Shown here: positions 1 to 64,000 of the stretch, in pieces | How positions within the stretch are numbered: position 1 is the first letter of the stretch | Layout: each line of letters opens with the position of its first letter | Assembly (NCBI GenBank): GCA_963716725.1 | Contig: CAVQUB010000021.1 | Coordinates: 384,440 to 448,439 of the forward strand | Direction of reading: 5' to 3' | Source: an uncultured delta proteobacterium | Lineage (GTDB): Bacteria; Myxococcota_A; Polyangia; Polyangiales; Polyangiaceae | DNA: 64,000 nucleotides | Notes under the pieces: model-generated | What the model saw: the letters and a program-made list of their open reading frames with translations, nothing else | Databases searched by the model: none | What the model was told of the DNA's origin: nothing | Program-made: the position numbers and the translations under genes

Positions 1-60
1 TTCGGTCGCGCCGCAGGCGAGCATGAGCAGAGGGGTTCCGAAAAGCATGCGACGATTCAT
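1..60 (-). CDS. N-terminus of a probable lipoprotein (runs off window)
   Basis: Manual translation MNRRMLFGTPLLMLACGATE has a lipobox-like LAC; AGGAG RBS upstream (ctcct at 65-69). Confidence 0.45.
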   Translation of the reverse strand, partial: MNRRMLFGTPLLMLACGATE

Positions 61-184
61 GAGGCTCCTTTCGATGGCTGCCTGGCGAACGTGAAGTCGT
101 ACTACGAGGCGCTCGGTAGCGTCCAGGGGGCGCGAGTCCCCGACCGGACGCGCTTCGCGATACCCAGCAGGGCGGGGCTTCGAC

Positions 185-2278
185 TCAACGCGGCGCCACG
201 GCGACCCACTGTACGATCTCGTCCACCAAGATGTGACCCCAGTTGGCCTCCACCAGATCCACCACCTCGAGCTGCGCCTCTTTGCCTTTGAGAGCGCTCA
301 CGTCCCACTCGCGCCGGCCGAAGGTCTCGCTGCGCGCGCCGGTCTCGGAAAACCGCCGCTCGCCGTCCACGATCAGGCTCACGCGCAACAGGTCGGGCTC
401 GTGGCCGCCGGCGACCATCAACAGGATGCGGTCGCCGATCAGCGTGAACGGTGGGCTCTTCAGCGTGCCAGTCGCGCGATCGCCGAGGGTCGGGTGGAAC
501 GACGACAGGAAGAAGCCCTCGGAGTAGCTGATGCTCATCTGCCCGGGAGCGGGCCAATCCGTGGGCCAAAGCTCAAAGGCGTTGCCGCTGGCGATCCAGC
601 CTGGGTAGCGCTGGTTGGTGAAACGAAATGAGCTCGCTTCGTCGATGCTGCCTCGGCCCCGGAGATCGTCCCGCACCCAGAGGCCGGGCATGCCGACGTC
701 CATCGGGATCGACGTGTCGAAGTAGTAGCCGTTCGCCCAGAACACGCCGGGCAAGTAGCCCCACTTGATGTACTTGGGGCGCCGGCTCAAGACGTACTCG
801 ACGTCGGCCATCTTCTCGTGGCCGGCCTTGCCGCGCCCGAGGCTCGGGTTGTCGCGGTGCGCGACGTAGGCGTCGATCACGCCAAAGTAATCGATCACGC
901 GCAGGTTCGCGTAGAGCCCAGCCACGCCGATATCGCCCACGCAGATGTATTCGTCGGGTGAGCTGTGCTTGGACAGCCAGCTCATGTAGCGCCGTTGCTC
1001 GTCCACCTTGTGGCGCCAACCGCGGATCTCCTGGACGATGGGACCTCGCCGAAGGCCCAAGCTCAAGAGCTCGCTCAGACCGCCGCCAGCATAGAGCACG
1101 AGCAGCGTCCCGATGGCCCAGGTCCCGGAGGCTCGCTCGAGCACGCTTCGCACGCGCGGACGGCGCGCGAAGTCGCCGATCGCGAACACCACCTGCCCGA
1201 CGAGCAACCCCAGCGCCGGGATCAGCTGCACCAGGAATCGATGCCCCGAGTAGAAGTCGCCACCGGCCTTGACCACGTAGGCCAGGTGGGCAACCGACCA
1301 GAGCGCCAGGACGCGGAGCGTCGGGTTGCGGAGGAAGGGCAGGGCGAGCAGCGCGACGAAGGGCAGCCCGGCGCGTTCGTCGAAGAAGGCGGTCACGTAC
1401 TCGACGCCGCGCTTGGTCCCGTCGAAGCTCGAGCTGCCGACCTTCAGGTAGTAGGTGTTGGGGAAGGGCCAGCCGTAGTATCGCCACTTCCACGCGAAAT
1501 AGAAGCCGAAGATCAGCGCCGCCACGGCGCCCACCACGGTGAGCGCCACCAGTCGATGTCGAACGAGCGCGCGGTCTCTTCGCAGCAGCGGCGCCATGGC
1601 GTGCAGCCCCTCGCTCAGCGCGAACGCGGCGACGAACAACGCCCCGTCGGGGCGGGCCATCGGGACGGCGGCCAGGCACACGCCTGTCACGATCGCTCGA
1701 TGGCGCAGGGTCGACGTCCAGGCCGCCAACGTCGCCAGGACCCAGAGCGCGACGTAGTGGCTCTCCAGCGCCATCATCGCCCAGACCGTGTAGGAGTTGT
1801 CGAGCACGCACCATCCGATGGCGACGGCGATGGGCAAGACGCGGTCACCCCAGAGACGCCGGCCGATCACGGCGACGAGTGCGAGGTCGATAGCAGACAC
1901 CAACACGCTGGTGCCGACGCACCAGCTGACGAACTCCCCGCGGAACAGGCGCGAGAGCCAGTAGACGGGCGCGAGGGTCACGGTCCAGAGGAAGTTCGTG
2001 TAGCCCTCGACGCGTTCGCCCGGGTTGAAGACCAGCCCGTCGCCGAGCGCGAGCCGGCGCGCGTAGACCATGGAGATCAGGGCGTCGTCGACGACGTTGC
2101 GGTGGTACTCGACGAACCAGCGCCACGAGAGCGCCGAGGTCGCGATCATTCCGACCAGTACGACCGCAAGCACGGCAGCCCGCCGGGCTCGGGCCCAACG
2201 CTCGGCGGACAGCTCGGCCCTGACCTTCATCCTCGCCGGCAGGATACGTCGGTTGACAGGCGACTCCACACGAGGCAC
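185..2278 (-). CDS. Polytopic membrane glycosyltransferase (GT-C / arabinofuranosyltransferase-like) with C-terminal soluble domain
   Basis: 697-aa ORF with DDALIS..YA, GERVEGYTNFLW, RPDG and PNTYYLK motifs and many TM segments; start uncertain. Confidence 0.7.
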   Translation of the reverse strand: MPRVESPVNRRILPARMKVRAELSAERWARARRAAVLAVVLVGMIATSALSWRWFVEYHRNVVDDALISMVYARRLALGDGLVFNPGERVEGYTNFLWTVTLAPVYWLSRLFRGEFVSWCVGTSVLVSAIDLALVAVIGRRLWGDRVLPIAVAIGWCVLDNSYTVWAMMALESHYVALWVLATLAAWTSTLRHRAIVTGVCLAAVPMARPDGALFVAAFALSEGLHAMAPLLRRDRALVRHRLVALTVVGAVAALIFGFYFAWKWRYYGWPFPNTYYLKVGSSSFDGTKRGVEYVTAFFDERAGLPFVALLALPFLRNPTLRVLALWSVAHLAYVVKAGGDFYSGHRFLVQLIPALGLLVGQVVFAIGDFARRPRVRSVLERASGTWAIGTLLVLYAGGGLSELLSLGLRRGPIVQEIRGWRHKVDEQRRYMSWLSKHSSPDEYICVGDIGVAGLYANLRVIDYFGVIDAYVAHRDNPSLGRGKAGHEKMADVEYVLSRRPKYIKWGYLPGVFWANGYYFDTSIPMDVGMPGLWVRDDLRGRGSIDEASSFRFTNQRYPGWIASGNAFELWPTDWPAPGQMSISYSEGFFLSSFHPTLGDRATGTLKSPPFTLIGDRILLMVAGGHEPDLLRVSLIVDGERRFSETGARSETFGRREWDVSALKGKEAQLEVVDLVEANWGHILVDEIVQWVAVAPR

Positions 2279-2312
2279 AGTGGCTCAGCCACTCACTCAC
2301 CGGACCTTGTCG

Positions 2313-3050
2313 ATGCCCGCAGAAACCTCGGAAAACAACGTCGAGCCGCTGGAACGGCAGAGCTTGGTGGACCGGCTCACGGCTCGGCTCGGCGAGGCCA
2401 TCCTCGCGGGGCGCTACGACCGCGGAGCCACCCTGCCCCCCGAGCGGGACCTGGCGAAGTCGCTGCAGGTCAACCGGACCTCGCTCAAGCACGCGCTGCA
2501 ACGGTTGGAGTTGCTCGGCTTCATCACGACCCGGCACGGCATCGGCTCCGAGGTGCTCGATCCCACCGAGACCGCCGGCGCGCGCCTGCTCTCGTATCTC
2601 GTGTTCCGCGCCTCGGGCATCGACACCGCGGTGCTCTCCGATCTGATCGAAGCGCGGACCTTGCTCGGCGGGTTTCTCACTCGGCTCGCGGCAGAGCGGC
2701 GCACCGACGCCGATCTGAAGCAGCTCGAGCAGCTCCTCACGGAGCTCGACCGCGTGGGTGACGACCCGGACGAAGTGCAGCGGCTCGAGCTCGGGTTCTT
2801 CCGCAACATCATGCGTGCAACGAAGAACCAGATCTTCGTGACCCTCGCCAGCTCGATGTTCGCGGTGTACCTCGGACGCGCGCACGTCTTCCGCGACGCG
2901 TTTGCGGATCGAGCCGCGATCCGCCGAGCCCTTGCCGGCGTGCTCGACCGAGTTCGGGCGCGCGACGCCGACGCGGCCGAGAAGGCCACGCATGACTACT
3001 TGAAGAAGAACGGCAAGGCGCTGCTCGACGCAGCCAATCGATCGCTCTGA
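2313..3050 (+). CDS. GntR/FadR family transcriptional regulator
   Basis: LPPERDLAKSLQVNRTSLKHALQRLELLG wHTH followed by an FCD-like domain; ATG at 2313 preferred over the ORF start. Confidence 0.85.
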   Translation: MPAETSENNVEPLERQSLVDRLTARLGEAILAGRYDRGATLPPERDLAKSLQVNRTSLKHALQRLELLGFITTRHGIGSEVLDPTETAGARLLSYLVFRASGIDTAVLSDLIEARTLLGGFLTRLAAERRTDADLKQLEQLLTELDRVGDDPDEVQRLELGFFRNIMRATKNQIFVTLASSMFAVYLGRAHVFRDAFADRAAIRRALAGVLDRVRARDADAAEKATHDYLKKNGKALLDAANRSL

Positions 3051-3069
3051 TCTCTGAGAGAGGTGTGGG

Positions 3070-3537
3070 ATGAACATTCCGCTTTATGGATTCACCGAGA
3101 CGATGCGCGGCACCTGGACGCCGCTGGACGGCAGTGGCCGAAAGACCATGTGGTTTCGCGCCGAGGCCGACGCGAGCGACGCGGCGGGCACCCTGTCGCG
3201 CGGCGCGCTCACGCTGACGGGCAAGATGCACGCTGAGGGCCTCGCCGACGGGGCGCCCGCGACGGGACGCATGGAAATCCAGCCGCTCTCGCGGCGGATC
3301 GGCTACGAGCTCGAGTTCACCGCCGACGACGGCCGGCGCTGCCGCTTCGTGGGCGAGAAGTCGCCGAGCCTGCGCTCGCCGCTGAGGTCCATGACCACGC
3401 TCCCGGGCGAGGTGCTGGACCCGGAGGGCAAGCGGCTCGGGACGGCGCTGCTTTACTTCGATCTGAAGAATGATCTGATCCCCTTCCTCGGAACCTTTCG
3501 GCGAGGCCGCCGGGTGCCGATGGAGGTCGAGCCATGA
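3070..3537 (+). CDS. Hypothetical protein co-transcribed with the GMC oxidoreductase
   Basis: 155-aa ORF with ATGA overlap with the next gene. Confidence 0.65.
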   Translation: MNIPLYGFTETMRGTWTPLDGSGRKTMWFRAEADASDAAGTLSRGALTLTGKMHAEGLADGAPATGRMEIQPLSRRIGYELEFTADDGRRCRFVGEKSPSLRSPLRSMTTLPGEVLDPEGKRLGTALLYFDLKNDLIPFLGTFRRGRRVPMEVEP

Positions 3538-5172
3538 TGAGCCTGCCCGTAGTCGATAACGCGCCGCCGCCGCGACGCTCCCAGCCCTCGTCGCAGTCCC
3601 CCGCTGGCATCATCGCCCGCGACGCCTTCGGCTCGCGTCACGTCGAGACCGCCCGCGCCTTGATGGAGGCCGTGGTCCCCGGCGGACGCCTGCTGCCGCG
3701 AGCCGACGACGCGGCGGTGGATCGCCTGGCGCGACTGCTCGGCTCCTTCGACTCTCGCGCGCTGGGTCACTATCAGAGGCTTCTCGGCGTGCTCGACGCC
3801 ATCGCCTTCACGCGCCACGCGCGGCGCTTCGCCGCTCTCGATCTCGAGCGGCGCTCGGCGCTGATCTGGTCGCTGCACTCCGGCGACGATCCGGTGCGGC
3901 GCGCGTTGTTTCTGGCCTTCACCTACCCGGTGAAGATCGCCTACTTCGACGCCCCAGGCATCCACCAGACCCTGGGCTGCGTGTGGGAGAAGCCCGTGGC
4001 CGCCGAGAAGCCCGCGGCTTGGCTGCGCCAGATCACCGCCGCGCGCGATCTTCCCGCGGGAGAGGTCCTCGAGTGCGACGTGATCGTGGTCGGCACCGGC
4101 GCCGGCGGCGCCGTCGTCGCCAACGAGCTCGCCGAGCAGGGCATCGCGGTCTTGATGGTCGAAGAGGGCGAGCTGCACCAGCGGCAGGACTTCACCCGGC
4201 GGTCCATTCCCGCCACGCAGCAGCTCTACCGCAACGCGGGGCTCACGGGCGTGATCGGCAACTCGGTGATCCCGATCCCGCTCGGACGCGCGGTGGGTGG
4301 CTCGACGGTGATCAACTCGGGCACCTGCTTCCGAGTGCCCGAGTGGATCCTGGAGAACTGGCGCCACGATCTGGGCCTGCTCGAGCTGACCGAGGATCAC
4401 TTGGCCCCCTTCTACGAGAAGGTCGAGCGCACGCTGGAGATCGCTCCTTCGACCAAGGAGGCCCGCGGACCGGTGAGCGACGTGATCGCGCAGGGCGCCG
4501 AGGCGCTGGGTTGGAGTCACTTTCCGGTGCGCCGCAACGCGCCGGGCTGCGACGGTCAGGGCGTGTGTCAGTGGGGCTGCCCGACGGACGCCAAGAAGAG
4601 CATGAACGTCTCCTATGTGCCGATGGCGCTCTCGAAGGGGGCGCAGCTCATCACCGGTCTCGCCGTCACCGAGGTCATGGTCGAGGGCGGACGCGCGGTG
4701 GGCGTGCGCGGGCGAGCGGCGCCCGACGGCCGGCGGGTCGAGGTGCGCGCGCGCGCGGTGATCTTGGCCTGCGGCGCGCTCCTGACCCCGGCGTTGCTGT
4801 TGAAGAACGGCATCGCGAACCACAGCGGGCAGGTTGGGAGGAACCTCTCGGTGCACCCGGCCACCAGCGTGAGCGCGGTCTTCGATCGACCAATCCGCGG
4901 CTACAACCACGTACCGCAGGGCCACGGCGTCGATCAGTTTCATCGCGAGGGCATGCTGATGCTCGGCGCCAGCGCGCCCCTCGACATGGGATCGACGTTG
5001 TTCCCCTTCGTGGGCCAGCGCTTCGTCGAGGCGATGGAGAGCTACGACAAGGTCGCTTCGTTCGGCGTGATGGTCGAGGACGGCCCCAACGGTCGCATCG
5101 TGCTCGGCCCGGGCCGGCGCCCGATCACGCTCTACCACCTCGGGACCCGCGAGCGGCGGCTGCTCGCCAGAG
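3534..5172 (+). pseudogene. GMC family oxidoreductase, C-terminally truncated at the junction
   Basis: [14 protein letters not shown] motif, [22 protein letters not shown]; no C-terminal catalytic His region; sequence switches to guaA near 5175. Confidence 0.8.
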
Positions 5173-5184
5173 GCAGCGCCGCCA

Positions 5185-6254
5185 GACGCGGGCCTTTTAC
5201 GGCCTGCAGTTTCATCCGGAGGTGACCCACACGCGCCAGGGCGGGCGCATCCTCGAGCGTTTCCTGTTCGAGATCTGCGGCTGCGAGGCCTGTGGAATCC
5301 GCGCAGCATCATCGATGACGGCATCCAGCAGCATGCGCGAGCAGATCGGCGACGGCCGCGTGGTTCTCGGCCTGTCCGGCGGCGTCGATTCGTCGGTGGT
5401 GGCGGCGATGCTGCACCGGGCAGTCGGCGACCGACTGGTCTGCGTGTTCGTCGACAACGGCCTGCTGCGCCTGCACGAGGGCGACCAGGTGATGGCGACC
5501 TTCGCCGAGCACATGGGCGTTAATGTCATCCGGGTGAATGCCGAGGACCGCTTCCTCAAGGGCCTCAAGGGCGTGGCCGATCCGGAGCAGAAGCGCAAGA
5601 TCATCGGCAACCTGTTCATCGATATCTTCGAGGAGGAGGCGGCCAAGCTCGAGGACGTGGCACTTCCTGGCACAGGGCACCATCTACCCGGACGTGATCG
5701 AGTCGGCCGGCGCCGCATCGGGCAAGGCGCACGTGATCAAGTCGCATCACAATGTCGGCGGTCTGCCGGACTACATGAAACTCCAGCTGGTCGAGCCGCT
5801 GCGCGAGCTGTTCAAGGACGAGGTGCGGCGGATCGGCGTCGAGCTGGGCCTGCCCTCCGAGATGATCTACCGCCATCCGTTCCCGGGCCCTGGGCTGGGC
5901 GTGCGCATCCTCGGCGAGGTGCAACAAGGAGTACGCCGACATGCTGCGCCGGGCGGATGCGATCTTCATCGAGGAACTGCGCAAGGCCGATCTGTACGAC
6001 GAGGTCAGCCAGGCCTTCGCGGTGTTTCTGCCGGTCAAGTCGGTCGGCGTGGTCGGTGACGCACGGCGCTACGAGTACGTGATCACGCTGCGCGCGGTGA
6101 AGACCGTCGATTTCATGACCGCGCAGCTTCGCCCATCTGCCGTTCGAGTTTCTCGAGCAGGTTTCGCAGCCGCATCATCAACGAGGTGAACGGCGTCTCG
6201 CGCGTGGCCTACGATATCTCGAGCAAGCCGCCGGCCACGATCGAGTGGGAGTGA
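5185..6254 (+). CDS. guaA: GMP synthase (glutamine-hydrolysing), 3' part; 5' part missing and several frameshifts
   Basis: [57 protein letters not shown] and C-terminal [17 protein letters not shown] (6252-6254), spread over several frames. Confidence 0.95.
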
Positions 6255-6406
6255 CCGGAATTTTTAACACATTGATTTAAAACGATAAAATAAATCCAAT
6301 TGATAATATAATCTGCATCGTCAATGGTATTTTTCATGGTATTTCCGAGTGCTGTAAGGCAGAAAGCAGCAATACCATGAGTGGCAGATTGGCGTAATCA
6401 TGGTAT
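6237..6406 (+). repeat. Junction J1 (attL-like): guaA 3' core plus right arm
   Basis: Core ATCGAGTGGGAGTGA 6240-6254; IHF-consensus TAACACATTGATT 6265-6277; AATGGTAT/CATGGTAT doublet 6323-6342; inverted ATACCATG 6372-6379; CATGGTAT 6399-6406. Confidence 0.9.
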
Positions 6407-6444
6407 CAGCGGTCGGCACTCAGATATCGCGTTCTGAACGAGCA

Positions 6445-6517
6445 TGGCGTGATTTAGGGCTTTAAGCACGCCAAATATGACTATAATGTGGCGTGAATAA
6501 GTGCTAGAATCGCGCCA
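6445..6517 (+). promoter_or_regulatory. Two 29-bp TGGCG-N19-CGCCA palindromes flanking a TATAAT -10 box (putative fic operator/promoter)
   Basis: 6445-6473 and 6489-6517; TATAAT at 6482-6487; same arrangement at 31148-31220. Confidence 0.65.
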
Positions 6518-7663
6518 TGAAGTGGATATGGCAACAGCCCGACTGGCCAGATTTTCGCTATGACAATCGCGCGCTCAATGATCGGGAACTTGAATTTCGC
6601 CTGAACTCAGAGCGCCTGGCGGGCAGCTTTGATGCGCTACCGATGGCGTCCCAAGAGGATGCCACGATTGACTTGATGCTTTCCGAGGCCATCAAAACCA
6701 GCGCCATTGAGGGCGAGGATCTGGACAGAGAGTCGGTCAGGTCATCGCTGCTCTCTTTAATTACATCGGATACGCTACCGGACAACTCAGACCAGAAAGC
6801 TGCTGGGGCTGCATCGCTGCTGGTGGACGTTCGCAAGAACTGGCAAACATCCCTGACGCATGACCTGCTGGGCAAGTGGCAGTCCATGGCTGTCCCGGAG
6901 CAGCGCTACACGTCTATTCTGCGTGGCGCATACCGCAACGATCCTTCACCGATGCAAATAGTGAGCGGGCCTTACGGGCGGGAAAAGGTTCACTATGAGG
7001 CCCCGCCAGCGACTCAGGTGCCTGATGAAATGGCGAAGGCTTATCGACTGGTACAACCAAACCAGTCCTTTGAGCGGGGATAAGACAATACACGGGATCG
7101 CAAGAGCAGGTATTGCTCATCTCTGGTTCGAGGTGATTCACCCCTTCGATGATGGTAATGGTCGAGTCGGCAGGGCGATCGCTGACCATGCGCTTTCGCA
7201 GTCTCTCGGCTATCCAACCACGGCTTGTCTTGCCACGGCGATAGAGGGGGATAAAAAAACCTATTACCTGCAACTGGAGAAAGCGAGTCGTGGAAGCCTG
7301 GATGTTAACGTTTGGCTGGATTATTTCGCAGACACAATAATCAAGGCACAGGAAATTGCCAGGGAAGAAGTGGACTTTGTACTGGCCAAGACACGTTTCT
7401 ACGAAGCCTATGGCGACCAGCTGAATGACCGGCAGGCCAGGATGGTATCGCGGGTATTCGCTGAAGGTCGAAAGGGCTTTGAAGGCGGAATAACGACTAA
7501 AAAATATGAAGCGATTACCAAGTGTCCCAATCGAACGGCCAGCCGTGATCTTTCTGACCTGGTTGCCAAGGGTATCATCATCCCGTTACCAGGTGGTGGC
7601 AGAACAACCCGATATGAGTTGACGATTGTTGAACCGGCTCAGTCTGGTCTGATGAGGAAATGA
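6517..7663 (+). CDS. Fic family protein (DUF4172-Fic-wHTH), single frameshift near 7038
   Basis: HPFDDGNGRVGR motif; paralogue of 31220-32365 with one extra G (aaggctt vs aagctt). Confidence 0.9.
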
Positions 7664-7735
7664 TTTTCTTCGCTCTGGAGCGAGCGATTTTATCTGCACA
7701 AGCCTGAACGATTTAATGAATTTCCATTTTGTCCT

Positions 7736-9112
7736 ATGAACGTCGATACACTCAAAGAAAAACTGGCTGATATCGATGCAGATACCTTGCGGAATTTTAT
7801 ATTCGACCTCTACCTCCGCTATCCGGAGTTGAGCGACAAGATCGAAGCATTGACATTGGCAAATGATCCGGTCGCCCTGTCCAGGGTGCTGCGCAAGCGT
7901 ATTGCATCGCTGAAACGAGGGCGGAGGTTTATCGATTATCGGGCGAGTTTTGATTTTGCACGCGAACTGGAAGCGACCCTCGCCGACATTGAAAGCGGAC
8001 TGCTGGAGCGCTCACCGGAACATGCGTTTGATTTGGTCGACCGGTTCCTGGCGACGGCAGAATCGGTGCTCAACCGTGTCGATGATTCTGGCGGGGCAGT
8101 GGGCGAGGTATATCGCCAAGCCGTACTGTTGTGGTTGACGGCGGCTAAAGGCTGGCGGGATGCCAACGTCGACTGGCTCGAGCGGATATATCAGCTGTAT
8201 CAGCAGAATGATTATGGTGTGCTTGATCCGCTATTGCCAAATGCCAACCTGCTGTTGACGCCGGATCAGCTGAAGCAACTTGCCTGGCGGTACGAAAACG
8301 CGTTGCGCAAGGCGTTAAAATCTCCCGAACAAGAAGACAAACTCAATCTCGTGGCCTTGCGTAGCGGCGTGGCATTAGGACAGATAGCCGATGCCTTGCG
8401 TGATCCTGCCTTATACGAGCGATCGGTATTGATACATTCGCCACAGCCAAACAATCTGCAAATGAAATCGATTTGTGAAAAATATTTGCAGTATGAGCAG
8501 CCCGAGACGGCAATGCGTTATCTGAACCAGGCATGGGAGGACCGTTTTGAGCGTGATCGTCTGGAATTGCTGGATAAGGTCTGTGTGAAAACGGGTGACC
8601 GGAAACAGCTTAAAGTGATTCGTTCTCGGCTGTTTCAGAGCGAGCAGAGCTACCCCAGTTTCACGCGATATCTGGAGGCCTTGGACGAGGATGAGAAAGA
8701 GAAAGCGTGTAGCTCAGCAATCAAGCAAGCCGAACAGAGTGGCAATATCGTACTCAGCGCAGATCTGTTATTAAACCTGAGCCAGACGGAGAGAGCTCAG
8801 GCCTTAGTCTTAGCTCGGCATCAGGAGTTGGCGGAGTGTTTTTATGACAGTCTGCTGAGGCTGGCCAAGGCGTTTGAAAAAGCGGATTGCAATCTGGCGG
8901 CTACGGCGTGCTACCGCGCCTTGTTGCTGGATATCCTGGCACAGGCGCGCAGTAAGGCTTACGGCCATGGTGCACGGTACTATAAAAAGCTGGAAGCGCT
9001 GGCGAAGCGGATCAAGGAATTCAAACCACTGCCAACACATCACGCCTTCGTGCAGCAATTGCACTCGGCGCATGGGCGAAAGAAAAGTTTTTGGGCGCGA
9101 CTGGAATCATGA
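7736..9112 (+). CDS. Helical hypothetical protein (DUF6880-like)
   Basis: 458-aa ORF; RVDDSGG.VGEV, ARSKAYGHGARY and HGRKKSFW motifs. Confidence 0.65.
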   Translation: MNVDTLKEKLADIDADTLRNFIFDLYLRYPELSDKIEALTLANDPVALSRVLRKRIASLKRGRRFIDYRASFDFARELEATLADIESGLLERSPEHAFDLVDRFLATAESVLNRVDDSGGAVGEVYRQAVLLWLTAAKGWRDANVDWLERIYQLYQQNDYGVLDPLLPNANLLLTPDQLKQLAWRYENALRKALKSPEQEDKLNLVALRSGVALGQIADALRDPALYERSVLIHSPQPNNLQMKSICEKYLQYEQPETAMRYLNQAWEDRFERDRLELLDKVCVKTGDRKQLKVIRSRLFQSEQSYPSFTRYLEALDEDEKEKACSSAIKQAEQSGNIVLSADLLLNLSQTERAQALVLARHQELAECFYDSLLRLAKAFEKADCNLAATACYRALLLDILAQARSKAYGHGARYYKKLEALAKRIKEFKPLPTHHAFVQQLHSAHGRKKSFWARLES

Positions 9113-9185
9113 TGTGCCGAAGCCTGCAGCACGGCATGGGGTGGCTTCTCGACATTTCCGGTGAGTATCAGCAGCAATTTCTGAA

Positions 9186-9278
9186 CATGGTATTTTTCAT
9201 GGTATTACCGATTAGCAGGAAAATAAGCCATTGAATATAAAAGATAAAAATGGCTCGTTTACAATCGAGTGGGAGTGA
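9186..9278 (+). repeat. Junction J2: left arm plus core, no standard right arm
   Basis: CATGGTATTTTTCATGGTAT at 9186; core 9264-9278. Confidence 0.9.
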
Positions 9279-9758
9279 CTGGCACTCGCAGGCAACTACA
9301 GGAACCAAAAGCACAAAAACTTGCGTAATTCATCAGTCGGCTGGAACTATCTCTGGAATATCGGCGAGCGGAACAGAGGGTGACAGCCCCATCTTCCAAA
9401 TCCTGACGTGGACGTCGGCGAAGCGTTTTGACGTCTGTAAGTGCGGATTTCTTGCTCATGAGTCCCCTTGTTGAATCGGGCCGTCGTGATCGACGCTCAC
9501 GACGATCTTGTGCAGCGGCACGCTGGTCTCCCCGGCGCTCCGTGAAAAGAGTCCGCGTAACATTGGAGCTCCAGTCTGTACGCCAGCGCACCGTAGCGAC
9601 TTCGCCCCGCGGTCGTTGCGAGAGCAGTGTGCAAGATTGTCGCGCTCGAGGCCGAAGAATTCGACGTTCTGACGGGCATCGGTGAGCAAGCGACGATGAA
9701 AACTAAGCTGAATTTCGATCTGCAAGCACACCGGTATTGTCAGGCTGGCTGAATACAC

Positions 9759-11396
9759 CTAGCGGGCCAAAGCACGTGCAACTGCAATGGACGTGAGCGG
9801 GTGGTACTGCCCGAAATACATCGGCGGCGGCACCAGCGACGGTTTGACGAATTTTTTCACCGCCTGGATCGCGCCCAACACACTGTACTCCGTGGTGAAC
9901 ACAATCCCCTTGGGAATCTCTACAAACTGCCCAAGGAGCGCGAAGTTCTTTGAACCCGCCGGCACCACCGCGGGCCGGTCGCCCTTAGCTCTGCTGAGAA
10001 ACTGGCTGGTGCTGTAGGGCAGCAGGCAAGGGATGCAGGTGGAGGTGTCGAGGATCTCATTTTTCTCCCCCTCGTCCTGGTCGAACTGCAGGTGACCCAA
10101 CAACTCCTCCAGAATCTCGCGACCTGTGCACTCGGGCATGGTCTTCTTCACGAACGTGCCAATGTTGTCGCCGCCTAGTGCCGTCACCCAGATGACGCAC
10201 GTATCGCGGGGTTGGTCGGGGAACAGGGGCTGGCGGTACGTGTGCAGGTGCAGGATCCACGGGGACGCTGTGATGGGCAGCGGGCTCTGACGACCCATCT
10301 GGCGCTCCACCAACCACTCGAACTTGCGCTGGAACAATCCGCCGCGAAAGGTGACGGTGAAGGTCATCATCGTGGACTGCGAGATGTCGCGCAGGAACTG
10401 GTCGGGGCGGCCGAAGTCGGGCTGCTTGGCGGCAATCTTCTTCCACAGCGTCCACGCTCCGCCCAGGTTCTGGCTGCCGACCGCGGGCTTGTCCACCGGG
10501 CGGTCATGGGCACCGAACGAGGCGTTGCTGACGATGGAGCCGATGGTCAGGAAGACGAGGTCGGTGTCGCGCACCTGGATAGAGGGCTTTGCCTTGCCGC
10601 TCTCAGTCTCGAGGTGGATGCGCTCAATCCACCTCTCCTTGCCGCCGGAGTGCATTTTGAAGTCTACGTCTGAGATCCTGCAGTTGTAGTGGAAGTTCAC
10701 GCCCTTCTTCTGCATGAAGCGCAGGGCGGGCAGTATAAAAGAATGGAAGTTGGTATAGCGAGTACGCTCCAAAGCGACCATCGTGTTCATGTTTGGCATC
10801 TCGTGAAAGAAGAGGTGCATGTAGCGCTTCATCTCGACCGCTGAATGCCACGGCTGGAAGGCAAAAAGTGCCCGCCACATGTACCAGTAATTGCTGGTGA
10901 AAAAGGCTTCTCCAAAGATGTCCGTAATCTTTGCACCGTCTGGAATCAAGAACTCTGGTGTGACCAGAAGTCTTGCCATCTTCAATTTTTCAGCAGTGTT
11001 GAGACCAAGTTGATATCCGGTGTCCTTCTTACCATTCTCATGCAGAAGGCGAACGACAGTGTGAACTCTGCATTCTTCACGGTTCTTCTGATGGTCTTGT
11101 AGACACGATTCATCATCGTTGTACGGAATAATGGACCACAGTTCTTTGGTGCAGGGATATACCTTGTCTTCAAACATGCGACTGCCTTGCATAAAGTACG
11201 CCGGTTGGTCGTTCACTATCATCTCTGAGGCATCACAGCTTCCTCCAACAAGGTCCTTGTCGCCCTTTTGCTCAAAGATATGGATATTGGATGGATTAAA
11301 GTCTGCCTTCTGGATCAAATACATTGCAGCAGCAATGGAGCCCAAGCCGAGACCATTAAGATAAACGTTGACGGAAGAATCTTCTTTGTTTTTCAT
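9759..11396 (-). CDS. Oleate hydratase (MCRA family), divergent copy
   Basis: GLGLGSIAAA, GGSCD, FAFQPWHSAVE, NFALLGQFVE, VFTTEYSV. Confidence 0.85.
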   Translation of the reverse strand: MKNKEDSSVNVYLNGLGLGSIAAAMYLIQKADFNPSNIHIFEQKGDKDLVGGSCDASEMIVNDQPAYFMQGSRMFEDKVYPCTKELWSIIPYNDDESCLQDHQKNREECRVHTVVRLLHENGKKDTGYQLGLNTAEKLKMARLLVTPEFLIPDGAKITDIFGEAFFTSNYWYMWRALFAFQPWHSAVEMKRYMHLFFHEMPNMNTMVALERTRYTNFHSFILPALRFMQKKGVNFHYNCRISDVDFKMHSGGKERWIERIHLETESGKAKPSIQVRDTDLVFLTIGSIVSNASFGAHDRPVDKPAVGSQNLGGAWTLWKKIAAKQPDFGRPDQFLRDISQSTMMTFTVTFRGGLFQRKFEWLVERQMGRQSPLPITASPWILHLHTYRQPLFPDQPRDTCVIWVTALGGDNIGTFVKKTMPECTGREILEELLGHLQFDQDEGEKNEILDTSTCIPCLLPYSTSQFLSRAKGDRPAVVPAGSKNFALLGQFVEIPKGIVFTTEYSVLGAIQAVKKFVKPSLVPPPMYFGQYHPLTSIAVARALAR

Positions 11397-11464
11397 TTTG
11401 GTGTACCTTTCCTTTATTTATCCTTCTCGGTAAAAATCACAAGACTGACATTGAAGAAGCGTGG

Positions 11465-13234
11465 TCAATCGCCCGTGACAAGCCCGAACTCGCGCAGCAG
11501 TGCGCCGATCTGGGTCTTGTCAAGCTTGTTCATCAGCAGGTTACGCAGGAACGCAGGCCCCGGGACGTCGATCTCCTTGCCGTCGCGTAAGCGGCCGGTC
11601 GCACCCAGAAGCATGCGGATGTCGTAGGTGGAGTTGAAGACCTCCGGCACGCCACGCTCGACGTCAAGCAAGGTATAGACAGCTTCCATCGGCGTTCGCA
11701 CGGAATACTCAGTTGTGAAGATGCAGTCGCGCTCCCTGGACTCCGCGAACTGACCAATGAAGGCGAAGTTGACCGCGCCCTCGGGCACCACGTCTGGACG
11801 ATCGCCAGCCTGGCGTGGCATGAAGAAGGCCGTCACGTACGGCATCATCACCGGAATGGTGATGGCGCCGGTTGCGGCCAGCTCAGGGATGTCCTCGACC
11901 GGTACGCCCAGATGGTAGAGCCATTCCTGGGTGATTTCCTCGCCCGTGCAGTCCTGCATGGGCTTCTTCACGTAGTCACCCGGCTTCTCGACGAACAGCC
12001 CGTAAACCCACACCACGATCTGGTCCTTGGGCTGGGCCTTGAAGTGCGGCTGTCGGTTTACCGTCCAACTGAGCAGCCAGGATGAGTCCCTCGCGGTCAC
12101 GATGCCGCCAGTCACCACCTTGCCGCTGAACGGATCGCGCTTGGCGATCTTCTGGATGTACTTCGGGATGCGCGCATCGAGCGTGGTGACGGTGGCCGAC
12201 TCCCATTTGGTCTCGGGGATGTGCGCGCCGAACACCTCCGGGCGCCCGAACGCCGGATCCTTTGCGGCGATGCGCCGCCAAAGATCCCACGCCGGTGCAG
12301 GACCCACATTGAGATTTGGCGGTGTGTGGTGGTCGCCGTTGTCGGAGTTCTCGGTGAGCGAGCCGATGGTCATGAACACCAGGTCGTCCGGGCCAAGATC
12401 GACGCCGCCTTCAACGGCGTCCCTGCGCCAGTGGATGCGCTTGGCCTGTTTGCGTCCGGGTGCGATGTCGAAGTCGACATCGGTCACCTCGGTGCCGTAA
12501 TGGAACACCACGCCGTGATCAAGCAGCCACTTAACCAGCGGCAGCACCAGCGATTCGTACTGGTTGTACTTGGTGAACTTCAGCGTGGAGAAGTCCGGCA
12601 TGCCTTTGATTTGGTGTATGAAACGGTGCAGGTACAGCTTCATCTCCAGCGCCGAGTGCCACTCCTCGAAGGCAAACATCGTGCGCCAGTACAGCCAGAA
12701 ATTGCTGTTCAGGAATTCCTGACCGAACACCTCATTAATGCGCTTGTTCTCCATTTCTTCGCGGGTGGCCAGGAAGAGCTTGACGATCTCTTTTTGCGCC
12801 TGCTCGCTGAGCGTGAACAGGCCGTCGGTATGCGCGTCCTCGCCCCGATTCATGGTGGCGCGCTGCAAAGAGGAGTTCGGATCGTCCTTGTCGAGCCAAT
12901 AGAACTCGTCGAGTACACTGGCACCCTCGATCTCCAGCGACGGGATTGACCGGTACAAATCCCACAGGCATTCGAAGTGCTCTTCCATCTCGCGCCCGCC
13001 CCGGATGACAAAGCCCTTCTCCGGCTCCTTGATGCCGTCCAGCGCGCCACCGGGCAAGTGTTGCTGCTCCAGGATGGTGATTTGCTTGCCGGGCATCTGA
13101 CCGTCGCGGATCAGAAAGGCCGCGCCCGCCAGTGCCGCCAGACCCGAGCCGACGAACCAGGCCGTTTTGTTCTCTACGCCTTTGGGTTTGCGCGGGCGGG
13201 CGAACGCTTCGTAGTTGCCGTTGCTGTAGTACAT
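11465..13234 (-). CDS. ohyA: Oleate hydratase (myosin-cross-reactive antigen family)
   Basis: Typical start MYYSNGNYEAFARP (ATG 13234), GSGLAALA, GGALDG, RGGREME, FTTEYSVRT. Confidence 0.92.
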   Translation of the reverse strand: MYYSNGNYEAFARPRKPKGVENKTAWFVGSGLAALAGAAFLIRDGQMPGKQITILEQQHLPGGALDGIKEPEKGFVIRGGREMEEHFECLWDLYRSIPSLEIEGASVLDEFYWLDKDDPNSSLQRATMNRGEDAHTDGLFTLSEQAQKEIVKLFLATREEMENKRINEVFGQEFLNSNFWLYWRTMFAFEEWHSALEMKLYLHRFIHQIKGMPDFSTLKFTKYNQYESLVLPLVKWLLDHGVVFHYGTEVTDVDFDIAPGRKQAKRIHWRRDAVEGGVDLGPDDLVFMTIGSLTENSDNGDHHTPPNLNVGPAPAWDLWRRIAAKDPAFGRPEVFGAHIPETKWESATVTTLDARIPKYIQKIAKRDPFSGKVVTGGIVTARDSSWLLSWTVNRQPHFKAQPKDQIVVWVYGLFVEKPGDYVKKPMQDCTGEEITQEWLYHLGVPVEDIPELAATGAITIPVMMPYVTAFFMPRQAGDRPDVVPEGAVNFAFIGQFAESRERDCIFTTEYSVRTPMEAVYTLLDVERGVPEVFNSTYDIRMLLGATGRLRDGKEIDVPGPAFLRNLLMNKLDKTQIGALLREFGLVTGD

Positions 13235-13524
13235 GGGGGACTCCCTTGGTTGAGGTTGCAGCGACAGCCGTGGCGCGCGGGGTCTGCTGCGTGTAGGCGA
13301 TGGCACCGACGCGGCGCTTGAACTTCGCGCCGAAGTTGAGCCCGTCCTGCACATGACATGTGCGCGACAACTCTTTCGCAGCAAGTTTACGACCGAGCCT
13401 GCGTGTGCGTCTGTGCGGTGCCGTACGTCTTCAGCCAAGCTGGAGCGCAGGCTCTGGCCACCCTAGTTCGACAGCAACCGTCGTAATTCCCTGATTTGCA
13501 TAGAGGCGACCCTGCCGGCTGCCA

Positions 13525-14260
13525 CTACAACAAGGACAGTTGGGTATCTTGTGTCGGCTTCTTCAGGATCAGCGCGGCCAGGACGCCGGCCTGTTGGGTG
13601 TTGATGGCGGTGATGCCCGAGATCGGCGCCGCCTGGTTGATGCTCACGCGGTGGCGTTGAATGCGTCGCAGCGAGCCAGTGCCTTTTCGGGACTGAGATC
13701 GCTCTTGGTTAGCTTCAGTCGCTGGCGCATCACCCGGTAGATGATCAACGCCATGAAGCACAGCATGGCGTGCGCGCGGATCCGCTCGGCAGCCGGTGGT
13801 ACACCGGAGCGATCTCGATTTCGGACTTGAGCACGCGGAACCCGCGGAACCCGCGTTCGATGTCGGCCAGCGCCTTGTAGGGCTGCACGACCTTGGCCGG
13901 CGTCAGGTCGGCCACATTGGAAACCAGCAGCAGCTTGCCGTCCATCAGCTCGGCCTGCGCCAGTGCTGGCTCGTCCACCGTATAGCTGAACAGCTCGCTC
14001 TTCAGGTCGACCTTCACGATCCGCACCTGGTGGGCGTCACAGACCTCGTGATACAGCCGCGCCTTCGCGCCACTGCCCGACAGCTTGCGGCACCGGGCCT
14101 TCACGCCTAGGTCTTGTCCGTCGAGCTTGCCGGCCCAGTGGTTGGCCTTTTCCTGCAGCGCGGCGATGGGCTCGCGCCGCAGCACCGTCTACTCCTTCGC
14201 ACTCTCTGGGTGATGCGCCATCACCAAGCGCAGTCCTTGCCAGCAACGCCCGCTTGCGCA
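13525..14260 (-). mobile_element. IS1634-family transposase remnant (frameshifted)
   Basis: DGKLLLVSN, YKALADIERGFR.LKSEIEIAPVYHRL, then IRAHAMLCFMALIIYR in another frame. Confidence 0.75.
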
Positions 14261-14590
14261 CAAAGCGAAGTTAGACCTGGTCAGAAGTCGACTGACCAGT
14301 GTTCAGGCGTAATGAAACCGGGTGCTAATGATGATAACAAAGATGGATCGCCGCAAACTCATTCTGAGTACTTGAGTATCGTCGTTGTGAATGATTTAGA
14401 CCTCTTTAGGCGGTGCGGGATAGATACTGTAAAATAGTTTGCGCCAGCTTTTGACCTTTTAATGGTTAGATGCGGGGAGGGCGTTTTCGCAGGGGCGGCC
14501 GTATTTTGTCCCGGTCGGTTTGATTCTCGACCCTGTTCGCCAGAGCTCTCAGCCAAAGAAATAGGGAAAATTTTTTAAGAAATTTCTGAG

Positions 14591-14836
14591 CATGGTATTT
14601 CACATGGCACTAAGATACATGACCGATATTAACTACATGAAAATAATAGAAAATAATTGCTTATTTACCATCGAGTGGGAGTGACAGGAATTTTTAAAAC
14701 ATTGATATAAAACGATAAAATTAATCCAATTGATAATGTAATCTGCATCGTCAATGGTATTTTTCATGGTATTTCCGAGTGCTGTAAGGCAGAAAGCAGC
14801 AATACCATGAGTGGCAGATTGGCGCAATCATGGTAT
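14591..14836 (+). repeat. Junction J3: full attP-like element (246 bp)
   Basis: Degenerate left doublet 14591; core 14670-14684; right arm nearly identical to J1. Confidence 0.9.
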
Positions 14837-14945
14837 CAGCGGTCGGCACTCAGATATCGCCTTTTGAACGAGCGTGGCGTGATTATACTGGTGGGCACTG
14901 TTGATCACGGTGCCTACCCCCATTTCCGAAAGGCGTGTCCTTGTG

Positions 14946-16198
14946 TTATTTCAGTGCCTGCCAACCAGGTACGGCCTTGGTGAACTCTTCTTGAAATGCC
15001 GGACGTTTGATGTTGTCCTTTTTGACTTCGAGTGCGAAGTCACGCCAGCGAGATGGATCACGCAGCACATCAACCAACACATGGTGGACCTTCTTCATTA
15101 CCTGTGCCTTGCGGGTGTATTCCCTGCGCGTGGCGTTGGTCTTGAGGTTGCCCAGTCCTGATATATAGTATTTTAATATTGCCTCGGGATACCTGCCTTC
15201 AAGACGCTTGGCGGTCTGCAGTTCATAGGCGCTGTCCCAAGCGTAGAGGGGGTAACGGCTTCGGGTCAGCACCGCCACCGCTTCCTCGTACTCCTTGCGG
15301 TGCATGCGGATACGAAGTTGCTCCGTGTCCCGGGCGTTTTCCAGCCGTGCAAGGATTTTCGCTTCGTAACACTTCCACTCAGTGACCGTGCATAGTTTCC
15401 CAAATGTCTTGTACTTGTCGCAGGTCAGAGAATCGATCGCCTGATCAAACTGTAGTGCCAGGTAGCGTTCACGATTGCCGGCGGATTTGACACGCTTGGC
15501 AACGAACTGACGCAATTCATCCATGCGGCCTTTTCCCTTGAGTAGTCCTGTTTCCGCGACCTCCATGGCCTTCTGTTTTTCACCGGCCTTCCAGTGGAAA
15601 TCCGCCAAGTCGAAATAGTCGGTGCCAGTGGCCAGTTTACGCTGGCGCAGCTCGAGATATTTTCCACGGTCACCGAGGCGGCGATAAATGCGGCGGGCAT
15701 GGTCGAGTTTCCAGTCCCCTCCCATGGTCTCGAAGGCTTGCGCCAGTGCGCGCCAATCGGCGTCGGTGTAACAGGCCGCATAGGCCAGGTCGTAGAGGTC
15801 GTCGTCAAGTCCAGCATTACCGCTTTCGATATAGGGCAGGGCATTGTCGAGAAGTTTTTGCCGGTAGTCTGAATCGATCTTTTTCGTGAAAGCCCCTGTG
15901 CGATCTCTTGCAACAGGCTCGAAGCATGGATGTCGGCATCATAATCGCCGCCACCGTATGCATCCAGCTCGTCCAGATCTGGCGCGAGTTCGGCCCACAG
16001 GGCAAGCAGTTTTTCACTCTCGGACTGCTTCTTCCGACTGGGTGACAGGGCAGTATGCCTGTTCAGGTAGTCGAGGCACTCACGCCGGACATCGGGGCGT
16101 GAGGATGCCACGCGTACGATCAGATCGACCAGCTTTGCTTTCGGCGCGGTCTCCGGCAAAGCGGCCAGTGGATCATCCTGTTTACGTTTTCCCGCCAT
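14946..16198 (-). CDS. Helical hypothetical protein, frameshift near 15885
   Basis: ORFs 15425-16198 and 14946-15725 overlap and read as one ~415-aa TPR-like protein. Confidence 0.6.
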
Positions 16199-16207
16199 AA
16201 CGAACTG

Positions 16208-17231
16208 TTACCTGGGAAGCTGAAATTGAACGATCTGGTCCAGTAACGGCAAGGCCTTTACCCGGTACTCGTGACACAGGAGCTCGTCGGAAACCGGCTC
16301 CACCGTCGCTAAACCCATAAAGTCTGCGAAATGCACCAGCGAACGCCAGGTGTAACCGCGACGCATTGTCTCATCGGGGGAAATTACCTGGCTCGGTGGC
16401 ACTTCATCCAATAGCCGCGGAAAGGCGCCCAGGAAGGCATTTTCATAAAATGCCTGCGGTCGCCAGGCGTCACCGTAGCGGGTGAGCAGGCAAAGTGTGA
16501 ACAGGAAGGCGCTCTGCATGAATCTCAACTCAGGATAGCCGTCTCTGTGTGCCCAGTTGAACTGTTCGACATAGGCCCTGAACAATTTGGGGTAGATGGC
16601 AGTCATGCCGTCCCCTGCCTGCAGCTGGCGACAATCGCGGCTGAGGATAAATCGGCCCTTGTATTTGCGAATCAACCCCGCCAGTTCGGCCACAAGCCGG
16701 GTGACATGCAGATCGTCAAAATCCTCCTCCCGATTGATGCCGCCATATCGGGTCCGCTCCTGATATTTCTCTTTACCCAAGTAGGTCAGGGCGGCCTCGC
16801 GGCAGAAGTTGCGCGGCAGATTGCCCTTGGCGGTCGGTTTGAGGCCCTGCTCGCCGATGGCGTCGGTCAATAGCTCGAACAGGGTCAGTATTGGCGCGAC
16901 CGGGTTGCTGTGGAGCACCTCCGGAAAACGGACCAGCCCCTGTGATGCGAACGGAAAATTCAGTATCCGGTGCATCTGCTCGGGCGATAAACCGTGAAAC
17001 TCGTCCAGCTGCCGACGGTTTTGCTGTTGGGTAATCTGGTCTAGAAATGCCTGGGGACTCTTGCAGCGAGTTGAATTGCCGGCCTTCGAATGTTTCGCGC
17101 AAGGCTTCGGAAGTGCTTACCGCGTCAGGGTTGGATGCCGTGCTGTTCTCCTTGCCCAGGCAGCAGTGCTTGAATTTCTTTCCGCTGCCGCAAGGGCACG
17201 GATCATTGCGTCCGATGCCTGGTGTTTTTAT
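16208..17231 (-). CDS. SEC-C motif protein, frameshift near 17050
   Basis: Manual translation [19 protein letters not shown] upstream of ORF 16208-16975 ([10 protein letters not shown]); start codon reads ATA overlapping the upstream stop. Confidence 0.7.
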
Positions 17232-18403
17232 ATCACGATCTGCACAGAGTCGATTTCATGCCACGATAGTACAGTGACATCGGAACGTGTCTGTCGACTG
17301 TCGCCGCCGTAAACCAGCCATGCCTGTCCGGCGGTTCCGCCTGCCAGATTTTGCCAGAACTCCAGCCCTTTGAAGTAATCCTTGTTGATGGTTTGCCCAG
17401 ATTTGATTTCCAGCGGTGACAGATGGGTTCCGTGGTCAATCAGCAGATCCACCTCGTGTCCCGAACGATCACGCCAGAAGTAGAGGTTCGAGGTTTCGCC
17501 TGCGTTATAACGGGCCTTAAGCAATTCACTGATAACCCAGGTTTCAAACAAGGCACCCCGTTGAACGTGGGTAGCCAATTGCTCGTTGTTTTGGATGCCG
17601 AGGAGCCAGGTGGCAAGACCCGTATCCAGAAAATAGAGTTTGGGTGTTTTGACTAAACGCTTGTTGAAATTCTGGTGATGCGGTGGCAACAGATGCACGA
17701 TATAACTGGCTTCCAGTACGGATATCCAGGCTTTGGCTGTGTTGTGTGTAATGCCACAGTCATTGGCCAGCGAGGAAAGATTGAGGAGTTGTCCGGTCCG
17801 GCCCGCGCACAATTTTAGAAAGCGTTGAAATGTGCCCAGATCCTGTACCTTGATCAATTGCCGGACGTCTCGTTCCAGGTAAGTGCGCACATAGTTTCCA
17901 TACCAGGGGTGCGGTTCGAGTCCGCGGTCGAAGATGGGGGGATACGCCCCATCAAAGAGTATCTTGTCGACGCTCTTGCCAATTTTTCCTGAGCCTTGTA
18001 ACTCGCCGTAGGTCATGGGTAACAGCGTCAACAATGCGGCTCTGCCTGCCAGACTCTGCGTGATGCCTGTTAACAGACCAAACTGCTGAGATCCCGTCAG
18101 AATAAATTCGCCGGGTTGTTGCCTTTCATCGACGCGTGTCTGTAGATAGGAAAACAGGGCAGGGCAGCGTTGCGCCTCGTCCAGGATGGCGCCCCCACTG
18201 AATTGATTCAAAAAACCACGCGGATCCGTTTCTGCAAATTCCCTTTGGTCGAGATCTTCGAGTGATACATAACGGTGGTCGGGAAAGGCATGCCTCACCA
18301 GAGTGGACTTGCCAGACTGGCGTGGACCTGTGACCACAACCACTGGATAGCCGCTGGCGAAGTGTTGAAGTCTGGATTCTGCGTTCCGGGGGATGTAGGT
18401 CAC
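17228..18403 (-). CDS. AAA+ ATPase with DUF4143 (ATP-binding protein)
   Basis: [45 protein letters not shown]. Confidence 0.9.
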
Positions 18404-18447
18404 GGTGGTTTCTGGTTGCTTTACACGCCTGTATTATGAGAGATAAT

Positions 18448-18478
18448 GGCTAATTGTCAATGTTATTGCCAATTAGCC
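18448..18478. promoter_or_regulatory. Inverted repeat upstream of the ATPase (putative operator)
   Basis: GGCTAATTGTCAAT-gtt-ATTGCCAATTAGCC, 13/14 match. Confidence 0.5.
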
Positions 18479-18497
18479 TATATTGCGCCTGGTACGT

Positions 18498-18562
18498 TGA
18501 TCCATTACCTGTAGGAGCAGGAGGGGATACAGCTGAAAGTCAACGCACGGAAGGTGGCTCAG
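18498..18562 (+). pseudogene. 3' remnant of the addiction-module antitoxin gene
   Basis: TGATCCATTACCTGTAGGAGCAGGAGGGGATACAGCTGAAAGTCAACGCACGGAAGGTGGC aligns with the ends of 30476-30802 and 58498-58824. Confidence 0.8.
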
Positions 18563-18622
18563 GGTGCTGTGTGGCAGTGTTCAATCGGCAATTTTTTCGA
18601 GCATTTTCAAGGATTTTCTGAG

Positions 18623-18868
18623 CATGGTATTTTTCATGGTATTACCAATGAGCAGGAGAATAAGCAATTGAATATAAAAGATAAAAATGGCCTGTTTACA
18701 ATCGAGTGGGAGTGACTGGGATTTTTAACCTATTGATTATTAAAAATAAAAAAGATCTAATTTATAATATAATCCGCATCATCAATGGCATATTTCATGG
18801 TATTTGTTCCGTGTGGCAAGGCAGAACACATCGATACCATGATAATAAAATTGAGTTTGGCATGGTAT
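18623..18868 (+). repeat. Junction J4: full attP-like element (246 bp)
   Basis: Left doublet 18623; core 18701-18715; right-arm motifs to 18868. Confidence 0.9.
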
Positions 18869-18964
18869 CAGGGCAATCGAGCGGCGTATTCGTAACTATT
18901 TGTCTTCGTGCCAGACAGTATGCCTCTAACGACAGAGGCACACGTTTCCACAAGTGATCGGTCA

Positions 18965-19057
18965 ATGGAAAACATGATCTTCGGCGAGGTGCCGGATATC
19001 GAGCCGATTCTGGTGGTGCTCCAGACGCTTCAGGAAGAAATCAATCATGACGAGTGA
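18965..19057 (+). pseudogene. C-terminal remnant resembling AbiEii-type nucleotidyltransferases
   Basis: MENMIFGEVPDIEPILVVLQTLQEEINHDE*; short and recognised by eye only. Confidence 0.4.
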
Positions 19058-19079
19058 TGCGATCATGAAGGCCTGTATG

Positions 19080-19434
19080 TGGGAGTAGCGTTGAGTCATC
19101 CGAGTAGAGTTTTCTGCCAGTCACAAGGGCGGGGGATGACAGGGATGACAGGGATGACTTTGGCGGAGCCTTCAGCATGATGCTCAAGCGCCCGTTTCAT
19201 CTCAATGTCGTAGGCGTAGTGAGAATGCAGAAAGTCTGAACTCACGAGCAGCAGCACGATGTTGACCGCCGACTCCTGTTGGTTGCTGATCTCTCAGTCG
19301 AATTCGTCACCTGGGCCGATCCGGCGGTCTTGCCAGATATCAATCAGATCATCCCGTCGAAGAGCTGCAAGGTGCTTTCCCACCTCTTTCCGCAGATCTT
19401 CATCTTGATGTGAGTACAACGTACTTTCGCCCAT
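19080..19434 (-). pseudogene. TIR-domain (TIR_2) pseudogene
   Basis: YSHQDEDLR..HLAALRR..IDIWQDRRIGPGDEFD*EIS..IVLLLVSSDFLHS.Y.YDIEMKRALE..VIPVIPVIPRPCDW; in-frame stops; not in the ORF track. Confidence 0.8.
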
Positions 19435-19627
19435 CAGTGTGGTCATTTCACAGCGCTCTTGCGCTGAGCTTCTTGACGCAGGTCAGTGCATAATTGGGTT
19501 GATTACATTAGATTATATACGATTCTATCCCGTTTTATTGGACAGGGCGTCACGGCAGTAGCTTTGATGGTCGTACCTGTCGAAATCGCTTTTTATTGAA
19601 AATCGGTTGGAGCCAGAGGGCGAACAA

Positions 19628-19810
19628 ATGATTGAAGACCGCTGGTTGTCGGTAGAGGAAATCGCGGCTTATCTCGGGGTCAAGCGCGACACCGTCTACA
19701 AGTGGATCGAGCGCAAGGCCATGCCGGCTCACAAGGTTGGCCGACTATGGAAATTTAGAAAAGACGAAGTCGACCAATGGGTCAGGCACGGCGGCGCGAG
19801 CGAGGGCTAA
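19628..19810 (+). CDS. Excisionase-like HTH_17 DNA-binding protein
   Basis: MIEDRWLSVEEIAAYLGVKRDTVYKWI..MPAHKVGRLWKF. Confidence 0.85.
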   Translation: MIEDRWLSVEEIAAYLGVKRDTVYKWIERKAMPAHKVGRLWKFRKDEVDQWVRHGGASEG

Positions 19811-20034
19811 TGCATGTGTGACAAGGTGACAACAGAGGAAGAGGTGAAGGATCGAATGGCTGAAAAGCAGGGTGCGGATAGGTTTGTGAACGCGATATTC
19901 ACGATGACCATACCGTCGATGCTGCCAGCCTGGGCCGGGAGAGGCGCATGCGCAATGAATCAATGCAGGGTTGGCCGTGATAGCGCTGCGACTGGTACGA
20001 GTTCCGTGAACTCACATAGAGAAGAGCGACCAAC

Positions 20035-22752
20035 ATGAAACCCTTGCTGGAAAAACACTGGCACCACCTGCCTCGGGACGAGGTGCTGGACCTGCTCGAC
20101 ACCGATGCGAAGAAAGGCCTGGACCGTTTCGAGGTCGAGGAGCGACAGCAGAACTTCGGTCCCAACGTTCTGACGCAGCGCAAGGGCAAGGGGCCACTGC
20201 TGCGTTTCCTGCTGCAGTTTCACCAGGCGCTGGTCTATATCCTGCTGGCCGCGGTCGTGATCAAACTCATGCTGGGCGCCTGGGTGGATGCCAGCGTGAT
20301 TTTCGGCGTGGTCCTGCTCAATTCCATCATCGGCTTCGTGCAGGAGGGCAAGGCCCTGAGCGCACTGGCGGCGCTGGCAAGCGCGCTGACCACGGCTGCC
20401 ACTGTGGTGCGCGCCGGCGAGAAGCATCGCATAGACGCCCGTGAACTGGTGCCCGGCGATATTGTTTTACTGGCCTCCGGCGACAAGGTACCGGCGGACC
20501 TGCGCCTGCTGCACGACCGTAACCTGCAGATCGACGAATCCGCCTTGACCGGCGAGTCAGTGCCGGTGGAGAAGTGTTTGGGCGAACTGGCCCACGACGC
20601 CGTGCTGGCGGAGCGCGCCAACATGGCCTATTCCTCCACCCTGGTGACCTATGGCACCGGGGTCGGCGTAGTCACCGAAACCGGCGACAGCACCGAGATC
20701 GGCCGCATCTCAGAACTGATCGCCGGCGCCGAAGTGTTGGCCACGCCGCTGACCCGCAAGATTGCCCGCTTCAGTCACGTACTGCTCTATGCGATTATCG
20801 TGCTGGCAGGCCTGACCTTCGCCGTAGGCCTGTGGCACGGGGGCTCGGCGGTGGACATGTTTATGGCCGCCGTAGCGATGGCTGTCGCCATGATCCCGGA
20901 AGGACTACCCGCCGTCCTTACCATCACCCTGGCCATCGGTGTAGCACGCATGGCCAAACGCCATGCCATCATCCGCCATCTACCTGCAGTCGAGACCCTC
21001 GGCAGCACAACCGTGATCTGCTCGGACAAGACCGGCACCCTGACCCGCAACGAGATGACAGTGCAGCGTCTCTGGGCGGGTAACAAAATGGTCGAGGTCA
21101 CCGGCGTGGGTAACACGCCGCAAGGCGAACTGTCGCAAAATGGCCAGGCGCTGGCGCTCAGCGATCACACTGCCCTATCGGAATTGCTACGTGCTGGCCT
21201 GCTATGCAACGACGCAGTGCTCAAGCAGGAGAATGGCGCCTGGAAGATAGAAGGTGACCCCACCGAAGCTGCACTGCTGGTCGCGGCCGGCAAGGCCGGG
21301 GTCGATGCGGAAAAAACACATGAAGCCTACCCCAGACTCGATGCAATTCCCTTCGAGTCACAGCACCAGTACATGGCCACCCTGCATGGCGGTGACAAAC
21401 CGGTTATCTATCTCAAGGGCTCGGTCGAGAGCCTGCTTGCACGCTGTGCCGATGTCCTGAGCGCCGACGGTGAGAGCCGGCCGCTGGACACTGCCGAGGT
21501 GCATGCCCAGGTCGAGGCAATGGCGCGTCAGGGCATGCGGGTGCTGGCATTCGCCCGTCTCAATGTTCAACCGGATACCACAGCAGTCGATCACCCACAG
21601 GTTGAGGGCGGCCTCACCTTTATCGGGCTGCAGGGCATGATCGATCCACCACGCGAGGAGGCCATCCTCGCAGTCAAAGAATGTCAATCGGCAGGCATCC
21701 AGGTCAAGATGATCACTGGTGATCACGCCACAACGGCGGCAGCCATCGCGGGTCAGATCGGTTTGGGCGGCCCGCTGCCAGATGGCGAGGTCCCGGACGT
21801 GCTAACCGGTAGTGAACTGGCGGCGCTGAGCGACGCCGAACTTATAGACGCTGCCGCCGATATCGAGGTGTTCGCCCGCGTTACGCCGGAACAGAAGCTG
21901 CGCCTGGTGGAAGCCCTGCAAGCACGCGGCGAGGTGGCGGCCATGACCGGCGACGGGGTCAACGATGCCCCGGCCCTGCGCCGCGCTGATATCGGCGTGG
22001 CCATGGGCATCAACGGTACCGAGGTGTCGAAGGAGGCCGCCGACATGATACTTACCGACGACAACTTTGCCACCATCGGAGCGGCGGTGGAGGAAGGCCG
22101 TGGTGTATTCGCCAATCTAACCAAGTTCATCACCTGGATCCTGCCGACCAACGCCGGCCAGGGACTGGTGATTATCGTCGCGGTGATGGCGGCCCAGCCG
22201 TTGCCGGTATTGCCGGTGCAGGCGCTATGGATCAACATGACGACCGCCGTGCTGCTCGGCCTAGCCCTGGCCTTCGAGCCCAGGGAGCCGGGCATTATGC
22301 GGCGCCCGCCGCGCCGGCCGGATGTGCCTATCCTCGGCGGTGAACTGATTGTCCGCATCCTGCTGGTGGGTCTGCTGCTGCTGATCGGCGGCTTCGGTCT
22401 GTTCGAATGGGCCCTGTACCGGGGCGCCAGCGAAGACGAGGCGCGCACTATCGCGGTCAATGTGTTTGCCGTGGGGCAGTCCTTCTACCTGCTCAACTGC
22501 CGCTCGCTGCGCTTTTCGATGTTTCGCCTCGGTTTGTTCAGCAACCCGTGGATCTGGGCCGGTATCGCCGCCATGATAGTGGCGCAACTCCTGTTCACCT
22601 ATCTGCCGGTGATGAACTGGCTGTTCCATACCGCGCCAATCGGCTGGATGGACTGGCTGCACATCGTGTTGGTCGGACTGGTGATCTATCTGGCCATCGG
22701 TGCGGAAAAGGCGTGGCGGCTGCGGCGTGAGGCGGGTGACAGTGAAACATGA
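20035..22752 (+). CDS. Cation-transporting P-type ATPase (type IIA-like)
   Basis: TGES, PEGL, DKTGTLT, TGDGVNDAPAL. Confidence 0.95.
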   Translation: MKPLLEKHWHHLPRDEVLDLLDTDAKKGLDRFEVEERQQNFGPNVLTQRKGKGPLLRFLLQFHQALVYILLAAVVIKLMLGAWVDASVIFGVVLLNSIIGFVQEGKALSALAALASALTTAATVVRAGEKHRIDARELVPGDIVLLASGDKVPADLRLLHDRNLQIDESALTGESVPVEKCLGELAHDAVLAERANMAYSSTLVTYGTGVGVVTETGDSTEIGRISELIAGAEVLATPLTRKIARFSHVLLYAIIVLAGLTFAVGLWHGGSAVDMFMAAVAMAVAMIPEGLPAVLTITLAIGVARMAKRHAIIRHLPAVETLGSTTVICSDKTGTLTRNEMTVQRLWAGNKMVEVTGVGNTPQGELSQNGQALALSDHTALSELLRAGLLCNDAVLKQENGAWKIEGDPTEAALLVAAGKAGVDAEKTHEAYPRLDAIPFESQHQYMATLHGGDKPVIYLKGSVESLLARCADVLSADGESRPLDTAEVHAQVEAMARQGMRVLAFARLNVQPDTTAVDHPQVEGGLTFIGLQGMIDPPREEAILAVKECQSAGIQVKMITGDHATTAAAIAGQIGLGGPLPDGEVPDVLTGSELAALSDAELIDAAADIEVFARVTPEQKLRLVEALQARGEVAAMTGDGVNDAPALRRADIGVAMGINGTEVSKEAADMILTDDNFATIGAAVEEGRGVFANLTKFITWILPTNAGQGLVIIVAVMAAQPLPVLPVQALWINMTTAVLLGLALAFEPREPGIMRRPPRRPDVPILGGELIVRILLVGLLLLIGGFGLFEWALYRGASEDEARTIAVNVFAVGQSFYLLNCRSLRFSMFRLGLFSNPWIWAGIAAMIVAQLLFTYLPVMNWLFHTAPIGWMDWLHIVLVGLVIYLAIGAEKAWRLRREAGDSET

Positions 22753-23125
22753 AATGGTCCTGGACACTAAGCTGCCTGTCCGCGGTCATCAACGACCAAA
22801 GGATTTCAAAGCGGGTCGCGCGACATGGCGAGGTGATGGAGTTTAGGAAAGACAACAAGTTTGTTGAAAAGGTAACTGATAGATGAATGAGAATCCCATC
22901 TTAATATCAGACCCGTCCGTTATGGACTGGGTAGTCGGACTCATGCTTCCAGCTGGTCTTGGGATTGTAGGTGCCATAGTGGTATGGCGCACCGCCCGAA
23001 TGCTCAAGCGCTTAAGCAGAAAATCGAATCGGAAAGGAAGGTCGTCTGGAGAGAAGCCATGAGAAATCAGCAATGCGCGTCGCGGCGATCGATATTAGCT
23101 CTGTGGGATTGGCGATGGAAATTAT

Positions 23126-23308
23126 GTGCCGTTCATCGAACGGTTCTTTGACACCCGGACGGTGGACTTCGTACATGGCGTGGAAATCATTGCGCTGGGC
23201 ATGGCGCTTTTTATGATTCTTGAACTGGAAAAACTCGCACTGCGCAAGTGGCGCAGGAAGCACGATGGCCGCCACGGCAGTGCAGGGCGGAGCGAGGCCA
23301 AATCATGA
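23126..23308 (+). pseudogene. C-terminal remnant of a third P-type ATPase
   Basis: PFIERFFDT..LGMALFMILELEKL resembles the last TM of the two intact ATPases. Confidence 0.45.
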
Positions 23309-24972
23309 CGGTGTTCCCGGACGTGTTCACTGAGATGGCGGTGCTGCTGCTGTTTGCCGCGGCGGTGGGTGCTCTGGGCGTACGCCTGCGCCAGCCCTTG
23401 ATCGTCGCCTTTATCGCTGTGGGAATAATGGTTGGCCCGTCGGTGCTCGGTTGGGTCAGTGCGAACGACAAGGTCGATTTGCTGGCAAAGTTCGGGATCA
23501 CGCTGCTGCTGTTCGTCGTTGGCTTGAAACTGGACCTGCACATTATCCGCACCATGGGGCCGGTCGCCCTGGCGACGGGACTCGGCCAGGTGATATTCAC
23601 CAGCGTCGTCGGCTACCTGATCGGTTACGCCTTTGGCATGACGCCGGTCACGGCCCTGTATGTAGCGGTCGCGTTGACATTCTCCAGCACCATCATCATC
23701 GTCAAATTGCTTTCCGACAAACGCGAGGTGGATACGCTGCACGGTCGAATCGCCCTGGGTTTCCTGATCGTGCAGGATCTGGTCGTCGTGTTGGTCATGA
23801 TTGGCCTGAATGCCCTGGGTGCCAGCGGTGATGTCTCGTGGACCCAAGCGGCATTCGCCGTACTAGTCAAGGGTGTGGGGTTTCTTCTGCTGGTCGGGTT
23901 GGCGATGCGGTACCTGCTACCGCGGCTGCTCCACATGCTGTCACGCTCCCAGGAATTGCTGGTGTTGTTCGGCATTGCCTGGGGATTAGCCTTGGCGGCC
24001 CTTGGGGTGACGCTCGGTTTCAGCAAGGAGGTGGGTGCCTTTGTCGCCGGCGTGTCACTGGCCTCCACGCCTTACCGGGACGCCCTCGGCGCGCGCCTGA
24101 CGAGCGTGCGCGACTTTCTGTTGCTGTTCTTCTTTCTCGACCTGGGGGCGCAACTCGACCTGGGGCTGCTGGGTGCCCAACTGGTGGAGTCGCTGGTGTT
24201 CTCGCTGTTCGTCCTGATCGGTAATCCCCTCATCGTCATGGTCATCATGGGCGTACTGGGTTATCGCAGTCGTACCGGGTTCCTGGCCGGGCTCACGGTG
24301 GCGCAGATCAGCGAATTCTCCTTGATCCTGGGGGCGCTGGGTCTGAGCCTCGGCCACATAAGCGCCGAGACCATGGGCCTGATAACCCTGGTCGGGTTGA
24401 TCACCATCAGCGCCTCTACGTACATGATCATCTATTCTCATCCGCTGTATGAGCGCCTGGCGCCCTGGCTCGGGGTCTTCGAGCGCCGACAGCCTCATCG
24501 GGAGGCCGTGCAGGATAGCGTGCCGGATGATGCGGTGCCATTGGTCGTGTTGTTCGGGCTGGGGCGTTACGGCAACGGCATCGCCCGGACGTTGCGTGAA
24601 AGGGGCTGGCGGGTGCTCGGCGTCGATTTCAACCCGGACCTGGTTCGCGCGGGAGACGCCACGGGACACCCGGTCATGTTCGGAGATGCCGAAGATCCCG
24701 AGTACATCGCAACGTTGCCGCTTGGACGAACACATTGGGTAGTGAGTACAGCGCGTGAACGCCACGTCAATCTATCGCTTATCCACTCGCTGCGCAGTCT
24801 CGGTTACAGCCGCCGGATCGCTATTACGGTGCAATCGCCGGATGACGCGGCCAGACTGGAACATGCGGGCGCCGATCTGATTCTGGTGCCGTATGCGGAC
24901 GCCGCCCGCGAGGCGGCTGATCGTATCATGGGGCCGGGATATGAGCCGCAACCGTTACAGGAGGCGCAATGA
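23305..24972 (+). CDS. CPA2 cation:proton antiporter with TrkA-N domain (KefB/KefC-like)
   Basis: RQPLIVAFI, FSSTIIIVKLL, QISEFS, C-terminal GLGRYG and GDAED. Confidence 0.9.
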   Translation: MTVFPDVFTEMAVLLLFAAAVGALGVRLRQPLIVAFIAVGIMVGPSVLGWVSANDKVDLLAKFGITLLLFVVGLKLDLHIIRTMGPVALATGLGQVIFTSVVGYLIGYAFGMTPVTALYVAVALTFSSTIIIVKLLSDKREVDTLHGRIALGFLIVQDLVVVLVMIGLNALGASGDVSWTQAAFAVLVKGVGFLLLVGLAMRYLLPRLLHMLSRSQELLVLFGIAWGLALAALGVTLGFSKEVGAFVAGVSLASTPYRDALGARLTSVRDFLLLFFFLDLGAQLDLGLLGAQLVESLVFSLFVLIGNPLIVMVIMGVLGYRSRTGFLAGLTVAQISEFSLILGALGLSLGHISAETMGLITLVGLITISASTYMIIYSHPLYERLAPWLGVFERRQPHREAVQDSVPDDAVPLVVLFGLGRYGNGIARTLRERGWRVLGVDFNPDLVRAGDATGHPVMFGDAEDPEYIATLPLGRTHWVVSTARERHVNLSLIHSLRSLGYSRRIAITVQSPDDAARLEHAGADLILVPYADAAREAADRIMGPGYEPQPLQEAQ

Positions 24973-24993
24973 TTCTGAACCGGGAGGGAGCAT

Positions 24994-25500
24994 ATGAATA
25001 AGACGGATCAAGGTCTTGATTGGTCGACGGTCGTGTCGCGGGCGCTGCTGTTCTCAATCATGTGGTGGGCGCTCACCGATGGTACGGCCGGGTCCTTGTG
25101 GATCGGTGTGCCGGCGGTGATATGTGCGACGGTCGTCAGTGTGGCGCTGGTACCGCCGTTAGGTCTTGTCTGGAGGGAAGTGATGGGATTTGTACCCTTC
25201 TTCCTTTGGCATTCGCTGAAAGGGGGCGTGGATGTGGCGTGGCGGGCGTTTCATCCGCGTCTGCCAATCACGCCGGAACTTATTGAGTACCCGCTTCGAC
25301 TGCCGCCAGGCCTGCCAAGGGTGATCCTGGTCAATACGGTGAGCTTGCTGCCGGGTACGCTAAGCGCGGAACTGGGTGGCCAAGTATTGAAGGCTCATGT
25401 ATTGGATAGTCTGGGAGACTTTCTGGCTGAACTGGAGACTTTGGAACAACGCGTGGGGTGCATGTTTAGAAGCGCCTCTGATGATTTCCCGCGGAGGTGA
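24994..25500 (+). CDS. Na+/H+ antiporter subunit E (MnhE/MrpE-like)
   Basis: DVAWRAFHPRLPITP, NTVSLLPGTL. Confidence 0.8.
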   Translation: MNKTDQGLDWSTVVSRALLFSIMWWALTDGTAGSLWIGVPAVICATVVSVALVPPLGLVWREVMGFVPFFLWHSLKGGVDVAWRAFHPRLPITPELIEYPLRLPPGLPRVILVNTVSLLPGTLSAELGGQVLKAHVLDSLGDFLAELETLEQRVGCMFRSASDDFPRR

Positions 25501-26489
25501 ATGAGATGCAACGATTCAAAAAGATTCTTTGTGTAATGGAACATGGGGAGGCCAGTAAGCCCGCATTGGAAAGGGCGGTGGCACTGGCCGAGAACAACCA
25601 GGCTGAACTGATGGTTGTGGATGTGATTCCACGCTTATCGGCCGGTATCGGTATGCCCGATGGCAGCCCGATCTCTCGAGACTACCAGGCGGCAATGGTG
25701 AGCGAGCATGAAGCGCGGATAGCGGCCCTTGTTGAACCATACCTTCAACGACTTGATATCCAGCACAAGGTGTTGCTGGGGACATCCTTTCTCGAGGTCA
25801 TCCGAGCGGTATTGCGCAACGGGCATGATCTGGTGATCAAGTGTCCCGAATCGCCGAGCTGGCTGGATCGCTTTTTCTCCGGTGACGACATGCACCTGCT
25901 GCGTAAGTGTCCCTGCCCCGTCTGGCTTGTCAAACCTGAGGCACCCAGATCCTATAAACGCATCCTGGCAGCCGTGGATGTGGATGAATCGTATTTGCCA
26001 ACGGAGCTGGCGACACGGCACGCATTGAACGTTCAAATTCTGGAAATGGCGGCCTCCCTGGCGCTCTCGGAGTTCGCCGATCTGCATGTTGTGCATGTCT
26101 GGGATTCTGTTTACGAATCAATCAGCGGTTTTGTTATTTCATCAGATATATCGCCAGAGAAAGAAGCCTTGAATGTTGAACAAGAGCGGAGACAGCATCA
26201 ACAGTGGCTGGACACATTTTTGCGCAACAGTGGGAACAAAGCGACCCGGGATGCCCTGGGCTATCTCAAGTCCCAAACCCACCTGATAAAAGGGGGAGCC
26301 CGCAAGGAAATCCCGGCGCTGGCCAAACGTTTGCAGGTCGACTGCATCGTCATGGGGACCGTGGCACGTACGGGTATTCGCGGCTTCTTCATGGGCAATA
26401 CTGCGGAGACCATTCTCGAGCAGATCGATTGCTCGGTGCTGGCGATCAAACCGCCCGGCTTCGTCACCCCCGTCGCTCTGGAGGATTGA
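25497..26489 (+). CDS. Universal stress protein (UspE-like, tandem USP)
   Basis: LLRKCPCPVWLVK, IVMGTVARTGI.GFFMGNTAE.IL..IDCSVLAIKP. Confidence 0.9.
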   Translation: MNEMQRFKKILCVMEHGEASKPALERAVALAENNQAELMVVDVIPRLSAGIGMPDGSPISRDYQAAMVSEHEARIAALVEPYLQRLDIQHKVLLGTSFLEVIRAVLRNGHDLVIKCPESPSWLDRFFSGDDMHLLRKCPCPVWLVKPEAPRSYKRILAAVDVDESYLPTELATRHALNVQILEMAASLALSEFADLHVVHVWDSVYESISGFVISSDISPEKEALNVEQERRQHQQWLDTFLRNSGNKATRDALGYLKSQTHLIKGGARKEIPALAKRLQVDCIVMGTVARTGIRGFFMGNTAETILEQIDCSVLAIKPPGFVTPVALED

Positions 26490-26495
26490 TCGGGC

Positions 26496-27221
26496 ATGCA
26501 GCCTCTTTACCTGGCACTGTTTCTGCTGCTGAACCTGGGTGCCGGCATGTGGCGGGTCTTACGTGGTCCGACCGCCGCTGATCGTATGCTGGCCGCGCAG
26601 CTGTTAGCGATGGCGCCGCTCGGCCTGGTTTGGGTAATGGCCGGGCTGGTGCCGGCGATAACGATCTTGTTGGCTATGGCGGTCATCGCCTTGCTGGCGG
26701 GTAACAGTCTTTTTCATGGGGATATCGACTTGTCGGCTGAATCGGTAGGGAAATACGCACCTTCAGCAGCACCGGCTTCACGCCCTTGTAAGGCCCCGTT
26801 CATTTCAACATGGGTGGTTGCTGCACTGATCGTGGTCGCGACGCTTGCAGCAGGTTACCAACTCTTCCACGTCACAATAGGGGAAGCCGTCATGGGCCGC
26901 TTTATTGTCCTGGCGTCCATATCAATGGCAGTTCTGAACGCGAGATGGCGCGTGCTTCGACTGCCGGTCTTTGCTCCAGGTGATGTCCTGGTACCCATCA
27001 CCCAAGGTTTGGTGCTGGCCAGAGAAGGGGCTGGCCGATTACTTGCCCACTGTGTGGAACGCTGGACTGAAATCACGCAGGCACTGGATCGGCATGTGCG
27101 ATCCCTCATGACGAGAAGCGATATCGCCGGATTGCTGGAAGAGATGCTCCTTCGTTGGAGCCCTGCGCTGTCGCTGTTGTTGCTGCTGGGGTTATTGGTT
27201 GCATGGTTGGCGGCATCATGA
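26496..27221 (+). pseudogene. MnhF/MrpF N-terminus fused to an unrelated membrane-protein C-terminus
   Basis: RVLRGPTAADRMLAAQL, then loss of MrpF similarity. Confidence 0.55.
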
Positions 27222-27399
27222 TGTGTTTCGGAAAGTCGTTCATCTGGCAGAAGGCATCGATAATGAAACACCCGTTCGCACCACACTGCTGCTCTACAAG
27301 GCGAAAACCTTGCACGGTGTCGGGCTTCTGGCGTGATCCTTTGAGCCTGTTCGACTTTACCGTTATGGCGATCGCGCAATCCGACGCGGGGCGAGCTCG

Positions 27400-30084
27400 A
27401 TGAAGCTTGAACTTGACTTGGAAAGGCAAGCAATTACTGCCTGGCACACCTTGAAGGCGGACGAGTGCGCCTCGCGGTTGCAAGTGGAGGCCGCGAACGG
27501 GCTGGATCCGGCGGAGGTGCAGGAGCGCCTGGAGCACCATGGCGAAAACCGTCTTGCCGAGAAGCCACCACGGCCCAAATGGCTCGCCTTCCTTGATCAG
27601 TTCAAGAGCCTTCTGATCCTGGTGTTGGTCGGGGCCGCCTGGCTGGCGGGCGCCATCGGCGATATCAAGGACGCGGTGGTGATCATGATCGTGGTATTGT
27701 TCAATGCGTTGCTCGGCTTCTGGCAGGAACGCCGGGCCGAGCAAACATTGGCGGCGCTTAAGAAAATGCTCTCGCCAGCGGCCCGTGTGCGCCGCGGAGG
27801 CCGTGTCGAGGAGATCGACGCCAGGTATCTGGTGCCGGGAGACGTCGCGTTACTGGTAGCGGGTGGCCGGGTGCCGGCGGATGGTCGGCTGCTGGTCACC
27901 CACAATGCCGAGGTCGACGAGTCCGCGCTCACTGGCGAGTCCCACCCGGTGGGCAAAGAGGCGTACGGGCTGCTCCCGGACAAGGCACCGCTGGCTGAAC
28001 GCACCAACATGGCCTTCATGAACACGGTAGTTACCCGTGGACGGGCGGAATTGCTGGTGACCGGCACCGGTATGGCCACCGAGATGGGGCGGCTCTCCGA
28101 TATGTTGGCCGAGGCGGAGCCCGGCCCCACCCCGCTTCAGGTCCAGCTCGACGGGCTTGGTCACCGGCTGGCGCTAATCGCCGGCGTGGTGATCACGCTG
28201 ATCTTCTCCCTGGGATTGCTACGGGGCGAGCCATTGGTGCAGACCGTCCTCACCTCTATCGCATTGGCGGTGGCCGCCATACCGGAAGGTTTGCCGGCCG
28301 TGGTGACGTTGACACTCGCCATCGGCATGCACCGCATGGCCCGGCACCGTGCCATCGTCAAGAAGTTGGCTGCGGTGGAAACCCTCGGCTGCACCACGGT
28401 TATCTGCTCGGACAAGACCGGCACCCTCACCCTGAACCAGATGACCGCGCGCGCCCTGGTCTACGGAGGACGGCGTTTTGCGGTCTCCGGTGAGGGTTAC
28501 GCCGCAGAGGGAATGATCGAAGCAGAGGACGGCAGCCTGCTGCCGGCTCTCGAGCCGCTACTGCATCCAGCGGCGCTGGCTAATGACAGCCGCATTCGCG
28601 ACGGGCAGCTGATCGGTGATCCCACCGAAGGGGCATTGCTAGCACTGGTGGCCAAAGGCGGGCTGGATGTTGAGTCACTAGCGGCGCACCATCCGCGCAT
28701 CGCCGAGATCCCCTTCGATTCAGCACACAAATTCCAGGCCACCTTCCACCAAGATGGCGAATTGGTGCACCTCTACGTGAAAGGCGCGCCGGACGTGCTG
28801 CTCGCCCGCGCAAGCCGCCAGCTCGAACCCGACGGTGCCCGCCCGCTGGATGCGGGTTACTGGCAGGCCGAGAACGAACGGCTCGCCGGCAGCGCCATGC
28901 GGGTCTTGGCGGTGGCCGCCAAGACCCTCCCGGCAAAGGCGTTCGACCCGGCTGGCGATTTGATGGTCCATGTGGCCGAGCTCGATTTTGCCGCGCTGAT
29001 CGGCATCATCGACCCGCCGCGCCCGGAGGCACGCGATGCCATCGCCCTGTGCCGACGCGCCGGGATTGAGGTCAAGATGATCACCGGCGACCACAAGATT
29101 ACCGCCGCCGCTATCGCCCGGGAACTGGGGCTGGAGGGCGAGGTGATCGAGGGGTGGGAGCTGGATGCGCTTTCGGCAGAGACGCTGGCTACGAAGATCA
29201 AAGACATTGCTGTGTTTGCTCGTGTCGCCCCAGAGCACAAGGTGCGCATCGTGCAGGCGCTGAAGGCCGACGGCCACGTCACTGCCATGACCGGCGATGG
29301 GGTCAACGACGCCCCGGCGCTGAAACACGCCGATATCGGTGTGGCCATGGGCGTAACCGGTACCGAGGTGACCAAGGAAGCGGCCACCATGGTACTGACC
29401 GACGACAACTTCGCCACCATTGTGCGGGCGGTCAGGGAGGGACGCGCCATCTACGACAACATCGTCAAGTTCGTGCGCTTCCAGCTCTCCACCAACATGG
29501 GTGCCATCCAGACCGTGCTGGGCGCGAGCCTGCTGGGCTGGTCCACGCCATTCACCGCGATCCAGATCTTGTGGATCAACATCATCATGGACGGCCCGCC
29601 GGCCATGAGCCTGGGCGTGGAGCCCGCGCGCGACGGGATCATGGACGAGCCGCCGCGACAGACTGATGCCCGCATACTGACCGGGCCGAGGCTGGGGCGC
29701 CTGCTTGTTTACGGTCTGACCATGGCGGTCGGCACGCTGGGTCTGTTCCACTACGCCCAGCCCCGGGGCGAGGCCTATGCCCTGACGCTGGCCTTTACCA
29801 CCTTCGTGCTGTTCCAGTTCTTCAACCTGTTTAATGCCCGCGCCGAGCACGGTTCGGCGTTCAATGGTCACTTCTTCCGTAACCGCTGGATATGGCTCTC
29901 CTTGGCGGCGGTGCTGACGCTGCAGGCATTGGTTGTCCATTGGGCGCCCTTGCAAGACGTATTCGGCACCGCCGACCTGCAGCTTTCGGACTGGGGTTTA
30001 TCAGCGTTGGTCGCTTCAAGCGTGCTGCTGCTGGACGAGGGACGCAAGCTGATTCTGCGGCTGTCCACAGGTGGTTCGCGATGA
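27400..30084 (+). CDS. Cation-transporting P-type ATPase (second)
   Basis: TGES, IPEGLP, DKTGTLT, QILWINIIMDGPPA. Confidence 0.95.
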   Translation: MKLELDLERQAITAWHTLKADECASRLQVEAANGLDPAEVQERLEHHGENRLAEKPPRPKWLAFLDQFKSLLILVLVGAAWLAGAIGDIKDAVVIMIVVLFNALLGFWQERRAEQTLAALKKMLSPAARVRRGGRVEEIDARYLVPGDVALLVAGGRVPADGRLLVTHNAEVDESALTGESHPVGKEAYGLLPDKAPLAERTNMAFMNTVVTRGRAELLVTGTGMATEMGRLSDMLAEAEPGPTPLQVQLDGLGHRLALIAGVVITLIFSLGLLRGEPLVQTVLTSIALAVAAIPEGLPAVVTLTLAIGMHRMARHRAIVKKLAAVETLGCTTVICSDKTGTLTLNQMTARALVYGGRRFAVSGEGYAAEGMIEAEDGSLLPALEPLLHPAALANDSRIRDGQLIGDPTEGALLALVAKGGLDVESLAAHHPRIAEIPFDSAHKFQATFHQDGELVHLYVKGAPDVLLARASRQLEPDGARPLDAGYWQAENERLAGSAMRVLAVAAKTLPAKAFDPAGDLMVHVAELDFAALIGIIDPPRPEARDAIALCRRAGIEVKMITGDHKITAAAIARELGLEGEVIEGWELDALSAETLATKIKDIAVFARVAPEHKVRIVQALKADGHVTAMTGDGVNDAPALKHADIGVAMGVTGTEVTKEAATMVLTDDNFATIVRAVREGRAIYDNIVKFVRFQLSTNMGAIQTVLGASLLGWSTPFTAIQILWINIIMDGPPAMSLGVEPARDGIMDEPPRQTDARILTGPRLGRLLVYGLTMAVGTLGLFHYAQPRGEAYALTLAFTTFVLFQFFNLFNARAEHGSAFNGHFFRNRWIWLSLAAVLTLQALVVHWAPLQDVFGTADLQLSDWGLSALVASSVLLLDEGRKLILRLSTGGSR

Positions 30085-30146
30085 TCTGTACTGTTGCGTT
30101 ATGTGGGTATTGCATAAGGTAACATAAATGCTACTATATAGGTCAT

Positions 30147-30479
30147 ATGATAGAGGTTAGAGAATACCTCGATGCTGAGGGAAACAGTCCTTATGCCAAA
30201 TGGTTCGATCGTCTGAATGTGACCGCTGCGGTCAAGGTGGCGACGGCAGTTCATCGGATGGAGCTGGGTAACTTATCTAATGTTAAAGGTGTGGGTGCCG
30301 GCGTCTATGAGTACCGAATCGATTTTGGTCCTGGCTATCGAATCTACTTTGGCAAGGACGGAGACCGCTTGGTGATATTGCTCGCGGGTGGTACCAAGAA
30401 GCGGCAGGACGCAGACATTGCTGCTGCAAAAGAGCACTGGCGCGGCTATAAGCGCCGCAAACGGCAAGAGGTGACATGA
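30147..30479 (+). CDS. RelE/ParE-superfamily addiction-module toxin
   Basis: [38 protein letters not shown]. Confidence 0.88.
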   Translation: MIEVREYLDAEGNSPYAKWFDRLNVTAAVKVATAVHRMELGNLSNVKGVGAGVYEYRIDFGPGYRIYFGKDGDRLVILLAGGTKKRQDADIAAAKEHWRGYKRRKRQEVT

Positions 30480-30802
30480 TGGCTCTGACGAAAGATTTTA
30501 AGGACACCATACAGGCACGTGCCCAACGGGATCCCGCGTTTCGCAAGGCCCTGCTACAAGAAGGGGTCGAATGCCTGCTCGCTGGTGATGTCGATACCGG
30601 CAAGGCGGTATTGCGCGACTATATCAACGCGACGATCGGGTTCGAGGAACTCTCCCGGGTCTTCGACAAGTCGAGTAAGAGTTTGATGCGTATGTTCGGG
30701 CCGAAAGGGAATCCCCAGGCGAGTAACCTGTTTGCGGTGATCAATTACCTGCAGGAGCAGGAGGGGGTACGCCTGGAAGTCAAAGCCCGGAAAGTGGCCT
30801 AG
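30476..30802 (+). CDS. Addiction-module antitoxin (HTH)
   Basis: Overlaps the toxin stop; [19 protein letters not shown]. Confidence 0.85.
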   Translation: MMALTKDFKDTIQARAQRDPAFRKALLQEGVECLLAGDVDTGKAVLRDYINATIGFEELSRVFDKSSKSLMRMFGPKGNPQASNLFAVINYLQEQEGVRLEVKARKVA

Positions 30803-30862
30803 GGTGTTGTTTAGAAGTGTTCAAGCGGCAATTTTTTCGAGTATTTTGAAGGATTTTCTGAG

Positions 30863-31108
30863 CATGGTATATTTCATGGTATTAACAATTAGCAGGAAAA
30901 AAAGTCATTGAAAATGAAAGACAAAAATGGCTTGTTTACAATCGAGTGGGAGTAGGGTGTATTAGCAACTCATTGAAATATAGCGATAAAACAACTCTAA
31001 TTAATAATATAATCTGCATCATCAATGGTATTTTTTATGGTATTTTCTGCGGCTGGCAGAGCTAAAATCAGCGATACCATGAGAGGCGAACTGATGCAGT
31101 CATGGTAT
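30863..31108 (+). repeat. Junction J5: full attP-like element (246 bp)
   Basis: Left doublet 30863; core ATCGAGTGGGAGTAG 30941-30955; right arm to 31108. Confidence 0.9.
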
Positions 31109-31147
31109 TTTCAAAGCGCCGTTTAGATTCCAGTCTTTGATCCAGGA

Positions 31148-31220
31148 TGGCGTTATTGCGGGCTATAATCGCGCCATATATCCATGTAATATGGCGTGAA
31201 TAAGTGCTAGAATCACGCCA
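31148..31220 (+). promoter_or_regulatory. Second pair of TGGCG-N19-CGCCA palindromes before fic
   Basis: 31148-31176 and 31192-31220, same 44-bp period as at 6445/6489. Confidence 0.65.
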
Positions 31221-32365
31221 TGAGATGGATATGGCAACAATCCTATTGGCCCGATTTCTGCTACGACGTGCTTGCTCTCGAACACCGGGAGCTTGAGTTT
31301 CGCCTGAACTCAGAGCGTCTGGCGGGCAGCTATGATGCACTTCCTGTGGCATCTCAAAAGGATGCCACGATCGACTTGATGCTTTCCGAGGCCATCAAAA
31401 CAAGCGCCATTGAGGGCGAGAAATTGGACAGAGAGTCGGTCAGGTCGTCGCTGCTCTCATTAATTACATCTGATACGCTACCGGACAACTCAGACCAGAA
31501 AGCTGCTGGGGCAGCTTTGCTTCTGGTGGATGTTCGCAAGAACTGGCAAACATCCCTGTCACATGACCTGTTGGGTAAGTGGCAGTCCATGGCCATCCCG
31601 GAGCAGCGCTACACACCCATTTTGAGAGGTGCATACCGCAACGATCCTTCTCCAATGCAAATAGTGAGTGGGCCTTACGGACGCGAAAAGGTTCACTATG
31701 AGGCCCTACCAGCGGCTCGGGTGCCTGATGAAATGGCGAAGCTTATCGAATGGTACAACCAATCCAGTCCCTTGAGCGGGGATAAGATAATACCCGGGAT
31801 TGCACGAGCAGGTATTGCCCATCTATGGTTTGAAGTGATTCATCCCTTTGACGATGGTAATGGCCGAGTCGGTAGGGCGATCGCCGACCATGCGCTTTCG
31901 CAGTTTCTCGGTTATCCGACAACGGCCTGTCTTGCCACGGCGATAGAGGCGGATAAGAAAACCTATTACCTGCAACTGGAGAAAACGAGTCGTGGAAGCA
32001 TGGACGTTAATGCCTGGCTTGATTACTTCGCCGACAGGGTCATCAAGGCACAGGAAATTGCCAGGGAAGAAGTCGATTTTGTACTGGCCAAGACACGCTT
32101 CTACGAAGCCTATAGCGACCTGCTGAATGACCGGCAGGCGAGGATGGTGTCGCGGGTTTTCGCTGAAGGTCGAAAGGGCTTTGAGGGCGGCATAACGACC
32201 AAGAAATATGAAGCGATCACAAAGTGCCCCAATCGAACGGCCAGCCGTGATTTATCAGACTTGGTTGCAAAGGGGGTCATAATACCGTTACCGGGTGGTG
32301 GTAGAACGACCCGCTATGAGTTGAATGTTGTCGAACCAGTCGAATTTGGTTTAAGGGAGAAATGA
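31220..32365 (+). CDS. Fic family protein (intact paralogue)
   Basis: HPFDDGNGRVGR; C-terminal wHTH TASRDLSDLV.KG. Confidence 0.93.
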   Translation: MRWIWQQSYWPDFCYDVLALEHRELEFRLNSERLAGSYDALPVASQKDATIDLMLSEAIKTSAIEGEKLDRESVRSSLLSLITSDTLPDNSDQKAAGAALLLVDVRKNWQTSLSHDLLGKWQSMAIPEQRYTPILRGAYRNDPSPMQIVSGPYGREKVHYEALPAARVPDEMAKLIEWYNQSSPLSGDKIIPGIARAGIAHLWFEVIHPFDDGNGRVGRAIADHALSQFLGYPTTACLATAIEADKKTYYLQLEKTSRGSMDVNAWLDYFADRVIKAQEIAREEVDFVLAKTRFYEAYSDLLNDRQARMVSRVFAEGRKGFEGGITTKKYEAITKCPNRTASRDLSDLVAKGVIIPLPGGGRTTRYELNVVEPVEFGLREK

Positions 32366-32413
32366 TTTACTGTAATCAGGTGATTTTTGTGTTGATTAGC
32401 AGGAATTTTTGAG

Positions 32414-32659
32414 CATGGTATTTTTCATGGCATTGCCAATTAGCGGGAAAATAAGCCATTGAATATTAAGGATAAATAAGCCTTATTTACAATCGAGTGG
32501 GAGTGACTGGAATTCCTAACACACTGAATTATATGAATTAAAACAATCCTATCGATAATGTATTCTGCATCATCAATGGTATTCTTCATGGTATTTTCAG
32601 CGCGCTGTAACGTAAAAAGCAGCGATGCCATGAGCGAAAAATTGATGCTGGCATGGTAT
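32414..32659 (+). repeat. Junction J6: full attP-like element (246 bp)
   Basis: Left doublet 32414; core 32492-32506; right arm to 32659. Confidence 0.9.
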
Positions 32660-34109
32660 CAGAGCGCTTGAACTGCGTGTGCTCTGGAGCTATCCGGAAA
32701 CCTGCGGCTAGACCAGCATGGCATCTAATTGCTTTGCGCCATCCGTGCTGGCTGATTCACATGAGAATAGGATGGTATAGCCCATCGTCTTGTAGCTTTT
32801 TTCGCGCTTATTGAACATGCGTTGGAGCATGGGAAGACCGTAGTCAACGTAATCGTGAATCGTCACTTGCGTTTTACCGTCTGATTCCCGGTGAATTCTT
32901 CCCGCATATTGCGCCAACGAACCCTTCCAGGCGATAGGCATGGCAAGAAACAGTGTATCCAGCCTGGGCAGGTCAAAACCCTCTCCCACATACTTTCCAG
33001 TGGCGACCACAACCTGCGCCGACTGTAAATGCTCGTCAGCGCGCTTGCGTTCAGCAGCTTTCATTGCACCTTTCAATATAATGGAATTGACTCCGCTTTC
33101 TTTGAGATGATTGTTAATCGTGTCCGCATGTTCACGTCTTTCAGTGAGGACGATTGGATGCTTGGCTACGTGAACATTGTCGATCACATCTGACACAATC
33201 CGTCGCGTACGATTTTCGTTTTCCATTATCCATCGGTAGGCATCTGTAATTTTTGGCCGCTCCTCGGGCCGAGAAAGATGCAGTGGAGGCGTATCATAGA
33301 GCTGATGGACTAGAACTTCTTGCTCGAACCTCCCCTCACTTGAGCTTTTAACTTTGTGCCGTATGGGGCCGGCAGCCATAAAGATGATCTTCTGGTGGCC
33401 GTCCTGTCTTTCTGGGGTAGCAGTAAGGCCGAGCACATATTTCGCTCGAACTTCGTTCAGTACCATTTCAAAGCGCGGCGCGGAAACGTGGTGGCATTCA
33501 TCAATTATCACATGTCCGTAATCTTGAACAATCGGAGAGATGGTAATGTCTTTCTTGTTAATCAGGCTTTGATATGTGGCTATATCAATGATACCGGTGG
33601 GTTTATTCTTGCCTCCACCGATGACGCCGATCTCCGCTTCCGGCAAAAATGAGCTTAGTCTTTCATGCCATTGATCAAGCAGTTGGCGACTGTGTACCAG
33701 AATAAGCGTGTTTGCTTTGCGCTTGGCGATCATTCCGATAGCCGTCACGGTTTTTCCAAACGCTGTAGGCGCATGCAGTATTCCCGCATCGTGTTTGCTC
33801 ATTTCTTTAACTGCGGTCTGCTGATTTTTCCTCAAGGTTAATGATGGCTTCATGCCTGAAAGCTTAGTGCCCAACTCACGCTTGTCATCTATTTGAACGT
33901 CTATATTGTTCTCTTTCAATAACGCGAGCGCATTATCCAAGCACCCGCGAGGCAATGCCAAGTAGCCACGTTCAATGCGTGCGCAAGAAATGAATCGCGG
34001 GATGCCGTGGGTAAAAAAACGAAGCGCTTGTGTTTTAAAGAAAACTGGATTCGAAAAGCTGGCTAGACCTGCCTTTTACCCATAAACAGGTACGTGGTAA
34101 CTATGCCCA

Positions 34110-37100
34110 TCACCCGTCATCTATCAGTGAATACCCAGCACTCATATACTGAAACGCCGTATAACCCAACCACAATATTTGATGTCCTGGGGGTGGATCT
34201 TTTTTCCGATCCAGATAGCCCCCTATTGAAGCGACCAGCCGTACTGCGTCACCCAGTTGTGTAGGCGGCTTCAATTCTTTTTTTTAGCGTAAGCCCGCAG
34301 GGTGCGTATTTCAATGTCAGAGAAGAGTATCTCGGCAGGCAGCCCCGGCGTTTCTCTACCCAGCAGTGTCATCAACATGATTCGCCAGCCAATGACCAGA
34401 TTGATCGCGATGGCCCGACGCAGACGTTCTGCGCTCTCATGGGCGAGCTTGTCGATAGAGCAACCTGATTTCAGTACCCGGTGCCAGTCTTCTATACGCC
34501 AGCGTAATGTATACCAACGCAGACATTGCTCGATATCTGCCGCAGAGTCGATAGTAACCGTCGTCAGCAGGAACCATTCCACGGCCTCGGTGTTCGCTGG
34601 TGGGTTTTCCTCCACCGCATGAATCAATTCGACCGTGACCGGTGGTCTATCGACATAATACTCGGGCGCAGGCAGTTGGATCTGCAGGTGACGCAGCGCC
34701 AGCTCCGCCAATCGTTTTGGCCGGGCTGCACGGGCTTTTTGCTTACTTTTCTTGGTTCGGGCACTTTGCTTTGGGATCGGAACCTGGATTCGGCCTTGTA
34801 TGGGGGCCTGACGAACGGCGGCGAATAACTTGAAGGGCTCTTCCTTGAGATTGCGATCATGCTGGGCCCGGATCAGGATATCAACGCGGGGATTTTTACG
34901 TTGCTCATCGAAGAACTCGAAAAAATCGGCTTCCCGATCACACACGTCAACGATCTTCGTCTGTGGCATAGTACCGGCCAACTCCACCAGATCACGATGA
35001 TGCTCGATCCAGACAAAGGTCTTTTTTTCCTCGACCGGGATTTGTGATGGTTTGCGTTTGTCAGTGGCTGGTTTGATCTTCGGGGCAAGGCACTGCGCTT
35101 TTACAACCCCCAGAGGAAGACCGTTAGTAGCCACTGCGAACGTTGAATGCAAATTCAGTCCCCTCATCTTAGCGCCCGTCTGATTGGCTTTGAGTTCGCC
35201 CAGGCCGGTACAGCTATCCAGGTTGGTGTAATTCAGTTCGCTGCCATCTTGCAAACACAGCACCGTGTTTTGTCCCATCATCCGTCGCGCGGTGCGCTGA
35301 CGGTGAGGCGCCAGGATATTGGCCATGGTGACCGCCGAGGTTTCCGGTTGGTCGATCATCCGATAGTAGGCTTTCGTGGCCGCCCAATCGCCCTTGGCGA
35401 CACCACTAAAGGCGCGGGTTGGCACCTCAGCTTTGGCCTTGGCCACACTGACCAGTCTTTTACTCAATCGCTTATCGCCCAGTCGTGCATCGCCAAACTC
35501 GTGTTCAGCCCAATGCGGCGCATCTAATCCTTCCGCTACGTCTAATGCGGCCGCTCCTGCGTTGGGCGATAGCCCCAACTGTTTCCTGAACCCGCTTTCC
35601 AACGGGTAGACATAAATGGCCTTGCGGCTGAGTGCCGATTTGGAAAACTGATCTTGTCTGCCACGCCCTTTTGTTTGCCCAATCTCGATCCAGTTAGCCG
35701 CCCGATAACAGGCACCTGAGTAGTGTTGCGTATCCACAAAGCTCTCCAGCAGATAGGGGCGGTATTGATAGCGCTGTTCGAAATCAATCGCCAGCTGCAC
35801 CACGCTCATGCTCAACACCTTCGACGCCAGATTGCGGCACTCCACACTCGGTCGAATCAAAAAACGACTCATTGCGATCACTCGATGCAAGTGGGCTTGC
35901 TGTTGCTCTTTATCCCATCCAATCCACCTGTCCCGGTCCGCCAGTTGCAAGGCTGCCGCAGCAAATCCAAAACCACCCAGCCAGCCATGTCGGGAATTGA
36001 TCAAGTAGCGTAATTGCCGCCCGACCAGTGGACCCTCACCTAATGGATGCTCGCTGAGCATCAGCTCATTCCATATGCGCTTCTCTTCATCGGTACACAC
36101 CAGCACCAACCTCAGATCCTCAACACCACCGACCTCACGCGGAACATCAACAGGCAGCGGTACAGGTTCGGGTAAACGGCGAGACTGCTTCCTGGCCCGT
36201 TTGCGTCGGATACCAGGCAATGCAATATGTCCTGCCTGCTCCAACTGCCGCAACGCCTTCGCGCAACTGCTGGTTTGAATCTGGCCACGCGCATCATAAA
36301 ATTTAAAATGCTTACAGGCTCGCGTCGCTAAATCCGTTCGATGGGGAATAGCTTCGTGCTCCAGCAGGTGCTTGATATATTCGTGACCTTAAACTGATTT
36401 CAAGTAGATTTCAGCAAAACGAATAAACGCAAGGTATAATGCCTATCTGATTTTCCATCCTGCCACTGGTTGAAGCACCTCCCATAATGCTGCGTTATTT
36501 TACGTGACGTGTTCCTTGTGAAAAATCTTCAGCGCCCCAATTCATCAGGCGTCAATAGTCCTGCACGGATATAGCCGAATCCGCTTGACCACATAGTCAA
36601 CTCCGTCTATTCTTGGCTCCCAATGAAATGAACCAGGATATCGGCATGACGGGATATTTCGGCTCCAAGGCCGCATCGGGGTTGTACCAAAACATCATCG
36701 CGATGATGCCACCCCACGACACCTACATCGAAACCCATCTGGGCGGTGGGACGGTCATGCGCAAAAAGCCACCCGCACGGAACAACATCGCCATCGACAT
36801 CGACCCGCAAACCCTGGCGTCATTCGACTGCGATTATCCCGTACAAAAAGTCAACGATTGCGCCCATCACTACCTGCGCGACTATGACTACGGCGGTTCA
36901 GAACTGATCTATTGCGACCCGCCCTACCTGATCGAGACACGCACCTCGAAACGCCGCTACCGCCATGAGTACAGCAGGCAGGACCATGTGGATTTGCTTG
37001 ACCTGCTCAAGACGCTGCCGTGCCAGGTCATCCTCTCTGGCTACCCGTCCGCCCTGTATGACGGCATGCTGAAAAATTGGAACTGTGTGCAACTGCAGGC

Positions 37101-38933
37101 CATGACCTGGGGCGGCCCGCGCACGGAGAAACTCTGGTACAACTACGAAATTGAGCACGCGCACTGGGCCCGCTACGCAGGCAAGGACTTCACCGACCGC
37201 CAGCGCATCAAACGCAAGGCCGAGCGTTGGGCCAGGAATTACCAGGCGCTACCCCCTGCGGAACGACTCGCCCTGTTGGCGGCGATCATGGCGGTGGAAG
37301 CGCTGGAGACGGATTAACCGCGTGACAGCACCTGGCCTGAAAGGTCCTGGACGATCCGGCCCGGAAAAGGCGCGGCTGGAGAAACTGCCCAGGGCCAAAC
37401 TCATTGCCATGATCCTTGAACAACGCGAGGACACGCGCATCCGACTGGAAGAAAAAGACCAGCAGATAGCCGAGCTGAGCGAACAACTGGCCAAACTGCA
37501 AGGCGAGATCAACCAGGAAAAGGTTGGGAATAAGATCAAGGGCATCAACCAGCAGGTCAACCAGCCGACGTCGAAGCAACCGGAATGGGACAAAGACGGC
37601 AACCCGAAGCCGACAAAAAAGGGCCGCAAGAAAAAGCGCAAAAAGCGAACCGGCTGCGGCAACCGGGGAAAATCCACCCTCACGCCAGACCAGACACATG
37701 TCATCCCCCTAACATCCTGCCCTGGCTGCGGGAATGACCTGGACGGCAAGAAAGGCAAGGCGGACAGCGGGCGGTGGGTGGAAGATATCCCGCCGCCCGC
37801 GCAGAAGACCACCGTCTTCAAAGAGGTGACCCAATCCAAGTGGTGCGACCATTGCAAGACAATGGTCTGCTCAAAATCCGAAAAGGCATTGCCGGGTTCG
37901 CACATCGGCCTCAACGCCATGATCGAGATGGCCTACTTGTGGGTGATGTGCGCGCTGTCCTTCCCGAAGATCCGGGAGCTTTTCATCCACTTCAAGACCC
38001 TGCGGTTATCGACGGCCGGCATCTCGAGGATCATGATCCGACTCAGTGGCATCATGGAGCCGGTTTATGAGGAGATATTAAACGACGTCAAGCAAGGGGC
38101 GAAGATCTGGGCCGACGAGACCGGCTGGCGAGTCAAGGGCAAGCTGTGGTGGTTATGGATATTCGCCAATGAGCGCAGTGCCTATTATTGGCCCGACAAG
38201 ACTCGCGGGGGACCGGTCGTTGAGCGGCTCTTGGGCGAGGTGTTCCTGGGTATCCTGATCGTGGACGGTTGGCACGCCTACACGAAGATTGTCTGTGACC
38301 GGCAAACCTGCATGGCGCATATCTTCCGCAAGATACGCGCCTTCATTGACGCGTTTCCTCAATACCGTTCCATCATGAAATTCTACCTGAAGCTGCGGCA
38401 GATCATCCGGGACGGCGAGAAACTGCAGGCGGCGCGTGATGGGTTGAGCGAGTGGGTGTTTCAACGCCGCTTGAAGGCCCTGGAACAAAGGCTGGACGCG
38501 TTACTGAAATGGAAGAACCCCAATGACACGCTGATGGAGGTGATCAAAAAAGTTCGTCGCCAGAAGGAACATATACTGACCTTCATCAAGCATGAAGGCG
38601 CGCCCCACCACAACAACTACGGCGAATACATTATCAAGAAGGGTGTCGTGAAGCGAAAGATGTCCGGTGGCAGCATGTCTGCTGAAGGCGCCAGGGCCTA
38701 TGCTTGCATACAGTCAGTCGCCATGACATGCCAGTTAAGAGGTATTTCCTTCCACCGCTTTCTCAAAGCCAGTTTGATCTGTTATATCCGTACCGGAAGG
38801 CCTATGTTACTGGCTGAATATGAGTCCAGTATGAAACCAGCGGCAATCGCTGCTTGAATCCAGTTTAAGCTCACATATATTCTATGTTCGCGGGCGTCGA
38901 CAGCGTCCGCTTGATTTGGTTTTGTGTGATCAT
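34110..38933 (-). CDS. DUF4338 + IS4 DDE transposase (ATG 38933; interrupted; -1 frameshift at A8G near 34280)
   Basis: WAEHEFGDARLGDKRL, QDGSELNY, DREAD, Y.LRWRIEDWHRVLKSGC; shifted tail GGYLDRKKDPPPG ending at 34110. Confidence 0.85.
36646..37317 (+). CDS. DNA adenine methyltransferase (Dam/D12-like)
   Basis: YFGSK, YIETHLGGG SAM motif, DPPY catalytic motif. Confidence 0.85.
   Translation: MTGYFGSKAASGLYQNIIAMMPPHDTYIETHLGGGTVMRKKPPARNNIAIDIDPQTLASFDCDYPVQKVNDCAHHYLRDYDYGGSELIYCDPPYLIETRTSKRRYRHEYSRQDHVDLLDLLKTLPCQVILSGYPSALYDGMLKNWNCVQLQAMTWGGPRTEKLWYNYEIEHAHWARYAGKDFTDRQRIKRKAERWARNYQALPPAERLALLAAIMAVEALETD
37322..38857 (+). CDS. IS66 transposase (TnpC-like)
   Basis: Coiled coil, CPGCG..CDHC zinc finger, ADETGW, VDGW.AY, QTCMAHI.RK, HNNYGE; start approximate. 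Confidence 0.88.
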   Translation: MTAPGLKGPGRSGPEKARLEKLPRAKLIAMILEQREDTRIRLEEKDQQIAELSEQLAKLQGEINQEKVGNKIKGINQQVNQPTSKQPEWDKDGNPKPTKKGRKKKRKKRTGCGNRGKSTLTPDQTHVIPLTSCPGCGNDLDGKKGKADSGRWVEDIPPPAQKTTVFKEVTQSKWCDHCKTMVCSKSEKALPGSHIGLNAMIEMAYLWVMCALSFPKIRELFIHFKTLRLSTAGISRIMIRLSGIMEPVYEEILNDVKQGAKIWADETGWRVKGKLWWLWIFANERSAYYWPDKTRGGPVVERLLGEVFLGILIVDGWHAYTKIVCDRQTCMAHIFRKIRAFIDAFPQYRSIMKFYLKLRQIIRDGEKLQAARDGLSEWVFQRRLKALEQRLDALLKWKNPNDTLMEVIKKVRRQKEHILTFIKHEGAPHHNNYGEYIIKKGVVKRKMSGGSMSAEGARAYACIQSVAMTCQLRGISFHRFLKASLICYIRTGRPMLLAEYESSMKPAAIAA

Positions 38934-39110
38934 GCGGCAAGCATGCACTAGTTAAGCCAATATGTCCAGCTTATCAATGAGGGTAAGAGGCAGGGCTAGA
39001 CGCCTTAATCTTTCTGAAAGGGCGCTAGGCAGCGTCTTTATCTCAAAGTAGATGTGGTTGGCCAGTGTTATGCTTACCTGTTGGGGTGGGCTTTCCAGAA
39101 CCAGGGGCCT

Positions 39111-39782
39111 GGGTTTGGCCGGGCTGCCGGCTTGCTCTATCTGGTTATCATCGTGTGTGGTATCGGTAGCGAAGTGTTTATCCGGGGCAGTCTGTACGAC
39201 AACATGGATATAAGCGTGACAGCGGCGAACATCCTCACAGACAACGCACTGTTCAAGGCTGGCTTCCTCGCCGATTCGGTCATGTTGCTCTGCGATGTGG
39301 CGATCGCTATCGTGTTATACCGGTTGTTCAGGCATGTCGATAAAACACTGGCCTTGTCCGCCATGGTGTTCCGCCTGATCCAGGCAGTCATCATCGGTAT
39401 GAGCCTGTTGTTCTACTTTGCGGCATATCTGCTGCTCACAGGCAACGCGCAGGCGGATGCTCAGACCTATACCCTGCTATTGTTGTTCATCGACATACAT
39501 GCTTACGGTTATGACCTCGGGCTTATATTCTTCGGAATCGCCAATATTACACTGGGTGTGCTGGTCATCAGATCAGGTTTTTGTCCGAGGCCACTGGGGT
39601 ATGGCCCGGTCATGGCGGCAGTTGTCTATGTGGTTGGCAGTTATACGAGGTTTATGGCCGTTGAATACCATACTTTCGTCGAACCGGCCTACCTGGTTCC
39701 ATTGTTGGTGGAACTTGCGTTCTGTCTATGGTTGTTGTTCGGGAAATTTGAACAAGACAGATATGCCAGTCAGTTGGCTTAG
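39111..39782 (+). CDS. DUF4386-like membrane protein, 5' end apparently lost
   Basis: RAAGLLYL..TAANIL..GYDLGLIFFG..ELAFCLWLL; abuts the truncated helicase. Confidence 0.65.
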   Translation, partial: GFGRAAGLLYLVIIVCGIGSEVFIRGSLYDNMDISVTAANILTDNALFKAGFLADSVMLLCDVAIAIVLYRLFRHVDKTLALSAMVFRLIQAVIIGMSLLFYFAAYLLLTGNAQADAQTYTLLLLFIDIHAYGYDLGLIFFGIANITLGVLVIRSGFCPRPLGYGPVMAAVVYVVGSYTRFMAVEYHTFVEPAYLVPLLVELAFCLWLLFGKFEQDRYASQLA

Positions 39783-39802
39783 TCTCGATCACTGGAAGTA
39801 GC

Positions 39803-40318
39803 ATGAAAAAAATAGCAGTATTCGGTAAACCCGGAAGTGGTAAATCCACTTTAAGTAAATATCTGGCATCAGCTACGGATATCACGTTGTATCCATTAGA
39901 TTCCATTGTGTACAAAAGCAACGGTGAAATGGTTGACAGAAGAACCTATGATATAGAGCATGAAAAGATACTCTCTTCAGATAGCTGGATCATTGATCGA
40001 TTTGGCCCAATGGGGTCATTTTATGAACGGCTGGATGCGGCGGATACCTTGATCTATATAGACCTGCCATATGTTTACAGTTATTGGTTCGTGACAAAGC
40101 ATTTGTTAAAAGGAATATTTGTCAAGCCTGAAGGGTGGCCTGAGGGTAGTTCAATTTTAAAAGGAACGATGGAAAGCTATAAAACATTAAAACTTTGTCC
40201 TAAATTCTGGAATGAGAGTTTTATGAGGAAACTGGAAGAAATATCGAATAACAAGTCTTTGCATGTAATTCAGACAATTTCTGAATTAAATAGCTTTGTT
40301 GATTTGAAAGTGAAATAA
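39803..40318 (+). CDS. Adenylate-kinase-like P-loop protein (FlaR/topology-modulation-like)
   Basis: KIAVFGKPGSGKSTLS, WIID, ADTLIYIDLP. Confidence 0.8.
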   Translation: MKKIAVFGKPGSGKSTLSKYLASATDITLYPLDSIVYKSNGEMVDRRTYDIEHEKILSSDSWIIDRFGPMGSFYERLDAADTLIYIDLPYVYSYWFVTKHLLKGIFVKPEGWPEGSSILKGTMESYKTLKLCPKFWNESFMRKLEEISNNKSLHVIQTISELNSFVDLKVK

Positions 40319-40404
40319 AAGAATACAAAAGCCGGGTAACATGGACTGACCAGGGAGATTATTTTTTAGCAAATTTTTAGTGGCGATAAGCAACAATTGA
40401 TGAG

Positions 40405-40639
40405 CATGGTATTTTTCATGGTATTATAATTTTCCATAAAAAAAGCCGTAGAAAATGAAAGATAAAAATGACTTATTTACAATAGAGTGGGAGTGACTGA
40501 AATTTTTAACGCATTGATATATAACATATATATATAAATCTAATAAACAATGTATTCTGCATCATCAATGGTATTTATTGCCTGTAGCAAGGCAGAACAC
40601 ATCGATCCCATGAGATGAAAATTTAGTCTGGCATGGTAT
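40405..40639 (+). repeat. Junction J7: attP-like element; core variant ATAGAGTGGGAGTGA; one right-arm doublet unit missing
   Basis: Left doublet 40405; core 40482-40496; IHF match TAACGCATTGATA. Confidence 0.88.
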
Positions 40640-40854
40640 CAGGGCAACTGAGCGGCGTATGCGCAGTATTCGTGGTCGACTGACATGGTCCAGAAGTGCT
40701 CTGTCAATCTTCGTTGTCTTGCCGTTTGCGACGTTGTTCCCGCTGACGCTAGCGGCCACGGCCAGTACATTGAAGAAAAAACTTGTAAACAGAATCCTTG
40801 GGCGGAAATCCAGGGATGCGAGACAAGATATCGCTGAAGTTTTCAGGATTAAAA

Positions 40855-40869
40855 TGTAACAACATAACA
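40855..40869. promoter_or_regulatory. Possible Zur box
   Basis: TGTAACAACATAACA resembles TGTTATANTATAACA and lies upstream of the Zn-uptake genes. Confidence 0.4.
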
Positions 40870-40958
40870 GTAGAATCCAGCTTCCCAGGCGGAAGCCGAA
40901 ACTGTAATTGTCAACTCTGTGAGGCCATAGGCTCGTGTATCCGGCGAACAATATATCA

Positions 40959-41250
40959 GTGACCAGCGGCGCAAGACGCTGGGGGCTGTTATTGTGCGCG
41001 CTGCTCATCCTGATATCGCAGTTGTTTCTTCAGCTGCATTCCATCTGATCATCTTTCCGATACTGACAACGAAACATGCGAGATTTGCCTCGCTGGCGGA
41101 GCGCTTGAACATGCGGTTGCCAGCACAGTACATGACGTCTGTGTGAAATCGGATGACAAGGCGGCGTTACCTGCCTCGGTTGCCATTGCCGATACCACCT
41201 GCCCCCTTTCTTACCGGCCCCGCGCACCGCCTCTACGAAAATACAAACGT
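40959..41250 (+). pseudogene. Small DUF2946-like metal-binding gene, frameshifted
   Basis: Hydrophobic N-terminus, H..CEIC and YRPRAPP motifs in different frames. Confidence 0.45.
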
Positions 41251-41313
41251 CTGATTGTTATTGATCTCCGGTGACTGTTCACCGGGCCGTTTGTTGTCGT
41301 TGGAGGTACATCC

Positions 41314-42735
41314 ATGAAGAACTATTTCCTGTGCGCAGGGATAACCGCTGCGCTTGCTATTCCCATTTCGGCATATCCATCCAATAGTAACGATGTTGCT
41401 GAGCTGAAACAGATGCTTCAGCAAATGAAACACGAATATGAAGCCCGCATCGGCGCGCTGGAAGCACGTATAAAGGATGCGGAAGAGAAGGCCGCAGTTG
41501 CCGAAAGCAAAGCAGATTCCGCCACCCGGGTTGCAGTAGAAGCCAAGAAGCCGGAGTTCGATGGTCGGGGCGACAGTGCATTCAACCCAGCTATCTCTCT
41601 TGTGGTCCAGGGAAGCGCCGCTAGTTATTCACGCGACCCGGACGACTGGGCCTTACCGGGCTTCCAGGTCGGAGGGGAGGCCGGGCTCAAACCTGAAGGT
41701 CTGAGTCTCACCGAGACGGAACTGACTGCATCGGCCAATGTGGATGACTGGTTTTTCGCCCAGACAACGATCGGGCTACATGAGGAGGAGGGCAGTACGG
41801 AGGTCGATCTCGAAGAGGCCTTCGTTGACGCTTTGAACCTGCCAGCGGGATTCGGTCTCCGTATAGGTCGGTTCTTTGCGGAAACCGGCTATACCAACAC
41901 CAAGCACACTCACGCCTGGGACTTCGCCGATGCACCGCTGACCAGCCAGGCGTTCCTCGGGCAGCAATACCGTGATGATGGCCTGCGCCTGACCTGGCTC
42001 GCCCCGACCGATACCTTCATGGAGTTTGGCGTGGAGGCGTTGCGTGGAGAGCGTTTCCCCGCCGGCGGTGATGGCAGCAAGTTTCTAGGTGGCACACAAA
42101 ATTACTTTGCCCGCCTTGGGGCCGATGTCGGCGCGAGTAGCAGTTTCCGGGTTGGCCTTTCGCTTATGCGTGCAGAACCGAAGGACCGTCAGGCCGGACA
42201 TGCGCATGCCGGGCACGCAGATGAAATCTTCAGCTTTGCCGGGGACAGTAATCTGACGGCGCTGGACTTCGTTTGGAAATGGGCGCCAAACGGCGATGCG
42301 CGTACTCGTAACTTCGTTTTCCAGACCGAGTACTTCCACCGGGACGAGGATGGAATGGTGACCTTCACGGATGATATAGGCGAAGCCATACTTCCATATG
42401 ACGGAACCCAGCAGGGCGTCTATGCGCAGGGCATCTATCAATTCATGCCCCGCTGGCGTGCTGGCCTTCGTTACGACAAGCTCTGGAGTGATAACAATCT
42501 TCGGGTAGTCAGCAACACCTCGGGCGAGGCAGACGACGACATCCTTGATGAATCCAGTCTGCTGGGCGGTTATGACCCCTGGCGTTGGACGCTGATGGCG
42601 GATTATTCACACAGCGAATTCAGTCGCCTGCGGGTGCAGTATGCAAGGGATCACTCGCGGTCGGGTGATGCAGACGATCAGTTCCTGCTTCAGTACATCA
42701 TGACGCTGGGCGCCCATGGCGCTCACAAGTACTGA
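41314..42735 (+). CDS. Zinc-regulated outer-membrane beta-barrel/porin
   Basis: Signal peptide, FNPAISL, HTHAWDF, His patch, SEFSRLRVQY..LGAHGAHKY. Confidence 0.8.
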   Translation: MKNYFLCAGITAALAIPISAYPSNSNDVAELKQMLQQMKHEYEARIGALEARIKDAEEKAAVAESKADSATRVAVEAKKPEFDGRGDSAFNPAISLVVQGSAASYSRDPDDWALPGFQVGGEAGLKPEGLSLTETELTASANVDDWFFAQTTIGLHEEEGSTEVDLEEAFVDALNLPAGFGLRIGRFFAETGYTNTKHTHAWDFADAPLTSQAFLGQQYRDDGLRLTWLAPTDTFMEFGVEALRGERFPAGGDGSKFLGGTQNYFARLGADVGASSSFRVGLSLMRAEPKDRQAGHAHAGHADEIFSFAGDSNLTALDFVWKWAPNGDARTRNFVFQTEYFHRDEDGMVTFTDDIGEAILPYDGTQQGVYAQGIYQFMPRWRAGLRYDKLWSDNNLRVVSNTSGEADDDILDESSLLGGYDPWRWTLMADYSHSEFSRLRVQYARDHSRSGDADDQFLLQYIMTLGAHGAHKY

Positions 42736-42745
42736 GGGGGCGGCC

Positions 42746-43649
42746 ATGACGAAACCACACTATTGGCTGCTGCTCCTGATGCTCCTTTGCATGGAATCGG
42801 CTGTCGCAGAGGTCACTGTGTTTAGCTGTGAGCCGGAATGGAAGGCGCTTGCCGAGGAGATCGGCGGTGGGCGGATCACGGCATTCTCGGCGACGACGGC
42901 AGGGCAGGACCCACATCATATCCAGGCCAGGCCTTCGCTGATAGCCAGGCTGCGCAAAGCGGACATGCTCATTTGCAGTGGTGCCGATTTGGAGGCAGGG
43001 TGGTTGCCGCTGCTGTTGCGGCGTGCACGCAACCCCAAGGTACTTCCGGGAAAGCCCGGTCATCTGATGGCGGCTGACCAGGTCGCACTGTTGGATGTGC
43101 CAGAAAGGTTGGATCGCAGTGAAGGTGACATCCATGCCCAAGGAAATCCCCACGTGCATCTGGATCCTGGAAACATTCTCAAGGTGGCCACGGTATTGTC
43201 TGCGCGTCTGGCCGAAATCGATCCAGACAATGCAGTGCACCTCCAGTCGAGTCTGAAGTCCTTTCAGGCGCGCTGGACGGCTGCCATCATGAATTGGGAA
43301 ACCCGCGCGAGCGTCCTGCGTGGCGAGTCGGTGGTGGTTCACCACCGGGAGTGGGTCTATCTGCTCAATTGGCTTGGAATGCAACAGCTGGCGGCTCTTG
43401 GAACCAAAACCCGGCGTACCGCCTACTGCTGGTCACCTGGCCAGTCTGCAGGCCCGGCTCGGGCGTGAAAAACCTCTGGCAATCGTGCGTTCGCCGATCA
43501 GCGACCCGGGACCATCTGAGTGGTTGTCGAACCGTACCGGTGTCGCACAGGTGGTCTTGCCCTATACAGTCGGAAGTACCGAAAACGTCAGCGATTTGTT
43601 TTCCCTGTTCGATGAGATTGTTTCCGTTTTGCTCCGGGTCAAGTCATGA
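42746..43649 (+). CDS. Zn/Mn ABC substrate-binding protein (ZnuA-like), frameshift near 43400
   Basis: QDPHHI, ADLEAGWL, GNPHVHLDP, then EPKPGVPPT..HL in the second frame. Confidence 0.85.
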
Positions 43650-44428
43650 ACTGGGAGGCAATGGACGTCGGAATTCTCGGCCCCGCCTTTCTTGCCGGGT
43701 TGGTAGTACTGGCCACGCATGTTCCTCTGGGACAACGGGTGCTTGAGCGCGGCATTATCTTTATCGACCTGGCCATCGCACAGTTAGCCGGGGTTGGCGT
43801 GATCGCAGCCCATGCCATCGGCCTGGACGCGAGTGGTGCAATGGTCCAGCTCGCGGCGTTTTCGGCGGCCATCGCCGGTGCTCTGCTGCTTTACTGGACA
43901 GAGCGCAGTTGGCCCAACGTGCAGGAGGCGATCATTGGCAGCGTCTTCGTGCTGGGTGCCACTGCGGCCATACTGCTGTTGGCGCAGGATCCGATGGCGG
44001 GCGAGCACCTCAAAGACCTTTTGGTCGGGCAGATACTTTGGGTCGATTATTCCGGTCTGGTGGCACCAGCCCTGATCTCGTTGGTGGTTCTTACGTTTTG
44101 GTTTGGGGTCGGGGCTCGTCGAAACCTTGCCGCCTTCTATGGTCTGTTTGCGATTTCAGTCACTGTCTCCGTGCAGTTGGTTGGTGTCTATCTGGTATTT
44201 GCTACGCTCATTATCCCGGCGTTGGCAGGGCGTTTTTTACCGGATAGATTCAGGCTGGCTGCGGGCTACGTAATTGGAGTCTCGGGATACGGGATCGGTT
44301 TGTCCGTTTCTGCGTTATTCGACCTGCCCGCCGGACCCGTCGTTGTGTGGACCCTGTCGGCAATCGCCGTCATCTTTGCGTTATTCGGTCGACTGCGGGT
44401 TCAAGGAACGACTTCGGTTGAGCCGTGA
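43646..44428 (+). CDS. Metal ABC transporter permease (ZnuB-like)
   Basis: HVPLG..VL.RGIIFIDLAIAQ, LL.GQILWV, GVYLVFATLIIPA. Confidence 0.85.
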   Translation: MNWEAMDVGILGPAFLAGLVVLATHVPLGQRVLERGIIFIDLAIAQLAGVGVIAAHAIGLDASGAMVQLAAFSAAIAGALLLYWTERSWPNVQEAIIGSVFVLGATAAILLLAQDPMAGEHLKDLLVGQILWVDYSGLVAPALISLVVLTFWFGVGARRNLAAFYGLFAISVTVSVQLVGVYLVFATLIIPALAGRFLPDRFRLAAGYVIGVSGYGIGLSVSALFDLPAGPVVVWTLSAIAVIFALFGRLRVQGTTSVEP

Positions 44429-44533
44429 CAAGAGGTTTACCAAGATCGGAAACGTTGCGGGTGATGAACAGCTTTCGAAGAGGGCATTGAGCCTGGAGGG
44501 GCAAAAAGGAAAGAGTATCAGCGCATATAGAGT

Positions 44534-44610
44534 CCTGTTTAAGGTGATCCATTACCTGCTGGAGCAGGACGGGGGTACACTTGGAAGTCAAAGCACGAAA
44601 GGTAGCCTGG
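44534..44610 (+). pseudogene. 3' remnant of the addiction-module antitoxin gene
   Basis: CCTGTTTAAGGTGATCCATTACCTGCTGGAGCAGGAC..GGAAGTCAAAGCACGAAAGGTAGCCTGG matches the antitoxin end. Confidence 0.8.
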
Positions 44611-44670
44611 GGTGCTGTTTGGCAGCGTTAGATCGGCAATTTTTTCGGGCATTTAGAAGGATTTTTTGAG

Positions 44671-44765
44671 CATGGTATATTTTATGGTATTACCACATAC
44701 ACCAATAGTTATACCTTTTATATTAAATAGAAAAAAATGGCTCGTTTACAATCGAGTGGGAGTAG
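44671..44765 (+). repeat. Junction J8: left arm plus core, no standard right arm
   Basis: Doublet 44671; core ATCGAGTGGGAGTAG 44751-44765. Confidence 0.88.
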
Positions 44766-45053
44766 GCCAGATCTGGCAATATTTGCCACTGGCTGGCATC
44801 AAACCACAAATATACTGGTCTTGCATTTACAGGCACTGGCAGGCACACGCAAGGAAGCTTTTTCGATGGTATGGTTCAGCGATTACGCCAAGCCTTTTCT
44901 GGGTGTGCGCGTTGGGTATCTGTTTGAAGTAATCCTTCCTGGCTGTAGTGCCGGGTCACGATTTGCCCTCCGTAACAACCTGATCGTGAATCTCTTAATA
45001 TCTACTATGAGAACCATCGACAGGGGGTCCAGACTTATCGTTAGAGAATTCAG

Positions 45054-45206
45054 CTGTTAGTCGATGAGCTCTTGCCGGAACAACCGATACGCCAATGGAT
45101 ACTGAGCTTTCCGTTACAATTGAGCTTCCTGTTCGCCAGTCGTCCGCAACTGATGGGCTGGGTGCTGGGGATCGTCTGCCGGGCTATTGCGGCACGCTTG
45201 AAGTGA
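45054..45206 (+). mobile_element. IS91/ISCR transposase remnant
   Basis: Manual translation LVDELLPEQPIRQWILSFPLQLSFLFASRPQLMGWVLGIVCRAI. Confidence 0.7.
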
Positions 45207-45258
45207 TCCTCGCACCAATTTCTCAGCATCACGCCTGTAACACGCTGATATCCTACTC

Positions 45259-46878
45259 TTGGCGGCGCCGGTGATCAGGTACATAAGGCAATGCTTCCCG
45301 CATCTCACGGCTCGGACTTCGAATATTCCGGTCCGAGCCTATGCCCTGTTACTGGTGGTTATTTCGAACGGTGGGTGTGCAACAGTGCCGGATAACGACC
45401 ATCGTACGCCGTCTTACAGTTACGCCGATACCCAGGATACCAGGCTCGGACGTGCATTCCTGGCGCAGCGCGAAGCGCATCCCGATCGCTCCGGTTTCCT
45501 GCTGCTTGGGAGCGGGCGTGACGCCTTGGTGGCTCGCGCCGCGTTGGCGCGTGCGGCCGAGCGCAGTATCGATGCACAGTACTACCTGCTGCATGATGAC
45601 TTAACCGGCCATTTCTTCATTGGCGAGTTGCTCAAGGCAGCCGACCGCGGCGTACGTGTACGCCTGCTGGTAGACGACATGGACCTCGAGGGGCGTGACA
45701 TGGGCGCCGCGGCACTGGATATGCACCCGAACATCGAGGTGCGCATCTTCAATCCCTTCGCGCGTAATGTGAGCCGGCTTTCGCAGTTCGTCACCCGCTT
45801 CGGCAGCGTCACGCGACGCATGCACAACAAGTCGTTCACGGTTGATGGCCAGGCGACAGTGCTCGGCGGACGCAATATCGGTGATGAGTATTTCGAGGCA
45901 AACCCGGCGCTCGCCTTCGGCGACCTCGACGTGCTTGGCATAGGTCCGGTCGCGCGCGAAGTCTCCGTATCGTTCGATGCCTACTGGAATCATCCCCTGG
46001 CCTATCCCGCCTCGAGTCTGGTGGATCAGTTGCCGGATGACGAAACAGTCGCCCGCCTACGCGCCCGGCACGAGGCCTTGATTGCCGCTGAAACCGACTC
46101 CGAATACTCTCGCGCACTGGACAGCTCACAACTTGCCAGACAACTGCGGGCGGGTGAGTTACGACTACTGTGGGGAAGCGCCGACGTCGTTGCCGATGAT
46201 CCCGAAAAGCTGATCGCCGACCGCAACAATAATGAGCTGCAACTCACCGGGGCGCTCGGTCCCTACTTTCGGGATCTCGCGCAGGAGCTGATTATCTTTT
46301 CGCCTTATTTTGTTCCGGGTCGTGAGGGCGTTGATTATTTTACTGCTCTGGTCGAGCGCGGCGTGCGCGTGCGCATACTCACCAACTCGCTTGCCTCGAC
46401 CGACGTCCTGGTCGTCCATGCAGGCTACGCACGTCACCGCCGCGCGCTGTTACGCGCCGGGATCGAGATCTACGAGATGAACCGGCAGCTGACGCCCGAG
46501 CAGCGCGAAGGCAGGAAGCTCATCACCGCCTCATCGAAGGCGAGCCTGCACGCGAAGTCCTTTGCCATTGACAGCCATTGGGTCTTCATCGGTTCGCTCA
46601 ACCTCGATCCACGCTCCGTTGTCGAGAACACGGAGGTCGGTGTGGTGATCGACGCCCCCGAGATTGCGCAGTCGATGGTTGAATGGTTCGATCAAAACGT
46701 CCAGCGGGTTGCCTTCCAGGTCACGCTGGAAGACGACGGCCATGGAGGCGAGCAGCTACGCTGGAGTGGTTACGACGAGGGAGAATGGCGGGTATTCGAT
46801 GTCGAGCCGCACACCCATATCTGGCAACGCATCGGGGTTAACCTGATGCGGCTGCTTCCAATCGACTCGCAACTATGA
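45259..46878 (+). CDS. Phospholipase D family protein (ClsC/YmdC-like)
   Basis: Two HKD-type motifs (RRMHNKSFTVD, SLHAKSFAID), GGRNIGDEYF; start uncertain. Confidence 0.88.
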   Translation: MAAPVIRYIRQCFPHLTARTSNIPVRAYALLLVVISNGGCATVPDNDHRTPSYSYADTQDTRLGRAFLAQREAHPDRSGFLLLGSGRDALVARAALARAAERSIDAQYYLLHDDLTGHFFIGELLKAADRGVRVRLLVDDMDLEGRDMGAAALDMHPNIEVRIFNPFARNVSRLSQFVTRFGSVTRRMHNKSFTVDGQATVLGGRNIGDEYFEANPALAFGDLDVLGIGPVAREVSVSFDAYWNHPLAYPASSLVDQLPDDETVARLRARHEALIAAETDSEYSRALDSSQLARQLRAGELRLLWGSADVVADDPEKLIADRNNNELQLTGALGPYFRDLAQELIIFSPYFVPGREGVDYFTALVERGVRVRILTNSLASTDVLVVHAGYARHRRALLRAGIEIYEMNRQLTPEQREGRKLITASSKASLHAKSFAIDSHWVFIGSLNLDPRSVVENTEVGVVIDAPEIAQSMVEWFDQNVQRVAFQVTLEDDGHGGEQLRWSGYDEGEWRVFDVEPHTHIWQRIGVNLMRLLPIDSQL

Positions 46879-47371
46879 GTGCGTAATCGTATGCACGATA
46901 CTTACCGGGGCTATGACACTATGGGGTAGTTACAGACACTTATTCCTGATCAGGCGTTATTGTTCAACCTCCGGCTGCGTTTGTTACGGGTCCAGTGTAC
47001 CTGTTTGGCTTGTTCCTGTAGATCATTGGCCTTTGCGAAAATCTCGTCATCTGGTACCACTTCGTTGCTTTGGACTGGTTTGATTCTGGGTTCTTTCTTG
47101 ACTGGTGGTATTTTCCGGCTTGATTCCTTCGAGTCCGGGTTTGGCTGCATGCGGGGCTGCTTGCCCTCGGCCACCGCCGACTTTCCCGCAAACGCATCGA
47201 CGTCGCCACTCTCGTGGATCGCGCGCGGGCAGGGGATCGATCTGTGGCAGTTGCGTTCCCGAGCAGGCCGCCAGGACACACAGACAGACTGGCGGGTTCG
47301 CCGCTCGCCGGCACCGAAACATGCCGCGAGCTTTGCGTAAGGCGAATGAGTGCGCACGGCACGGCTCGCCG

Positions 47372-50220
47372 TCAGTTGTCGGTGAGCCCCTCTTCCATGG
47401 CCCTGGCGCAGGCATCGCTGTTGAACAATCGCTGCAGCAGCTTCTTGCCCAGCGGCCAGAGGCCGCCTGTCGCGAGACCCGCACCGGTCTCGAAGACGGC
47501 CGATTTCGGGTCCGCCACGATACGGGGTGACGCAAGGGTTCCGCCGATCCGCGTGAAGGGATTGATCAGGTCCCCGAGGCTGATACCAAGCCCACGCCGG
47601 GGCTGCGCCAGGATGTCCAGGTCCAGCGTCTCGCTGCCCAGATCGATGTGGCCCCGCGCCAGCAGGTTGACCTCCCCCGTTTGCAGCGCAAACAGCGGGT
47701 CGCCGCGGGCCGTCCCGTCTTCGAGGTCGAGGCGCAAAACGAGGCAGTTGAGCTGCATTTTGTCGCGCTTGCCGATGAGCGGGTTGATCGTCTCCAGGAC
47801 GCGGGTAAGGGTGTCCTCGAAAACGAGCGTCGACAGGAGATTCCCACGTGACATTATCTCGCCCGCGCGCGCATCCACCCGTATGCGGCCGGTCAGCGTA
47901 TCGGTCAGTGTCCGAAGATCGGCGCCACGGGCTTCGAGTTTCGCCGTCATGTCGTAGGCGGGGCGCGTCGCCAGCACCGCCTCGGTTTCGTCGGGCCGTG
48001 CGATGTAGAGGTTGCGGCCTTCGAGGTCCAGGCGGATCGCGTAGACGCTCCCGGCGGGTTCTACGGGTTCGGCGGTCAAGGTCCCTGTCAGACGCCCGCG
48101 TTTGCCGTACGCCTCCAGGTTCGTGATTTCCATCCGGCCGTCGTGTAGCGTGCCGGCCATGCGGAAATGCGATCCGGCGATCTTTGGGCTGCGCAGTGAA
48201 TCGATATCGACCCGAAAATCGGCATCTAGGGTACCCAGCCAGTCAAACGGAATCGCCCGGTCGGAGATGATGCGGCCGTCGTTCCGAGCGGCAGGGGCCT
48301 CGACGCTCTGTTTGTCGTAGTTACGCAGATCGAGCCGTTCCGCGTTTAGCGCCACCGAAACGAAGGGGCGCTCGCCACGAATGTAATCCAGGCTGCCGCG
48401 CAGTTCGCCACGGTCGGACAGCTGTAAGGCAGCGTCGCGAAGTTCAAACCCATGCGGGCTCCACTTGCCGGTGCCGCTCATTTCCACTCGCTCCTCGACC
48501 TTGCGCACACGGTCGAGTGCCGGGCTGAGCCCTGCCACTGAAGGCGCCTTGAAACTCAGGTCGAAACGACCGTTGTCGCCGCGTTCGCCCACGTGCACGG
48601 CCAGTTCGCCCGCGAGCGATGCGGGCCCGGCCGTCATCGATAGCTCGTCCAGATTTAGCCATTCGCCGGATCGACGCAGTCGGCCGGTGCCCGAGATCGT
48701 CTGCACGGCGGGGCTGAGGTAATCGTTCGCCGCAAGCCAGGGGGAGAGATCGATCTTTTCGGCATCAAAACGCACATCCACCTCGCCGACTCCGGAGCCG
48801 GCAAGGAGCCGGCCTGTCATTCCGAGTCGCTGCGTGCCAAGCCGGAGCTGCGCCGTTTCGAGAACCAGCTCGCCCTTCGCGTAGGCACCCCGGCCGCTCA
48901 GCGTAAAGGGCTCCGAGCTCAGCCCCTTGATACCGAGGGGGCGGGCGGCTGCCGCAGCATCCGGTCCCTGTAGCGCAAAATCGAGGTCCGCCCCGTCCAG
49001 CGACAGACCGGCCGTAGTCGCAGCGGTCAGCCGGGCGGAGAGATCGCGATAGCGAATGTGCAGCGAGGCTTCCTTGCCGCCGCCGTCCCGCCCTGCGACA
49101 GTTGCCTGCCCCTGAAACGTCATCTCTCCCACGGTCATCGTGGCATCGTCAATATCGATGCGGTTGCCCTGCGAACGAATTGTTCCGGCCATCTCGAAAG
49201 ACGCGGCAGGCAGGTCTACAGTGGCCAGGCGCTTCCCGATTACGGCGAGGTCGGGACCGGCGATACGCCAGCGCACGTCGAAGCCGTCCGTACCGCGGGC
49301 GTCCTCGAACCACCCCTCGGCCGCCAGGCGATAGTCGCCCAGGCGGCCGGATGCACTGAAGGCGGAGTGCCCCGGGTCGGGGGCGAGCGTCGCCTCGAGG
49401 TGCAGGGGGCCCGTCGTGATCGCGGGCAGATTCAGGACGCCCAGGAGGTAGCCCGCGTCCGGACCGACCAACTCGACCTGTGCGGAGGCCAGTGCCAGTG
49501 TATGCAGATCGATCCCTTCGGCCTTGCCCTGCAGCGTGACCTCACCGAGGACGGCGTTGACGCGCAGGTCGACTTCATCCGGGGCGGCGGGGCCATCGGC
49601 CGGTCCTGCCTCGCACTCTACATGCAGCGGCACACCGTTGAACTGTGCGCTCATCAGTGACCGGAACAGACCGTCCCGGATGCCGAAGTCCGCCGTGTCG
49701 ATGACAACCTCTGTCGGCCGGGTGAAGGCGGGCCGGGAAACAAGAACCCGCAGACCCGTGGCGGTGAAGGCGTTCACGCGCGGCAGGGAGGCGATGGCCG
49801 GCGTGGCCGCGGACCCGAGCTGCTGATCCGGTTGGTGATCGGTCCAGTTCCGGCGGCCGTCTGCCGCTTCCTGCAGCCGCAGAACCGCGCCGGTCATTGC
49901 GAGCCTTTCGATGCGAACCGGCCCTCGGAGGATGGACCACAGTGCAACCTCGGCCGTCAGATTGTCCGCCTCGAACAGCAACGGCTCGTCGGCCCAGGCC
50001 GCATTGGCGACGGCAACGCCCTGGGCGTGAACGCGCGCCAGTCTGCCGAGGCGCGATGGAAAGCGGTCCGTCGATGCGGACTTCGCGCCCGAGTGAATCG
50101 CTGATGAGTACGGTGAAACGGTCGCGCAGGTGACCGATGTCGACCAGCGAACAGATACAGGATCACGGCAACGAGTCCGGTCAACAGGATGCCGGAAAGA
50201 GCGGCCAGCCAGCGCAGCAA
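47372..50220 (-). CDS. AsmA family protein, N-terminal frameshift(s)
   Basis: TM anchor in ORF 49957-50220; beta-rich body ending G.IDL..ETLDL..IGGTLASP. Confidence 0.7.
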
Positions 50221-50471
50221 TTCGAATCTCCGTTCCGTGTGAAAACACGATGGATTGTAGCGACTGGTCCCGATGTCGGTCGAGCATCGGCGCAGAACGG
50301 TTTATACTCGCACAGGACGTTCGCCAGAGTGCAGCGGGTATTCCGGTACCGGCCGGCCCGTTACGCGACAGGCTTGGAAAGGCAGGCAATTTGCCGCCGC
50401 ATGTCCCGTTTCCTTCCGGCTGCCGGCAGGAAGCAACTCATGAAACATACGCCCATCCAGTGAGGTCATGC

Positions 50472-52136
50472 ATGTCGATTTCCGGTTCAAATTTCCTTCG
50501 CAACGCCGTCGCCTGCCTGGCATGCACACTCGCCAGTACCGCAGCCATTGGCGCCGATTTTCCGTCAGCCGCACAGTCCGACCCGGTGGCGCTCGGCTGG
50601 ATGAAGGGCTTTCCTCCACCGCCTGAGAAACTAATTACCCAGCCCGATTCGAATTACTTCAGCTTTCCGAAGCTCCGGTGGACAGTATGCCATCTCCGCG
50701 AGTTCCTGCCCACCAGGCAGGTGAGTCGTGGGCTGGGCGCTCCGGTGGCGCTGGATTACGCCTTCGACGAGGGGATCGACAAGGTCACCTTCACGCCGCT
50801 TGGCAGCAGCGAGATCATGACATGGGAGGCATCGCTAGCCGCGAATTACACCGACGGCATACTGATCATCCACCAGGACAAGATCGTCTACGAGCGTTAC
50901 TTCGGCTGTCTCGACGAGGCGGGCAAACACGCCGCCAAGTCGATGACCAAGTCCATCACCGGTCTGCTGGCTGAAATTCTCGTCGCCGAGGGGACACTGG
51001 ACGATACCGCGCCTGTCTCGTCGATCATCCCCGAGCTGGCGGACAGCGCGTTCGGCAATGCCACGGTGCGGCAGGTGATGGACATGACCACGGCGCTGGA
51101 CTACAGCGAAGACTATGCTGACCCCAAGGCGGACATCTGGGTCTACTCCCGTGCCGCCAGCCCGCTACCCAAGCCGTCTGACTACACCGGGCCGGACGGT
51201 TACTTCGAGTACCTGCAGACCGTGCGGCCGGCAGGCGAACATGGCGAGGCTTTCGCTTACAAGACGGTGAACACGGATGTGCTGGGCTGGATCCTGTCGC
51301 GGGTATCCGGCATGGCGCTCACCGACCTGTTGTCGGCCCGAATCTGGAGCCGCATGGGGGCTGAGCAAGACGGTTACATGACCGTGGACGGCAAGGGCAC
51401 GCCGTTTGCCGGCGGTGGTCTGAGTGCGGGCTTGCGTGACCTGGGACGGATCGGTCTACTCATGCTGAGCGAGGGCGTCATCAACGGTGAGCGCTTGTTC
51501 CCGGCCAAGGTCGTCACCGGCATCCGCACCGGCGGCGAAAAGGACAAATTTGCGAAGGCGGGCTACAAGGCGCTGGCCGGCGGCAGCTACCGGGGCATGT
51601 GGTGGGTGTTCCACAATGAGCACGGCGCCTTTGCCGCTCGTGGTGTCCACGGCCAGACCATCTACGTCGACCCCACGGCCGATATGGTGATCGTACGCTT
51701 CGCCTCGTTTCCCGTGGCGAAGAACGCGAAGATCGATCCGACCTCGCTGCCGGCCTACCAGGCGGTCGCGGAGTACCTGCTGGCGAAGCAAACCGATCCC
51801 GCCCTGATCGGCGAGTGGCGCATCGAGTCGATCGGGGATTCCGGAGACTTCGACAGCGACGCGAAGGAGTTTGTCGTCATGCAAGGCGGACGCATTGCGG
51901 CATCGGTCGGATGCAACCGCATGATGGGCAGCCTGCGCACAGACGCGGGCCGGGTCTTGATCGGCGAGATGGCTCGCACCAGGATGGCCTGCGAGCCTGC
52001 GCTCTCCGATCTGGAAGATCGATTCCTGCGGAGCCTGGAAGACGTACAGTCATACGAGATCGACGTCACGGGACGCAACCTGACGTTCCTCGACCCACAG
52101 GGCGTCATCCTGATGGCATTGTCGCGGAAGGAGTAG
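50472..52136 (+). CDS. Serine hydrolase (class C beta-lactamase / NylB-like) with C-terminal META domain
   Basis: SMTKS, YKTVN, ARGVHGQ; C-terminal VGCNRMMG..TRMAC. Confidence 0.85.
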   Translation: MSISGSNFLRNAVACLACTLASTAAIGADFPSAAQSDPVALGWMKGFPPPPEKLITQPDSNYFSFPKLRWTVCHLREFLPTRQVSRGLGAPVALDYAFDEGIDKVTFTPLGSSEIMTWEASLAANYTDGILIIHQDKIVYERYFGCLDEAGKHAAKSMTKSITGLLAEILVAEGTLDDTAPVSSIIPELADSAFGNATVRQVMDMTTALDYSEDYADPKADIWVYSRAASPLPKPSDYTGPDGYFEYLQTVRPAGEHGEAFAYKTVNTDVLGWILSRVSGMALTDLLSARIWSRMGAEQDGYMTVDGKGTPFAGGGLSAGLRDLGRIGLLMLSEGVINGERLFPAKVVTGIRTGGEKDKFAKAGYKALAGGSYRGMWWVFHNEHGAFAARGVHGQTIYVDPTADMVIVRFASFPVAKNAKIDPTSLPAYQAVAEYLLAKQTDPALIGEWRIESIGDSGDFDSDAKEFVVMQGGRIAASVGCNRMMGSLRTDAGRVLIGEMARTRMACEPALSDLEDRFLRSLEDVQSYEIDVTGRNLTFLDPQGVILMALSRKE

Positions 52137-52421
52137 CCGCCGGTACACATAGTGGCCGCGGACGTTTCGCAGTCCGCCATGCAGTTCCGCGGATGGATGC
52201 CAAGATCCGGCGCCAACCCTGGTACGGAGGTTCGACTCAGAATTGACGTCTTTTCTCAGCAGCACAAAGTACAGGCCAGCCAGTTTTCGCCGGCGCAGCG
52301 GTTCAGCTAACGCGGTCTGGAGGTGATCGGAGCGCGGTTCAGAACGAATCGGGGCACAGGCTTTCGTGGGCCGACGCGTCTTTTGTGTCTGAGGTGGTCC
52401 GGAATCCGGCGGATTTTTATG

Positions 52422-52668
52422 CATGGGATTTTTCATGGTATTACCGCCGACAAGGACAACGAAGCCATTGATACTGGGCCGAAATAATGGCTCATTTACA
52501 ATCGAGTGGGAGTAGGCAGAATACGTAACACATTAAAATGTAGTTTAATGACAACTCTAATCGATAATATAATCTGTATCATCAATGGTATATTTCATAG
52601 TATTTATTGCGTGTAGCAAGGCAGAAAACATCGATACCATGGGAGGAAGATAGATGCTGGCATGGCAT
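52422..52668 (+). repeat. Junction J9: full attP-like element (247 bp)
   Basis: Doublet 52422; core 52501-52515; right arm to 52668. Confidence 0.88.
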
Positions 52669-52670
52669 CA

Positions 52671-52753
52671 GACCTCAGGTGAAAACTTGTTTGACTTGTT
52701 CATGGCTCCATTCTCTCAAGAGTTGAAGCCTTCGCGAAACCCGGGGCGGTTCA
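52671..52753 (-). mobile_element. IS3-family (IS51-group) left-end remnant
   Basis: TGAACCGCCCCGGGTTT end, GGAG RBS and orfA start MNKSNKFSPEV. Confidence 0.7.
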
Positions 52754-52778
52754 AAACTTTTCTCTGCTGGGGTATTGG

Positions 52779-53147
52779 TTAGGCATGAGCTTGAGGCGGT
52801 TTGATCAACGACTCAGCCGGAATGCCCAAGCCTTCGTGGAGTTTCCAGATCATCTTCAAAGTCAGCGAGCGCTTGTGATTAAGGATCTCGTAAACGCGAT
52901 TACTTTTGCCGATCATGGGCTCTAAGTCTTTTACAGTTAAGCCCTTGCGTTCCATTTCGAATTTGATCGCCTCAACAGGATCTGGAAAATCCATCGGGAA
53001 GTGCCTGGCTTCATAAGCCTCAATAAGCGTGACCATCACATCCAGCTTTTCGCCTTCTGGCGTATCTGGTCCAGCCATCATCAGGCTTTCAATTTCTTTT
53101 AATGCCGCGCGGTAGTCGGCATCAGTTTTAATCGGTTTGATGTCCAT
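52779..53147 (-). CDS. higA: HigA antitoxin
   Basis: IKPIKT..DY..AL, PDPVEAIKF.ME, RSLTLKMI.KLH.GLGIPAESL. Confidence 0.9.
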   Translation of the reverse strand: MDIKPIKTDADYRAALKEIESLMMAGPDTPEGEKLDVMVTLIEAYEARHFPMDFPDPVEAIKFEMERKGLTVKDLEPMIGKSNRVYEILNHKRSLTLKMIWKLHEGLGIPAESLIKPPQAHA

Positions 53148-53164
53148 CGTTAATCCTCCGGCAG

Positions 53165-53467
53165 TTAAATGGTTTGCACATCAATCTTGTCGTACTGCGC
53201 ATGGGTGCCAATAAAGCGGATGTATACAACCCTGTAGGTGTAGTTGATCCACACGACAAGTCGATACTTGTTCCCCGCGATATTGAACACCACTCGGCCA
53301 TCCTTGAGGATGCTGGCATTTCTGAAGTCCTGCTTTACCTCGGCAGGTGAGTTCCAGTCAGCATGCGAGGTGTGACGGTGCCAAGCCAATGTTGGCTCCT
53401 TGGCATCCTGATACTTCGGGTTCTCTTCCCAGAAGGCTTTCAGCGTCGACAGTGCGATGATTCTCAT
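53165..53467 (-). CDS. higB: HigB toxin
   Basis: MRIIALSTL, RVVFNIAGNKYRLVV, IRFIGTHAQYDKID. Confidence 0.9.
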   Translation of the reverse strand: MRIIALSTLKAFWEENPKYQDAKEPTLAWHRHTSHADWNSPAEVKQDFRNASILKDGRVVFNIAGNKYRLVVWINYTYRVVYIRFIGTHAQYDKIDVQTI

Positions 53468-53481
53468 GTATTCGTAATAGT

Positions 53482-53498
53482 AGTCCCAAAATGGGACT
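53482..53498. promoter_or_regulatory. higBA operator palindrome
   Basis: AGTCCCA-AAA-TGGGACT about 15 bp upstream of higB. Confidence 0.65.
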
Positions 53499-53634
53499 TT
53501 AGCAACAAGTTTTCGGCTAGACACAGACTTGGCCGACATCATCAACTTGGGTATCCGCATGAAATTGTGTTCGAATGAGACATTGAGTGTTTACGGATTT
53601 GTGGAAAAAGAGTTCATTTCAAGAAATTTCTGAG

Positions 53635-53719
53635 CATGGTATTTTTCATGGTATATGTTGTGCGTAGCAAGGCATAAAACATCGATACCATGAGAAGAAA
53701 ATTGAGTTTGGCATGGTAT
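53635..53719 (+). repeat. Junction J10: collapsed element lacking the core
   Basis: Left-arm context (TTTCTGAG-CATGGTATTTTTCATGGTAT) joined directly to the distal right arm (ATACCATG..CATGGTAT). Confidence 0.85.
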
Positions 53720-53769
53720 CAGGGATCTTGAACTGCAGGTGCTTTTGGGTAATCTGGAATCCGGTCAAG

Positions 53770-54287
53770 TGACTCTCGCCATTGACACCCTTTGGGTTTC
53801 TCAGATCCCTTTATACAGCTGGTAACTCGAAGTAAGGCTGCTGCCTCCATTGAGGCATCCAACACCAATCCCTATCTGTTCCGCCGCACTGAGTATTACC
53901 TGTTTGAGCAAGGCCCTCAGCCCGCTTTCGGCCATTAAAGACATGATCGGCTCCCAGACCACGAAGAGGATACATGTCCTTGCTCGTTTTGCGCCGAAGA
54001 TAGTGGAGTGCGGCGTCTGGAGTGACGGCAGCAATCTCACCACCATTGAGGCATATCCCTCGGCCTGCAAACGCTCAAAAACCATTCAGGCTCTGCGCCG
54101 GCCTTACCTCGCGCTCACTCATGCAGACTGCGAGGATGCTCTGACCTGTGCCTTAGTCGCCACTCTGTTTGCGGAAAAGCGGAGTGCTCTTATGCCGCCA
54201 GAGACTGACGTTTCCCCAAACGAGGGCTGGATATGGGTGCCCAGGGACGCTTTTGTTCAGGATGCTGCGTCATCAGACTGCACATAG
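53770..54287 (+). pseudogene. DUF429-like fragment
   Basis: TLAIDT.., IEAYPSA, DALTCAL, EGWIWVP; 5' end missing. Confidence 0.45.
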
Positions 54288-54378
54288 TACTGTGGATCTG
54301 CTAAAGGACACGAGGTGGAAAATTCAGATATATGCTTGAAATACGGCATGAATTCAGGTTTATCCGGGACCCGGTAAC

Positions 54379-54432
54379 TATATTCGGTTGATGTAATATA
54401 TGGCACAGGGTATATTCGGCTGCATGAATATA
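54379..54432. promoter_or_regulatory. Two imperfect palindromes (putative ArsR operators)
   Basis: TATATTCGGTTGATGTAATATA and TATATTCGGCTGCATGAATATA, the second overlapping the arsR ATG. Confidence 0.55.
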
Positions 54433-54777
54433 TCCCCATTAACGCTATACTCCGCCATCGCGCACGAAATACGTCTGCGCTGCCTGCTTCTTCTCCTTGA
54501 ACATGGTGAACTCTGCGTCTGCGAGCTAACGCACGCCATCGGTGCAGTTCAGCCGACCATTTCCCGTCATCTTGCTCACCTGCGTGAGGTGGAATTGGTG
54601 AGCGATCGCCGAGAGGGCCTGTGGTTCCACTATCGGATTCATCCCGAGCTCCCAGCTTGGGTAACCAACGTGTTGCGAGAAACGGCTGATGGTGTGAGTG
54701 GACTAGCACCGTTTACGGAAGACCTGGCCGCATTGAAAAACATGCCGAATCGCCCCGGCGCACCCCGGTGTGCTTGA
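54424..54777 (+). CDS. arsR: ArsR family repressor
   Basis: ELCVCEL, QPTISRHLAHLR, RREGLW. Confidence 0.9.
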   Translation: MNISPLTLYSAIAHEIRLRCLLLLLEHGELCVCELTHAIGAVQPTISRHLAHLREVELVSDRREGLWFHYRIHPELPAWVTNVLRETADGVSGLAPFTEDLAALKNMPNRPGAPRCA

Positions 54778-54844
54778 TGATGAATCGCTGTTTCGCGCCA
54801 TTCGATGTTTATCACCTGTCGTTCGGTTGTCGTAGGAACTGATC

Positions 54845-55381
54845 ATGATGGTTCAACCGTTTAACGTGCTGTTTCTCTGCACCGGCAACTCTGCCCGAAG
54901 TATCTTCGCTGAGTGCTTGGTTAATCATCTGGGCCCGGGGAGATTCCGTGGCTACAGTGCGGGCAGTCACCCAAAAGGTGAAGTCCACCCGCTGACGATC
55001 CGCGAGTTGCAACATAATGGTTTGCTTACCGATGGACTGCACAGCAAGGTCATGGCGGAATTCGAGAGGCCTGGCGCCCCGCAGATGCACTTCGTCTTCA
55101 CCGTCTGTGATCAGGCGGCCGCGGAAGTCTGTCCGGTCTGGCCAGGTCATCCGATGACGGCGCATTGGGGTGTTGAGGACCCTGCCGCCGCGAATGGTGA
55201 TGAACGCTCAAAAGAAGTGGCATTCGCGAAGGCGTTCCATGAACTTCGAAACCGTATCGACATCTTTGTCGATCTTCCGCTCAAATCCTTCAGTGAGCCG
55301 CGTTTAAAGGAAAAACTGGGGGAAATTGGCCGTGTTGCGCTGGCGAACCCCGGCCCCGAAGAAAAGGGAGACGGACGATGA
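54845..55381 (+). CDS. arsC: Arsenate reductase (LMW-PTP type)
   Basis: LFLCTGNSARS, TVCDQAAAEVCPVWPG, HWGVEDPA. Confidence 0.9.
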   Translation: MMVQPFNVLFLCTGNSARSIFAECLVNHLGPGRFRGYSAGSHPKGEVHPLTIRELQHNGLLTDGLHSKVMAEFERPGAPQMHFVFTVCDQAAAEVCPVWPGHPMTAHWGVEDPAAANGDERSKEVAFAKAFHELRNRIDIFVDLPLKSFSEPRLKEKLGEIGRVALANPGPEEKGDGR

Positions 55382-56481
55382 GTGCCCAATGTGAAGTGAC
55401 CGCCAAACGGGCTGCGGGCAGCTCGATGAGTTTGTTCGAGCGTTACCTGACGGTGTGGGTTGGGCTGTGCATCATCGTGGGCATCGCGCTGGGGCACTGG
55501 TTCCCGGCGCCATTCCAGTCTATCGGCCAGATGGAACTGGCGCAGGTGAACCTGCCGGTGGCCGTGCTGATATGGCTCATGATCATCCCGATGCTGCTGA
55601 AGGTCGACTTCGGGGCCTTGCACCAGGTGAAGGAACACTGGCGGGGCATTGGCGTGACGCTGTTCATCAACTGGGCAGTTAAGCCTTTCTCGATGGCCTT
55701 GCTCGGCTGGCTTTTTATCCGTGTTGTCTTTGCTCCATACCTTCCGAGTAATCAGCTCGATGCCTATATCGCCGGATTGATTCTGCTTGCGGCCGCTCCC
55801 TGTACGGCCATGGTTTTCGTCTGGAGCCGCCTTTCAGATGGTGACGCCAACTTCACTCTGACCCAGGTGGCCTTGAACGACACCATCATGGTCTTTGCGT
55901 TCGCACCGATCGTCGGACTTCTACTCGGCCTGTCAGCGATCACCGTGCCCTGGGATACGCTCTTCCTGTCGGTCGTGCTCTATATCCTGTTGCCGGTGCT
56001 CTTCGCCCAGTGGTGGCGGCAACGCCTGCTCAACCAGGGTGGAGAAGCGGTTTTGAAGACGTGGCTCGATCAACTGCATCCGCTCTCGCTTGCTGCACTG
56101 TTGGCAACGCTGGTACTGCTGTTCGGTTTCCAGGGTGAGCAAATCATCAGCCAGCCGCTGGTCATCGTCATGCTTGCGGTGCCGATCCTGATCCAGGTCT
56201 ACTTCAACTCCGGTCTGGCCTATCTGCTGAATCGCCGCTTTGGCGTGGCGCACTGCGTGGCCGCTCCCTCGGCCCTGATCGGTGCGAGCAACTTTTTTGA
56301 ACTCGCGGTTGCCGCGGCTATCGTCCTGTTCGGTTTCGATTCGGGCGCGGCGCTCGCGACCGTGGTCGGTGTGCTCGTGGAAGTGCCGGTGATGCTGTCG
56401 GTGGTGAAAATCGTCAACGCCACGCGGGACTGGTACGAACGCGGTGCCATAACGACCAACACCTACGAGGAAGACAAATGA
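55378..56481 (+). CDS. acr3: Arsenite efflux transporter ACR3
   Basis: FERYLTVWV, AAAPCTAMVFVWS, GASNFFELAVA, GVLVEVPVML. Confidence 0.93.
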   Translation: MSAQCEVTAKRAAGSSMSLFERYLTVWVGLCIIVGIALGHWFPAPFQSIGQMELAQVNLPVAVLIWLMIIPMLLKVDFGALHQVKEHWRGIGVTLFINWAVKPFSMALLGWLFIRVVFAPYLPSNQLDAYIAGLILLAAAPCTAMVFVWSRLSDGDANFTLTQVALNDTIMVFAFAPIVGLLLGLSAITVPWDTLFLSVVLYILLPVLFAQWWRQRLLNQGGEAVLKTWLDQLHPLSLAALLATLVLLFGFQGEQIISQPLVIVMLAVPILIQVYFNSGLAYLLNRRFGVAHCVAAPSALIGASNFFELAVAAAIVLFGFDSGAALATVVGVLVEVPVMLSVVKIVNATRDWYERGAITTNTYEEDK

Positions 56482-56835
56482 GAAAAGTACTGCTGTATGA
56501 CGATTCGCGCACGGCGCTCACCTCACGTTTGTACTTCATGCTCAAGCTCTACAGCTTCAAAATGGACCGGGTCAAGATTCTCGATGGCGGCACACTCGCG
56601 TGGTCGGCCTTCAATGATCTGGAGAAAGACCCGGTCGAGCACCGCCCGGTACGGTGACCCTGAAGCCTGCCAACCCCGATTTGCTGGTCGAGTGGACGGG
56701 ACGTCTACGACGATGTCGTCTCGCGCCGGGAACCCAATGTCGTACTGCTCGACGCTCGTCCTAAGGATATTTACACCGGCGAGGTGATGCGTCACTCGAT
56801 CCAGGGCGGGCACATCCCGGGAGCGGTCAACATTT
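56478..56835 (+). pseudogene. Rhodanese/sulfurtransferase fragment
   Basis: VLLYDD..SRLYFML..VKILDGG; LLDARP..YTGE..GGHIPGAVNI; frameshifted. Confidence 0.7.
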
Positions 56836-56883
56836 GTAATGAAGGTTTGTACGGATATGCATCGTCGGGTGGGTATTGCGAAA

Positions 56884-58501
56884 GGTAACTTATCTAAACG
56901 GTAAAAGGTGTTGGCGCCGGGTGTAGTTACATTATGATGTAGTGGCTCAACATGCAGCGCCATACTGATTGATTTTTCCCCAAAACTGTTCCCAACGATT
57001 AGACCGCTCCAGGGTTCGCGGACTCAGGATGATGGAGGCACCTTTCTCATTCCACTTCATACCCGATTGGCATAAGCGTTGTTTGACAATCATTTTACAA
57101 GCCGCTTCGGTAACACCCGAGCCTATCGGCAAGACCTGCTTAACCAGTGAATAATACCGCATTCTGGCTTTCTGATGAGTGAAATAGGTAACAGCCTTTT
57201 GGAGCTTCTCACGGTTGCTTGTGGATAATTTCCCCACTAACTTTTCTTCGAGCTCTTTCAGTATCCGTCCCGCCGCCCCCTTGAGATGCTTGAGTTTGTG
57301 GCACCGTTCGTCCAACCACTGCTTTTTGCGGGCAGCATCGCGCTTGCCCGGGAACAGCGCCTCACCGGCTTGCGCCAGATATTCGGTCGCATGCCAGAAA
57401 TCGGTCACCTGGATCGAGGTATGTTGGTTCAAAAATGACCCGTTATCCGTCGCACCATCCGCCAAGCCGATATACCGGGCGTCGGGATAGAGTTGCTTGG
57501 TGTGGGCGATTTCCTGGCGCAGGCGCTCCAGAAAACTGGCCTTGCCGTATTCGGGGGTGGCGCCGATATAGGTCGTATGCAATCGCTCACCGGCACTGTC
57601 ATAGAGCGCCACGGTGCCCACCATGGCGATGCGGTAGCCTTGTTCTCGGAGGTAGATCGTGGTGCCGTCCAGGCCGATACTGACCGTGGCCACCGGTGAG
57701 TCCAGGGGCGGTGTCGCATAGTGCCACTGTTCTTCTTTTGCTTGCGCCAGCGCACCCACCGTCTCTGTGACCTTCTGGATATAACCGCGCGACAGCGCCC
57801 GGCCATGGTTGCTTTGCAGATCCGTTTTCACCTCATCGACGCTGAGCTTCGAGTATTTATGCGACAGCAACTTCGCCAGTTTCGGGGTCGCCCCTTGAAT
57901 GATCCGGGCATCGCGTTCCAAGGGACAAAAGGTCGCCCCACCCTGGGGGCTTTGGTAGACATGGCGTTTGACCCGCGTCTCACCGTAGGGGGTCTGGTAA
58001 GGTTTTTCCACCTGCCCTTTGCTCGTCAGTTTGGTGCTGCCCATTTGGATGGGACTGCCGTCGGTATCAAAGCACTTTAAGAGCTCACCGGTGGCCAAGG
58101 TACCCGCTTCGTTCAGGGCTTGCTCAATGTGTCCCTCTCCCTCCAGCATGGAGCGTGTGAACGGGAGCGTTATTTCGATAACCAGGGTATCCTCTGTGCA
58201 AGAGGTAATTTTGGCAGTCATTTGCGTTCACTTTCTTAAGGTAATTTCGAGAAAGTGTATCATGCCAATTGATAAATCGGTAGAATTATTACATCATGTT
58301 GTAGCTACACCCTTGGCGCCGGCGTTTATGAGTACCGGATTGATTTCGGTCCTGGTTATCGGATCTATTTTTGGCAAGGATTGGGACCGGTTGGTGGTAT
58401 TGCTGGCGGGTGGCACCAAGAAGCGCCAGGACGCCGATATTGCCGCCGCGAAAGAGCACTGGCGTGACTACAAGCGCCGGAAACGGCAAGAGGTGACATG
58501 A
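56884..58501 (+). pseudogene. Second addiction-module toxin: 5'-deleted, IS-interrupted, frameshifted
   Basis: 56884-56918 plus 58321-58501 align with 30267-30479. Confidence 0.85.
56919..58312 (-). mobile_element. ISKra4-family IS (transposase 56947-58221)
   Basis: TIRs GGGTGTAGTTACATTATGATGTA / GGGTGTAGCTACAACATGATGTA; 8-bp TSD TTGGCGCC; DGA, DFWHATEYL, PIGSGVTEAACK, GMKW. Confidence 0.9.
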
Positions 58502-58824
58502 TGGCTCTGACAAAAGATTTTAAGGACACCATTCAAGTACGCGCCCAGCGGGATCCCGCGTTTCGCAAGGCCCTGCTGCAAGAAGGGGTCGAATGCCTGC
58601 TTGCCGGTGATGTCGATACCGGCAAGGCAGTGCTGCGCGACTATATCAACGCGACGATCGGGTTTGAGGAACTCTCCCGGGTTTTCGAAAAGTCGAGCAA
58701 GAGTCTCATGCGCATGTTCGGGCCGAAAGGGAATCCCCAGGCCAGCAACCTGTTTGCGGTGATCCATTACCTGCAGGAGCAGGAGGGTATCCACCTGGAA
58801 GTCAAAGCCCGGAAGGTAGCCTAG
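58498..58824 (+). CDS. Addiction-module antitoxin, second copy (intact)
   Basis: 103 of 108 aa identical to 30476-30802 by direct comparison. Confidence 0.88.
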
Positions 58825-58887
58825 AGAATTGCTGTGCGGCAGCGTTCAATCGGCAATTTTTCCGAGCATTTGGCAGGATTTTCTGAA

Positions 58888-59132
58888 CATGGTATTTTTC
58901 ATGGTATTACCATATACATCAACAATTAAGCCATTGATATTAAATTGAAAAAATGGCTCGTTTACAATCGAGTGGGGTAACCGGAATTTTTAAACATTGA
59001 TTTATAATAATTAAAATAATCTAATCGACAATATAATCTGCATCATCAATGGTATTTTTCATGGTATTTCACGCGCGCTGTAACGCAAAAACCAGTGATA
59101 CCATGAGAGGTAGATTGGTGCTGCCATGGTAT
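58888..59132 (+). repeat. Junction J11: full attP-like element (245 bp), core ATCGAGTGGGGTAA
   Basis: Doublet 58888; IHF match TAAGCCATTGATA; core at 58967; right arm to 59132. Confidence 0.88.
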
Positions 59133-59170
59133 TGAGGGCGCTCGGCTGAGTATGCATATTGATGACCGCT

Positions 59171-60409
59171 TTACGAGCCCCAGAGTGTGGACAGGGGAGC
59201 AGCCCATAGGTTGCTACCCAGAGGCATTGTTTCATCACCATCGTACAGCAGCACACCTGCTGTGAACTGATCACCGGACAGGCTGGCGAGTTTTTTCAAT
59301 CCACGCAGATCTCGCTCTTTAACGGTGGCAGAGACTTTTACTTCGACGCCGACCAGTTGTCCTGCGCTGTTCTCAATCACGACATCAACCTCGAACTTGT
59401 CCGCATCCCTGTAGTACAGTAGCCGATAGTCATCATCAGAGGTTGTCGTGTGTTTGAGTAGTTCACCTAACACAAAGCTCTCCAGAATGTGGTCGTAGCC
59501 TGTTTTGTCCAACTGAACATCTTTGTGGCTGATGCTGGTGAGCATGCCCAACAAACCGGAATCGATGAACTGTAGCTTGGGAGTTTTGACCACGCGTTTC
59601 AAGCGATTGCGTGCCCATACATCAATACGTTTGAGAAGGTACATTTGTTCAAAGACACTGATGTAGCGAGAGACTGTCTTGCCATCGAGACTGACTTGAC
59701 CGCCTAACTCGGAGTAGTTGCACATCTGACCAGCGGTCTGCGCCAGTGCGCGTAGAAAGCGTGGCAACTGATCAAGTTTATCGATTTCGGCGACATCGCG
59801 GACGTCGCGTTGAATAATGGCATCGATGTATTGTCGAGCCCAGGTTATACGACGTTTCGCCGTTGGCCGTGCAACCGCTTCCGGGTAGCCACCGCGTAAT
59901 ACACGTGCGACCAGTTCTTTGCCCAGTACAGGAGGGTCCGCTGTCAGTACTTTTCCGGCAAAAATACTGTCTATCCAGTTCGCTGGTCTGTTCTCGATTT
60001 CGCTCTGCGATAAAGGCAACAGCAACAGGGTTTCCATGCGCCCGGCCAGTGAATCCGCAATCTTGGGCAGCGCCATCAGGTTGGCCGAGCCAGTCAGCAA
60101 AAACCGTCCGGGGCGGCGATCCTCATCGACAGTATTTTTGATCTCCAGAAGCAACTGGGGTACTCGCTGGATTTCATCAATGACGGCGCGATCCAGATTG
60201 CGAATCATGCCGACTGGATCTTCATGCGCCGACAACAATGTCAGTTCATCATCCAGGGTCAGGTAGTACAGTCCACGCTCGGCGAATTGACGCACGAGGG
60301 TTGTCTTGCCAGCCTGACGTGGTCCTGCGAGCAGAACCACTGGGGTATCCAGTAAAGCTTCATCAATTCGTGGTTCAATCCAGCGGGGATACAGGGATGA
60401 TGTATTCAT
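59171..60409 (-). CDS. AAA+ ATPase with DUF4143 (second, divergent)
   Basis: GPRQAGKTT, IDEIQ, LTGSAN, KTPKL.F.DSG, YRD..KFEVD.V.E..VEVK. Confidence 0.9.
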   Translation of the reverse strand: MNTSSLYPRWIEPRIDEALLDTPVVLLAGPRQAGKTTLVRQFAERGLYYLTLDDELTLLSAHEDPVGMIRNLDRAVIDEIQRVPQLLLEIKNTVDEDRRPGRFLLTGSANLMALPKIADSLAGRMETLLLLPLSQSEIENRPANWIDSIFAGKVLTADPPVLGKELVARVLRGGYPEAVARPTAKRRITWARQYIDAIIQRDVRDVAEIDKLDQLPRFLRALAQTAGQMCNYSELGGQVSLDGKTVSRYISVFEQMYLLKRIDVWARNRLKRVVKTPKLQFIDSGLLGMLTSISHKDVQLDKTGYDHILESFVLGELLKHTTTSDDDYRLLYYRDADKFEVDVVIENSAGQLVGVEVKVSATVKERDLRGLKKLASLSGDQFTAGVLLYDGDETMPLGSNLWAAPLSTLWGS

Positions 60410-60578
60410 ACGAATACAACATCGTAAATTACGGAATTAAACAACGAAAAAAACGGAATGTATAGGCGATAAATCTGGAGAGAAAAAGGTAGGCATAAGC
60501 CCGGCTAAAAACAGGGGAGAACTTTGAAACTGAAATTGGAGTAATCGTTTTCAGTAACGATTAGCAGGAATTTCTGAA

Positions 60579-60672
60579 CATGGTATTTTTCATGGTATCG
60601 GCGCATACACCAGAAATAACAGCATTGAAAATACAGGATTTTTCAGGCTTATTTATAATCGAGTGGGAGTAG
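60579..60672 (+). repeat. Junction J12: left arm plus core; right arm absent or degenerate
   Basis: Doublet 60579; core ATCGAGTGGGAGTAG 60658-60672. Confidence 0.88.
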
Positions 60673-61007
60673 GGTGTTTTAATAACTTGTTACTTATAAT
60701 AAAGAAAAATGTTTAGATTGATGTTTTGATCACATTCTCAACGAGGTTGCAAACCCTGAGTACTAATGACCTGCCTGAGCCTCGTGAGGTAGTTCTCTCG
60801 TTTCCGATCGCTGAAAGTGTCGCTGAGTAGTCAGACAACTGCGGTGTAATCGGTTGCAGAAGGCATTGCCGCATCTCGGGGTGGTCAGCTTGAGTTTGAG
60901 AGGTTGGTAATCTCATATTTGATCAATCAGAGGCAATGATTTTTTGACCACGTCCCTAGAGCGAGAGAATCTTAACCGCACTAAATGAAATTCTGATTAT
61001 CTCCACC

Positions 61008-62213
61008 CTAGAATGTGACGCCGACCCAGGCGCCAATGACGACGGCGTCGTCGATCTCGCCAGTGCCGCCGGGTTTCTGGATGTATTGGATCGATGGCTG
61101 GATGTAGAAGCTGGGAATGATTTGGATGCGGTGCGCGAGCTCGTACACCGCTTCAAAGTCCTTGCTCTCGCCGAGCGACAGGCCATATTCATCGCTGAAC
61201 TGGCCATAGGTGGCGTAAAATATGGTGCGGTCATCCTGCCGCGAGGAAATCAACCCCTTGTAGATGGCACCGATACTGGCCTGGAAAGGCGTCTTGGCGA
61301 CTTGATCCTGATCGGAATAGGCCAGCAGGCCGAACAGCTTGAGCCCATCGGCAACCTCGACGTCGGCATGGCCATAAACGCGTACGAGATGGTCCGTAGT
61401 GCCGGCACCGTCGAAATTATTGAAGTCGAAGAACGCATTGGCTACACCGACATAGACGCGGGCCGGGCGGCCGAACACCTCAGGCGTCCAGTCATATTGG
61501 GCAAGAATGGTGACGCCGTCGTCGCTGCGAATGCCGAAGTCGAGGCCATGGTCGTTGAAGTCCCACATGTCTTCGCCAATCTGATAGGCACCGAGCTGGA
61601 ACTGATGCTGCTCCGAAAGGTTGTATTTCAGGCGCGCACCCCAGACGGAATACGGGAAGGACGTGAAGGCGTTTTCAAGCAGAAACGCGCGGATGGGACC
61701 GTTGATTGCCGTGCTTAGCGAATAACCGTAGAGCGGCGACGTAGCAAAGTCCTGATCGGCGGATACCCGCCCGAGCTTAAGCGCCCAGGCATCGCCAAAG
61801 GTCTTTTCCAGCCAGAGATCGTATAGGTAGTTGGTCTGACCACCGAAGATGGTCATGGGATCGTAGACCCCGCCTACGGAATCGCCGATGCTGTTGCCAT
61901 GACGATTAACATAGGAAATCTTGAAGGTTGTCCCATCCAGGCCCATCAGCTTTTCAAGATCCATGTTGAACCCTGCGTAGATTTGCCCTGTGAAGTCCTC
62001 GTCGGATTCGATTCCGCCGGAAACATTCGCTGCGAAGATCGAGTCGTAGACGATGAAAGGCGAAACGCCTGAATCCTCGAGTGAATCGCGGAGCCCCGCC
62101 CAATTACCGGTAAGCCGGTCTCGTTCATACCAGGATCCGGATGCCGGCTGCGCCGTTTCGGCCATGGCAATGCTGGATGACAACAACAGGGTGATAGCGA
62201 GTAGTTTTTTCAT
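61008..62213 (-). CDS. Carbohydrate-selective porin (OprB family)
   Basis: Signal peptide, LTGNWAGLR..L.D.G, IQPSIQYI.KPGG, terminal F. Confidence 0.85.
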   Translation of the reverse strand: MKKLLAITLLLSSSIAMAETAQPASGSWYERDRLTGNWAGLRDSLEDSGVSPFIVYDSIFAANVSGGIESDEDFTGQIYAGFNMDLEKLMGLDGTTFKISYVNRHGNSIGDSVGGVYDPMTIFGGQTNYLYDLWLEKTFGDAWALKLGRVSADQDFATSPLYGYSLSTAINGPIRAFLLENAFTSFPYSVWGARLKYNLSEQHQFQLGAYQIGEDMWDFNDHGLDFGIRSDDGVTILAQYDWTPEVFGRPARVYVGVANAFFDFNNFDGAGTTDHLVRVYGHADVEVADGLKLFGLLAYSDQDQVAKTPFQASIGAIYKGLISSRQDDRTIFYATYGQFSDEYGLSLGESKDFEAVYELAHRIQIIPSFYIQPSIQYIQKPGGTGEIDDAVVIGAWVGVTF

Positions 62214-62326
62214 TTGATATGCCTCACATGCTTCATTTACGCGTTACGGCACTGTGATACGGTCCGGTTGAACAACACACGCGCTTCGAAAGGTTGGAAA
62301 AAGCCTGTCGAAACCGGCGTTACTTG

Positions 62327-63817
62327 CTAGGCTGACAGGATCTTCCGCATTTGATGCGCGATGTCGGAATCTTCATAGATGGCCTGGATCATCTCAGAAT
62401 ACAGCGCGGTGAATTCCCCGTTATTTGCCAGATCGCCAAAAATAACTTTCAGCCGGAGAAAGGAAAGCGGATCGTCCGCGGTTCCCATTGCGGCCTGATG
62501 CAGTTCATCCTTCATCTCGTCGACGATGTCGAGTTCGACGCCATGCCGGCTCCGGCCTTTATCGCTGTAGAGGCACCATGCGGCGATGACCAGGGTGGCG
62601 TATTTGATACTGCCGCCCTGCGCCAGGTTTTCGTTGATCGTGGGGATCAGGAACTTTGGCAGCTTGGCCGAACTCTCCAGGCAGATGCGTGCCAGGTTGT
62701 CCTTGATGTTCGGGTTTCCAAAGCGCTCGATCAGGCTATCCTTGTAGGCTTCCAGATCGACCCCTTCCACCGGATCGAGTACGGGGGTAGCCTCGATATC
62801 CATGAAACGGCGCAGGTAGGTTGCAAACAGCGGATCCGCCACGCAGCCATGGATGGTTGCATGTCCATGGATCGAGCCGAGCAGCCCGAGGACGGAATGT
62901 CCGGCATTAAGCAAACGGATTTTCATCTTCTCATAGGGCGTGACATCGGCGACGAACTGCGCCCCGACCTTCTCCCACACGGGCCTCCCATTGGAAAAAT
63001 TGTCCTCGATGACCCATTGGGTGAAAGGCTCACAGGTGACCGGCCATGCGTCCTTCAAACCCATTTCGGTACTCAGGTATGCGATATCCTCCGGTGTTGT
63101 CACGGGTGTGATCCGGTCCACCATGGCATTGGGGAAGCACACTTCGCTTTCGATCCACCGCGCAAGCTCGGCATCCTGCTCGTACGCGAAGGCCAGCAGC
63201 ATCTTGCGTGCCATGTCGCCGTTGTGCTGGATGTTGTCGCACGACTGGATGGTGAAGGCCGGGCGCCCCGCGGCGCGGCGTTTCTTGAGCGCGGCGGTCA
63301 GATAACCGAACACCGTCTTCGGGCTGGAGGGATTGTCCAGATCGTGTTGCACATCGGCATTGCCGAAGTCGAACTCGCCGGTGGCGGGGTTGAAGTTATA
63401 GCCCCCTTCGGTGATGGTCAGCGAAACGATCTTGGTGTCTGTATCGGCCATCCTGTCGATGACGGCGTCCGGATCGTCGCAGCCCAGCAGGAAATCGATA
63501 AGCGAACCGATGACGCAGTTCTCAACATCACCCCGGGGATGCCTCACGATCAGTGTGTACAGATAGTCCTGTGCTTTAAGAATGTCGTGCATTTTGCGGT
63601 CGTGCTCGCGCAAGCCCACCCCGCAGATGCCCCAGTCGGAGGCATCGGTTTCGTTCATGAGTGCATGGGTGTAGTAGGCTTCGTGTGATCGATGAAATCC
63701 ACCCACCCCGATATGCACGATACCTGTCTTGAGCTTGCTCCGGTCATAGGATGGGCAAGCGATTTTCTCTGCAAGGAGGGGAAGATTTTCCTGCTTGAGT
63801 TCGATAGTTTCTTTCAT
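62327..63817 (-). CDS. Mannitol dehydrogenase family (polyol-specific long-chain dehydrogenase)
   Basis: IVHIGVGGFHRSH, LTITEGGY, SCDN, NAMVDRITP, KIRLLNAGH; true start MKETIELK. Confidence 0.92.
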   Translation of the reverse strand: MKETIELKQENLPLLAEKIACPSYDRSKLKTGIVHIGVGGFHRSHEAYYTHALMNETDASDWGICGVGLREHDRKMHDILKAQDYLYTLIVRHPRGDVENCVIGSLIDFLLGCDDPDAVIDRMADTDTKIVSLTITEGGYNFNPATGEFDFGNADVQHDLDNPSSPKTVFGYLTAALKKRRAAGRPAFTIQSCDNIQHNGDMARKMLLAFAYEQDAELARWIESEVCFPNAMVDRITPVTTPEDIAYLSTEMGLKDAWPVTCEPFTQWVIEDNFSNGRPVWEKVGAQFVADVTPYEKMKIRLLNAGHSVLGLLGSIHGHATIHGCVADPLFATYLRRFMDIEATPVLDPVEGVDLEAYKDSLIERFGNPNIKDNLARICLESSAKLPKFLIPTINENLAQGGSIKYATLVIAAWCLYSDKGRSRHGVELDIVDEMKDELHQAAMGTADDPLSFLRLKVIFGDLANNGEFTALYSEMIQAIYEDSDIAHQMRKILSA

Positions 63818-63873
63818 AACGAATTCTCTCTTCTGAGGATACTTTGGGTGCTGACAACCTCGTCTCCCCGTTC

Positions 63874-64000
63874 TTAATACGCCACCAAACGCTTGGGAAG
63901 GATCGGGGTCGCGCCCTTTTGCGAGCAGACGAATGCGGCCACACTGTTGGCAAACGAATTGACCTTGTCCAGCGGCCAGCCTTTCAGCAGGCCCATGCAT
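63874..64000 (-). CDS. PfkB-family carbohydrate kinase, C-terminus
   Basis: Manual translation GLLKGWPLDKVNSFANSVAAFVCSQKGATP. Confidence 0.7.
   Translation of the reverse strand, partial: CMGLLKGWPLDKVNSFANSVAAFVCSQKGATPILPKRLVAY

Follow-up and report, generated by a model that had tools for sequence, protein, structure and literature searches.

The 3' end of guaA is the attB of GIsul2, of an IncP island and of PIME, which are described as carrying a P4-type integrase with alpA directly behind guaA and as integrating autonomously (PMC5704250; preprint 10.64898/2026.01.12.698999). Zhang et al. 2022 reported excision and integration in trans, at the core GAGTGGGA, for the CR2-sul2 unit, which lacks an integrase and is acted on by that of GIsul2 (PMC9376610). 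Att-flanked elements without integration or transfer genes are described as CIMEs (Pavlovic 2004; Bellanger 2011, in PMC5704250), and fifteen islands without an integration module at ssrA of Dehalococcoides have been proposed to be CIMEs (PMC3146451). Here we analysed a 64,000-nt stretch of DNA (the window) in which the attB of the guaA elements is shared by a series of modules. We consider it probable that these modules, at least 11 in number, are non-autonomous cassettes lined up in tandem at the 3' end of a guaA copy and served by an integrase encoded outside the window.

The 13-nt core ATCGAGTGGGAGT, identical in sequence to the end of guaA, is found exactly at window positions 6240, 9264, 14670, 18701, 30941, 32492, 44751, 52501 and 60658, with one mismatch at 40482 (ATAGAG...) and with a 1-nt deletion at 58967 (GAGTGGG-GT). 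The preliminary description had listed cores at these 11 positions, a coreless junction at 53635 and ten core-to-core distances; all of these sites are present and the arithmetic of the distances is correct. The core matches 10 times, always on the + strand, where 0.04 matches are expected, and none of 100 shuffled sequences reached 10. The sites preserve GuaA: every core in the window is followed by a stop codon in frame for guaA (six TGA, four TAG), and in the loci fetched from other genomes the codon after the core is TGA in at least 59 cases, TAG in at least 14 and TGG in at least 4. At 53635 about 161 bp are missing, core included, which leaves a P-arm box joined directly to the distal half of a P' arm; fused junctions of this type occur on at least seven other contigs.

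Each internal junction is an attP-like unit of about 300 bp, rather than the 246-bp repeat initially proposed, consisting of a P arm (about 105 bp), the core and a P' arm (about 190 bp), where P and P' are labels chosen in this analysis after lambda nomenclature. The unit carries six ATGGTAT-type boxes, all copies lie on the + strand, and each cassette holds 1-12 kb of cargo (Table 1). Profile searches of the window using nhmmer recovered 10 full and one partial P arms and eight full and one partial P' arms, with no further copies of either arm on either strand, and a 19-nt arm box has 17 matches against 0.00 expected. The standard P' arm is missing at 9264, 44751 and 60658, and at the first two an ISCR-type left end replaces it. 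Three blocks that lay outside the search pattern, GATACCATGAG, CATGGTATCAG and TGATAATATAATCTGCATCATC, are nearly invariant when the distinct arm sequences of many genomes are compared (77 for P, 51 for P'), and judged from their sequence the arms look functional. As the arm profiles and conserved blocks indicate, both arms of a tyrosine-integrase site are present, in keeping with the original reading of the junctions as attP-like sites instead of attC hairpins; the single-strand folds of two of the 12 junctions (z = -1.0 and -1.4) agree with that reading.

Table 1. Features of the guaA-associated array (window coordinates)
Feature	Position	Strand	Content	Basis
guaA remnant	5195..6254	+	about the last 350 codons	tblastn, three-frame reading, alignment with 9 other guaA ends, Pfam
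attL-type junction	6240..6434	+	guaA end, core 6240-6252, P' arm	P' profile E = 1e-56
M1	6253..9263	+	Fic/SoFic 6517-7663 (+1/-1 indel pair), DUF6880 gene 7736-9112	Pfam, PADLOC
Junction	9163..9300	+	P arm, core 9264-9276, ISCR-type (attLR/terIS-like) left end	
M2	9277..14669	-	two MCRA-family (oleate hydratase-like) genes 9759-11396, 11465-13438; IS1634 transposase fragment 13745-14185	Pfam, NCBIfam
Junction	14571..14863	+	P arm, core 14670-14682, P' arm	
M3	14683..18700	-	three ORFs of unknown family (14946-16975), SEC-C-motif ORF, DUF4143/AAA_14 ATPase 17228-18403 (PADLOC candidate PDC-S01)	
Junction	18598..18894	+	P arm, core 18701-18713, P' arm	
M4 (12.2 kb)	18714..30940	+	two P-type cation ATPases, Na+/H+ exchanger with TrkA_N, MnhE-like, Usp; right end: RelE/ParE toxin 30147-30479, HTH antitoxin 30476-30802 abutting P arm	Pfam, NCBIfam
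Junction	30838..31136	+	P arm, core 30941-30953 (then TAG), P' arm	
M5	30954..32491	+	single Fic/SoFic gene 31220-32365	Pfam, PADLOC
Junction	32392..32686	+	P arm, core 32492-32504, P' arm	
M6	32505..40481		AEP-TOTE primase-helicase, helicase part 32708-33961 (-), interrupted by IS4 (34271-36253); Dam-type methylase fragment, IS66 (37151-38857), DUF4386, small AAA protein	Pfam, PADLOC, NCBIfam
Junction	40380..40665	+	P arm, core 40482-40494 (ATAGAG variant as in GIsul2 attR), P' arm with deletion	
M7	40495..44750	+	ORFs of unknown family (147 aa, 473 aa), ZnuA fragment, ABC-3 permease fragment	Pfam
Junction	44646..45242	+	P arm, core 44751-44763, ISCR-type left end, IS91/ISCR transposase remnant	
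M8	44764..52500		PLD-family gene 45259-46878 (DrmC-like or cardiolipin-synthase-like), AsmA-like 1005-aa ORF (-), beta-lactamase-fold/META protein	Pfam, PADLOC, NCBIfam
Junction	52401..52691	+	P arm, core 52501-52513, P' arm	
M9a	52514..53634	-	HigB-type toxin 53165-53560, HTH partner 52779-53147; pair matches PADLOC models PD-Lambda-2 A and B	Pfam, PADLOC
Coreless junction	53616..53744	+	P-arm box fused to identical P'-arm box	
M9b	53648..58966		ArsR, ArsC, ACR3 54400-56481; ISKra4 56947-58221 (-); RelE/ParE remnant, antitoxin 58498-58824 abutting P arm	Pfam, NCBIfam
Junction	58863..59158	+	P arm, core with 1-nt deletion (58967), P' arm	
M10	58980..60657	-	single DUF4143/AAA_14 ATPase 59171-60409 (PDC-S01)	Pfam, PADLOC
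Last junction of window	60556..60670	+	P arm, core 60658-60670, no recognisable P' arm	
Region right of last core	60671..64000	-	OprB-family porin 61008-62213, polyol dehydrogenase 62327-64000	

The array begins at a guaA copy that is not an intact gene but a truncated and frameshifted fragment. It lacks its 5' part, contains six single-base frameshifts and ends in ...IEWE-stop within the core; a tblastn search with the full-length GuaA from another locus (L008) covered amino acids 177-527 in two frames. At about position 5195 the remnant is fused to a 3'-truncated GMC oxidoreductase ORF (3534-5225). The guaA locus may be a fossil, or the join at about 5195 may be an assembly error. At the other end, the DNA right of the last core has a GC content of 0.46-0.57 versus 0.66-0.70 in the left flank, and no recognisable attR flank was found up to the window end; it represents either the attR flank or one more module, its P' arm decayed.

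The sites belong to the family used by GIsul2. The P arm and core are 87% identical to the GIsul2/CR2-sul2 attR (3,939 plasmid records), the P arm of the junction at 9264 is 95.3% identical over 86 nt to the plasmid CR2-sul2 P arm, and the attL side of GIsul2 in pAB3 has the same CATGGTAT and GATACCATG boxes. Because neighbouring cassettes share the guaA-identical core, each internal junction amounts to a complete attP of the GIsul2 att family. The junction at 44751 is followed by a 63-aa IS91/ISCR transposase remnant (45054-45242), to which amino acids 109-174 of GIsul2 Rcr2 align by tblastn with 64% identity (E = 1e-19).

For nine of the 11 modules, relatives of the interior lie beside att arms elsewhere, and in these genomes the modules are ordered differently; none of the fetched loci holds a relative of M2 or M7. 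M1 is 98.3% identical over 2,765 nt to a cassette in CAWEET010000020.1 that has different neighbours, and in CAVROQ010000019.1 M3 is followed directly by M1. In CAVRBK010000130.1 (locus L094) guaA is followed directly by M3 (98%), while in CAWIHS010000003.1 a cassette 89.5% identical to M10 over 1,710 nt adjoins a Fic cassette. Homology to these four contigs begins or ends at cores. The preliminary description had named an invariant module order as speaking against its reading; instead, order differs between genomes, with the breakpoints at cores. The M6 primase-helicase gene is full length beside att sites in three loci (L005, L033 and L072; 87.6% identity to L005 over 1,658 nt), the left 2 kb of M8 is 92.6% identical to locus L053, and M9a has relatives in loci L038 and L073. 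The combination of a toxin-antitoxin pair and P arm seen in M4 forms the right end in other loci as well. Arms were present in 118 of 142 fetched loci, on at least 94 contigs, at least 22 of which have two or more junctions; the collection scan needed an exact box, so these counts are biased lower bounds. The array pattern is thus general, with similar arrays in at least 22 other contigs.

As the preliminary description had stated, the modules are non-autonomous and encode neither a tyrosine nor a serine recombinase. No recombinase domain was detected in any of 245 ORFs between 6.2 and 64 kb (47, 9 of a set of 19, and all 189 others read from stop to stop with a length of at least 85 aa), and tblastn searches of the 11 modules with two family integrases detected no remnant of such a gene (best E 0.99). 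None of the core genes of GIsul2-type guaA elements was found in the window, where GIsul2 Int, AlpA, RepA, TrbJ, TrbK, TrbL and ResG had no match at E <= 0.1. These results bear on the possibility that the array is a graveyard of ordinary tandem islands, each of which arrived at guaA with its own integrase and later lost it in place. Integrase-less att-flanked elements are classically explained by tandem accretion and subsequent decay (PMC5704250), and such a history would fit the IS4, IS66, ISKra4 and IS1634 sequences, the broken cargo genes (Fic, the ZnuA/ABC-3 pair and the helicase with IS4 inside), the ISCR transposase remnant and the relatedness of the M9b ars genes to those of GIsul2 (ACR3 73% and ArsC 51% identical). 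However, besides the missing integrase remnants, modules of 1.5-3 kb with a single cargo gene and complete arms recur without integrase at other array positions elsewhere, a pattern that independent decay in place would not yield, and the P' arm is a conserved unit of about 190 bp that leads straight into cargo in 51 distinct copies. We regard decay in place as an unlikely origin.

We find it quite improbable that this is a fossil array, with no integrase today, in which the att repeats of about 300 bp are patches of homology for shuffling by homologous recombination. The arms are 75-97% identical between junctions and long enough for RecA, and breakpoints at cores lie inside these repeats and are, taken alone, compatible with homologous recombination too. 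The coreless junction at 53635 and its counterparts elsewhere arose by deletion between a pair of identical 19-nt boxes, so they are not site-specific events, and the guaA copy is a pseudogene. Against this, the conservation of boxes and core in distant hosts (77 and 51 distinct copies), together with the retained in-frame stop, argues for continued selection on site function, and there is direct precedent, from a host deficient in recA, for the GIsul2 integrase acting on such sites in trans (PMC9376610).

An assembly chimera, in which cassettes of co-occurring strains or species were joined via the att repeats and guaA was misjoined to an unrelated gene at about 5195, giving an order of 11 modules that no single cell ever had, is very unlikely: many related records are metagenome-assembled genomes with the same repeats, module GC varies from 0.46 to 0.62, and the meeting of two truncated genes and the clustered guaA frameshifts are odd, but multi-junction arrays are found in independent assemblies, junction sequences differ mutually by 5-25% and are therefore not collapsed repeats, GC variation is expected for acquired cassettes, and ORFs of 900-1000 aa in the window are intact.

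For the array of non-autonomous cassettes that we favour, we infer an integrase, cassette excision and a transfer route as follows. A P4-type tyrosine integrase of the GIsul2 family, whose gene could lie at the array's distal end or at another genomic locus, would read the ATGGTAT boxes through its arm-binding domain and, with an AlpA-type directionality factor, recombine any two cores. Circles with one attP, containing one cassette or several adjacent ones, would thereby be freed and could re-insert at any core-bearing site, so that arrays would grow, shrink and reshuffle; cassettes may spread between cells with mobilisable elements or as free DNA. The proposal that the newest module lies beside guaA met with a weak, confounded trend only. 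GIsul2, the IncP island and PIME probably represent the class of helper involved. A precedent for a distal integrase comes from two loci (L006 and L024), where the junction that closes a cassette (P arm, then core) is immediately followed by an integrase gene. These are the only two full integrases seen near such sites (56% identical to GIsul2 Int), and the P' arm in front of them is of another type, made up of ACGGTAAA repeats, so an environmental integrase matching the ATGGTAT arms was not found among the fetched loci. In at least eight loci full-length guaA is followed by a P' arm; in six of the eight, 1 kb or more is available past the arm, and none of these six has an integrase there.

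CR2-sul2 has the same target as the array, the guaA 3' end with core GAGTGGGA, and is likewise reported to be integrase-less with two direct att sites at its ends (PMC9376610). Its ISCR-type left end resembles the junctions at 9264 and 44751, the latter with an rcr remnant, and a remnant of the same antitoxin precedes its P arm, as in the array. However, CR2-sul2 is described as one unit, its left end a short attLR, inside an island that bears an integrase, whereas the array strings together at least 11 units, lacks an integrase over 58 kb and carries non-resistance cargo. Searches of plasmids and E. coli genomes did not find the full P' arm of about 190 bp that most units of the array have.

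CIMEs resemble the array in their tandem position at a gene 3' end and in being movable by the integrase of another element, but they are defined as decayed ICEs or IMEs, usually one or two per site (PMC5704250), whereas in the array no remnants were detected, and its small cassettes reappear in other genomes. The Dehalococcoides ssrA islands likewise lie in tandem behind one gene, many together and bounded by 3'-end repeats, but have a serine integrase and 20-bp repeats, about half of them (16) have their own integration module, and full attP arms at each junction are not part of the cited description (PMC3146451). As in integrons, promiscuous cassettes, some with toxin-antitoxin genes, form an ordered array that one recombinase would serve; unlike integrons, the array has no intI, attI or Pc promoter, uses double-strand attP-type sites with arm boxes instead of attC hairpins, and has cassettes that are often multigenic, with genes on both strands and presumably their own promoters. 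The novelty is less than first claimed, since trans-mobilisation of an integrase-less att-flanked unit was already demonstrated (PMC9376610) and integrase-less islands in tandem arrays were already described as CIMEs (PMC5704250, PMC3146451). What this locus adds is the cassette-array scale of what are probably trans-mobilised att-flanked units, a CIME-like accretion.

The 13-nt end of guaA (ATCGAGTGGGAGT) is present in the window in nine exact copies and one copy with a single mismatch, all on the plus strand, against 0.04 expected by chance. This core sits on the guaA stop codon and at nine further junctions. The eleventh copy (58967) is one nucleotide short, and the junction at 53635 has no core. 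All core positions in a preliminary description of the array, made from the sequence alone, are matched by actual copies, and the module sizes it gave are correct. To the left of each internal core lies a conserved segment of ~105 bp, here called the P arm in the style of lambda, which consists of TTCTGAGC, two ATGGTAT boxes and a TTTACA at its end. The ~190 bp to the right of the core (the P' arm) contain two boxes in direct orientation, an inverted one (GATACCATGAG) and another direct one (CATGGTATCAG). Arm profile searches of both strands of the whole window identified 10 full and one partial P arm and eight full and one partial P' arm, and no further copies on either strand. The first junction has the order guaA-core-P' and is attL-like, and the internal junctions (P-core-P') are attP-like, arm-type sites of ~300 bp. 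The P arm and core are present and the standard P' arm is missing at 9264, 44751 and 60658 (junctions are named by the start of their core); the first ~70 nt past core 60658 align weakly to one P'-arm subtype and have no match to the arm profile.

Arm blocks that lay outside the search pattern hardly vary between the 77 distinct P copies and 51 distinct P' copies among the matches listed. In each of the 10 window copies with the motif GAGTGGGAG, the next three bases are a stop codon (TGA in six, TAG in four); the same holds for 73 of 77 distinct contexts elsewhere among the matches listed. With an in-frame stop after every core, any cassette could adjoin guaA without altering GuaA. Arm conservation and the kept stop can be read as signs of sites that have been maintained in a functional state. 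The coreless junction is the product of a deletion between the 19-nt box of the P arm and its identical counterpart in the P' arm, in which the core was lost and two cassettes were fused, and the same form is found on at least seven other contigs among the matches listed (loci L014-16, L029, L041, L055, L065, L101 and L111). A promoter and terminator consensus scan of two junctions gave no evidence of an outward promoter in the arms (three promoter-like sites, 3.3 expected), and tRNA/tmRNA and Rfam scans of the window found nothing.

The guaA copy in the window consists of the last ~350 codons (from about residue 177), contains six frameshifts and is joined to a GMC oxidoreductase ORF without its C-terminal domain; ORFs of 900-1000 aa elsewhere in the window are intact. 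This copy may be a true pseudogene, in which case a second guaA should exist elsewhere, or it may reflect a chimeric join or local assembly fault. GC content is 0.66-0.70 in the left flank and 0.46-0.57 to the right of the last core, and the array may extend past the window.

Matches to the P arm and core, at 80-95% identity, were found in 3,939 plasmid records and in every case covered the first ~126 nt of the query; in the two records examined, the match adjoins sul2 and an IS91-like ISCR2 transposase. By sequence, the matched region is evidently the right end of GIsul2, a resistance island at guaA, and of its integrase-less CR2-sul2 unit: the P arm and core are 87-95% identical to the CR2-sul2/GIsul2 attR, with 95.3% for the P arm of junction 9264. 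According to Zhang et al. 2022 (PMC9376610), GIsul2 inserts in the guaA 3' end at GAGTGGGA, a third site (attLR) lies inside the island upstream of rcr2, and the GIsul2 integrase excises and integrates the integrase-less CR2-sul2 via these sites in a recA-deficient host. The window sites have the same guaA 3'-end location with core GAGTGGGA, and their P arms are homologous to attR. The P' arm at junction 18701 (18700-18900) was unmatched in plasmids and E. coli genomes by blastn; its CATGGTAT and GATACCATG boxes are also present in the GIsul2 attL region of pAB3. The P-arm homology and the boxes in common with attL place the sites in the GIsul2 att family. The arm boxes suggest an integrase whose arm specificity resembles that of GIsul2. 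The right-hand sides of 9264 and 44751 resemble the GIsul2 attLR/terIS sequence. To the right of core 44751, at a distance of 290 bp, is a 63-aa ISCR transposase remnant that shares 64% identity with Rcr2 (E = 1e-19); it is the only rcr remnant at these two attLR-type left ends, and the other eight left ends are P' arms without rcr. A search of the whole junction against phages returned seven records, each matching just the P arm of sul2 contexts.

The cargo of the 11 modules (M1-M8, M9a, M9b and M10) was assigned from domain and family profiles, including Pfam, and is listed in the table with the coordinates of individual features. Modules hold up to eight genes, on both strands. PADLOC assigned defence or candidate defence labels (SoFic, PDC-S01, PD-Lambda-2 A/B, PbeA-like and DrmC-like). 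The M6 helicase is the C-terminal part of an AEP-TOTE primase-helicase, here cut by IS4; the gene is found at full length beside att sites elsewhere (L005, L033, L038 and L072), twice directly behind guaA. The antitoxins of the two RelE/ParE pairs are 95% identical, and an antitoxin of this type precedes the P arm in 15 other loci among the matches listed. A 41-aa antitoxin remnant (68% identity) lies between sul2 and the CR2-sul2 P arm in 24 loci among those matches, including plasmid pKPN5 (L001 5843-5965). The ars genes of M9b are related to those of GIsul2 (73% identity for ACR3, 51% for ArsC). Relative to the 98%-identical copy in CAWEET010000020.1, the M1 Fic gene carries two indels (+1 and -1) separated by 210 nt, with 70 codons out of frame between them.

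Features of the guaA-associated array and its modules (window coordinates)
Feature	Coordinates	Content
guaA copy	within 3534-6254	C-terminal part of guaA
Join of guaA to GMC oxidoreductase ORF	~5195	
M1		Fic, DUF6880
Indels in M1 Fic gene	7035 (+1), 7245 (-1)	
M2		two MCRA-family hydratases
M3		ORFs of no known family, DUF4143 ATPase
M3 segment missing from the CAVROQ010000019.1 copy	15011-16056	~1 kb; overlapping ORFs 14946-16198
M4		two P-type ATPases, Na+/H+ exchanger, Usp, RelE/ParE pair
M4 RelE/ParE pair	30147-30802	RelE/ParE toxin and HTH antitoxin directly left of P arm
M5		Fic
M6		helicase cut by IS4, IS66, DUF4386
M6 helicase	32708-36253 (with IS4)	
M7		ORFs of no known family, fragments of zinc ABC system
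ISCR transposase remnant	45054-45242	
M8		PLD-family protein, AsmA-like protein, beta-lactamase-fold protein
M9a		HigB pair
Coreless junction	53616-53744	
M9b		arsR-arsC-ACR3, ISKra4, second RelE/ParE pair
M9b ars genes	54400-56481	
M9b RelE/ParE pair	58312-58824	RelE/ParE toxin and HTH antitoxin directly left of P arm
M10		DUF4143 ATPase

The preliminary description had reported no recombinase ORF. This holds for all 245 ORFs between 6.2 and 64 kb (47 likely genes, nine further small ORFs and every other stop-to-stop frame of 85 aa or longer, 189 in number), none of which has a tyrosine or serine recombinase domain by Pfam. GIsul2 Int, AlpA, RepA, TrbJ, TrbK, TrbL and ResG had no tblastn match in the window at E <= 0.1, and GIsul2 RepC had a weak match (E = 0.003) within another ORF. 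Integrase remnants in most modules, which the same description had considered as evidence against its interpretation, were looked for by tblastn and none were found. The transposases in the window belong to insertion sequences and are of the DDE type (IS4, IS66, ISKra4 and a fragment of IS1634).

We scanned 185,579 species genomes for the exact 19-nt box and obtained at least 142 stretches, a count of sites in which the box is exact. By profile, 118 of the 142 stretches listed contain a P or P' arm; they lie on at least 94 contigs. These are mostly from uncultured Gammaproteobacteria (Chromatiales, Thiodiazotropha, Competibacter, Porticoccaceae, Sedimenticola and others), and some among the matches listed are from Beta- and Alphaproteobacteria. 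In 59 loci among the matches listed, 166 ORFs reach 180 aa, and two of these encode integrases. Each of the two (in L006 and L024) closely follows a P arm and core, and the P' arm in front of it is of another type, composed of ACGGTAAA repeats and not ATGGTAT boxes. They are 70% identical to each other and each is 56% identical to GIsul2 Int; a six-frame search of the window with them gave a best E of 0.99. The ACGGTAAA-repeat P' arms point to a putative second arm specificity within one core family. Integrase fragments were found in three more genome loci (L027, L063 and L083) and in the plasmid loci L001 and L002, all of which are sul2 contexts. In L001 (6431-6535), L063, L083 and L027, short pieces of the GIsul2 integrase lie immediately to the right of the CR2-sul2 P arm and core; they cover aa 1-35 (83% identity) or aa 291-395 (82%), and one of them is on a K. 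pneumoniae plasmid. Full-length guaA is followed by a P' arm in eight loci among the matches listed; six of these hold at least 1 kb past the arm, and none of the six has an integrase there. DASWOH010000226.1 (L074-L076; labelled Rhizobium sp.) has guaA followed by at least three modules, each with an ORF of 484-505 aa without a Pfam match.

Modules of the window recur in other genomes in other orders, not in the invariant order that the preliminary description had set against its own reading. CAWEET010000020.1 has a copy of M1, both arms included, that matches the window at 98.3% identity over 2,765 nt, with differences that are mainly substitutions; there another module, not guaA, precedes M1, a different gene follows it, and homology ends within 3 nt of the cores. 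CAVROQ010000019.1 has M3 (92.6% over 2,795 nt), one core and then M1 (arm 97%, Fic 90%), M3 (98%) is directly behind guaA in CAVRBK010000130.1, and an M10-like cassette adjoins a Fic cassette in CAWIHS010000003.1. The CAVROQ010000019.1 copy of M3 lacks ~1 kb and is otherwise collinear. Interior relatives lie beside att arms elsewhere for nine of the 11 modules among the matches listed, and M2 and M7 have none among them. The preliminary description took the module beside guaA to be probably the newest. The guaA-proximal modules M1 and M3 have the closest relatives (98%, compared with at most 92.6% for distal modules) and the damaged cores are distal in the array, but the difference depends on the genomes among the matches listed and is no test of that idea.

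The most likely explanation, in our analysis, would be site-specific recombination in trans, with a GIsul2-family integrase that acts on non-autonomous cassettes. This postulated enzyme would accrete and exchange cassettes, each of which would leave as a circle carrying one complete attP. The proposal of an integrase in trans follows the precedents of the CR2-sul2 experiments (PMC9376610) and of the literature on accretion and on CIMEs, att-flanked elements without integration and transfer genes (PMC5704250). The modules could also be once-autonomous islands that decayed in place. Apart from the weak RepC match, searches of the window for int, alpA, rep and trb remnants found none, an absence that is no proof against a history of decay, but identical integrase-less cassettes recur at different array positions, and we consider decay in place unlikely. 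A fossil array shaped by homologous recombination between the repeats is marginally less probable again and is at odds with the conservation of the sites. An assembly chimera is very improbable given that at least 22 other contigs carry independent arrays, with 2-5 junctions per contig (these are lower bounds).

Accretion and exchange in trans may be part of something broader, which we put forward tentatively, at rather less than even odds. Environmental Gammaproteobacteria may possess an integron-like capture system in which interchangeable cassettes with a standardised ~300-bp attP build up behind guaA and are excised, reinserted and exchanged between species by a trans-acting GIsul2-family tyrosine integrase. 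The cassettes would carry defence candidates, toxin-antitoxin pairs and metal/ion resistance genes, and the globally distributed sulfonamide-resistance unit CR2-sul2 would be a member of this pool that found its way into clinical plasmids. Were the cassettes active, many uncultured Gammaproteobacteria would have at guaA a second kind of cassette platform, unlike integrons in mechanism (double-strand attP, P4-type integrase) and with the same job of stockpiling and swapping accessory genes. The att ends of CR2-sul2, which is among the commonest sulfonamide-resistance vehicles, would then also have an environmental source and a pool of relatives, and the published proposal that the ISCR2 'terIS' boundary is an att site would gain support. 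The conserved arms are a simple handle for finding cargo in metagenomes, including the defence candidates SoFic, PDC-S01 and PD-Lambda-2.

Integrons have intI, attI and Pc beside the array, whereas the window has no Phage_integrase domain and its array begins at guaA. Integron cassettes are mostly single, promoterless, co-oriented ORFs, whereas the window modules are multigenic with genes on both strands. The attC sites of integrons fold as imperfect single-stranded DNA hairpins, in contrast to the ~300-bp arm-type sites of the window. Single-stranded folds of two of the 12 junctions gave z = -1.01 and -1.36, values that are not hairpin-like. Xer-dependent modules (pdif modules, IMEX) are bounded by 28-bp dif-like XerC/XerD sites, and the window repeats are of a different kind. 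GIsul2 and other integrative mobilisable elements of PIME type have a tyrosine integrase and alpA directly behind attL, as well as replication and transfer genes (repA, repC, trbJKL); the window modules have neither. CIMEs derive from an ICE or IME by decay; they retain attL and attR and lack integration and transfer genes, as the window modules do. Tandem arrays with integrase-less islands are known from Dehalococcoides ssrA islands (PMC3146451), and CIMEs and site-specific accretion are a described precedent (PMC5704250). The family of the sites, the mobilisation in trans of a unit that lacks an integrase, CIMEs, and tandem arrays with integrase-less islands among their members are already known. 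In the literature covered, which includes a minority of subscription journals, we did not find long integrase-less arrays at guaA described, nor the combination of a long array that is integrase-less throughout, a full standardised attP per cassette, a pool common to many environmental genomes and CR2-sul2 as a recognisable member. Like CR2-sul2, which is mobilised in trans, the window modules are integrase-less and bounded by two direct GIsul2-type cores.

Follow-up and report, generated by a model that had tools for sequence, protein, structure and literature searches.

An array of tandem integrase-less cassettes bounded by GIsul2-like att sites at the 3' end of a gammaproteobacterial guaA gene

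Integrons are ordered arrays of small integrase-less cassettes, rich in toxin–antitoxin and defense genes, which undergo shuffling and fusion. At guaA, the integrase (Int) of the island GIsul2 excises and integrates a CR2-sul2 unit that itself lacks an integrase gene (PMC9376610). PIMEs and ICERspD18B, also found at guaA, are defined by int, alpA, rep, and transfer genes (bioRxiv 10.64898/2026.01.12.698999; PMC7775301). CIMEs, as outlined in PMC5704250, are decay products that retain attL and attR without integration or transfer genes, lie in tandem at one site, and are carried by an incoming ICE or IME. Many Dehalococcoides islands stand in tandem behind ssrA, a tmRNA site, and use a serine recombinase; 15 have no integration module and were proposed to be mobilizable in cis, and 16 carry one (PMC3146451).

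The gene-capture array that a sequence-only reading of the present locus had conceived is, from what these sources set out, a variant of a known principle, its sites belonging to the GIsul2/CR2-sul2 family (PMC9376610) and its build-up to CIME accretion (PMC5704250). It shares with GIsul2 and CR2-sul2 the site at the guaA 3' end, the attR arm, an attLR-like junction (at 9264), an ISCR2 remnant behind a core, and units without integrase. However, the described island carries an integrase and has one or two units beside it, whereas here there are at least 11 with no integrase in view, and most modules have a left end, termed type C, that GIsul2 lacks. Like CIMEs, the modules retain attL and attR in tandem at one site without integration and transfer genes, but they belong to fixed-length families that cross genera and have a conserved left end of their own. 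The Dehalococcoides islands are similar in their tandem accumulation and differ in recombinase, target, and the 16 integration modules. PIMEs and ICERspD18B are candidate helpers as int-alpA elements at guaA, and the cassettes lack all of their defining genes. Neither long integrase-less guaA arrays nor the compact left end are described in the titles and abstract openings found, in a search largely confined to open-access papers. We consider it likely that the modules are non-autonomous att-bounded cassettes of the GIsul2 integrase system, inserted one after another by site-specific integration into the final codons of guaA of a Sedimenticola-family host.

The window, that is, the whole 64,000-nt stretch analyzed, comes from contig CAVQUB010000021.1 (GCA_963716725.1; 384,440 to 448,439, forward strand). 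Its features, all on the + strand, are as follows:

3534..5184, +: GMC oxidoreductase gene (Pfam) of the bin's main organism, outside the array, ending ~110–125 aa early
5185..6254, +: gammaproteobacterial guaA reduced to its 3' two thirds and bearing single-base indels, 87.9% identical to L033, first att core at its end
6240..9263, +: module 1, type C left end, Fic/DUF4172, DUF6880, attR arm (family K1, nine members of 2872–3100 bp; 98.4% identical to L033)
9264..14669, +: module 2, short CR2-type left end, two MCRA-family genes, IS1634 fragment, attR arm
14670..18700, +: module 3, type C end, ORFs of unknown function, AAA_14/DUF4143 (PDC-S01-like), antitoxin remnant, attR arm (family K4, five members of 3988–4038 bp)
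18701..30940, +: module 4, type C end, two P-type ATPases, Na/H antiporter genes, Usp, RelE-HTH toxin–antitoxin, attR arm
30941..32491, +: module 5, type C end, one Fic/DUF4172 gene, attR arm (family K2, nine members of 1387–1628 bp)
32492..40481, +: module 6, type C end, ResIII-type helicase region with a 4.9-kb insertion (IS4/DruA fusion, methylase fragment, IS66; 34075–38994, absent from L049 and L042), DUF4386, attR arm
40482..44750, +: module 7, type C end whose arm pair has lost 12 nt, ZnuA/ABC-3 genes, antitoxin remnant, attR arm
44751..52500, +: module 8, truncated type A (integrase-type) left end (43 bits with the type A profile), ISCR2 remnant, PLD, AsmA-like, serine hydrolase-META, attR arm
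52501..53634, +: module 9, type C end, HigB-HTH toxin–antitoxin pair (family K9, three members)
53616..53724, +: coreless junction, in which the outer parts of an attR arm and of a type C arm meet at the 20-bp arm pair, ~161 bp missing
53635..58966, +: module 10, PDC-S44-like ORF, arsR-arsC-acr3, ISKra4, RelE-HTH pair, attR arm
58967..60657, +: module 11, type C end, one AAA_14/DUF4143 gene (PDC-S01-like), attR arm (family K3, six members, four of 1691–1693 bp)
60658..64000, +: module 12 (probable), decayed type C end (broad type C profile, E 1e-4), OprB porin, mannitol dehydrogenase, GC ~0.55, stopping at the contig end

In module 8 no intact IS91-like (ISCR2) transposase was found, only a fragment at 44850–45242 (tblastn E 1e-19).

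The guaA gene and the array are those of a Sedimenticola-family gammaproteobacterium and are foreign to the main genome of the window. The joint at ~5184 between array DNA and the unrelated genome is most likely a misassembly. Alignments of all six same-genus genomes run to 5179–5201 and then stop, the GMC oxidoreductase frame there going on to its full C-terminus (660–662 aa in five of the six), and none of the six has guaA at this locus. guaA lacks its 5' side from ~5184, where it is fused to the truncated gene of another organism; in L033 it sits behind guaB. The indels in the guaA stretch differ between contigs of other sequencing runs. In relatives, tadA follows either guaA or the array; as no tadA lies within the window, the contig stops short of the outer end of the array, and an integrase may lie further out in this cell. 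A continuation on contig C20, which has a low-GC start, was rejected, no arms being found there. The source genome of the window has 19 PF00589 (tyrosine recombinase) matches, none on the array contig; these are irrelevant to the array because that genome is not its host. The same genome gave no tblastn match to guaA-type integrases and no att arms outside the window. The case illustrates how a chimeric contig can assign a mobile locus to the wrong host.

The core GAGTGGGA lies at the guaA 3' end, the site of GIsul2. A 13-mer core search of the window with up to two mismatches gave 11 matches for 1.38 expected by chance; ten are att sites already listed in the sequence-only reading, and that at 38447 is unrelated. 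The direct repeats of the guaA terminus described there are present, the core spacings (3024, 5406, 4031, 12240, 1551, 7990, 4269, 7750, 6466, and 1691 bp) are correct, and the coreless junction at 53635 exists. The core at 58967, which had been called a 1-nt variant, is instead an indel-type variant, missed by the 13-mer search and seen in other comparisons; the 1-nt change is at 40482. As to the "about 12" modules proposed, 11 are complete, and the twelfth is probable and runs off the contig. No hidden junctions were found inside modules. The genome set contains 11 coreless junctions, including that of the window, and a ~161-bp deletion between two arm pairs would drop a core and merge the neighboring cassettes.

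On the right, the cassettes end with an attR arm consisting of an arm pair at -77/-78, an IHF-like site at -40, and the core. Left ends are of three kinds: type C, short CR2-type, and integrase-type (full or cut). Most are type C, in which the core is followed by an IHF-like site at +25 and an arm pair at +84, a spacing partly selected because our searches required an arm pair 60–85 nt behind the core; the repeats found in integrase-bearing elements are missing. The arm, IHF, and AlpA site labels are predictions from patterns and from analogy with KplE1 (PMC2951348). Judged by similarity, the right-hand ends are attR arms of the GIsul2 family: one attR arm matches the end upstream of sul2 with 94% identity over 101 bp, and those of three modules are 81–83% identical to that of GIsul2 over 220–290 bp. 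A shared arm repeat was seen, which bears on recombination by a GIsul2-family integrase. Both arms are compact at only six internal junctions (14670, 18701, 30941, 32492, 52501, and 58967). The arm pair at 40482 has the 12-nt loss, the ends at 9264 and 44751 are truncated and of the integrase-bearing type, and at 60658 a compact arm survives for no more than its first ~85 nt. The 9264 junction is 90.7% identical over 43 bp to the GIsul2 attLR. The type C profile had no match in GIsul2, and plasmids had none beyond the arm pair. A reversed-pattern control was uninformative because the motif reads nearly identically backwards.

The array resembles integrons in its ordered small integrase-less cassettes, their shuffling and fusion, and their toxin–antitoxin and defense cargo. 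Conversely, its sites are double-stranded phage-type att sites with arms, and no resident integrase was seen. We found no attC end motifs within 300 nt of any of the 12 junctions, no stable single-strand fold at the one junction folded (z 0.60), and no Rfam matches. For an IntI beside attI, the window gave no tyrosine recombinase match, and the outer end of the array lies beyond the contig. The first type C end contains one promoter-like (Pc-like) site for 0.7 expected and no terminator. The label "integron-like" given to the locus thus holds as an analogy only.

The sequence-only reading had also noted the lack of any recombinase ORF, and this is borne out within the window. Four guaA-type phage integrases used as tblastn queries gave a best E of 0.13, and a tyrosine recombinase profile had no match in the six frames. 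No match at E<1e-5 was obtained with GIsul2 Int, AlpA, RepA, RepC, TrbJKL, or ResG, the sole weak match being RepC (E 0.003). The GIsul2 and PIME traits, int and alpA beside attL together with rep and trb genes, were not found in the array; the CIME trait, attL and attR without integration and transfer genes, was.

Such arrays are not restricted to the window. We identified tandem junctions at 28 loci in 23 genomes and at at least 128 sites in metagenomes. The cassettes have a median size of 2.6 kb, 38 of 97 being under 2 kb. Five window modules recur end to end elsewhere at equal length, 79–98% identical and in shuffled order, and 68 of 117 complete cassettes fall into 17 recurring families; the other 49, and six of the 11 complete window modules, have no full-length counterpart. 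For instance, K0 precedes K1 in L033 and follows it in L048, and K3 precedes K2 in G002 and follows it in the window. Cassette matches exceed the guaA similarity of their hosts in 21 of 22 cases. Empty guaA-tadA sites, which the sequence-only reading had proposed to look for, exist in relatives. The full-length recurrence in shuffled order suggests that the cassettes travel without an integrase gene of their own and did not decay in place, and it supports, at the level of sequence comparison, the earlier proposal of non-autonomous att-bounded units moving as such.

According to the CIME model, autonomous islands would have lost int and their backbone on site and would now be immobile, a described route for tandem islands (PMC5704250). 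Four modules indeed retain the toxin–antitoxin end of a helper or a remnant of it, the left ends of modules 2 and 8 are cut ends of the integrase type, and other arrays contain two int stubs. However, independent decay would not yield equal units of 1691, 1551, 3024, and 4031 bp across genera, nor units more similar than guaA. The sequence-only reading had named integrase remnants in most modules, a sign of decay, and an invariant order as findings that would refute it. Remnants are nearly absent, with two distinct N-terminal int stubs in ~1.0 Mb of array and flanking DNA and no other backbone fragments in the genome arrays, and the order varies. Right ends match an ICE-like element; no autonomous parent was found for the type C end, int being within 1 kb of none of 94 type C arms. 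We therefore regard in-place decay as an unlikely account of the array; it probably explains how some cassettes first arose.

Homologous recombination through shared arms and toxin–antitoxin ends after DNA uptake, with no integrase step, could also shuffle modules. The arms are 70–95% alike over 150–280 bp, the left ends of modules 1 and 3, followed by different cargo, are 95% identical over 218 bp, and a likely helper was detected in only 6 of 121 family genomes, most comparison genomes being incomplete, which can hide helpers. Short, divergent homology between genera is nevertheless a poor substrate, and the arm pairs, their spacing, and the IHF-like site are conserved while the spacer letters vary, a pattern indicative of selection by a site-specific recombinase. 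This makes exchange of that kind quite improbable.

The array might also be an artefact of assembly in which cassettes from several strains were joined: the contig is a chimera at ~5184, the stretch has many indels, and no listed public contig piece spans it. Against this, module ends coincide with the ends of the same cassettes elsewhere, and similarly built arrays are found in genomes with short and with long contigs, among them that of Sedimenticola hydrogenitrophicus SB48, which carries type C junctions and gave no close integrase match. Such an artefact is very unlikely, and only the exact module order in the window is open to doubt. Among public contigs, compared over 16 kb in four runs, those from two runs begin at 9267 and one ends at 14680, about the limits of module 2. 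Joints such as 9276 to 6285 were rejected as evidence of circles, being equally explained by similar arms on other cassettes.

Candidate helpers encode an integrase 87% identical to GIsul2 Int, with alpA, behind guaA; copies lie in G111 and G084, and G013 has two. The G111 copy stands at the head of a 53-kb ICE-like element with PFGI-1-type conjugation genes, whose right end (toxin–antitoxin/attR) matches modules 4 and 10 at 88–91%; the last 849 bp of module 4 are 90.7% identical to it. As no relaxase was found with TIGR03760 in five helper genomes, the helper's own transfer is only putative.

For cassettes of the GIsul2 system, a P4-type GIsul2-like integrase from a visiting ICE, IME, or prophage would perform excision and insertion. 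Newcomers would enter beside guaA and displace older units outwards. The suggestion that the newest module is next to guaA is indirectly supported: integrase-bearing elements lie directly behind guaA in all six cases with guaA in view, and most internal compact arms (66 of 73) still recreate the guaA stop. Travel between cells might occur mostly in cis, with a helper excising at an outer attR, and toxin–antitoxin cargo may retain cassettes once the helper is gone. In type C ends, an IHF bend would stand in for the AlpA-bound repeats.

More tentatively, and with some doubt on our part, type C could be a purpose-built cassette site at which, given this bend and arms lying 60 bp nearer the core, the integrase and host IHF alone suffice for excision and re-insertion. 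In many Gamma- and Betaproteobacteria, Escherichia coli included, the guaA locus would then be an integron equivalent built of double-stranded phage-type att sites. It would hold a cross-genus pool of toxin–antitoxin, defense, and metal-resistance cassettes, reshuffled at each passage of a GIsul2-type element. Core deletion would lock and merge cassettes, and CR2-sul2 would be one clinical escapee of the pool.

Island finders anchored on integrases overlook such small units. In a six-species survey, integrative elements were almost always >4 kb, and 6% had no integrase traces (bioRxiv 10.64898/2026.01.13.699239). Since the same att system spreads sul2, sediment arrays would be a reservoir that can plug into a clinically active integrase. 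The contrast of type A and type C ends raises a testable question, how an integrase-less passenger sets its own directionality. Two identical weak matches to the type C arm, with a shorter spacing, came from viral contigs and were left out of the counts, and in L174 GIsul2 genes adjoin a divergent type C arm.

The 13-mer attachment core at the guaA terminus occurs 11 times in the window (up to two mismatches), against 1.38 expected. Ten of the 11 matches coincide with the sites proposed by the sequence-only reading, its variant site at 58967 and coreless junction at 53635 are both present, and its core-to-core module sizes are correct. Profiles built from the window's own arms identified 11 attR arms (right-hand cassette ends), one of them coreless, and compact left ends, eight with a core and one coreless; the rest of the bin genome contains no att arms. 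As earlier claimed, we found no recombinase ORF in the window: Pfam detected none in the 60 ORFs searched out of 148 listed, four guaA-type phage integrases used as tblastn queries gave a best E value of 0.13, and a six-frame profile search was negative, with positive controls at E<1e-52. Eighteen GIsul2 proteins also revealed no recombinase in the window, their matches being limited to ArsC, Acr3, the ISCR2 transposase and, weakly, RepC (E 0.003). In relatives, tadA stands behind guaA or behind the array. Here, tadA is not reached within the window and a decayed left end follows the core at 60658; the array is therefore open-ended.

The window forms the terminal part of contig C21 in a 7.9-Mb genome of 68% GC (G000). 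This genome is possibly myxobacterium-like, to judge from kinase motifs, and has its own, different guaA on contig C20. At ~5184 (G000:C21 ~389,620), a GMC oxidoreductase gene breaks off early and guaA starts mid-gene. All six same-genus genomes align as far as 5179–5201, with the GMC oxidoreductase continuing to its C-terminus and no guaA at these loci. Coverage by public contigs starts at 5184 on the guaA side, with next to nothing further left. Misassembly is the simplest reading of this join; a real mid-gene transfer stays a formal alternative. About 59 kb of gammaproteobacterial DNA stands on the contig end of an unrelated genome, with a gene cut on each side. The window guaA is 87.9% identical to the gammaproteobacterial genome L033, and as the family sample of L033 includes Sedimenticola sp. 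BM503, the array host would belong to the Sedimenticola family. Two other contig starts of this genome, C22 1–15000 and C20 1–10000, have GC contents of 0.37–0.42 and 0.57–0.58, possibly reflecting further chimeric joins; the C20 start carries glycosyltransferase-like ORFs and is free of att arms.

The stretch to the left of each core has matches in 3960 plasmid records, at the end located upstream of sul2. This end is 94% identical to one window attR arm over 101 bp and 72–83% identical to four modules over 220–290 bp, with an antitoxin gene tail common to them. The 9264 junction shows 90.7% identity with GIsul2 attLR over 43 bp. The integrase-less CR2-sul2 unit is excised and integrated by the GIsul2 Int via these sites, with the help of AlpA (PMC9376610). 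The same arm-plus-core is found on ten viral contigs, six of which carry a P4-type integrase gene directly behind it. At one locus (L174), GIsul2-like DNA and a compact-end cassette lie one behind the other: arsH and arsR genes with 99% identity to those of GIsul2, then an attR arm, then a divergent compact end. At two others (L308 and L309), the attR of a prophage at guaA is flanked on its chromosomal side by a short, decayed compact-type end.

Three classes of left end are distinguishable. Type A ends, sampled ahead of a GIsul2-type integrase start (n = 9; four phage, five bacterial), all harbor TGGCA-type repeats, with an arm pair between +143 and +145 in eight and a terminator-like hairpin in seven. 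By analogy, these repeats may be AlpA sites; in KplE1, five RDF sites form two blocks on attL (PMC2951348). Among 107 distinct compact (type C) ends, including those of the window, none has the hairpin or TGGCA-type repeats between +13 and +80. Their arm pair lies at +84 in 81 of the 107, a spacing partly selected by search patterns that demanded it 60–85 nt behind the core; the IHF-like site and the missing repeats were not so selected. An IHF consensus is present at +25 in 89 ends (41 exact; about 2 in shuffles) and at −40 in 95 of 118 attR arms. No integrase gene lies within 1 kb of the 94 type C ends, among 112 distinct ones, that have 1 kb behind them. The third class, the short CR2-type end, has repeats and no arms.

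In all, 23 genomes contain the both-arm junction pattern (28 loci): Sedimenticola, Chromatiales, Solemya and Lamellibrachia symbionts, Haliea, Halioglobus, and Porticoccaceae, with weaker matches in Undibacterium and Castellaniella. A metagenome scan gave at least 128 junction sites, 80 of which were analysed. At 80% mutual cover, 68 of 117 complete cassettes form 17 families (two of them, plus one pair in a third, being repeats of one locus) and 49 are single. Five window modules fall in families that are near-constant in length and 79–98% identical, namely module 1 (9 members), module 3 (5), module 5 (9), module 9 (3), and module 11 (6); the six other window modules have no full-length counterpart among the complete cassettes compared. 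Cassette order differs from array to array. At loci also holding guaA, 21 of 22 cassette matches are closer than guaA, whose identity is slightly depressed by indels in the window copy. The building blocks of composite modules also stand as single cassettes elsewhere, as seen for Fic, AAA_14, and the RelE-HTH pair. The genome set contains 11 coreless junctions. Across 694 kb of sequence from genome loci and 320 kb from metagenome loci, recombinase traces amount to two distinct N-terminal stubs. In two metagenome array loci (L136 and L175), alpA lies on the reverse strand and the 3 kb examined contain no integrase gene; these are possibly excisionase-only cassettes. In Escherichia coli F9792, guaA is followed by a 3.8-kb cassette (L059:18040-21877) in which two DUF262 genes lie between a type C end and an attR arm, with no integrase gene; the type C end has matches in 56 of 5426 E. 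coli genomes, of which F9792 is the one whose locus was examined.

Small cassettes carry mostly toxin–antitoxin and defence-candidate genes (Fic, HigBA, RelE-HTH, PDC-S01, PDC-S44). Larger ones encode MCRA proteins and functions in ion transport, zinc uptake, and arsenic resistance, and have since acquired IS insertions. Two window features illustrate this cargo:

9759–13438, pair of neighbouring MCRA (oleate hydratase-like) genes within one cassette; the pair recurs in two further sediment runs
34075–38994, 4.9-kb nested insertion in module 6 (DruA-domain/IS4 transposase fusion, methylase fragment, IS66 transposase), missing in L049 and L042

The proposed integron-like cassette array is partly supported: integrase-less cassettes travel as units, and the array would work as an integron does, with a phage-type integrase borrowed from elsewhere, but it is not itself an integron. 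Structurally, it is a CIME array. The principle of CIMEs and tandem accretion is already described (PMC5704250), 15 Dehalococcoides ssrA islands have no integration module (PMC3146451), and older tandem tycheposons are pushed outwards (10.1101/2020.12.28.424599). Together with PIMEs and ICERspD18B, these systems cover both principle and site. In the literature searched, we found no description of a cassette-specific type C end, of fixed-length cassette families shuffled across genera, or of an ICE-like helper sharing its right end with cassettes.

Some integrase match exists in 17 of the 23 array genomes; a full close integrase is present only in G013 (two) and G020, and a broken one in G004. 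In the host family, 6 of 121 genomes have a match at E<1e-80, and by our own count 14 further ones have a type C end directly behind guaA. Empty guaA–tadA sites were seen at 6 of 16 guaA loci, chosen partly for showing an arm. As the comparison genomes may be incomplete, absence of a helper means simply not found. One candidate was delimited in G111:

G111:C1 ~4,130,700–4,183,900 (L287–L289), ICE-like PFGI-1-type element with a GIsul2-like integrase gene and alpA at guaA

It starts with guaA, a type A end, an integrase gene (87% to GIsul2 Int), and alpA, continues over ~53 kb with PFGI-1-type ParB, TraD, TraC, and TIGR037xx genes, and ends with RelE-HTH and attR. Modules 4 and 10 end in sequence that is 88–91% identical to the last 850 bp of this element. 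Close starts occur in G013 (twice) and G084. The relaxase profile TIGR03760 had no match in the five genomes searched, the G111 element included.

The suggestion that the newest module adjoins guaA is indirectly supported. The core is followed by an in-frame stop in all 35 guaA-adjacent type C ends and in 66 of the 73 internal ones, with all three stop codons in use. Entry of cassettes at guaA predicts stops behind internal cores. Because the symmetry of the core could also constrain some of these nucleotides, the stops support this polarity without proving it. Integrase-bearing elements lie directly behind guaA wherever guaA is visible (G004, G013 twice, G084, G111, and G068).

Sedimenticola sp. 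BM503 (G013) carries ~27 attR arms over four contigs (C61, C26, C29, and C80) and two integrase-bearing starts, on C30 and C84. Its array is much longer, and the helper is present in the same genome.

Follow-up and report, generated by a model that had tools for sequence, protein, structure and literature searches.

What is the nature of an AT-rich, intergenic segment of 246 bp, located at positions 14591-14836 of the stretch of DNA analysed here (64 kb in all, hereafter the window), that recurs, entire or in part, between the genes lying behind guaA? The 400-bp bin around this segment has a GC content of about 40%. A check for promoters and terminators gave four weak promoter-like matches, for 1.3 expected, and found no terminator. 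Lambda-family integrases use arm-type sites together with IHF bending over about 240 bp, and the lambda attP, of about that length, carries the arm-type sites P1, P2 and P'1-P'3 and the IHF sites H1, H2 and H'. A first-pass annotation had already likened the segment to such a site. The evidence considered here leads to a related answer. The segment and its counterparts are probably attP-like P-core-P' sites, produced by the serial insertion of circular cassettes devoid of an integrase at guaA, with an integrase of the GIsul2 clade acting in trans.

In the window, guaA ends at position 6254, and a cassette array of at least 54 kb starts at its stop codon. Eleven cassettes of about 1 to 12 kb each follow one another between the guaA end and at least position 60672, separated by 12 junctions (J1-J12, of which 14591-14836 is J3). 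Several frameshifts break guaA in this assembly and, because the assembly carries frameshifts, ORF boundaries in the window are approximate. According to Pfam, the cargo comprises two Fic/DUF4172 proteins, a DUF6880 protein, two MCRA hydratases, two AAA_14/DUF4143 ATPases, two P-type ATPases with Na/H antiporter parts, HigB/HTH and Gp49-type toxin-antitoxin pairs, a ResIII helicase, a DruA-transposase fusion, IS66, ZnuA/ABC-3, a PLD protein, a beta-lactamase-fold protein and ArsC/ACR3. Several of these proteins are labelled as known or candidate defence proteins by PADLOC. Duplicated cassette genes are observed for Fic, AAA_14/DUF4143 and one toxin-antitoxin pair. The 64-kb window contains no int, alpA, rep or trb genes. 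Among its 59 ORFs spanning the array and the flanks, none gives a Pfam match to Phage_integrase (PF00589) or to AlpA, and a tblastn search of the window with three Ints of the relevant family and one AlpA as queries returned a best E-value of 0.2 and no int remnants.

The organization of the junctions is best described starting from J3. On the plus strand, its left arm is made of the arm-type unit CATGGTAT (P1, 14591-14598) and of a degenerate unit with two mismatches, CATGGCAC (P2, 14603-14610). The core ATCGAGTGGGAGTGA (14670-14684, plus strand) is a copy of the guaA 3' end, encoding IEWE followed by the stop codon, and it includes the crossover region GAGTGGGA (14673-14680), which corresponds to the core as defined in PMC9376610. 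On the right of the core, an exact match to the IHF consensus YAANNNNTTGATW, resembling H', occupies positions 14695-14707 (plus strand). It is followed by the P'1-P'2 doublet (14753-14772, plus strand), in which AATGGTAT (14753), four T and CATGGTAT (14765) succeed one another, by an inverted unit, P'3 (14802-14809, minus strand), read as ATACCATG on the plus strand, and by a last CATGGTAT, P'4 (14829-14836, plus strand), 27 bp past the inverted unit.

Five other junctions of the window, all on the plus strand, have the same two arms. J4 (18623-18868), J5 (30863-31108) and J6 (32414-32659) measure 246 bp like J3, J9 (52422-52668) measures 247 bp and J11 (58888-59132) measures 245 bp, so that the range of 245-247 bp from first to last CATGGTAT announced by the first-pass annotation is found again. 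J4 has an exact IHF-consensus site at 18726-18738. J5 has a core variant with a TAG end, J9 has three degenerate units with one mismatch each, and J11 has a core with a 1-nt deletion and an exact left IHF-consensus site (58927-58939). J7 (40405-40639, plus strand), which carries an exact IHF-consensus site at 40507-40519, is shortened to 235 bp by a deletion of about 12 bp that removes one unit of the P' doublet. Three further junctions, again on the plus strand, have a left arm and a core followed by a right side of another kind. In J2 (9186-9278; P1 9186-9193, P2 9198-9205, IHF-like site with one mismatch 9224-9236, core 9264-9278), this right side is not of the CATGGTAT type and resembles the CTGGCA-rich sequence found at the right of the GIsul2 attLR (CR2 end). 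J8 (44671-44765) also continues into a CTGGCA-rich, CR2/attLR-like right side, and J12 (60579-60672) into unrelated sequence. Finally, J10 (53635-53719, plus strand) is a fusion junction, where a left-arm-type doublet is joined straight to the distal part of P', with the inverted unit at 53685 and the final unit at 53712; it lacks the core as well as the two IHF-like sites.

J1 (6240-6406, plus strand) is of the attL type. The last codons of guaA (IEWE and stop) form its left side and include the core ATCGAGTGGGAGTGA (6240-6254, plus strand); it has no left arm, and its right arm is complete, with an exact IHF-consensus site (6265-6277, plus strand) and the units P'1 (6323-6330), P'2 (6335-6342), inverted P'3 (6372-6379) and P'4 (6399-6406). 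The junction halves 6237-6454 and 14667-14884 are 95% identical. The ends of the array divide exactly at the core, and the end junctions are half-sites. At the other end, the DNA to the right of J12 has 52-58% GC as compared to 65-72% upstream of guaA, and for this reason J12 either is the attR end of the array or opens a cassette with another right arm. The right end of the array may extend past the window. A half-site at the gene and two-armed sites between the units are what tandem site-specific integration at one target produces, and not what a MITE or a dispersed repeat would leave.

Within the window, CATGGTAT has 38 exact matches, nearly all in junctions, for 1.17 expected, and none of 100 shuffles reaches 38. 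With up to two mismatches, the core ATCGAGTGGGAGTGA has 10 matches for 0.10 expected. Counted from the GAGTGGG of the core, the units are placed at -81 and -69 in the P arm and at +80, +92, +130 (inverted) and +157 in the P' arm. Some left units are degenerate, with one or two mismatches, such as P2 of J6 (CATGGCAT), P2 of J8 (TATGGTAT) and P1 of J9 (CATGGGAT). The fixed spacing pointed out in the first-pass annotation holds. The left doublet begins 77-80 bp ahead of ATCGAG in all ten cored internal copies (J2-J9, J11 and J12) and, on the right side, the first unit of the doublet, AATGGTAT, is at +83 from ATCGAG, before CATGGTAT, the inverted ATACCATG and the final CATGGTAT. The junctions therefore show what is expected of an arm-dependent attachment site, that is a core common to the bacterial target and a repeated arm motif, unlike the core, present on both sides at fixed distances.

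Could the 246-bp unit instead be a transcribed structured RNA, a site folded as a single strand in the manner of the integron attC, or a MITE? The first-pass annotation had itself named a structured RNA and a MITE with its own target duplications as alternatives. Inverted pairs do exist, P'2 with P'3 and P'3 with P'4, and the P'2-P'3 spacer shows a weak folding bias, slightly better than shuffles, its mean z over 48 unique spacers being -0.85 when a control spacer gives -0.01; strong private stems are also seen in a few divergent arms. However, whole junctions give folding z values of -0.87 and -0.67 on the two strands, and no Rfam family reaches threshold in the window. RNAalifold, applied to 51 right arms, returned a covariation term of 0.07 with invariant stems only, one pair out of 13 being compensatory, and the candidate P'2-P'3 hairpin has 84.4% of paired cells, against 84.3% in shuffles, with its inner helix 65.5% paired. 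As regards a MITE, terminal inverted repeats and target duplications are absent, the outermost units are repeated in direct orientation, and each end junction is half a site, split at the core. Folding, Rfam and junction structure thus lend no support to these alternatives, which appear highly improbable, and an attachment site remains the preferred reading.

The same junction is found in other genomes. Using the 19-base doublet as a query against a collection of species-representative genomes, at least 142 stretches were retrieved on at least 116 contigs. Uncultured Gammaproteobacteria account for most of the matches listed; Beta- and Alphaproteobacteria contribute some, and a few in other phyla are probably due to chance. 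Contigs bearing arrays include CAWIHS010000003.1, CAVROQ010000019.1 and BQJD01000067.1. Among these matches, 122 of 142 loci display the canonical doublet context. In overlapping categories, still among the matches listed, the doublet is accompanied by a core 81 bp downstream in 92 cases, the core and the full right arm are present in 34, and a fusion of the J10 type in 10. In the 28 full junctions among the matches listed (22 unique), the offsets from GAGTGGG are -81, -69, +79, +92, +130 and +157, where +79 marks the start of CAATGGTAT, that is AATGGTAT at +80; none of these offsets departs from the mode by more than 4 bp, and most stay within 2 bp of it.

Two alignments were made, one with the 12 junctions of the window and one with the 22 unique full junctions, which derive from 17 sources and include six from the window. 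The mean pairwise identity of the latter is 0.70, with a range of 0.48 to 0.91. Information is near maximal at the CATGGTAT units, at the core, at two CATTGA blocks and at a block just ahead of P'1, and little is carried by the stretch from P2 to the left CATTGA block or by the P'2-P'3 and P'3-P'4 spacers. The junction alignment that the first-pass annotation had proposed as a check is thus motif-peaked rather than uniform, with its peaks at the CATGGTAT units, the core and the two IHF-like blocks. It had also supposed the spacing to be under selection. This is in line with distances kept within about 2 bp across junctions that are merely 48-91% identical.

These comparisons also bear on the idea that the repeats are inert scars, alike because duplication or homologous recombination gave them a recent common ancestor, with no selection acting on motifs or spacing. 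The strong similarity of some window junction halves (95%) and the duplication of some cassette genes would fit such a history. Nevertheless, junctions 48-91% identical hold their units and offsets to a few bp while their spacers diverge, the pattern occurs on at least 116 contigs of many orders, and the array ends split exactly at the core. This makes an origin as scars hardly credible, and the reading of the junctions as attachment sites is retained.

The position of the cassettes in other genomes is informative in this respect. Two loci (L013 and L014) contain a sequence 98% identical to window positions 6516-9279, that is to cassette 1. There, a full junction precedes the cassette and the chromosomal tadA follows it, whereas in the window cassette 1 has guaA directly before it and cassette 2 after it. 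In locus L080, guaA (88% identical) is directly followed by a 92% match to window positions 14666-16258, which belong to cassette 3. In locus L047, a junction connects the tail of cassette 3 with cassette 1. In loci L033 and L061, the first cassette behind guaA is the helicase cassette, which occupies the sixth place in the window. Since identity breaks at the junctions, the cassettes move as units, and the presence of near-identical cassettes in different array positions means that the sites have worked recently. The view that the sites are or recently were functional, put forward in the first-pass annotation, is in this way borne out by cassettes 90-98% identical to those of the window that occupy other array positions elsewhere.

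Besides the arm units, the junctions carry putative binding sites for a bending protein. In the window, the IHF consensus YAANNNNTTGATW has eight matches for 1.15 expected, five of the eight being in junctions. AT-rich DNA readily yields matches to this consensus. The four exact sites named by the first-pass annotation (6265, 14695, 40507 and 58927) are present, with a fifth one at 18726, on the right of J4. Four of the five junction matches share one place, 25 bp after ATCGAG. The matches listed provide 41 unique right arms and 82 unique left arms. On the right, 37 arms have their best IHF-like match at +22 from GAGTGGG, exact in 15 of them and with one mismatch in 22; on the left, 71 arms have it at -43, exact in 17 and with one mismatch in 50. 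When these local segments are shuffled, no exact match to the consensus arises, and most matches have two to three mismatches. We infer from these sequences that IHF would be the bending protein at -43 and +22. With one bending-type site immediately to the right of the core and a second one separating this core from the left arm, the arrangement would mirror H' and H2 of the lambda attP.

Which integrase would act on these sites? The left part of the junctions leads to GIsul2, an integrative mobilizable element that targets guaA and belongs to the recombination system by which the sulfonamide-resistance unit with sul2 spreads in clinical plasmids. The left arm and core of J4 have matches of about 90% identity in plasmids (3938 records) and among E. 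coli genomes (1617 of 5426); none of these plasmid and E. coli records reaches 80% coverage of the whole junction, and nothing in the annotated plasmid collection matches the compact right arm. In the records that were opened, the match is directly beside sul2, that is at the right end of GIsul2. At about 90% identity, the left arm and core of the window junctions correspond to the end of GIsul2 nearest to sul2, its attR. In the A. baumannii plasmid NZ_CP074709.1, the order of the full island is int, alpA, repA, repC, trbJKL, ars genes, resolvase, ISCR2 and sul2. In this GIsul2 locus of 34.4 kb (L147), all six copies of CATGGTAT or of its complement lie within three att regions. One unit is inverted (17185) and two are direct (17212 and 17280), these three being within 130 bp upstream of int, which starts at 17312; one doublet is 81 bp ahead of the attLR core and another one is at attR. 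The E. coli chromosome NZ_CP019961.1 contains another guaA island, with an Int 91% identical to that of GIsul2 and an identical arm layout. The two islands thus have CATGGTAT beside int, which the first-pass annotation had proposed to check in autonomous guaA islands. A step of 27 bp from the inverted to the direct unit is common to GIsul2, to the E. coli island and to the window, so that the compact right arm is like the int-proximal arm of GIsul2 in both its motif and this step.

The behaviour of this system has been studied experimentally. In the work of Zhang et al. (2022, PMC9376610), GIsul2 and the integrase-less CR2-sul2 unit are reported to undergo circular excision and integration at the guaA site in recA-deficient E. 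coli. There, GIsul2 Int alone suffices for both elements, recombination takes place at GAGTGGGA, deletion of int abolishes all events, and deletion of alpA/repA/repC, resG or rcr2 has no effect (PMC9376610). The att sites are described as 19 bp long with GAGTGGGA as core, and the words "arm" and "IHF" are absent from the text (PMC9376610). The right side of the CR2-sul2 unit is CTGGCA-rich, as are the right sides of J2 and J8, and devoid of CATGGTAT. As CR2-sul2 moves without CATGGTAT on its right side, the units of the right arm are not needed for every reaction. A 2026 preprint describes a wide family of guaA-integrating mobilizable elements carrying int and alpA, and the words tandem, arm, attP and array do not occur in it (10.64898/2026.01.12.698999). 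In our literature search, descriptions of arm-type or IHF sites for GIsul2, or of long integrase-less arrays at guaA, were not found.

GIsul2 Int has the architecture expected of an enzyme that contacts arm sites. An Arm-DNA-bind_3 domain (PF13356) covers residues 2-88 (E-value 1.1e-19) and is followed by a central domain and by the catalytic domain PF00589. A Pfam scan was made of 208 ORFs from the 81 loci with longer flanks, 2-kb flanks being included for 80 loci and 15 further ORFs omitted as repeats of the sul2 block. Among the matches listed, two of the 208 locus ORFs are tyrosine integrases (PF00589), and they occur in loci L002 and L019. Both are 55% identical to GIsul2 Int and are located about 320 bp right of the core, with a CATGGTAT left arm preceding the core. 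Their integrase-side arms are of the GACGGTAA type and do not contain CATGGTAT. There, the top 7-mer is GACGGTA(A), in four to five copies, some of them inverted, which reach to about 25-30 bp ahead of the int start codon. CATGGTAT is found in both elements of one integrase clade and GACGGTAA in both of the other, the core being common to all four. On the basis of these four cases, few as they are, the motif would follow the integrase clade, as arm-type specificity predicts. At the loci among the matches listed, the 2-kb surroundings of the compact right arms of the CATGGTAT type contain no integrase, and the enzyme serving this arm is therefore assumed from motif identity. Two other candidates considered for the GIsul2 int were rejected. 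H37 is an unrelated prophage integrase on a Klebsiella plasmid, and the integrase located 18 kb upstream in an A. towneri plasmid has no recognisable arms.

The identity of the protein that binds CATGGTAT may be viewed otherwise. The junctions would still be att sites of the GIsul2 system, with CATGGTAT recognized by a directionality factor of the AlpA/Xis type or by a regulator of the element rather than by the arm-binding domain of the integrase. In GIsul2 and in its E. coli relative, a gene of the AlpA family or an HTH gene is indeed directly behind int. Excisionases typically bind closely spaced direct repeats, which the doublets spaced by 12 bp resemble, and the position of the last unit, about 25-30 bp upstream of the int start, would suit a regulator too. 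On the other hand, units present on both arms and in both orientations better fit integrase arm sites than excisionase sites, and the integrase-less cassettes retain all six units yet encode no AlpA. Moreover, recombination products, including those that depend on excision, were unchanged upon deletion of alpA/repA/repC (PMC9376610). Recognition by such a factor is consequently unlikely, without being negligible, and the integrase itself is the favored candidate.

With the GIsul2-clade integrase as the binder, the following mechanism may be envisaged. Cassette circles lacking an integrase would insert successively at the 3' end of guaA. The N-terminal domain of the integrase would bind the two CATGGTAT units of the P arm (-81 and -69) and the four of the P' arm (+80, +92, +130 in inverted orientation, and +157), and its other domains would bind the core. 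With IHF bends at -43 and +22, a single integrase molecule would be able to contact the core and an arm unit at once, as it does in the lambda attP. If the cores of two adjacent junctions then recombined, a cassette circle with a full P-core-P' site would be freed, a hybrid junction staying behind, and this circle could re-enter at any core of the array or at an empty guaA.

In such a scheme, the GIsul2-family integrase, the guaA core, the trans-mobilised units and accretion are already known. The novelty would reside in the map of the arms, with six units and two predicted IHF sites, and in the long array without integrase. The left arm and core are the conserved sequence found beside sul2 in thousands of resistance plasmids, whose boundaries have so far been given as a 19-bp att site. 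The six arm units and the two predicted bending sites would give a testable model of the cis requirements of the integrase, and the arm map would predict which sul2-linked fragments remain mobile. The integrase-less arrays also indicate that trans-mobilised units of the GIsul2 system are common outside the clinic. Going further, it may be imagined that many environmental Pseudomonadota possess, anchored at guaA, a platform of gene capture that resembles an integron but is built on a lambda-type recombinase. Bare cassettes would have the 246-bp two-armed attP as their sole mobility determinant, GIsul2-clade integrases would shuffle them in trans and exchange them between genomes, and CR2-sul2, now ubiquitous in the clinic, would be one escaped cassette. 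This broader proposal is tentative, and we would give it somewhat less than an even chance.

How does this locus compare with known systems? With GIsul2 and CR2-sul2, the window shares the guaA 3' end as a target, the core GAGTGGGA and a CATGGTAT doublet 80-81 bp left of the core; for CR2-sul2, mobilization in trans of a unit devoid of integrase is proven. GIsul2 differs in being one island with one unit, whereas the window holds 11 cassettes, most of which begin with four units on a compact right arm some 165 bp long. Of the traits of a GIsul2-type element, insertion at guaA, the core GAGTGGGA and homologous att flanks are found here, whereas an own int-alpA module, rep and trbJKL are not. 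As the int-alpA module is absent from the window, the cassettes are regarded as passengers of the GIsul2 system and not as members of the element family.

As for the lambda attP, the length of about 246 bp, a short core common to the bacterial site, an arm motif on two sides that is unlike the core, and IHF-consensus sites between the arms and the core, one of them directly right of the core like H', are common features. However, the sequences are unrelated, and the six units are arranged here as a left doublet and as a right doublet followed by an inverted and a direct unit. Furthermore, the integrase of the GIsul2 clade is P4-like, with a PF13356 N-terminal domain, and the sites lie between integrase-less cassettes and not on a phage genome.

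CIMEs provide another point of comparison. These elements, bordered by att sites and devoid of genes for integration and transfer, build up by tandem accretion at the 3' end of a conserved gene through site-specific recombination, according to the ICESt1/ICESt3 studies of Pavlovic, Bellanger and Guedon as reviewed in PMC5704250. Like them, the array consists of att-flanked units without integrase or transfer genes, in tandem at a target gene. Unlike them, it has eleven units in a row, with recurrent cassette types common to several genomes. The strong conservation of the two-armed junctions suggests maintained mobility rather than decay.

Finally, chromosomal integrons share with this locus a long array of promoter-poor cassettes, often encoding toxin-antitoxin or defence functions, a repeated site and a tyrosine recombinase. 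The guaA arrays, in which toxin-antitoxin and candidate anti-phage genes abound, would stand next to them as a second system of cassette arrays. The differences are nonetheless marked. No IntI, attI or Pc adjoins the array, the junction has no attC-type covariation above shuffles, and the cassettes, of 1-12 kb, are multigenic. Contrary to the folded attC, the site described here is read as being of the double-stranded, arm-dependent type.

The att-like junctions of the array do not all keep a complete site. At J10 (window 53635-53719), a doublet of the left-arm type is joined directly to the distal part of a right arm, and the core and both IHF-like sites are missing. Fusions of the same type were found in 10 of the 142 listed matches of the genome scan with the 19-base doublet (L010, L011, L012, L024, L035, L044, L046, L086, L094 and L133). 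Such coreless junctions likely arose from deletion between two identical doublets of 19-20 bp, an event that would probably join adjacent cassettes into one.

Beyond the arm repeats, a stretch of about 30 bp to the left of P1, the first repeat of the left-arm doublet (window 14561-14590 and its equivalents), is moderately conserved. Its consensus is close to TTTTTCGAGCATTTTGAAGGATTTTCTGAG and it carries an ATTTTC-like direct repeat with a spacing of 10 bp. This outer end of the left arm may possibly correspond to a further protein site. On the other side of the core, the spacer between the right-arm repeats P'2 and P'3 (window 14773-14801) folds slightly better than shuffled sequences over 48 unique right arms (mean z -0.85), and a fixed-register covariation test of this spacer was negative. 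Strong private stems are present in divergent right arms, those of L001 (3191-3294), L049 and L064.

Many cassettes of the window contain anti-phage or toxin-antitoxin genes, either known or candidate, located at 6517-9112, 17228-18403, 31220-32365, 32708-33961, 45259-46878, 52779-53560, 53850-54287 and 59171-60409. Under PADLOC names where these apply, the cargo includes two SoFic, two PDC-S01 ATPases, PD-Lambda-2 A/B, PDC-S44, PDC-S62, a PbeA-like helicase and a DrmC-like PLD. Like gene types (Fic, AAA_14/DUF4143, HipA, AbiE, TOTE primase-helicase and PIN) flank junctions in other genomes. Other contents were also observed. At 34271-38857, an ORF of 660 aa has transposase DNA-binding and DDE domains fused to a DruA-like N-terminal part; it adjoins an IS66-family transposase, and the latter appears inserted within a D12-class adenine methyltransferase. 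Cassette 4 (18.9-30.8 kb) contains two paralogous P-type cation ATPases (20035-22752 and 27400-30084) with repeated DNA stretches about 73% identical, between which lie genes for a Na/H exchanger, MnhE and a universal stress protein.

No intact reading frame is left in the guaA gene itself (3500-6254), which is spread over at least three frames, although its 3' end encodes IEWE-stop. The Fic gene of cassette 1 is likewise in two pieces (6517-7083 and 6995-7663). Such breaks point to assembly errors of the indel type, not to pseudogenes; the ORFs called in the window are therefore approximate. At the opposite end, the DNA to the right of J12 (60673-64000) encodes an OprB porin and a mannitol dehydrogenase, and has a GC content of 52-58%, against 65-72% upstream of guaA. 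An OprB gene also lies upstream of a junction in L012. Given this and the difference in GC content, the array may extend past the end of the window.

Many resistance regions carry the sul2-side left arm and core, then the right arm of GIsul2 and only the first 35 or so codons of int, which is truncated there by IS26, as in E. coli NZ_CP026723.1 (L146, 19103-19522). Part of this stretch is matched by 2032 plasmid records, most of them only over its last 134 bases. Within the array, a second kind of right side, rich in CTGGCA/GGCA, follows the core in J2 (9279-9300) and J8 (44766-44850); in the window, no gene of the IS91 family lies beyond it. It resembles the sequence to the right of the attLR site of GIsul2 (L146, 15818-15850; L147, on A. 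baumannii plasmid NZ_CP074709.1, 29172-29200), which has been named the terIS end of ISCR2. Finally, integrases 55% identical to GIsul2 Int are encoded at L002 (reverse strand) and L019. The guaA core is common to these loci and GIsul2, whereas the arm repeats differ, being GACGGTA(A) at L002 and L019 (2088-2403), with an inverted pair among them. These two loci would represent a natural specificity variant.
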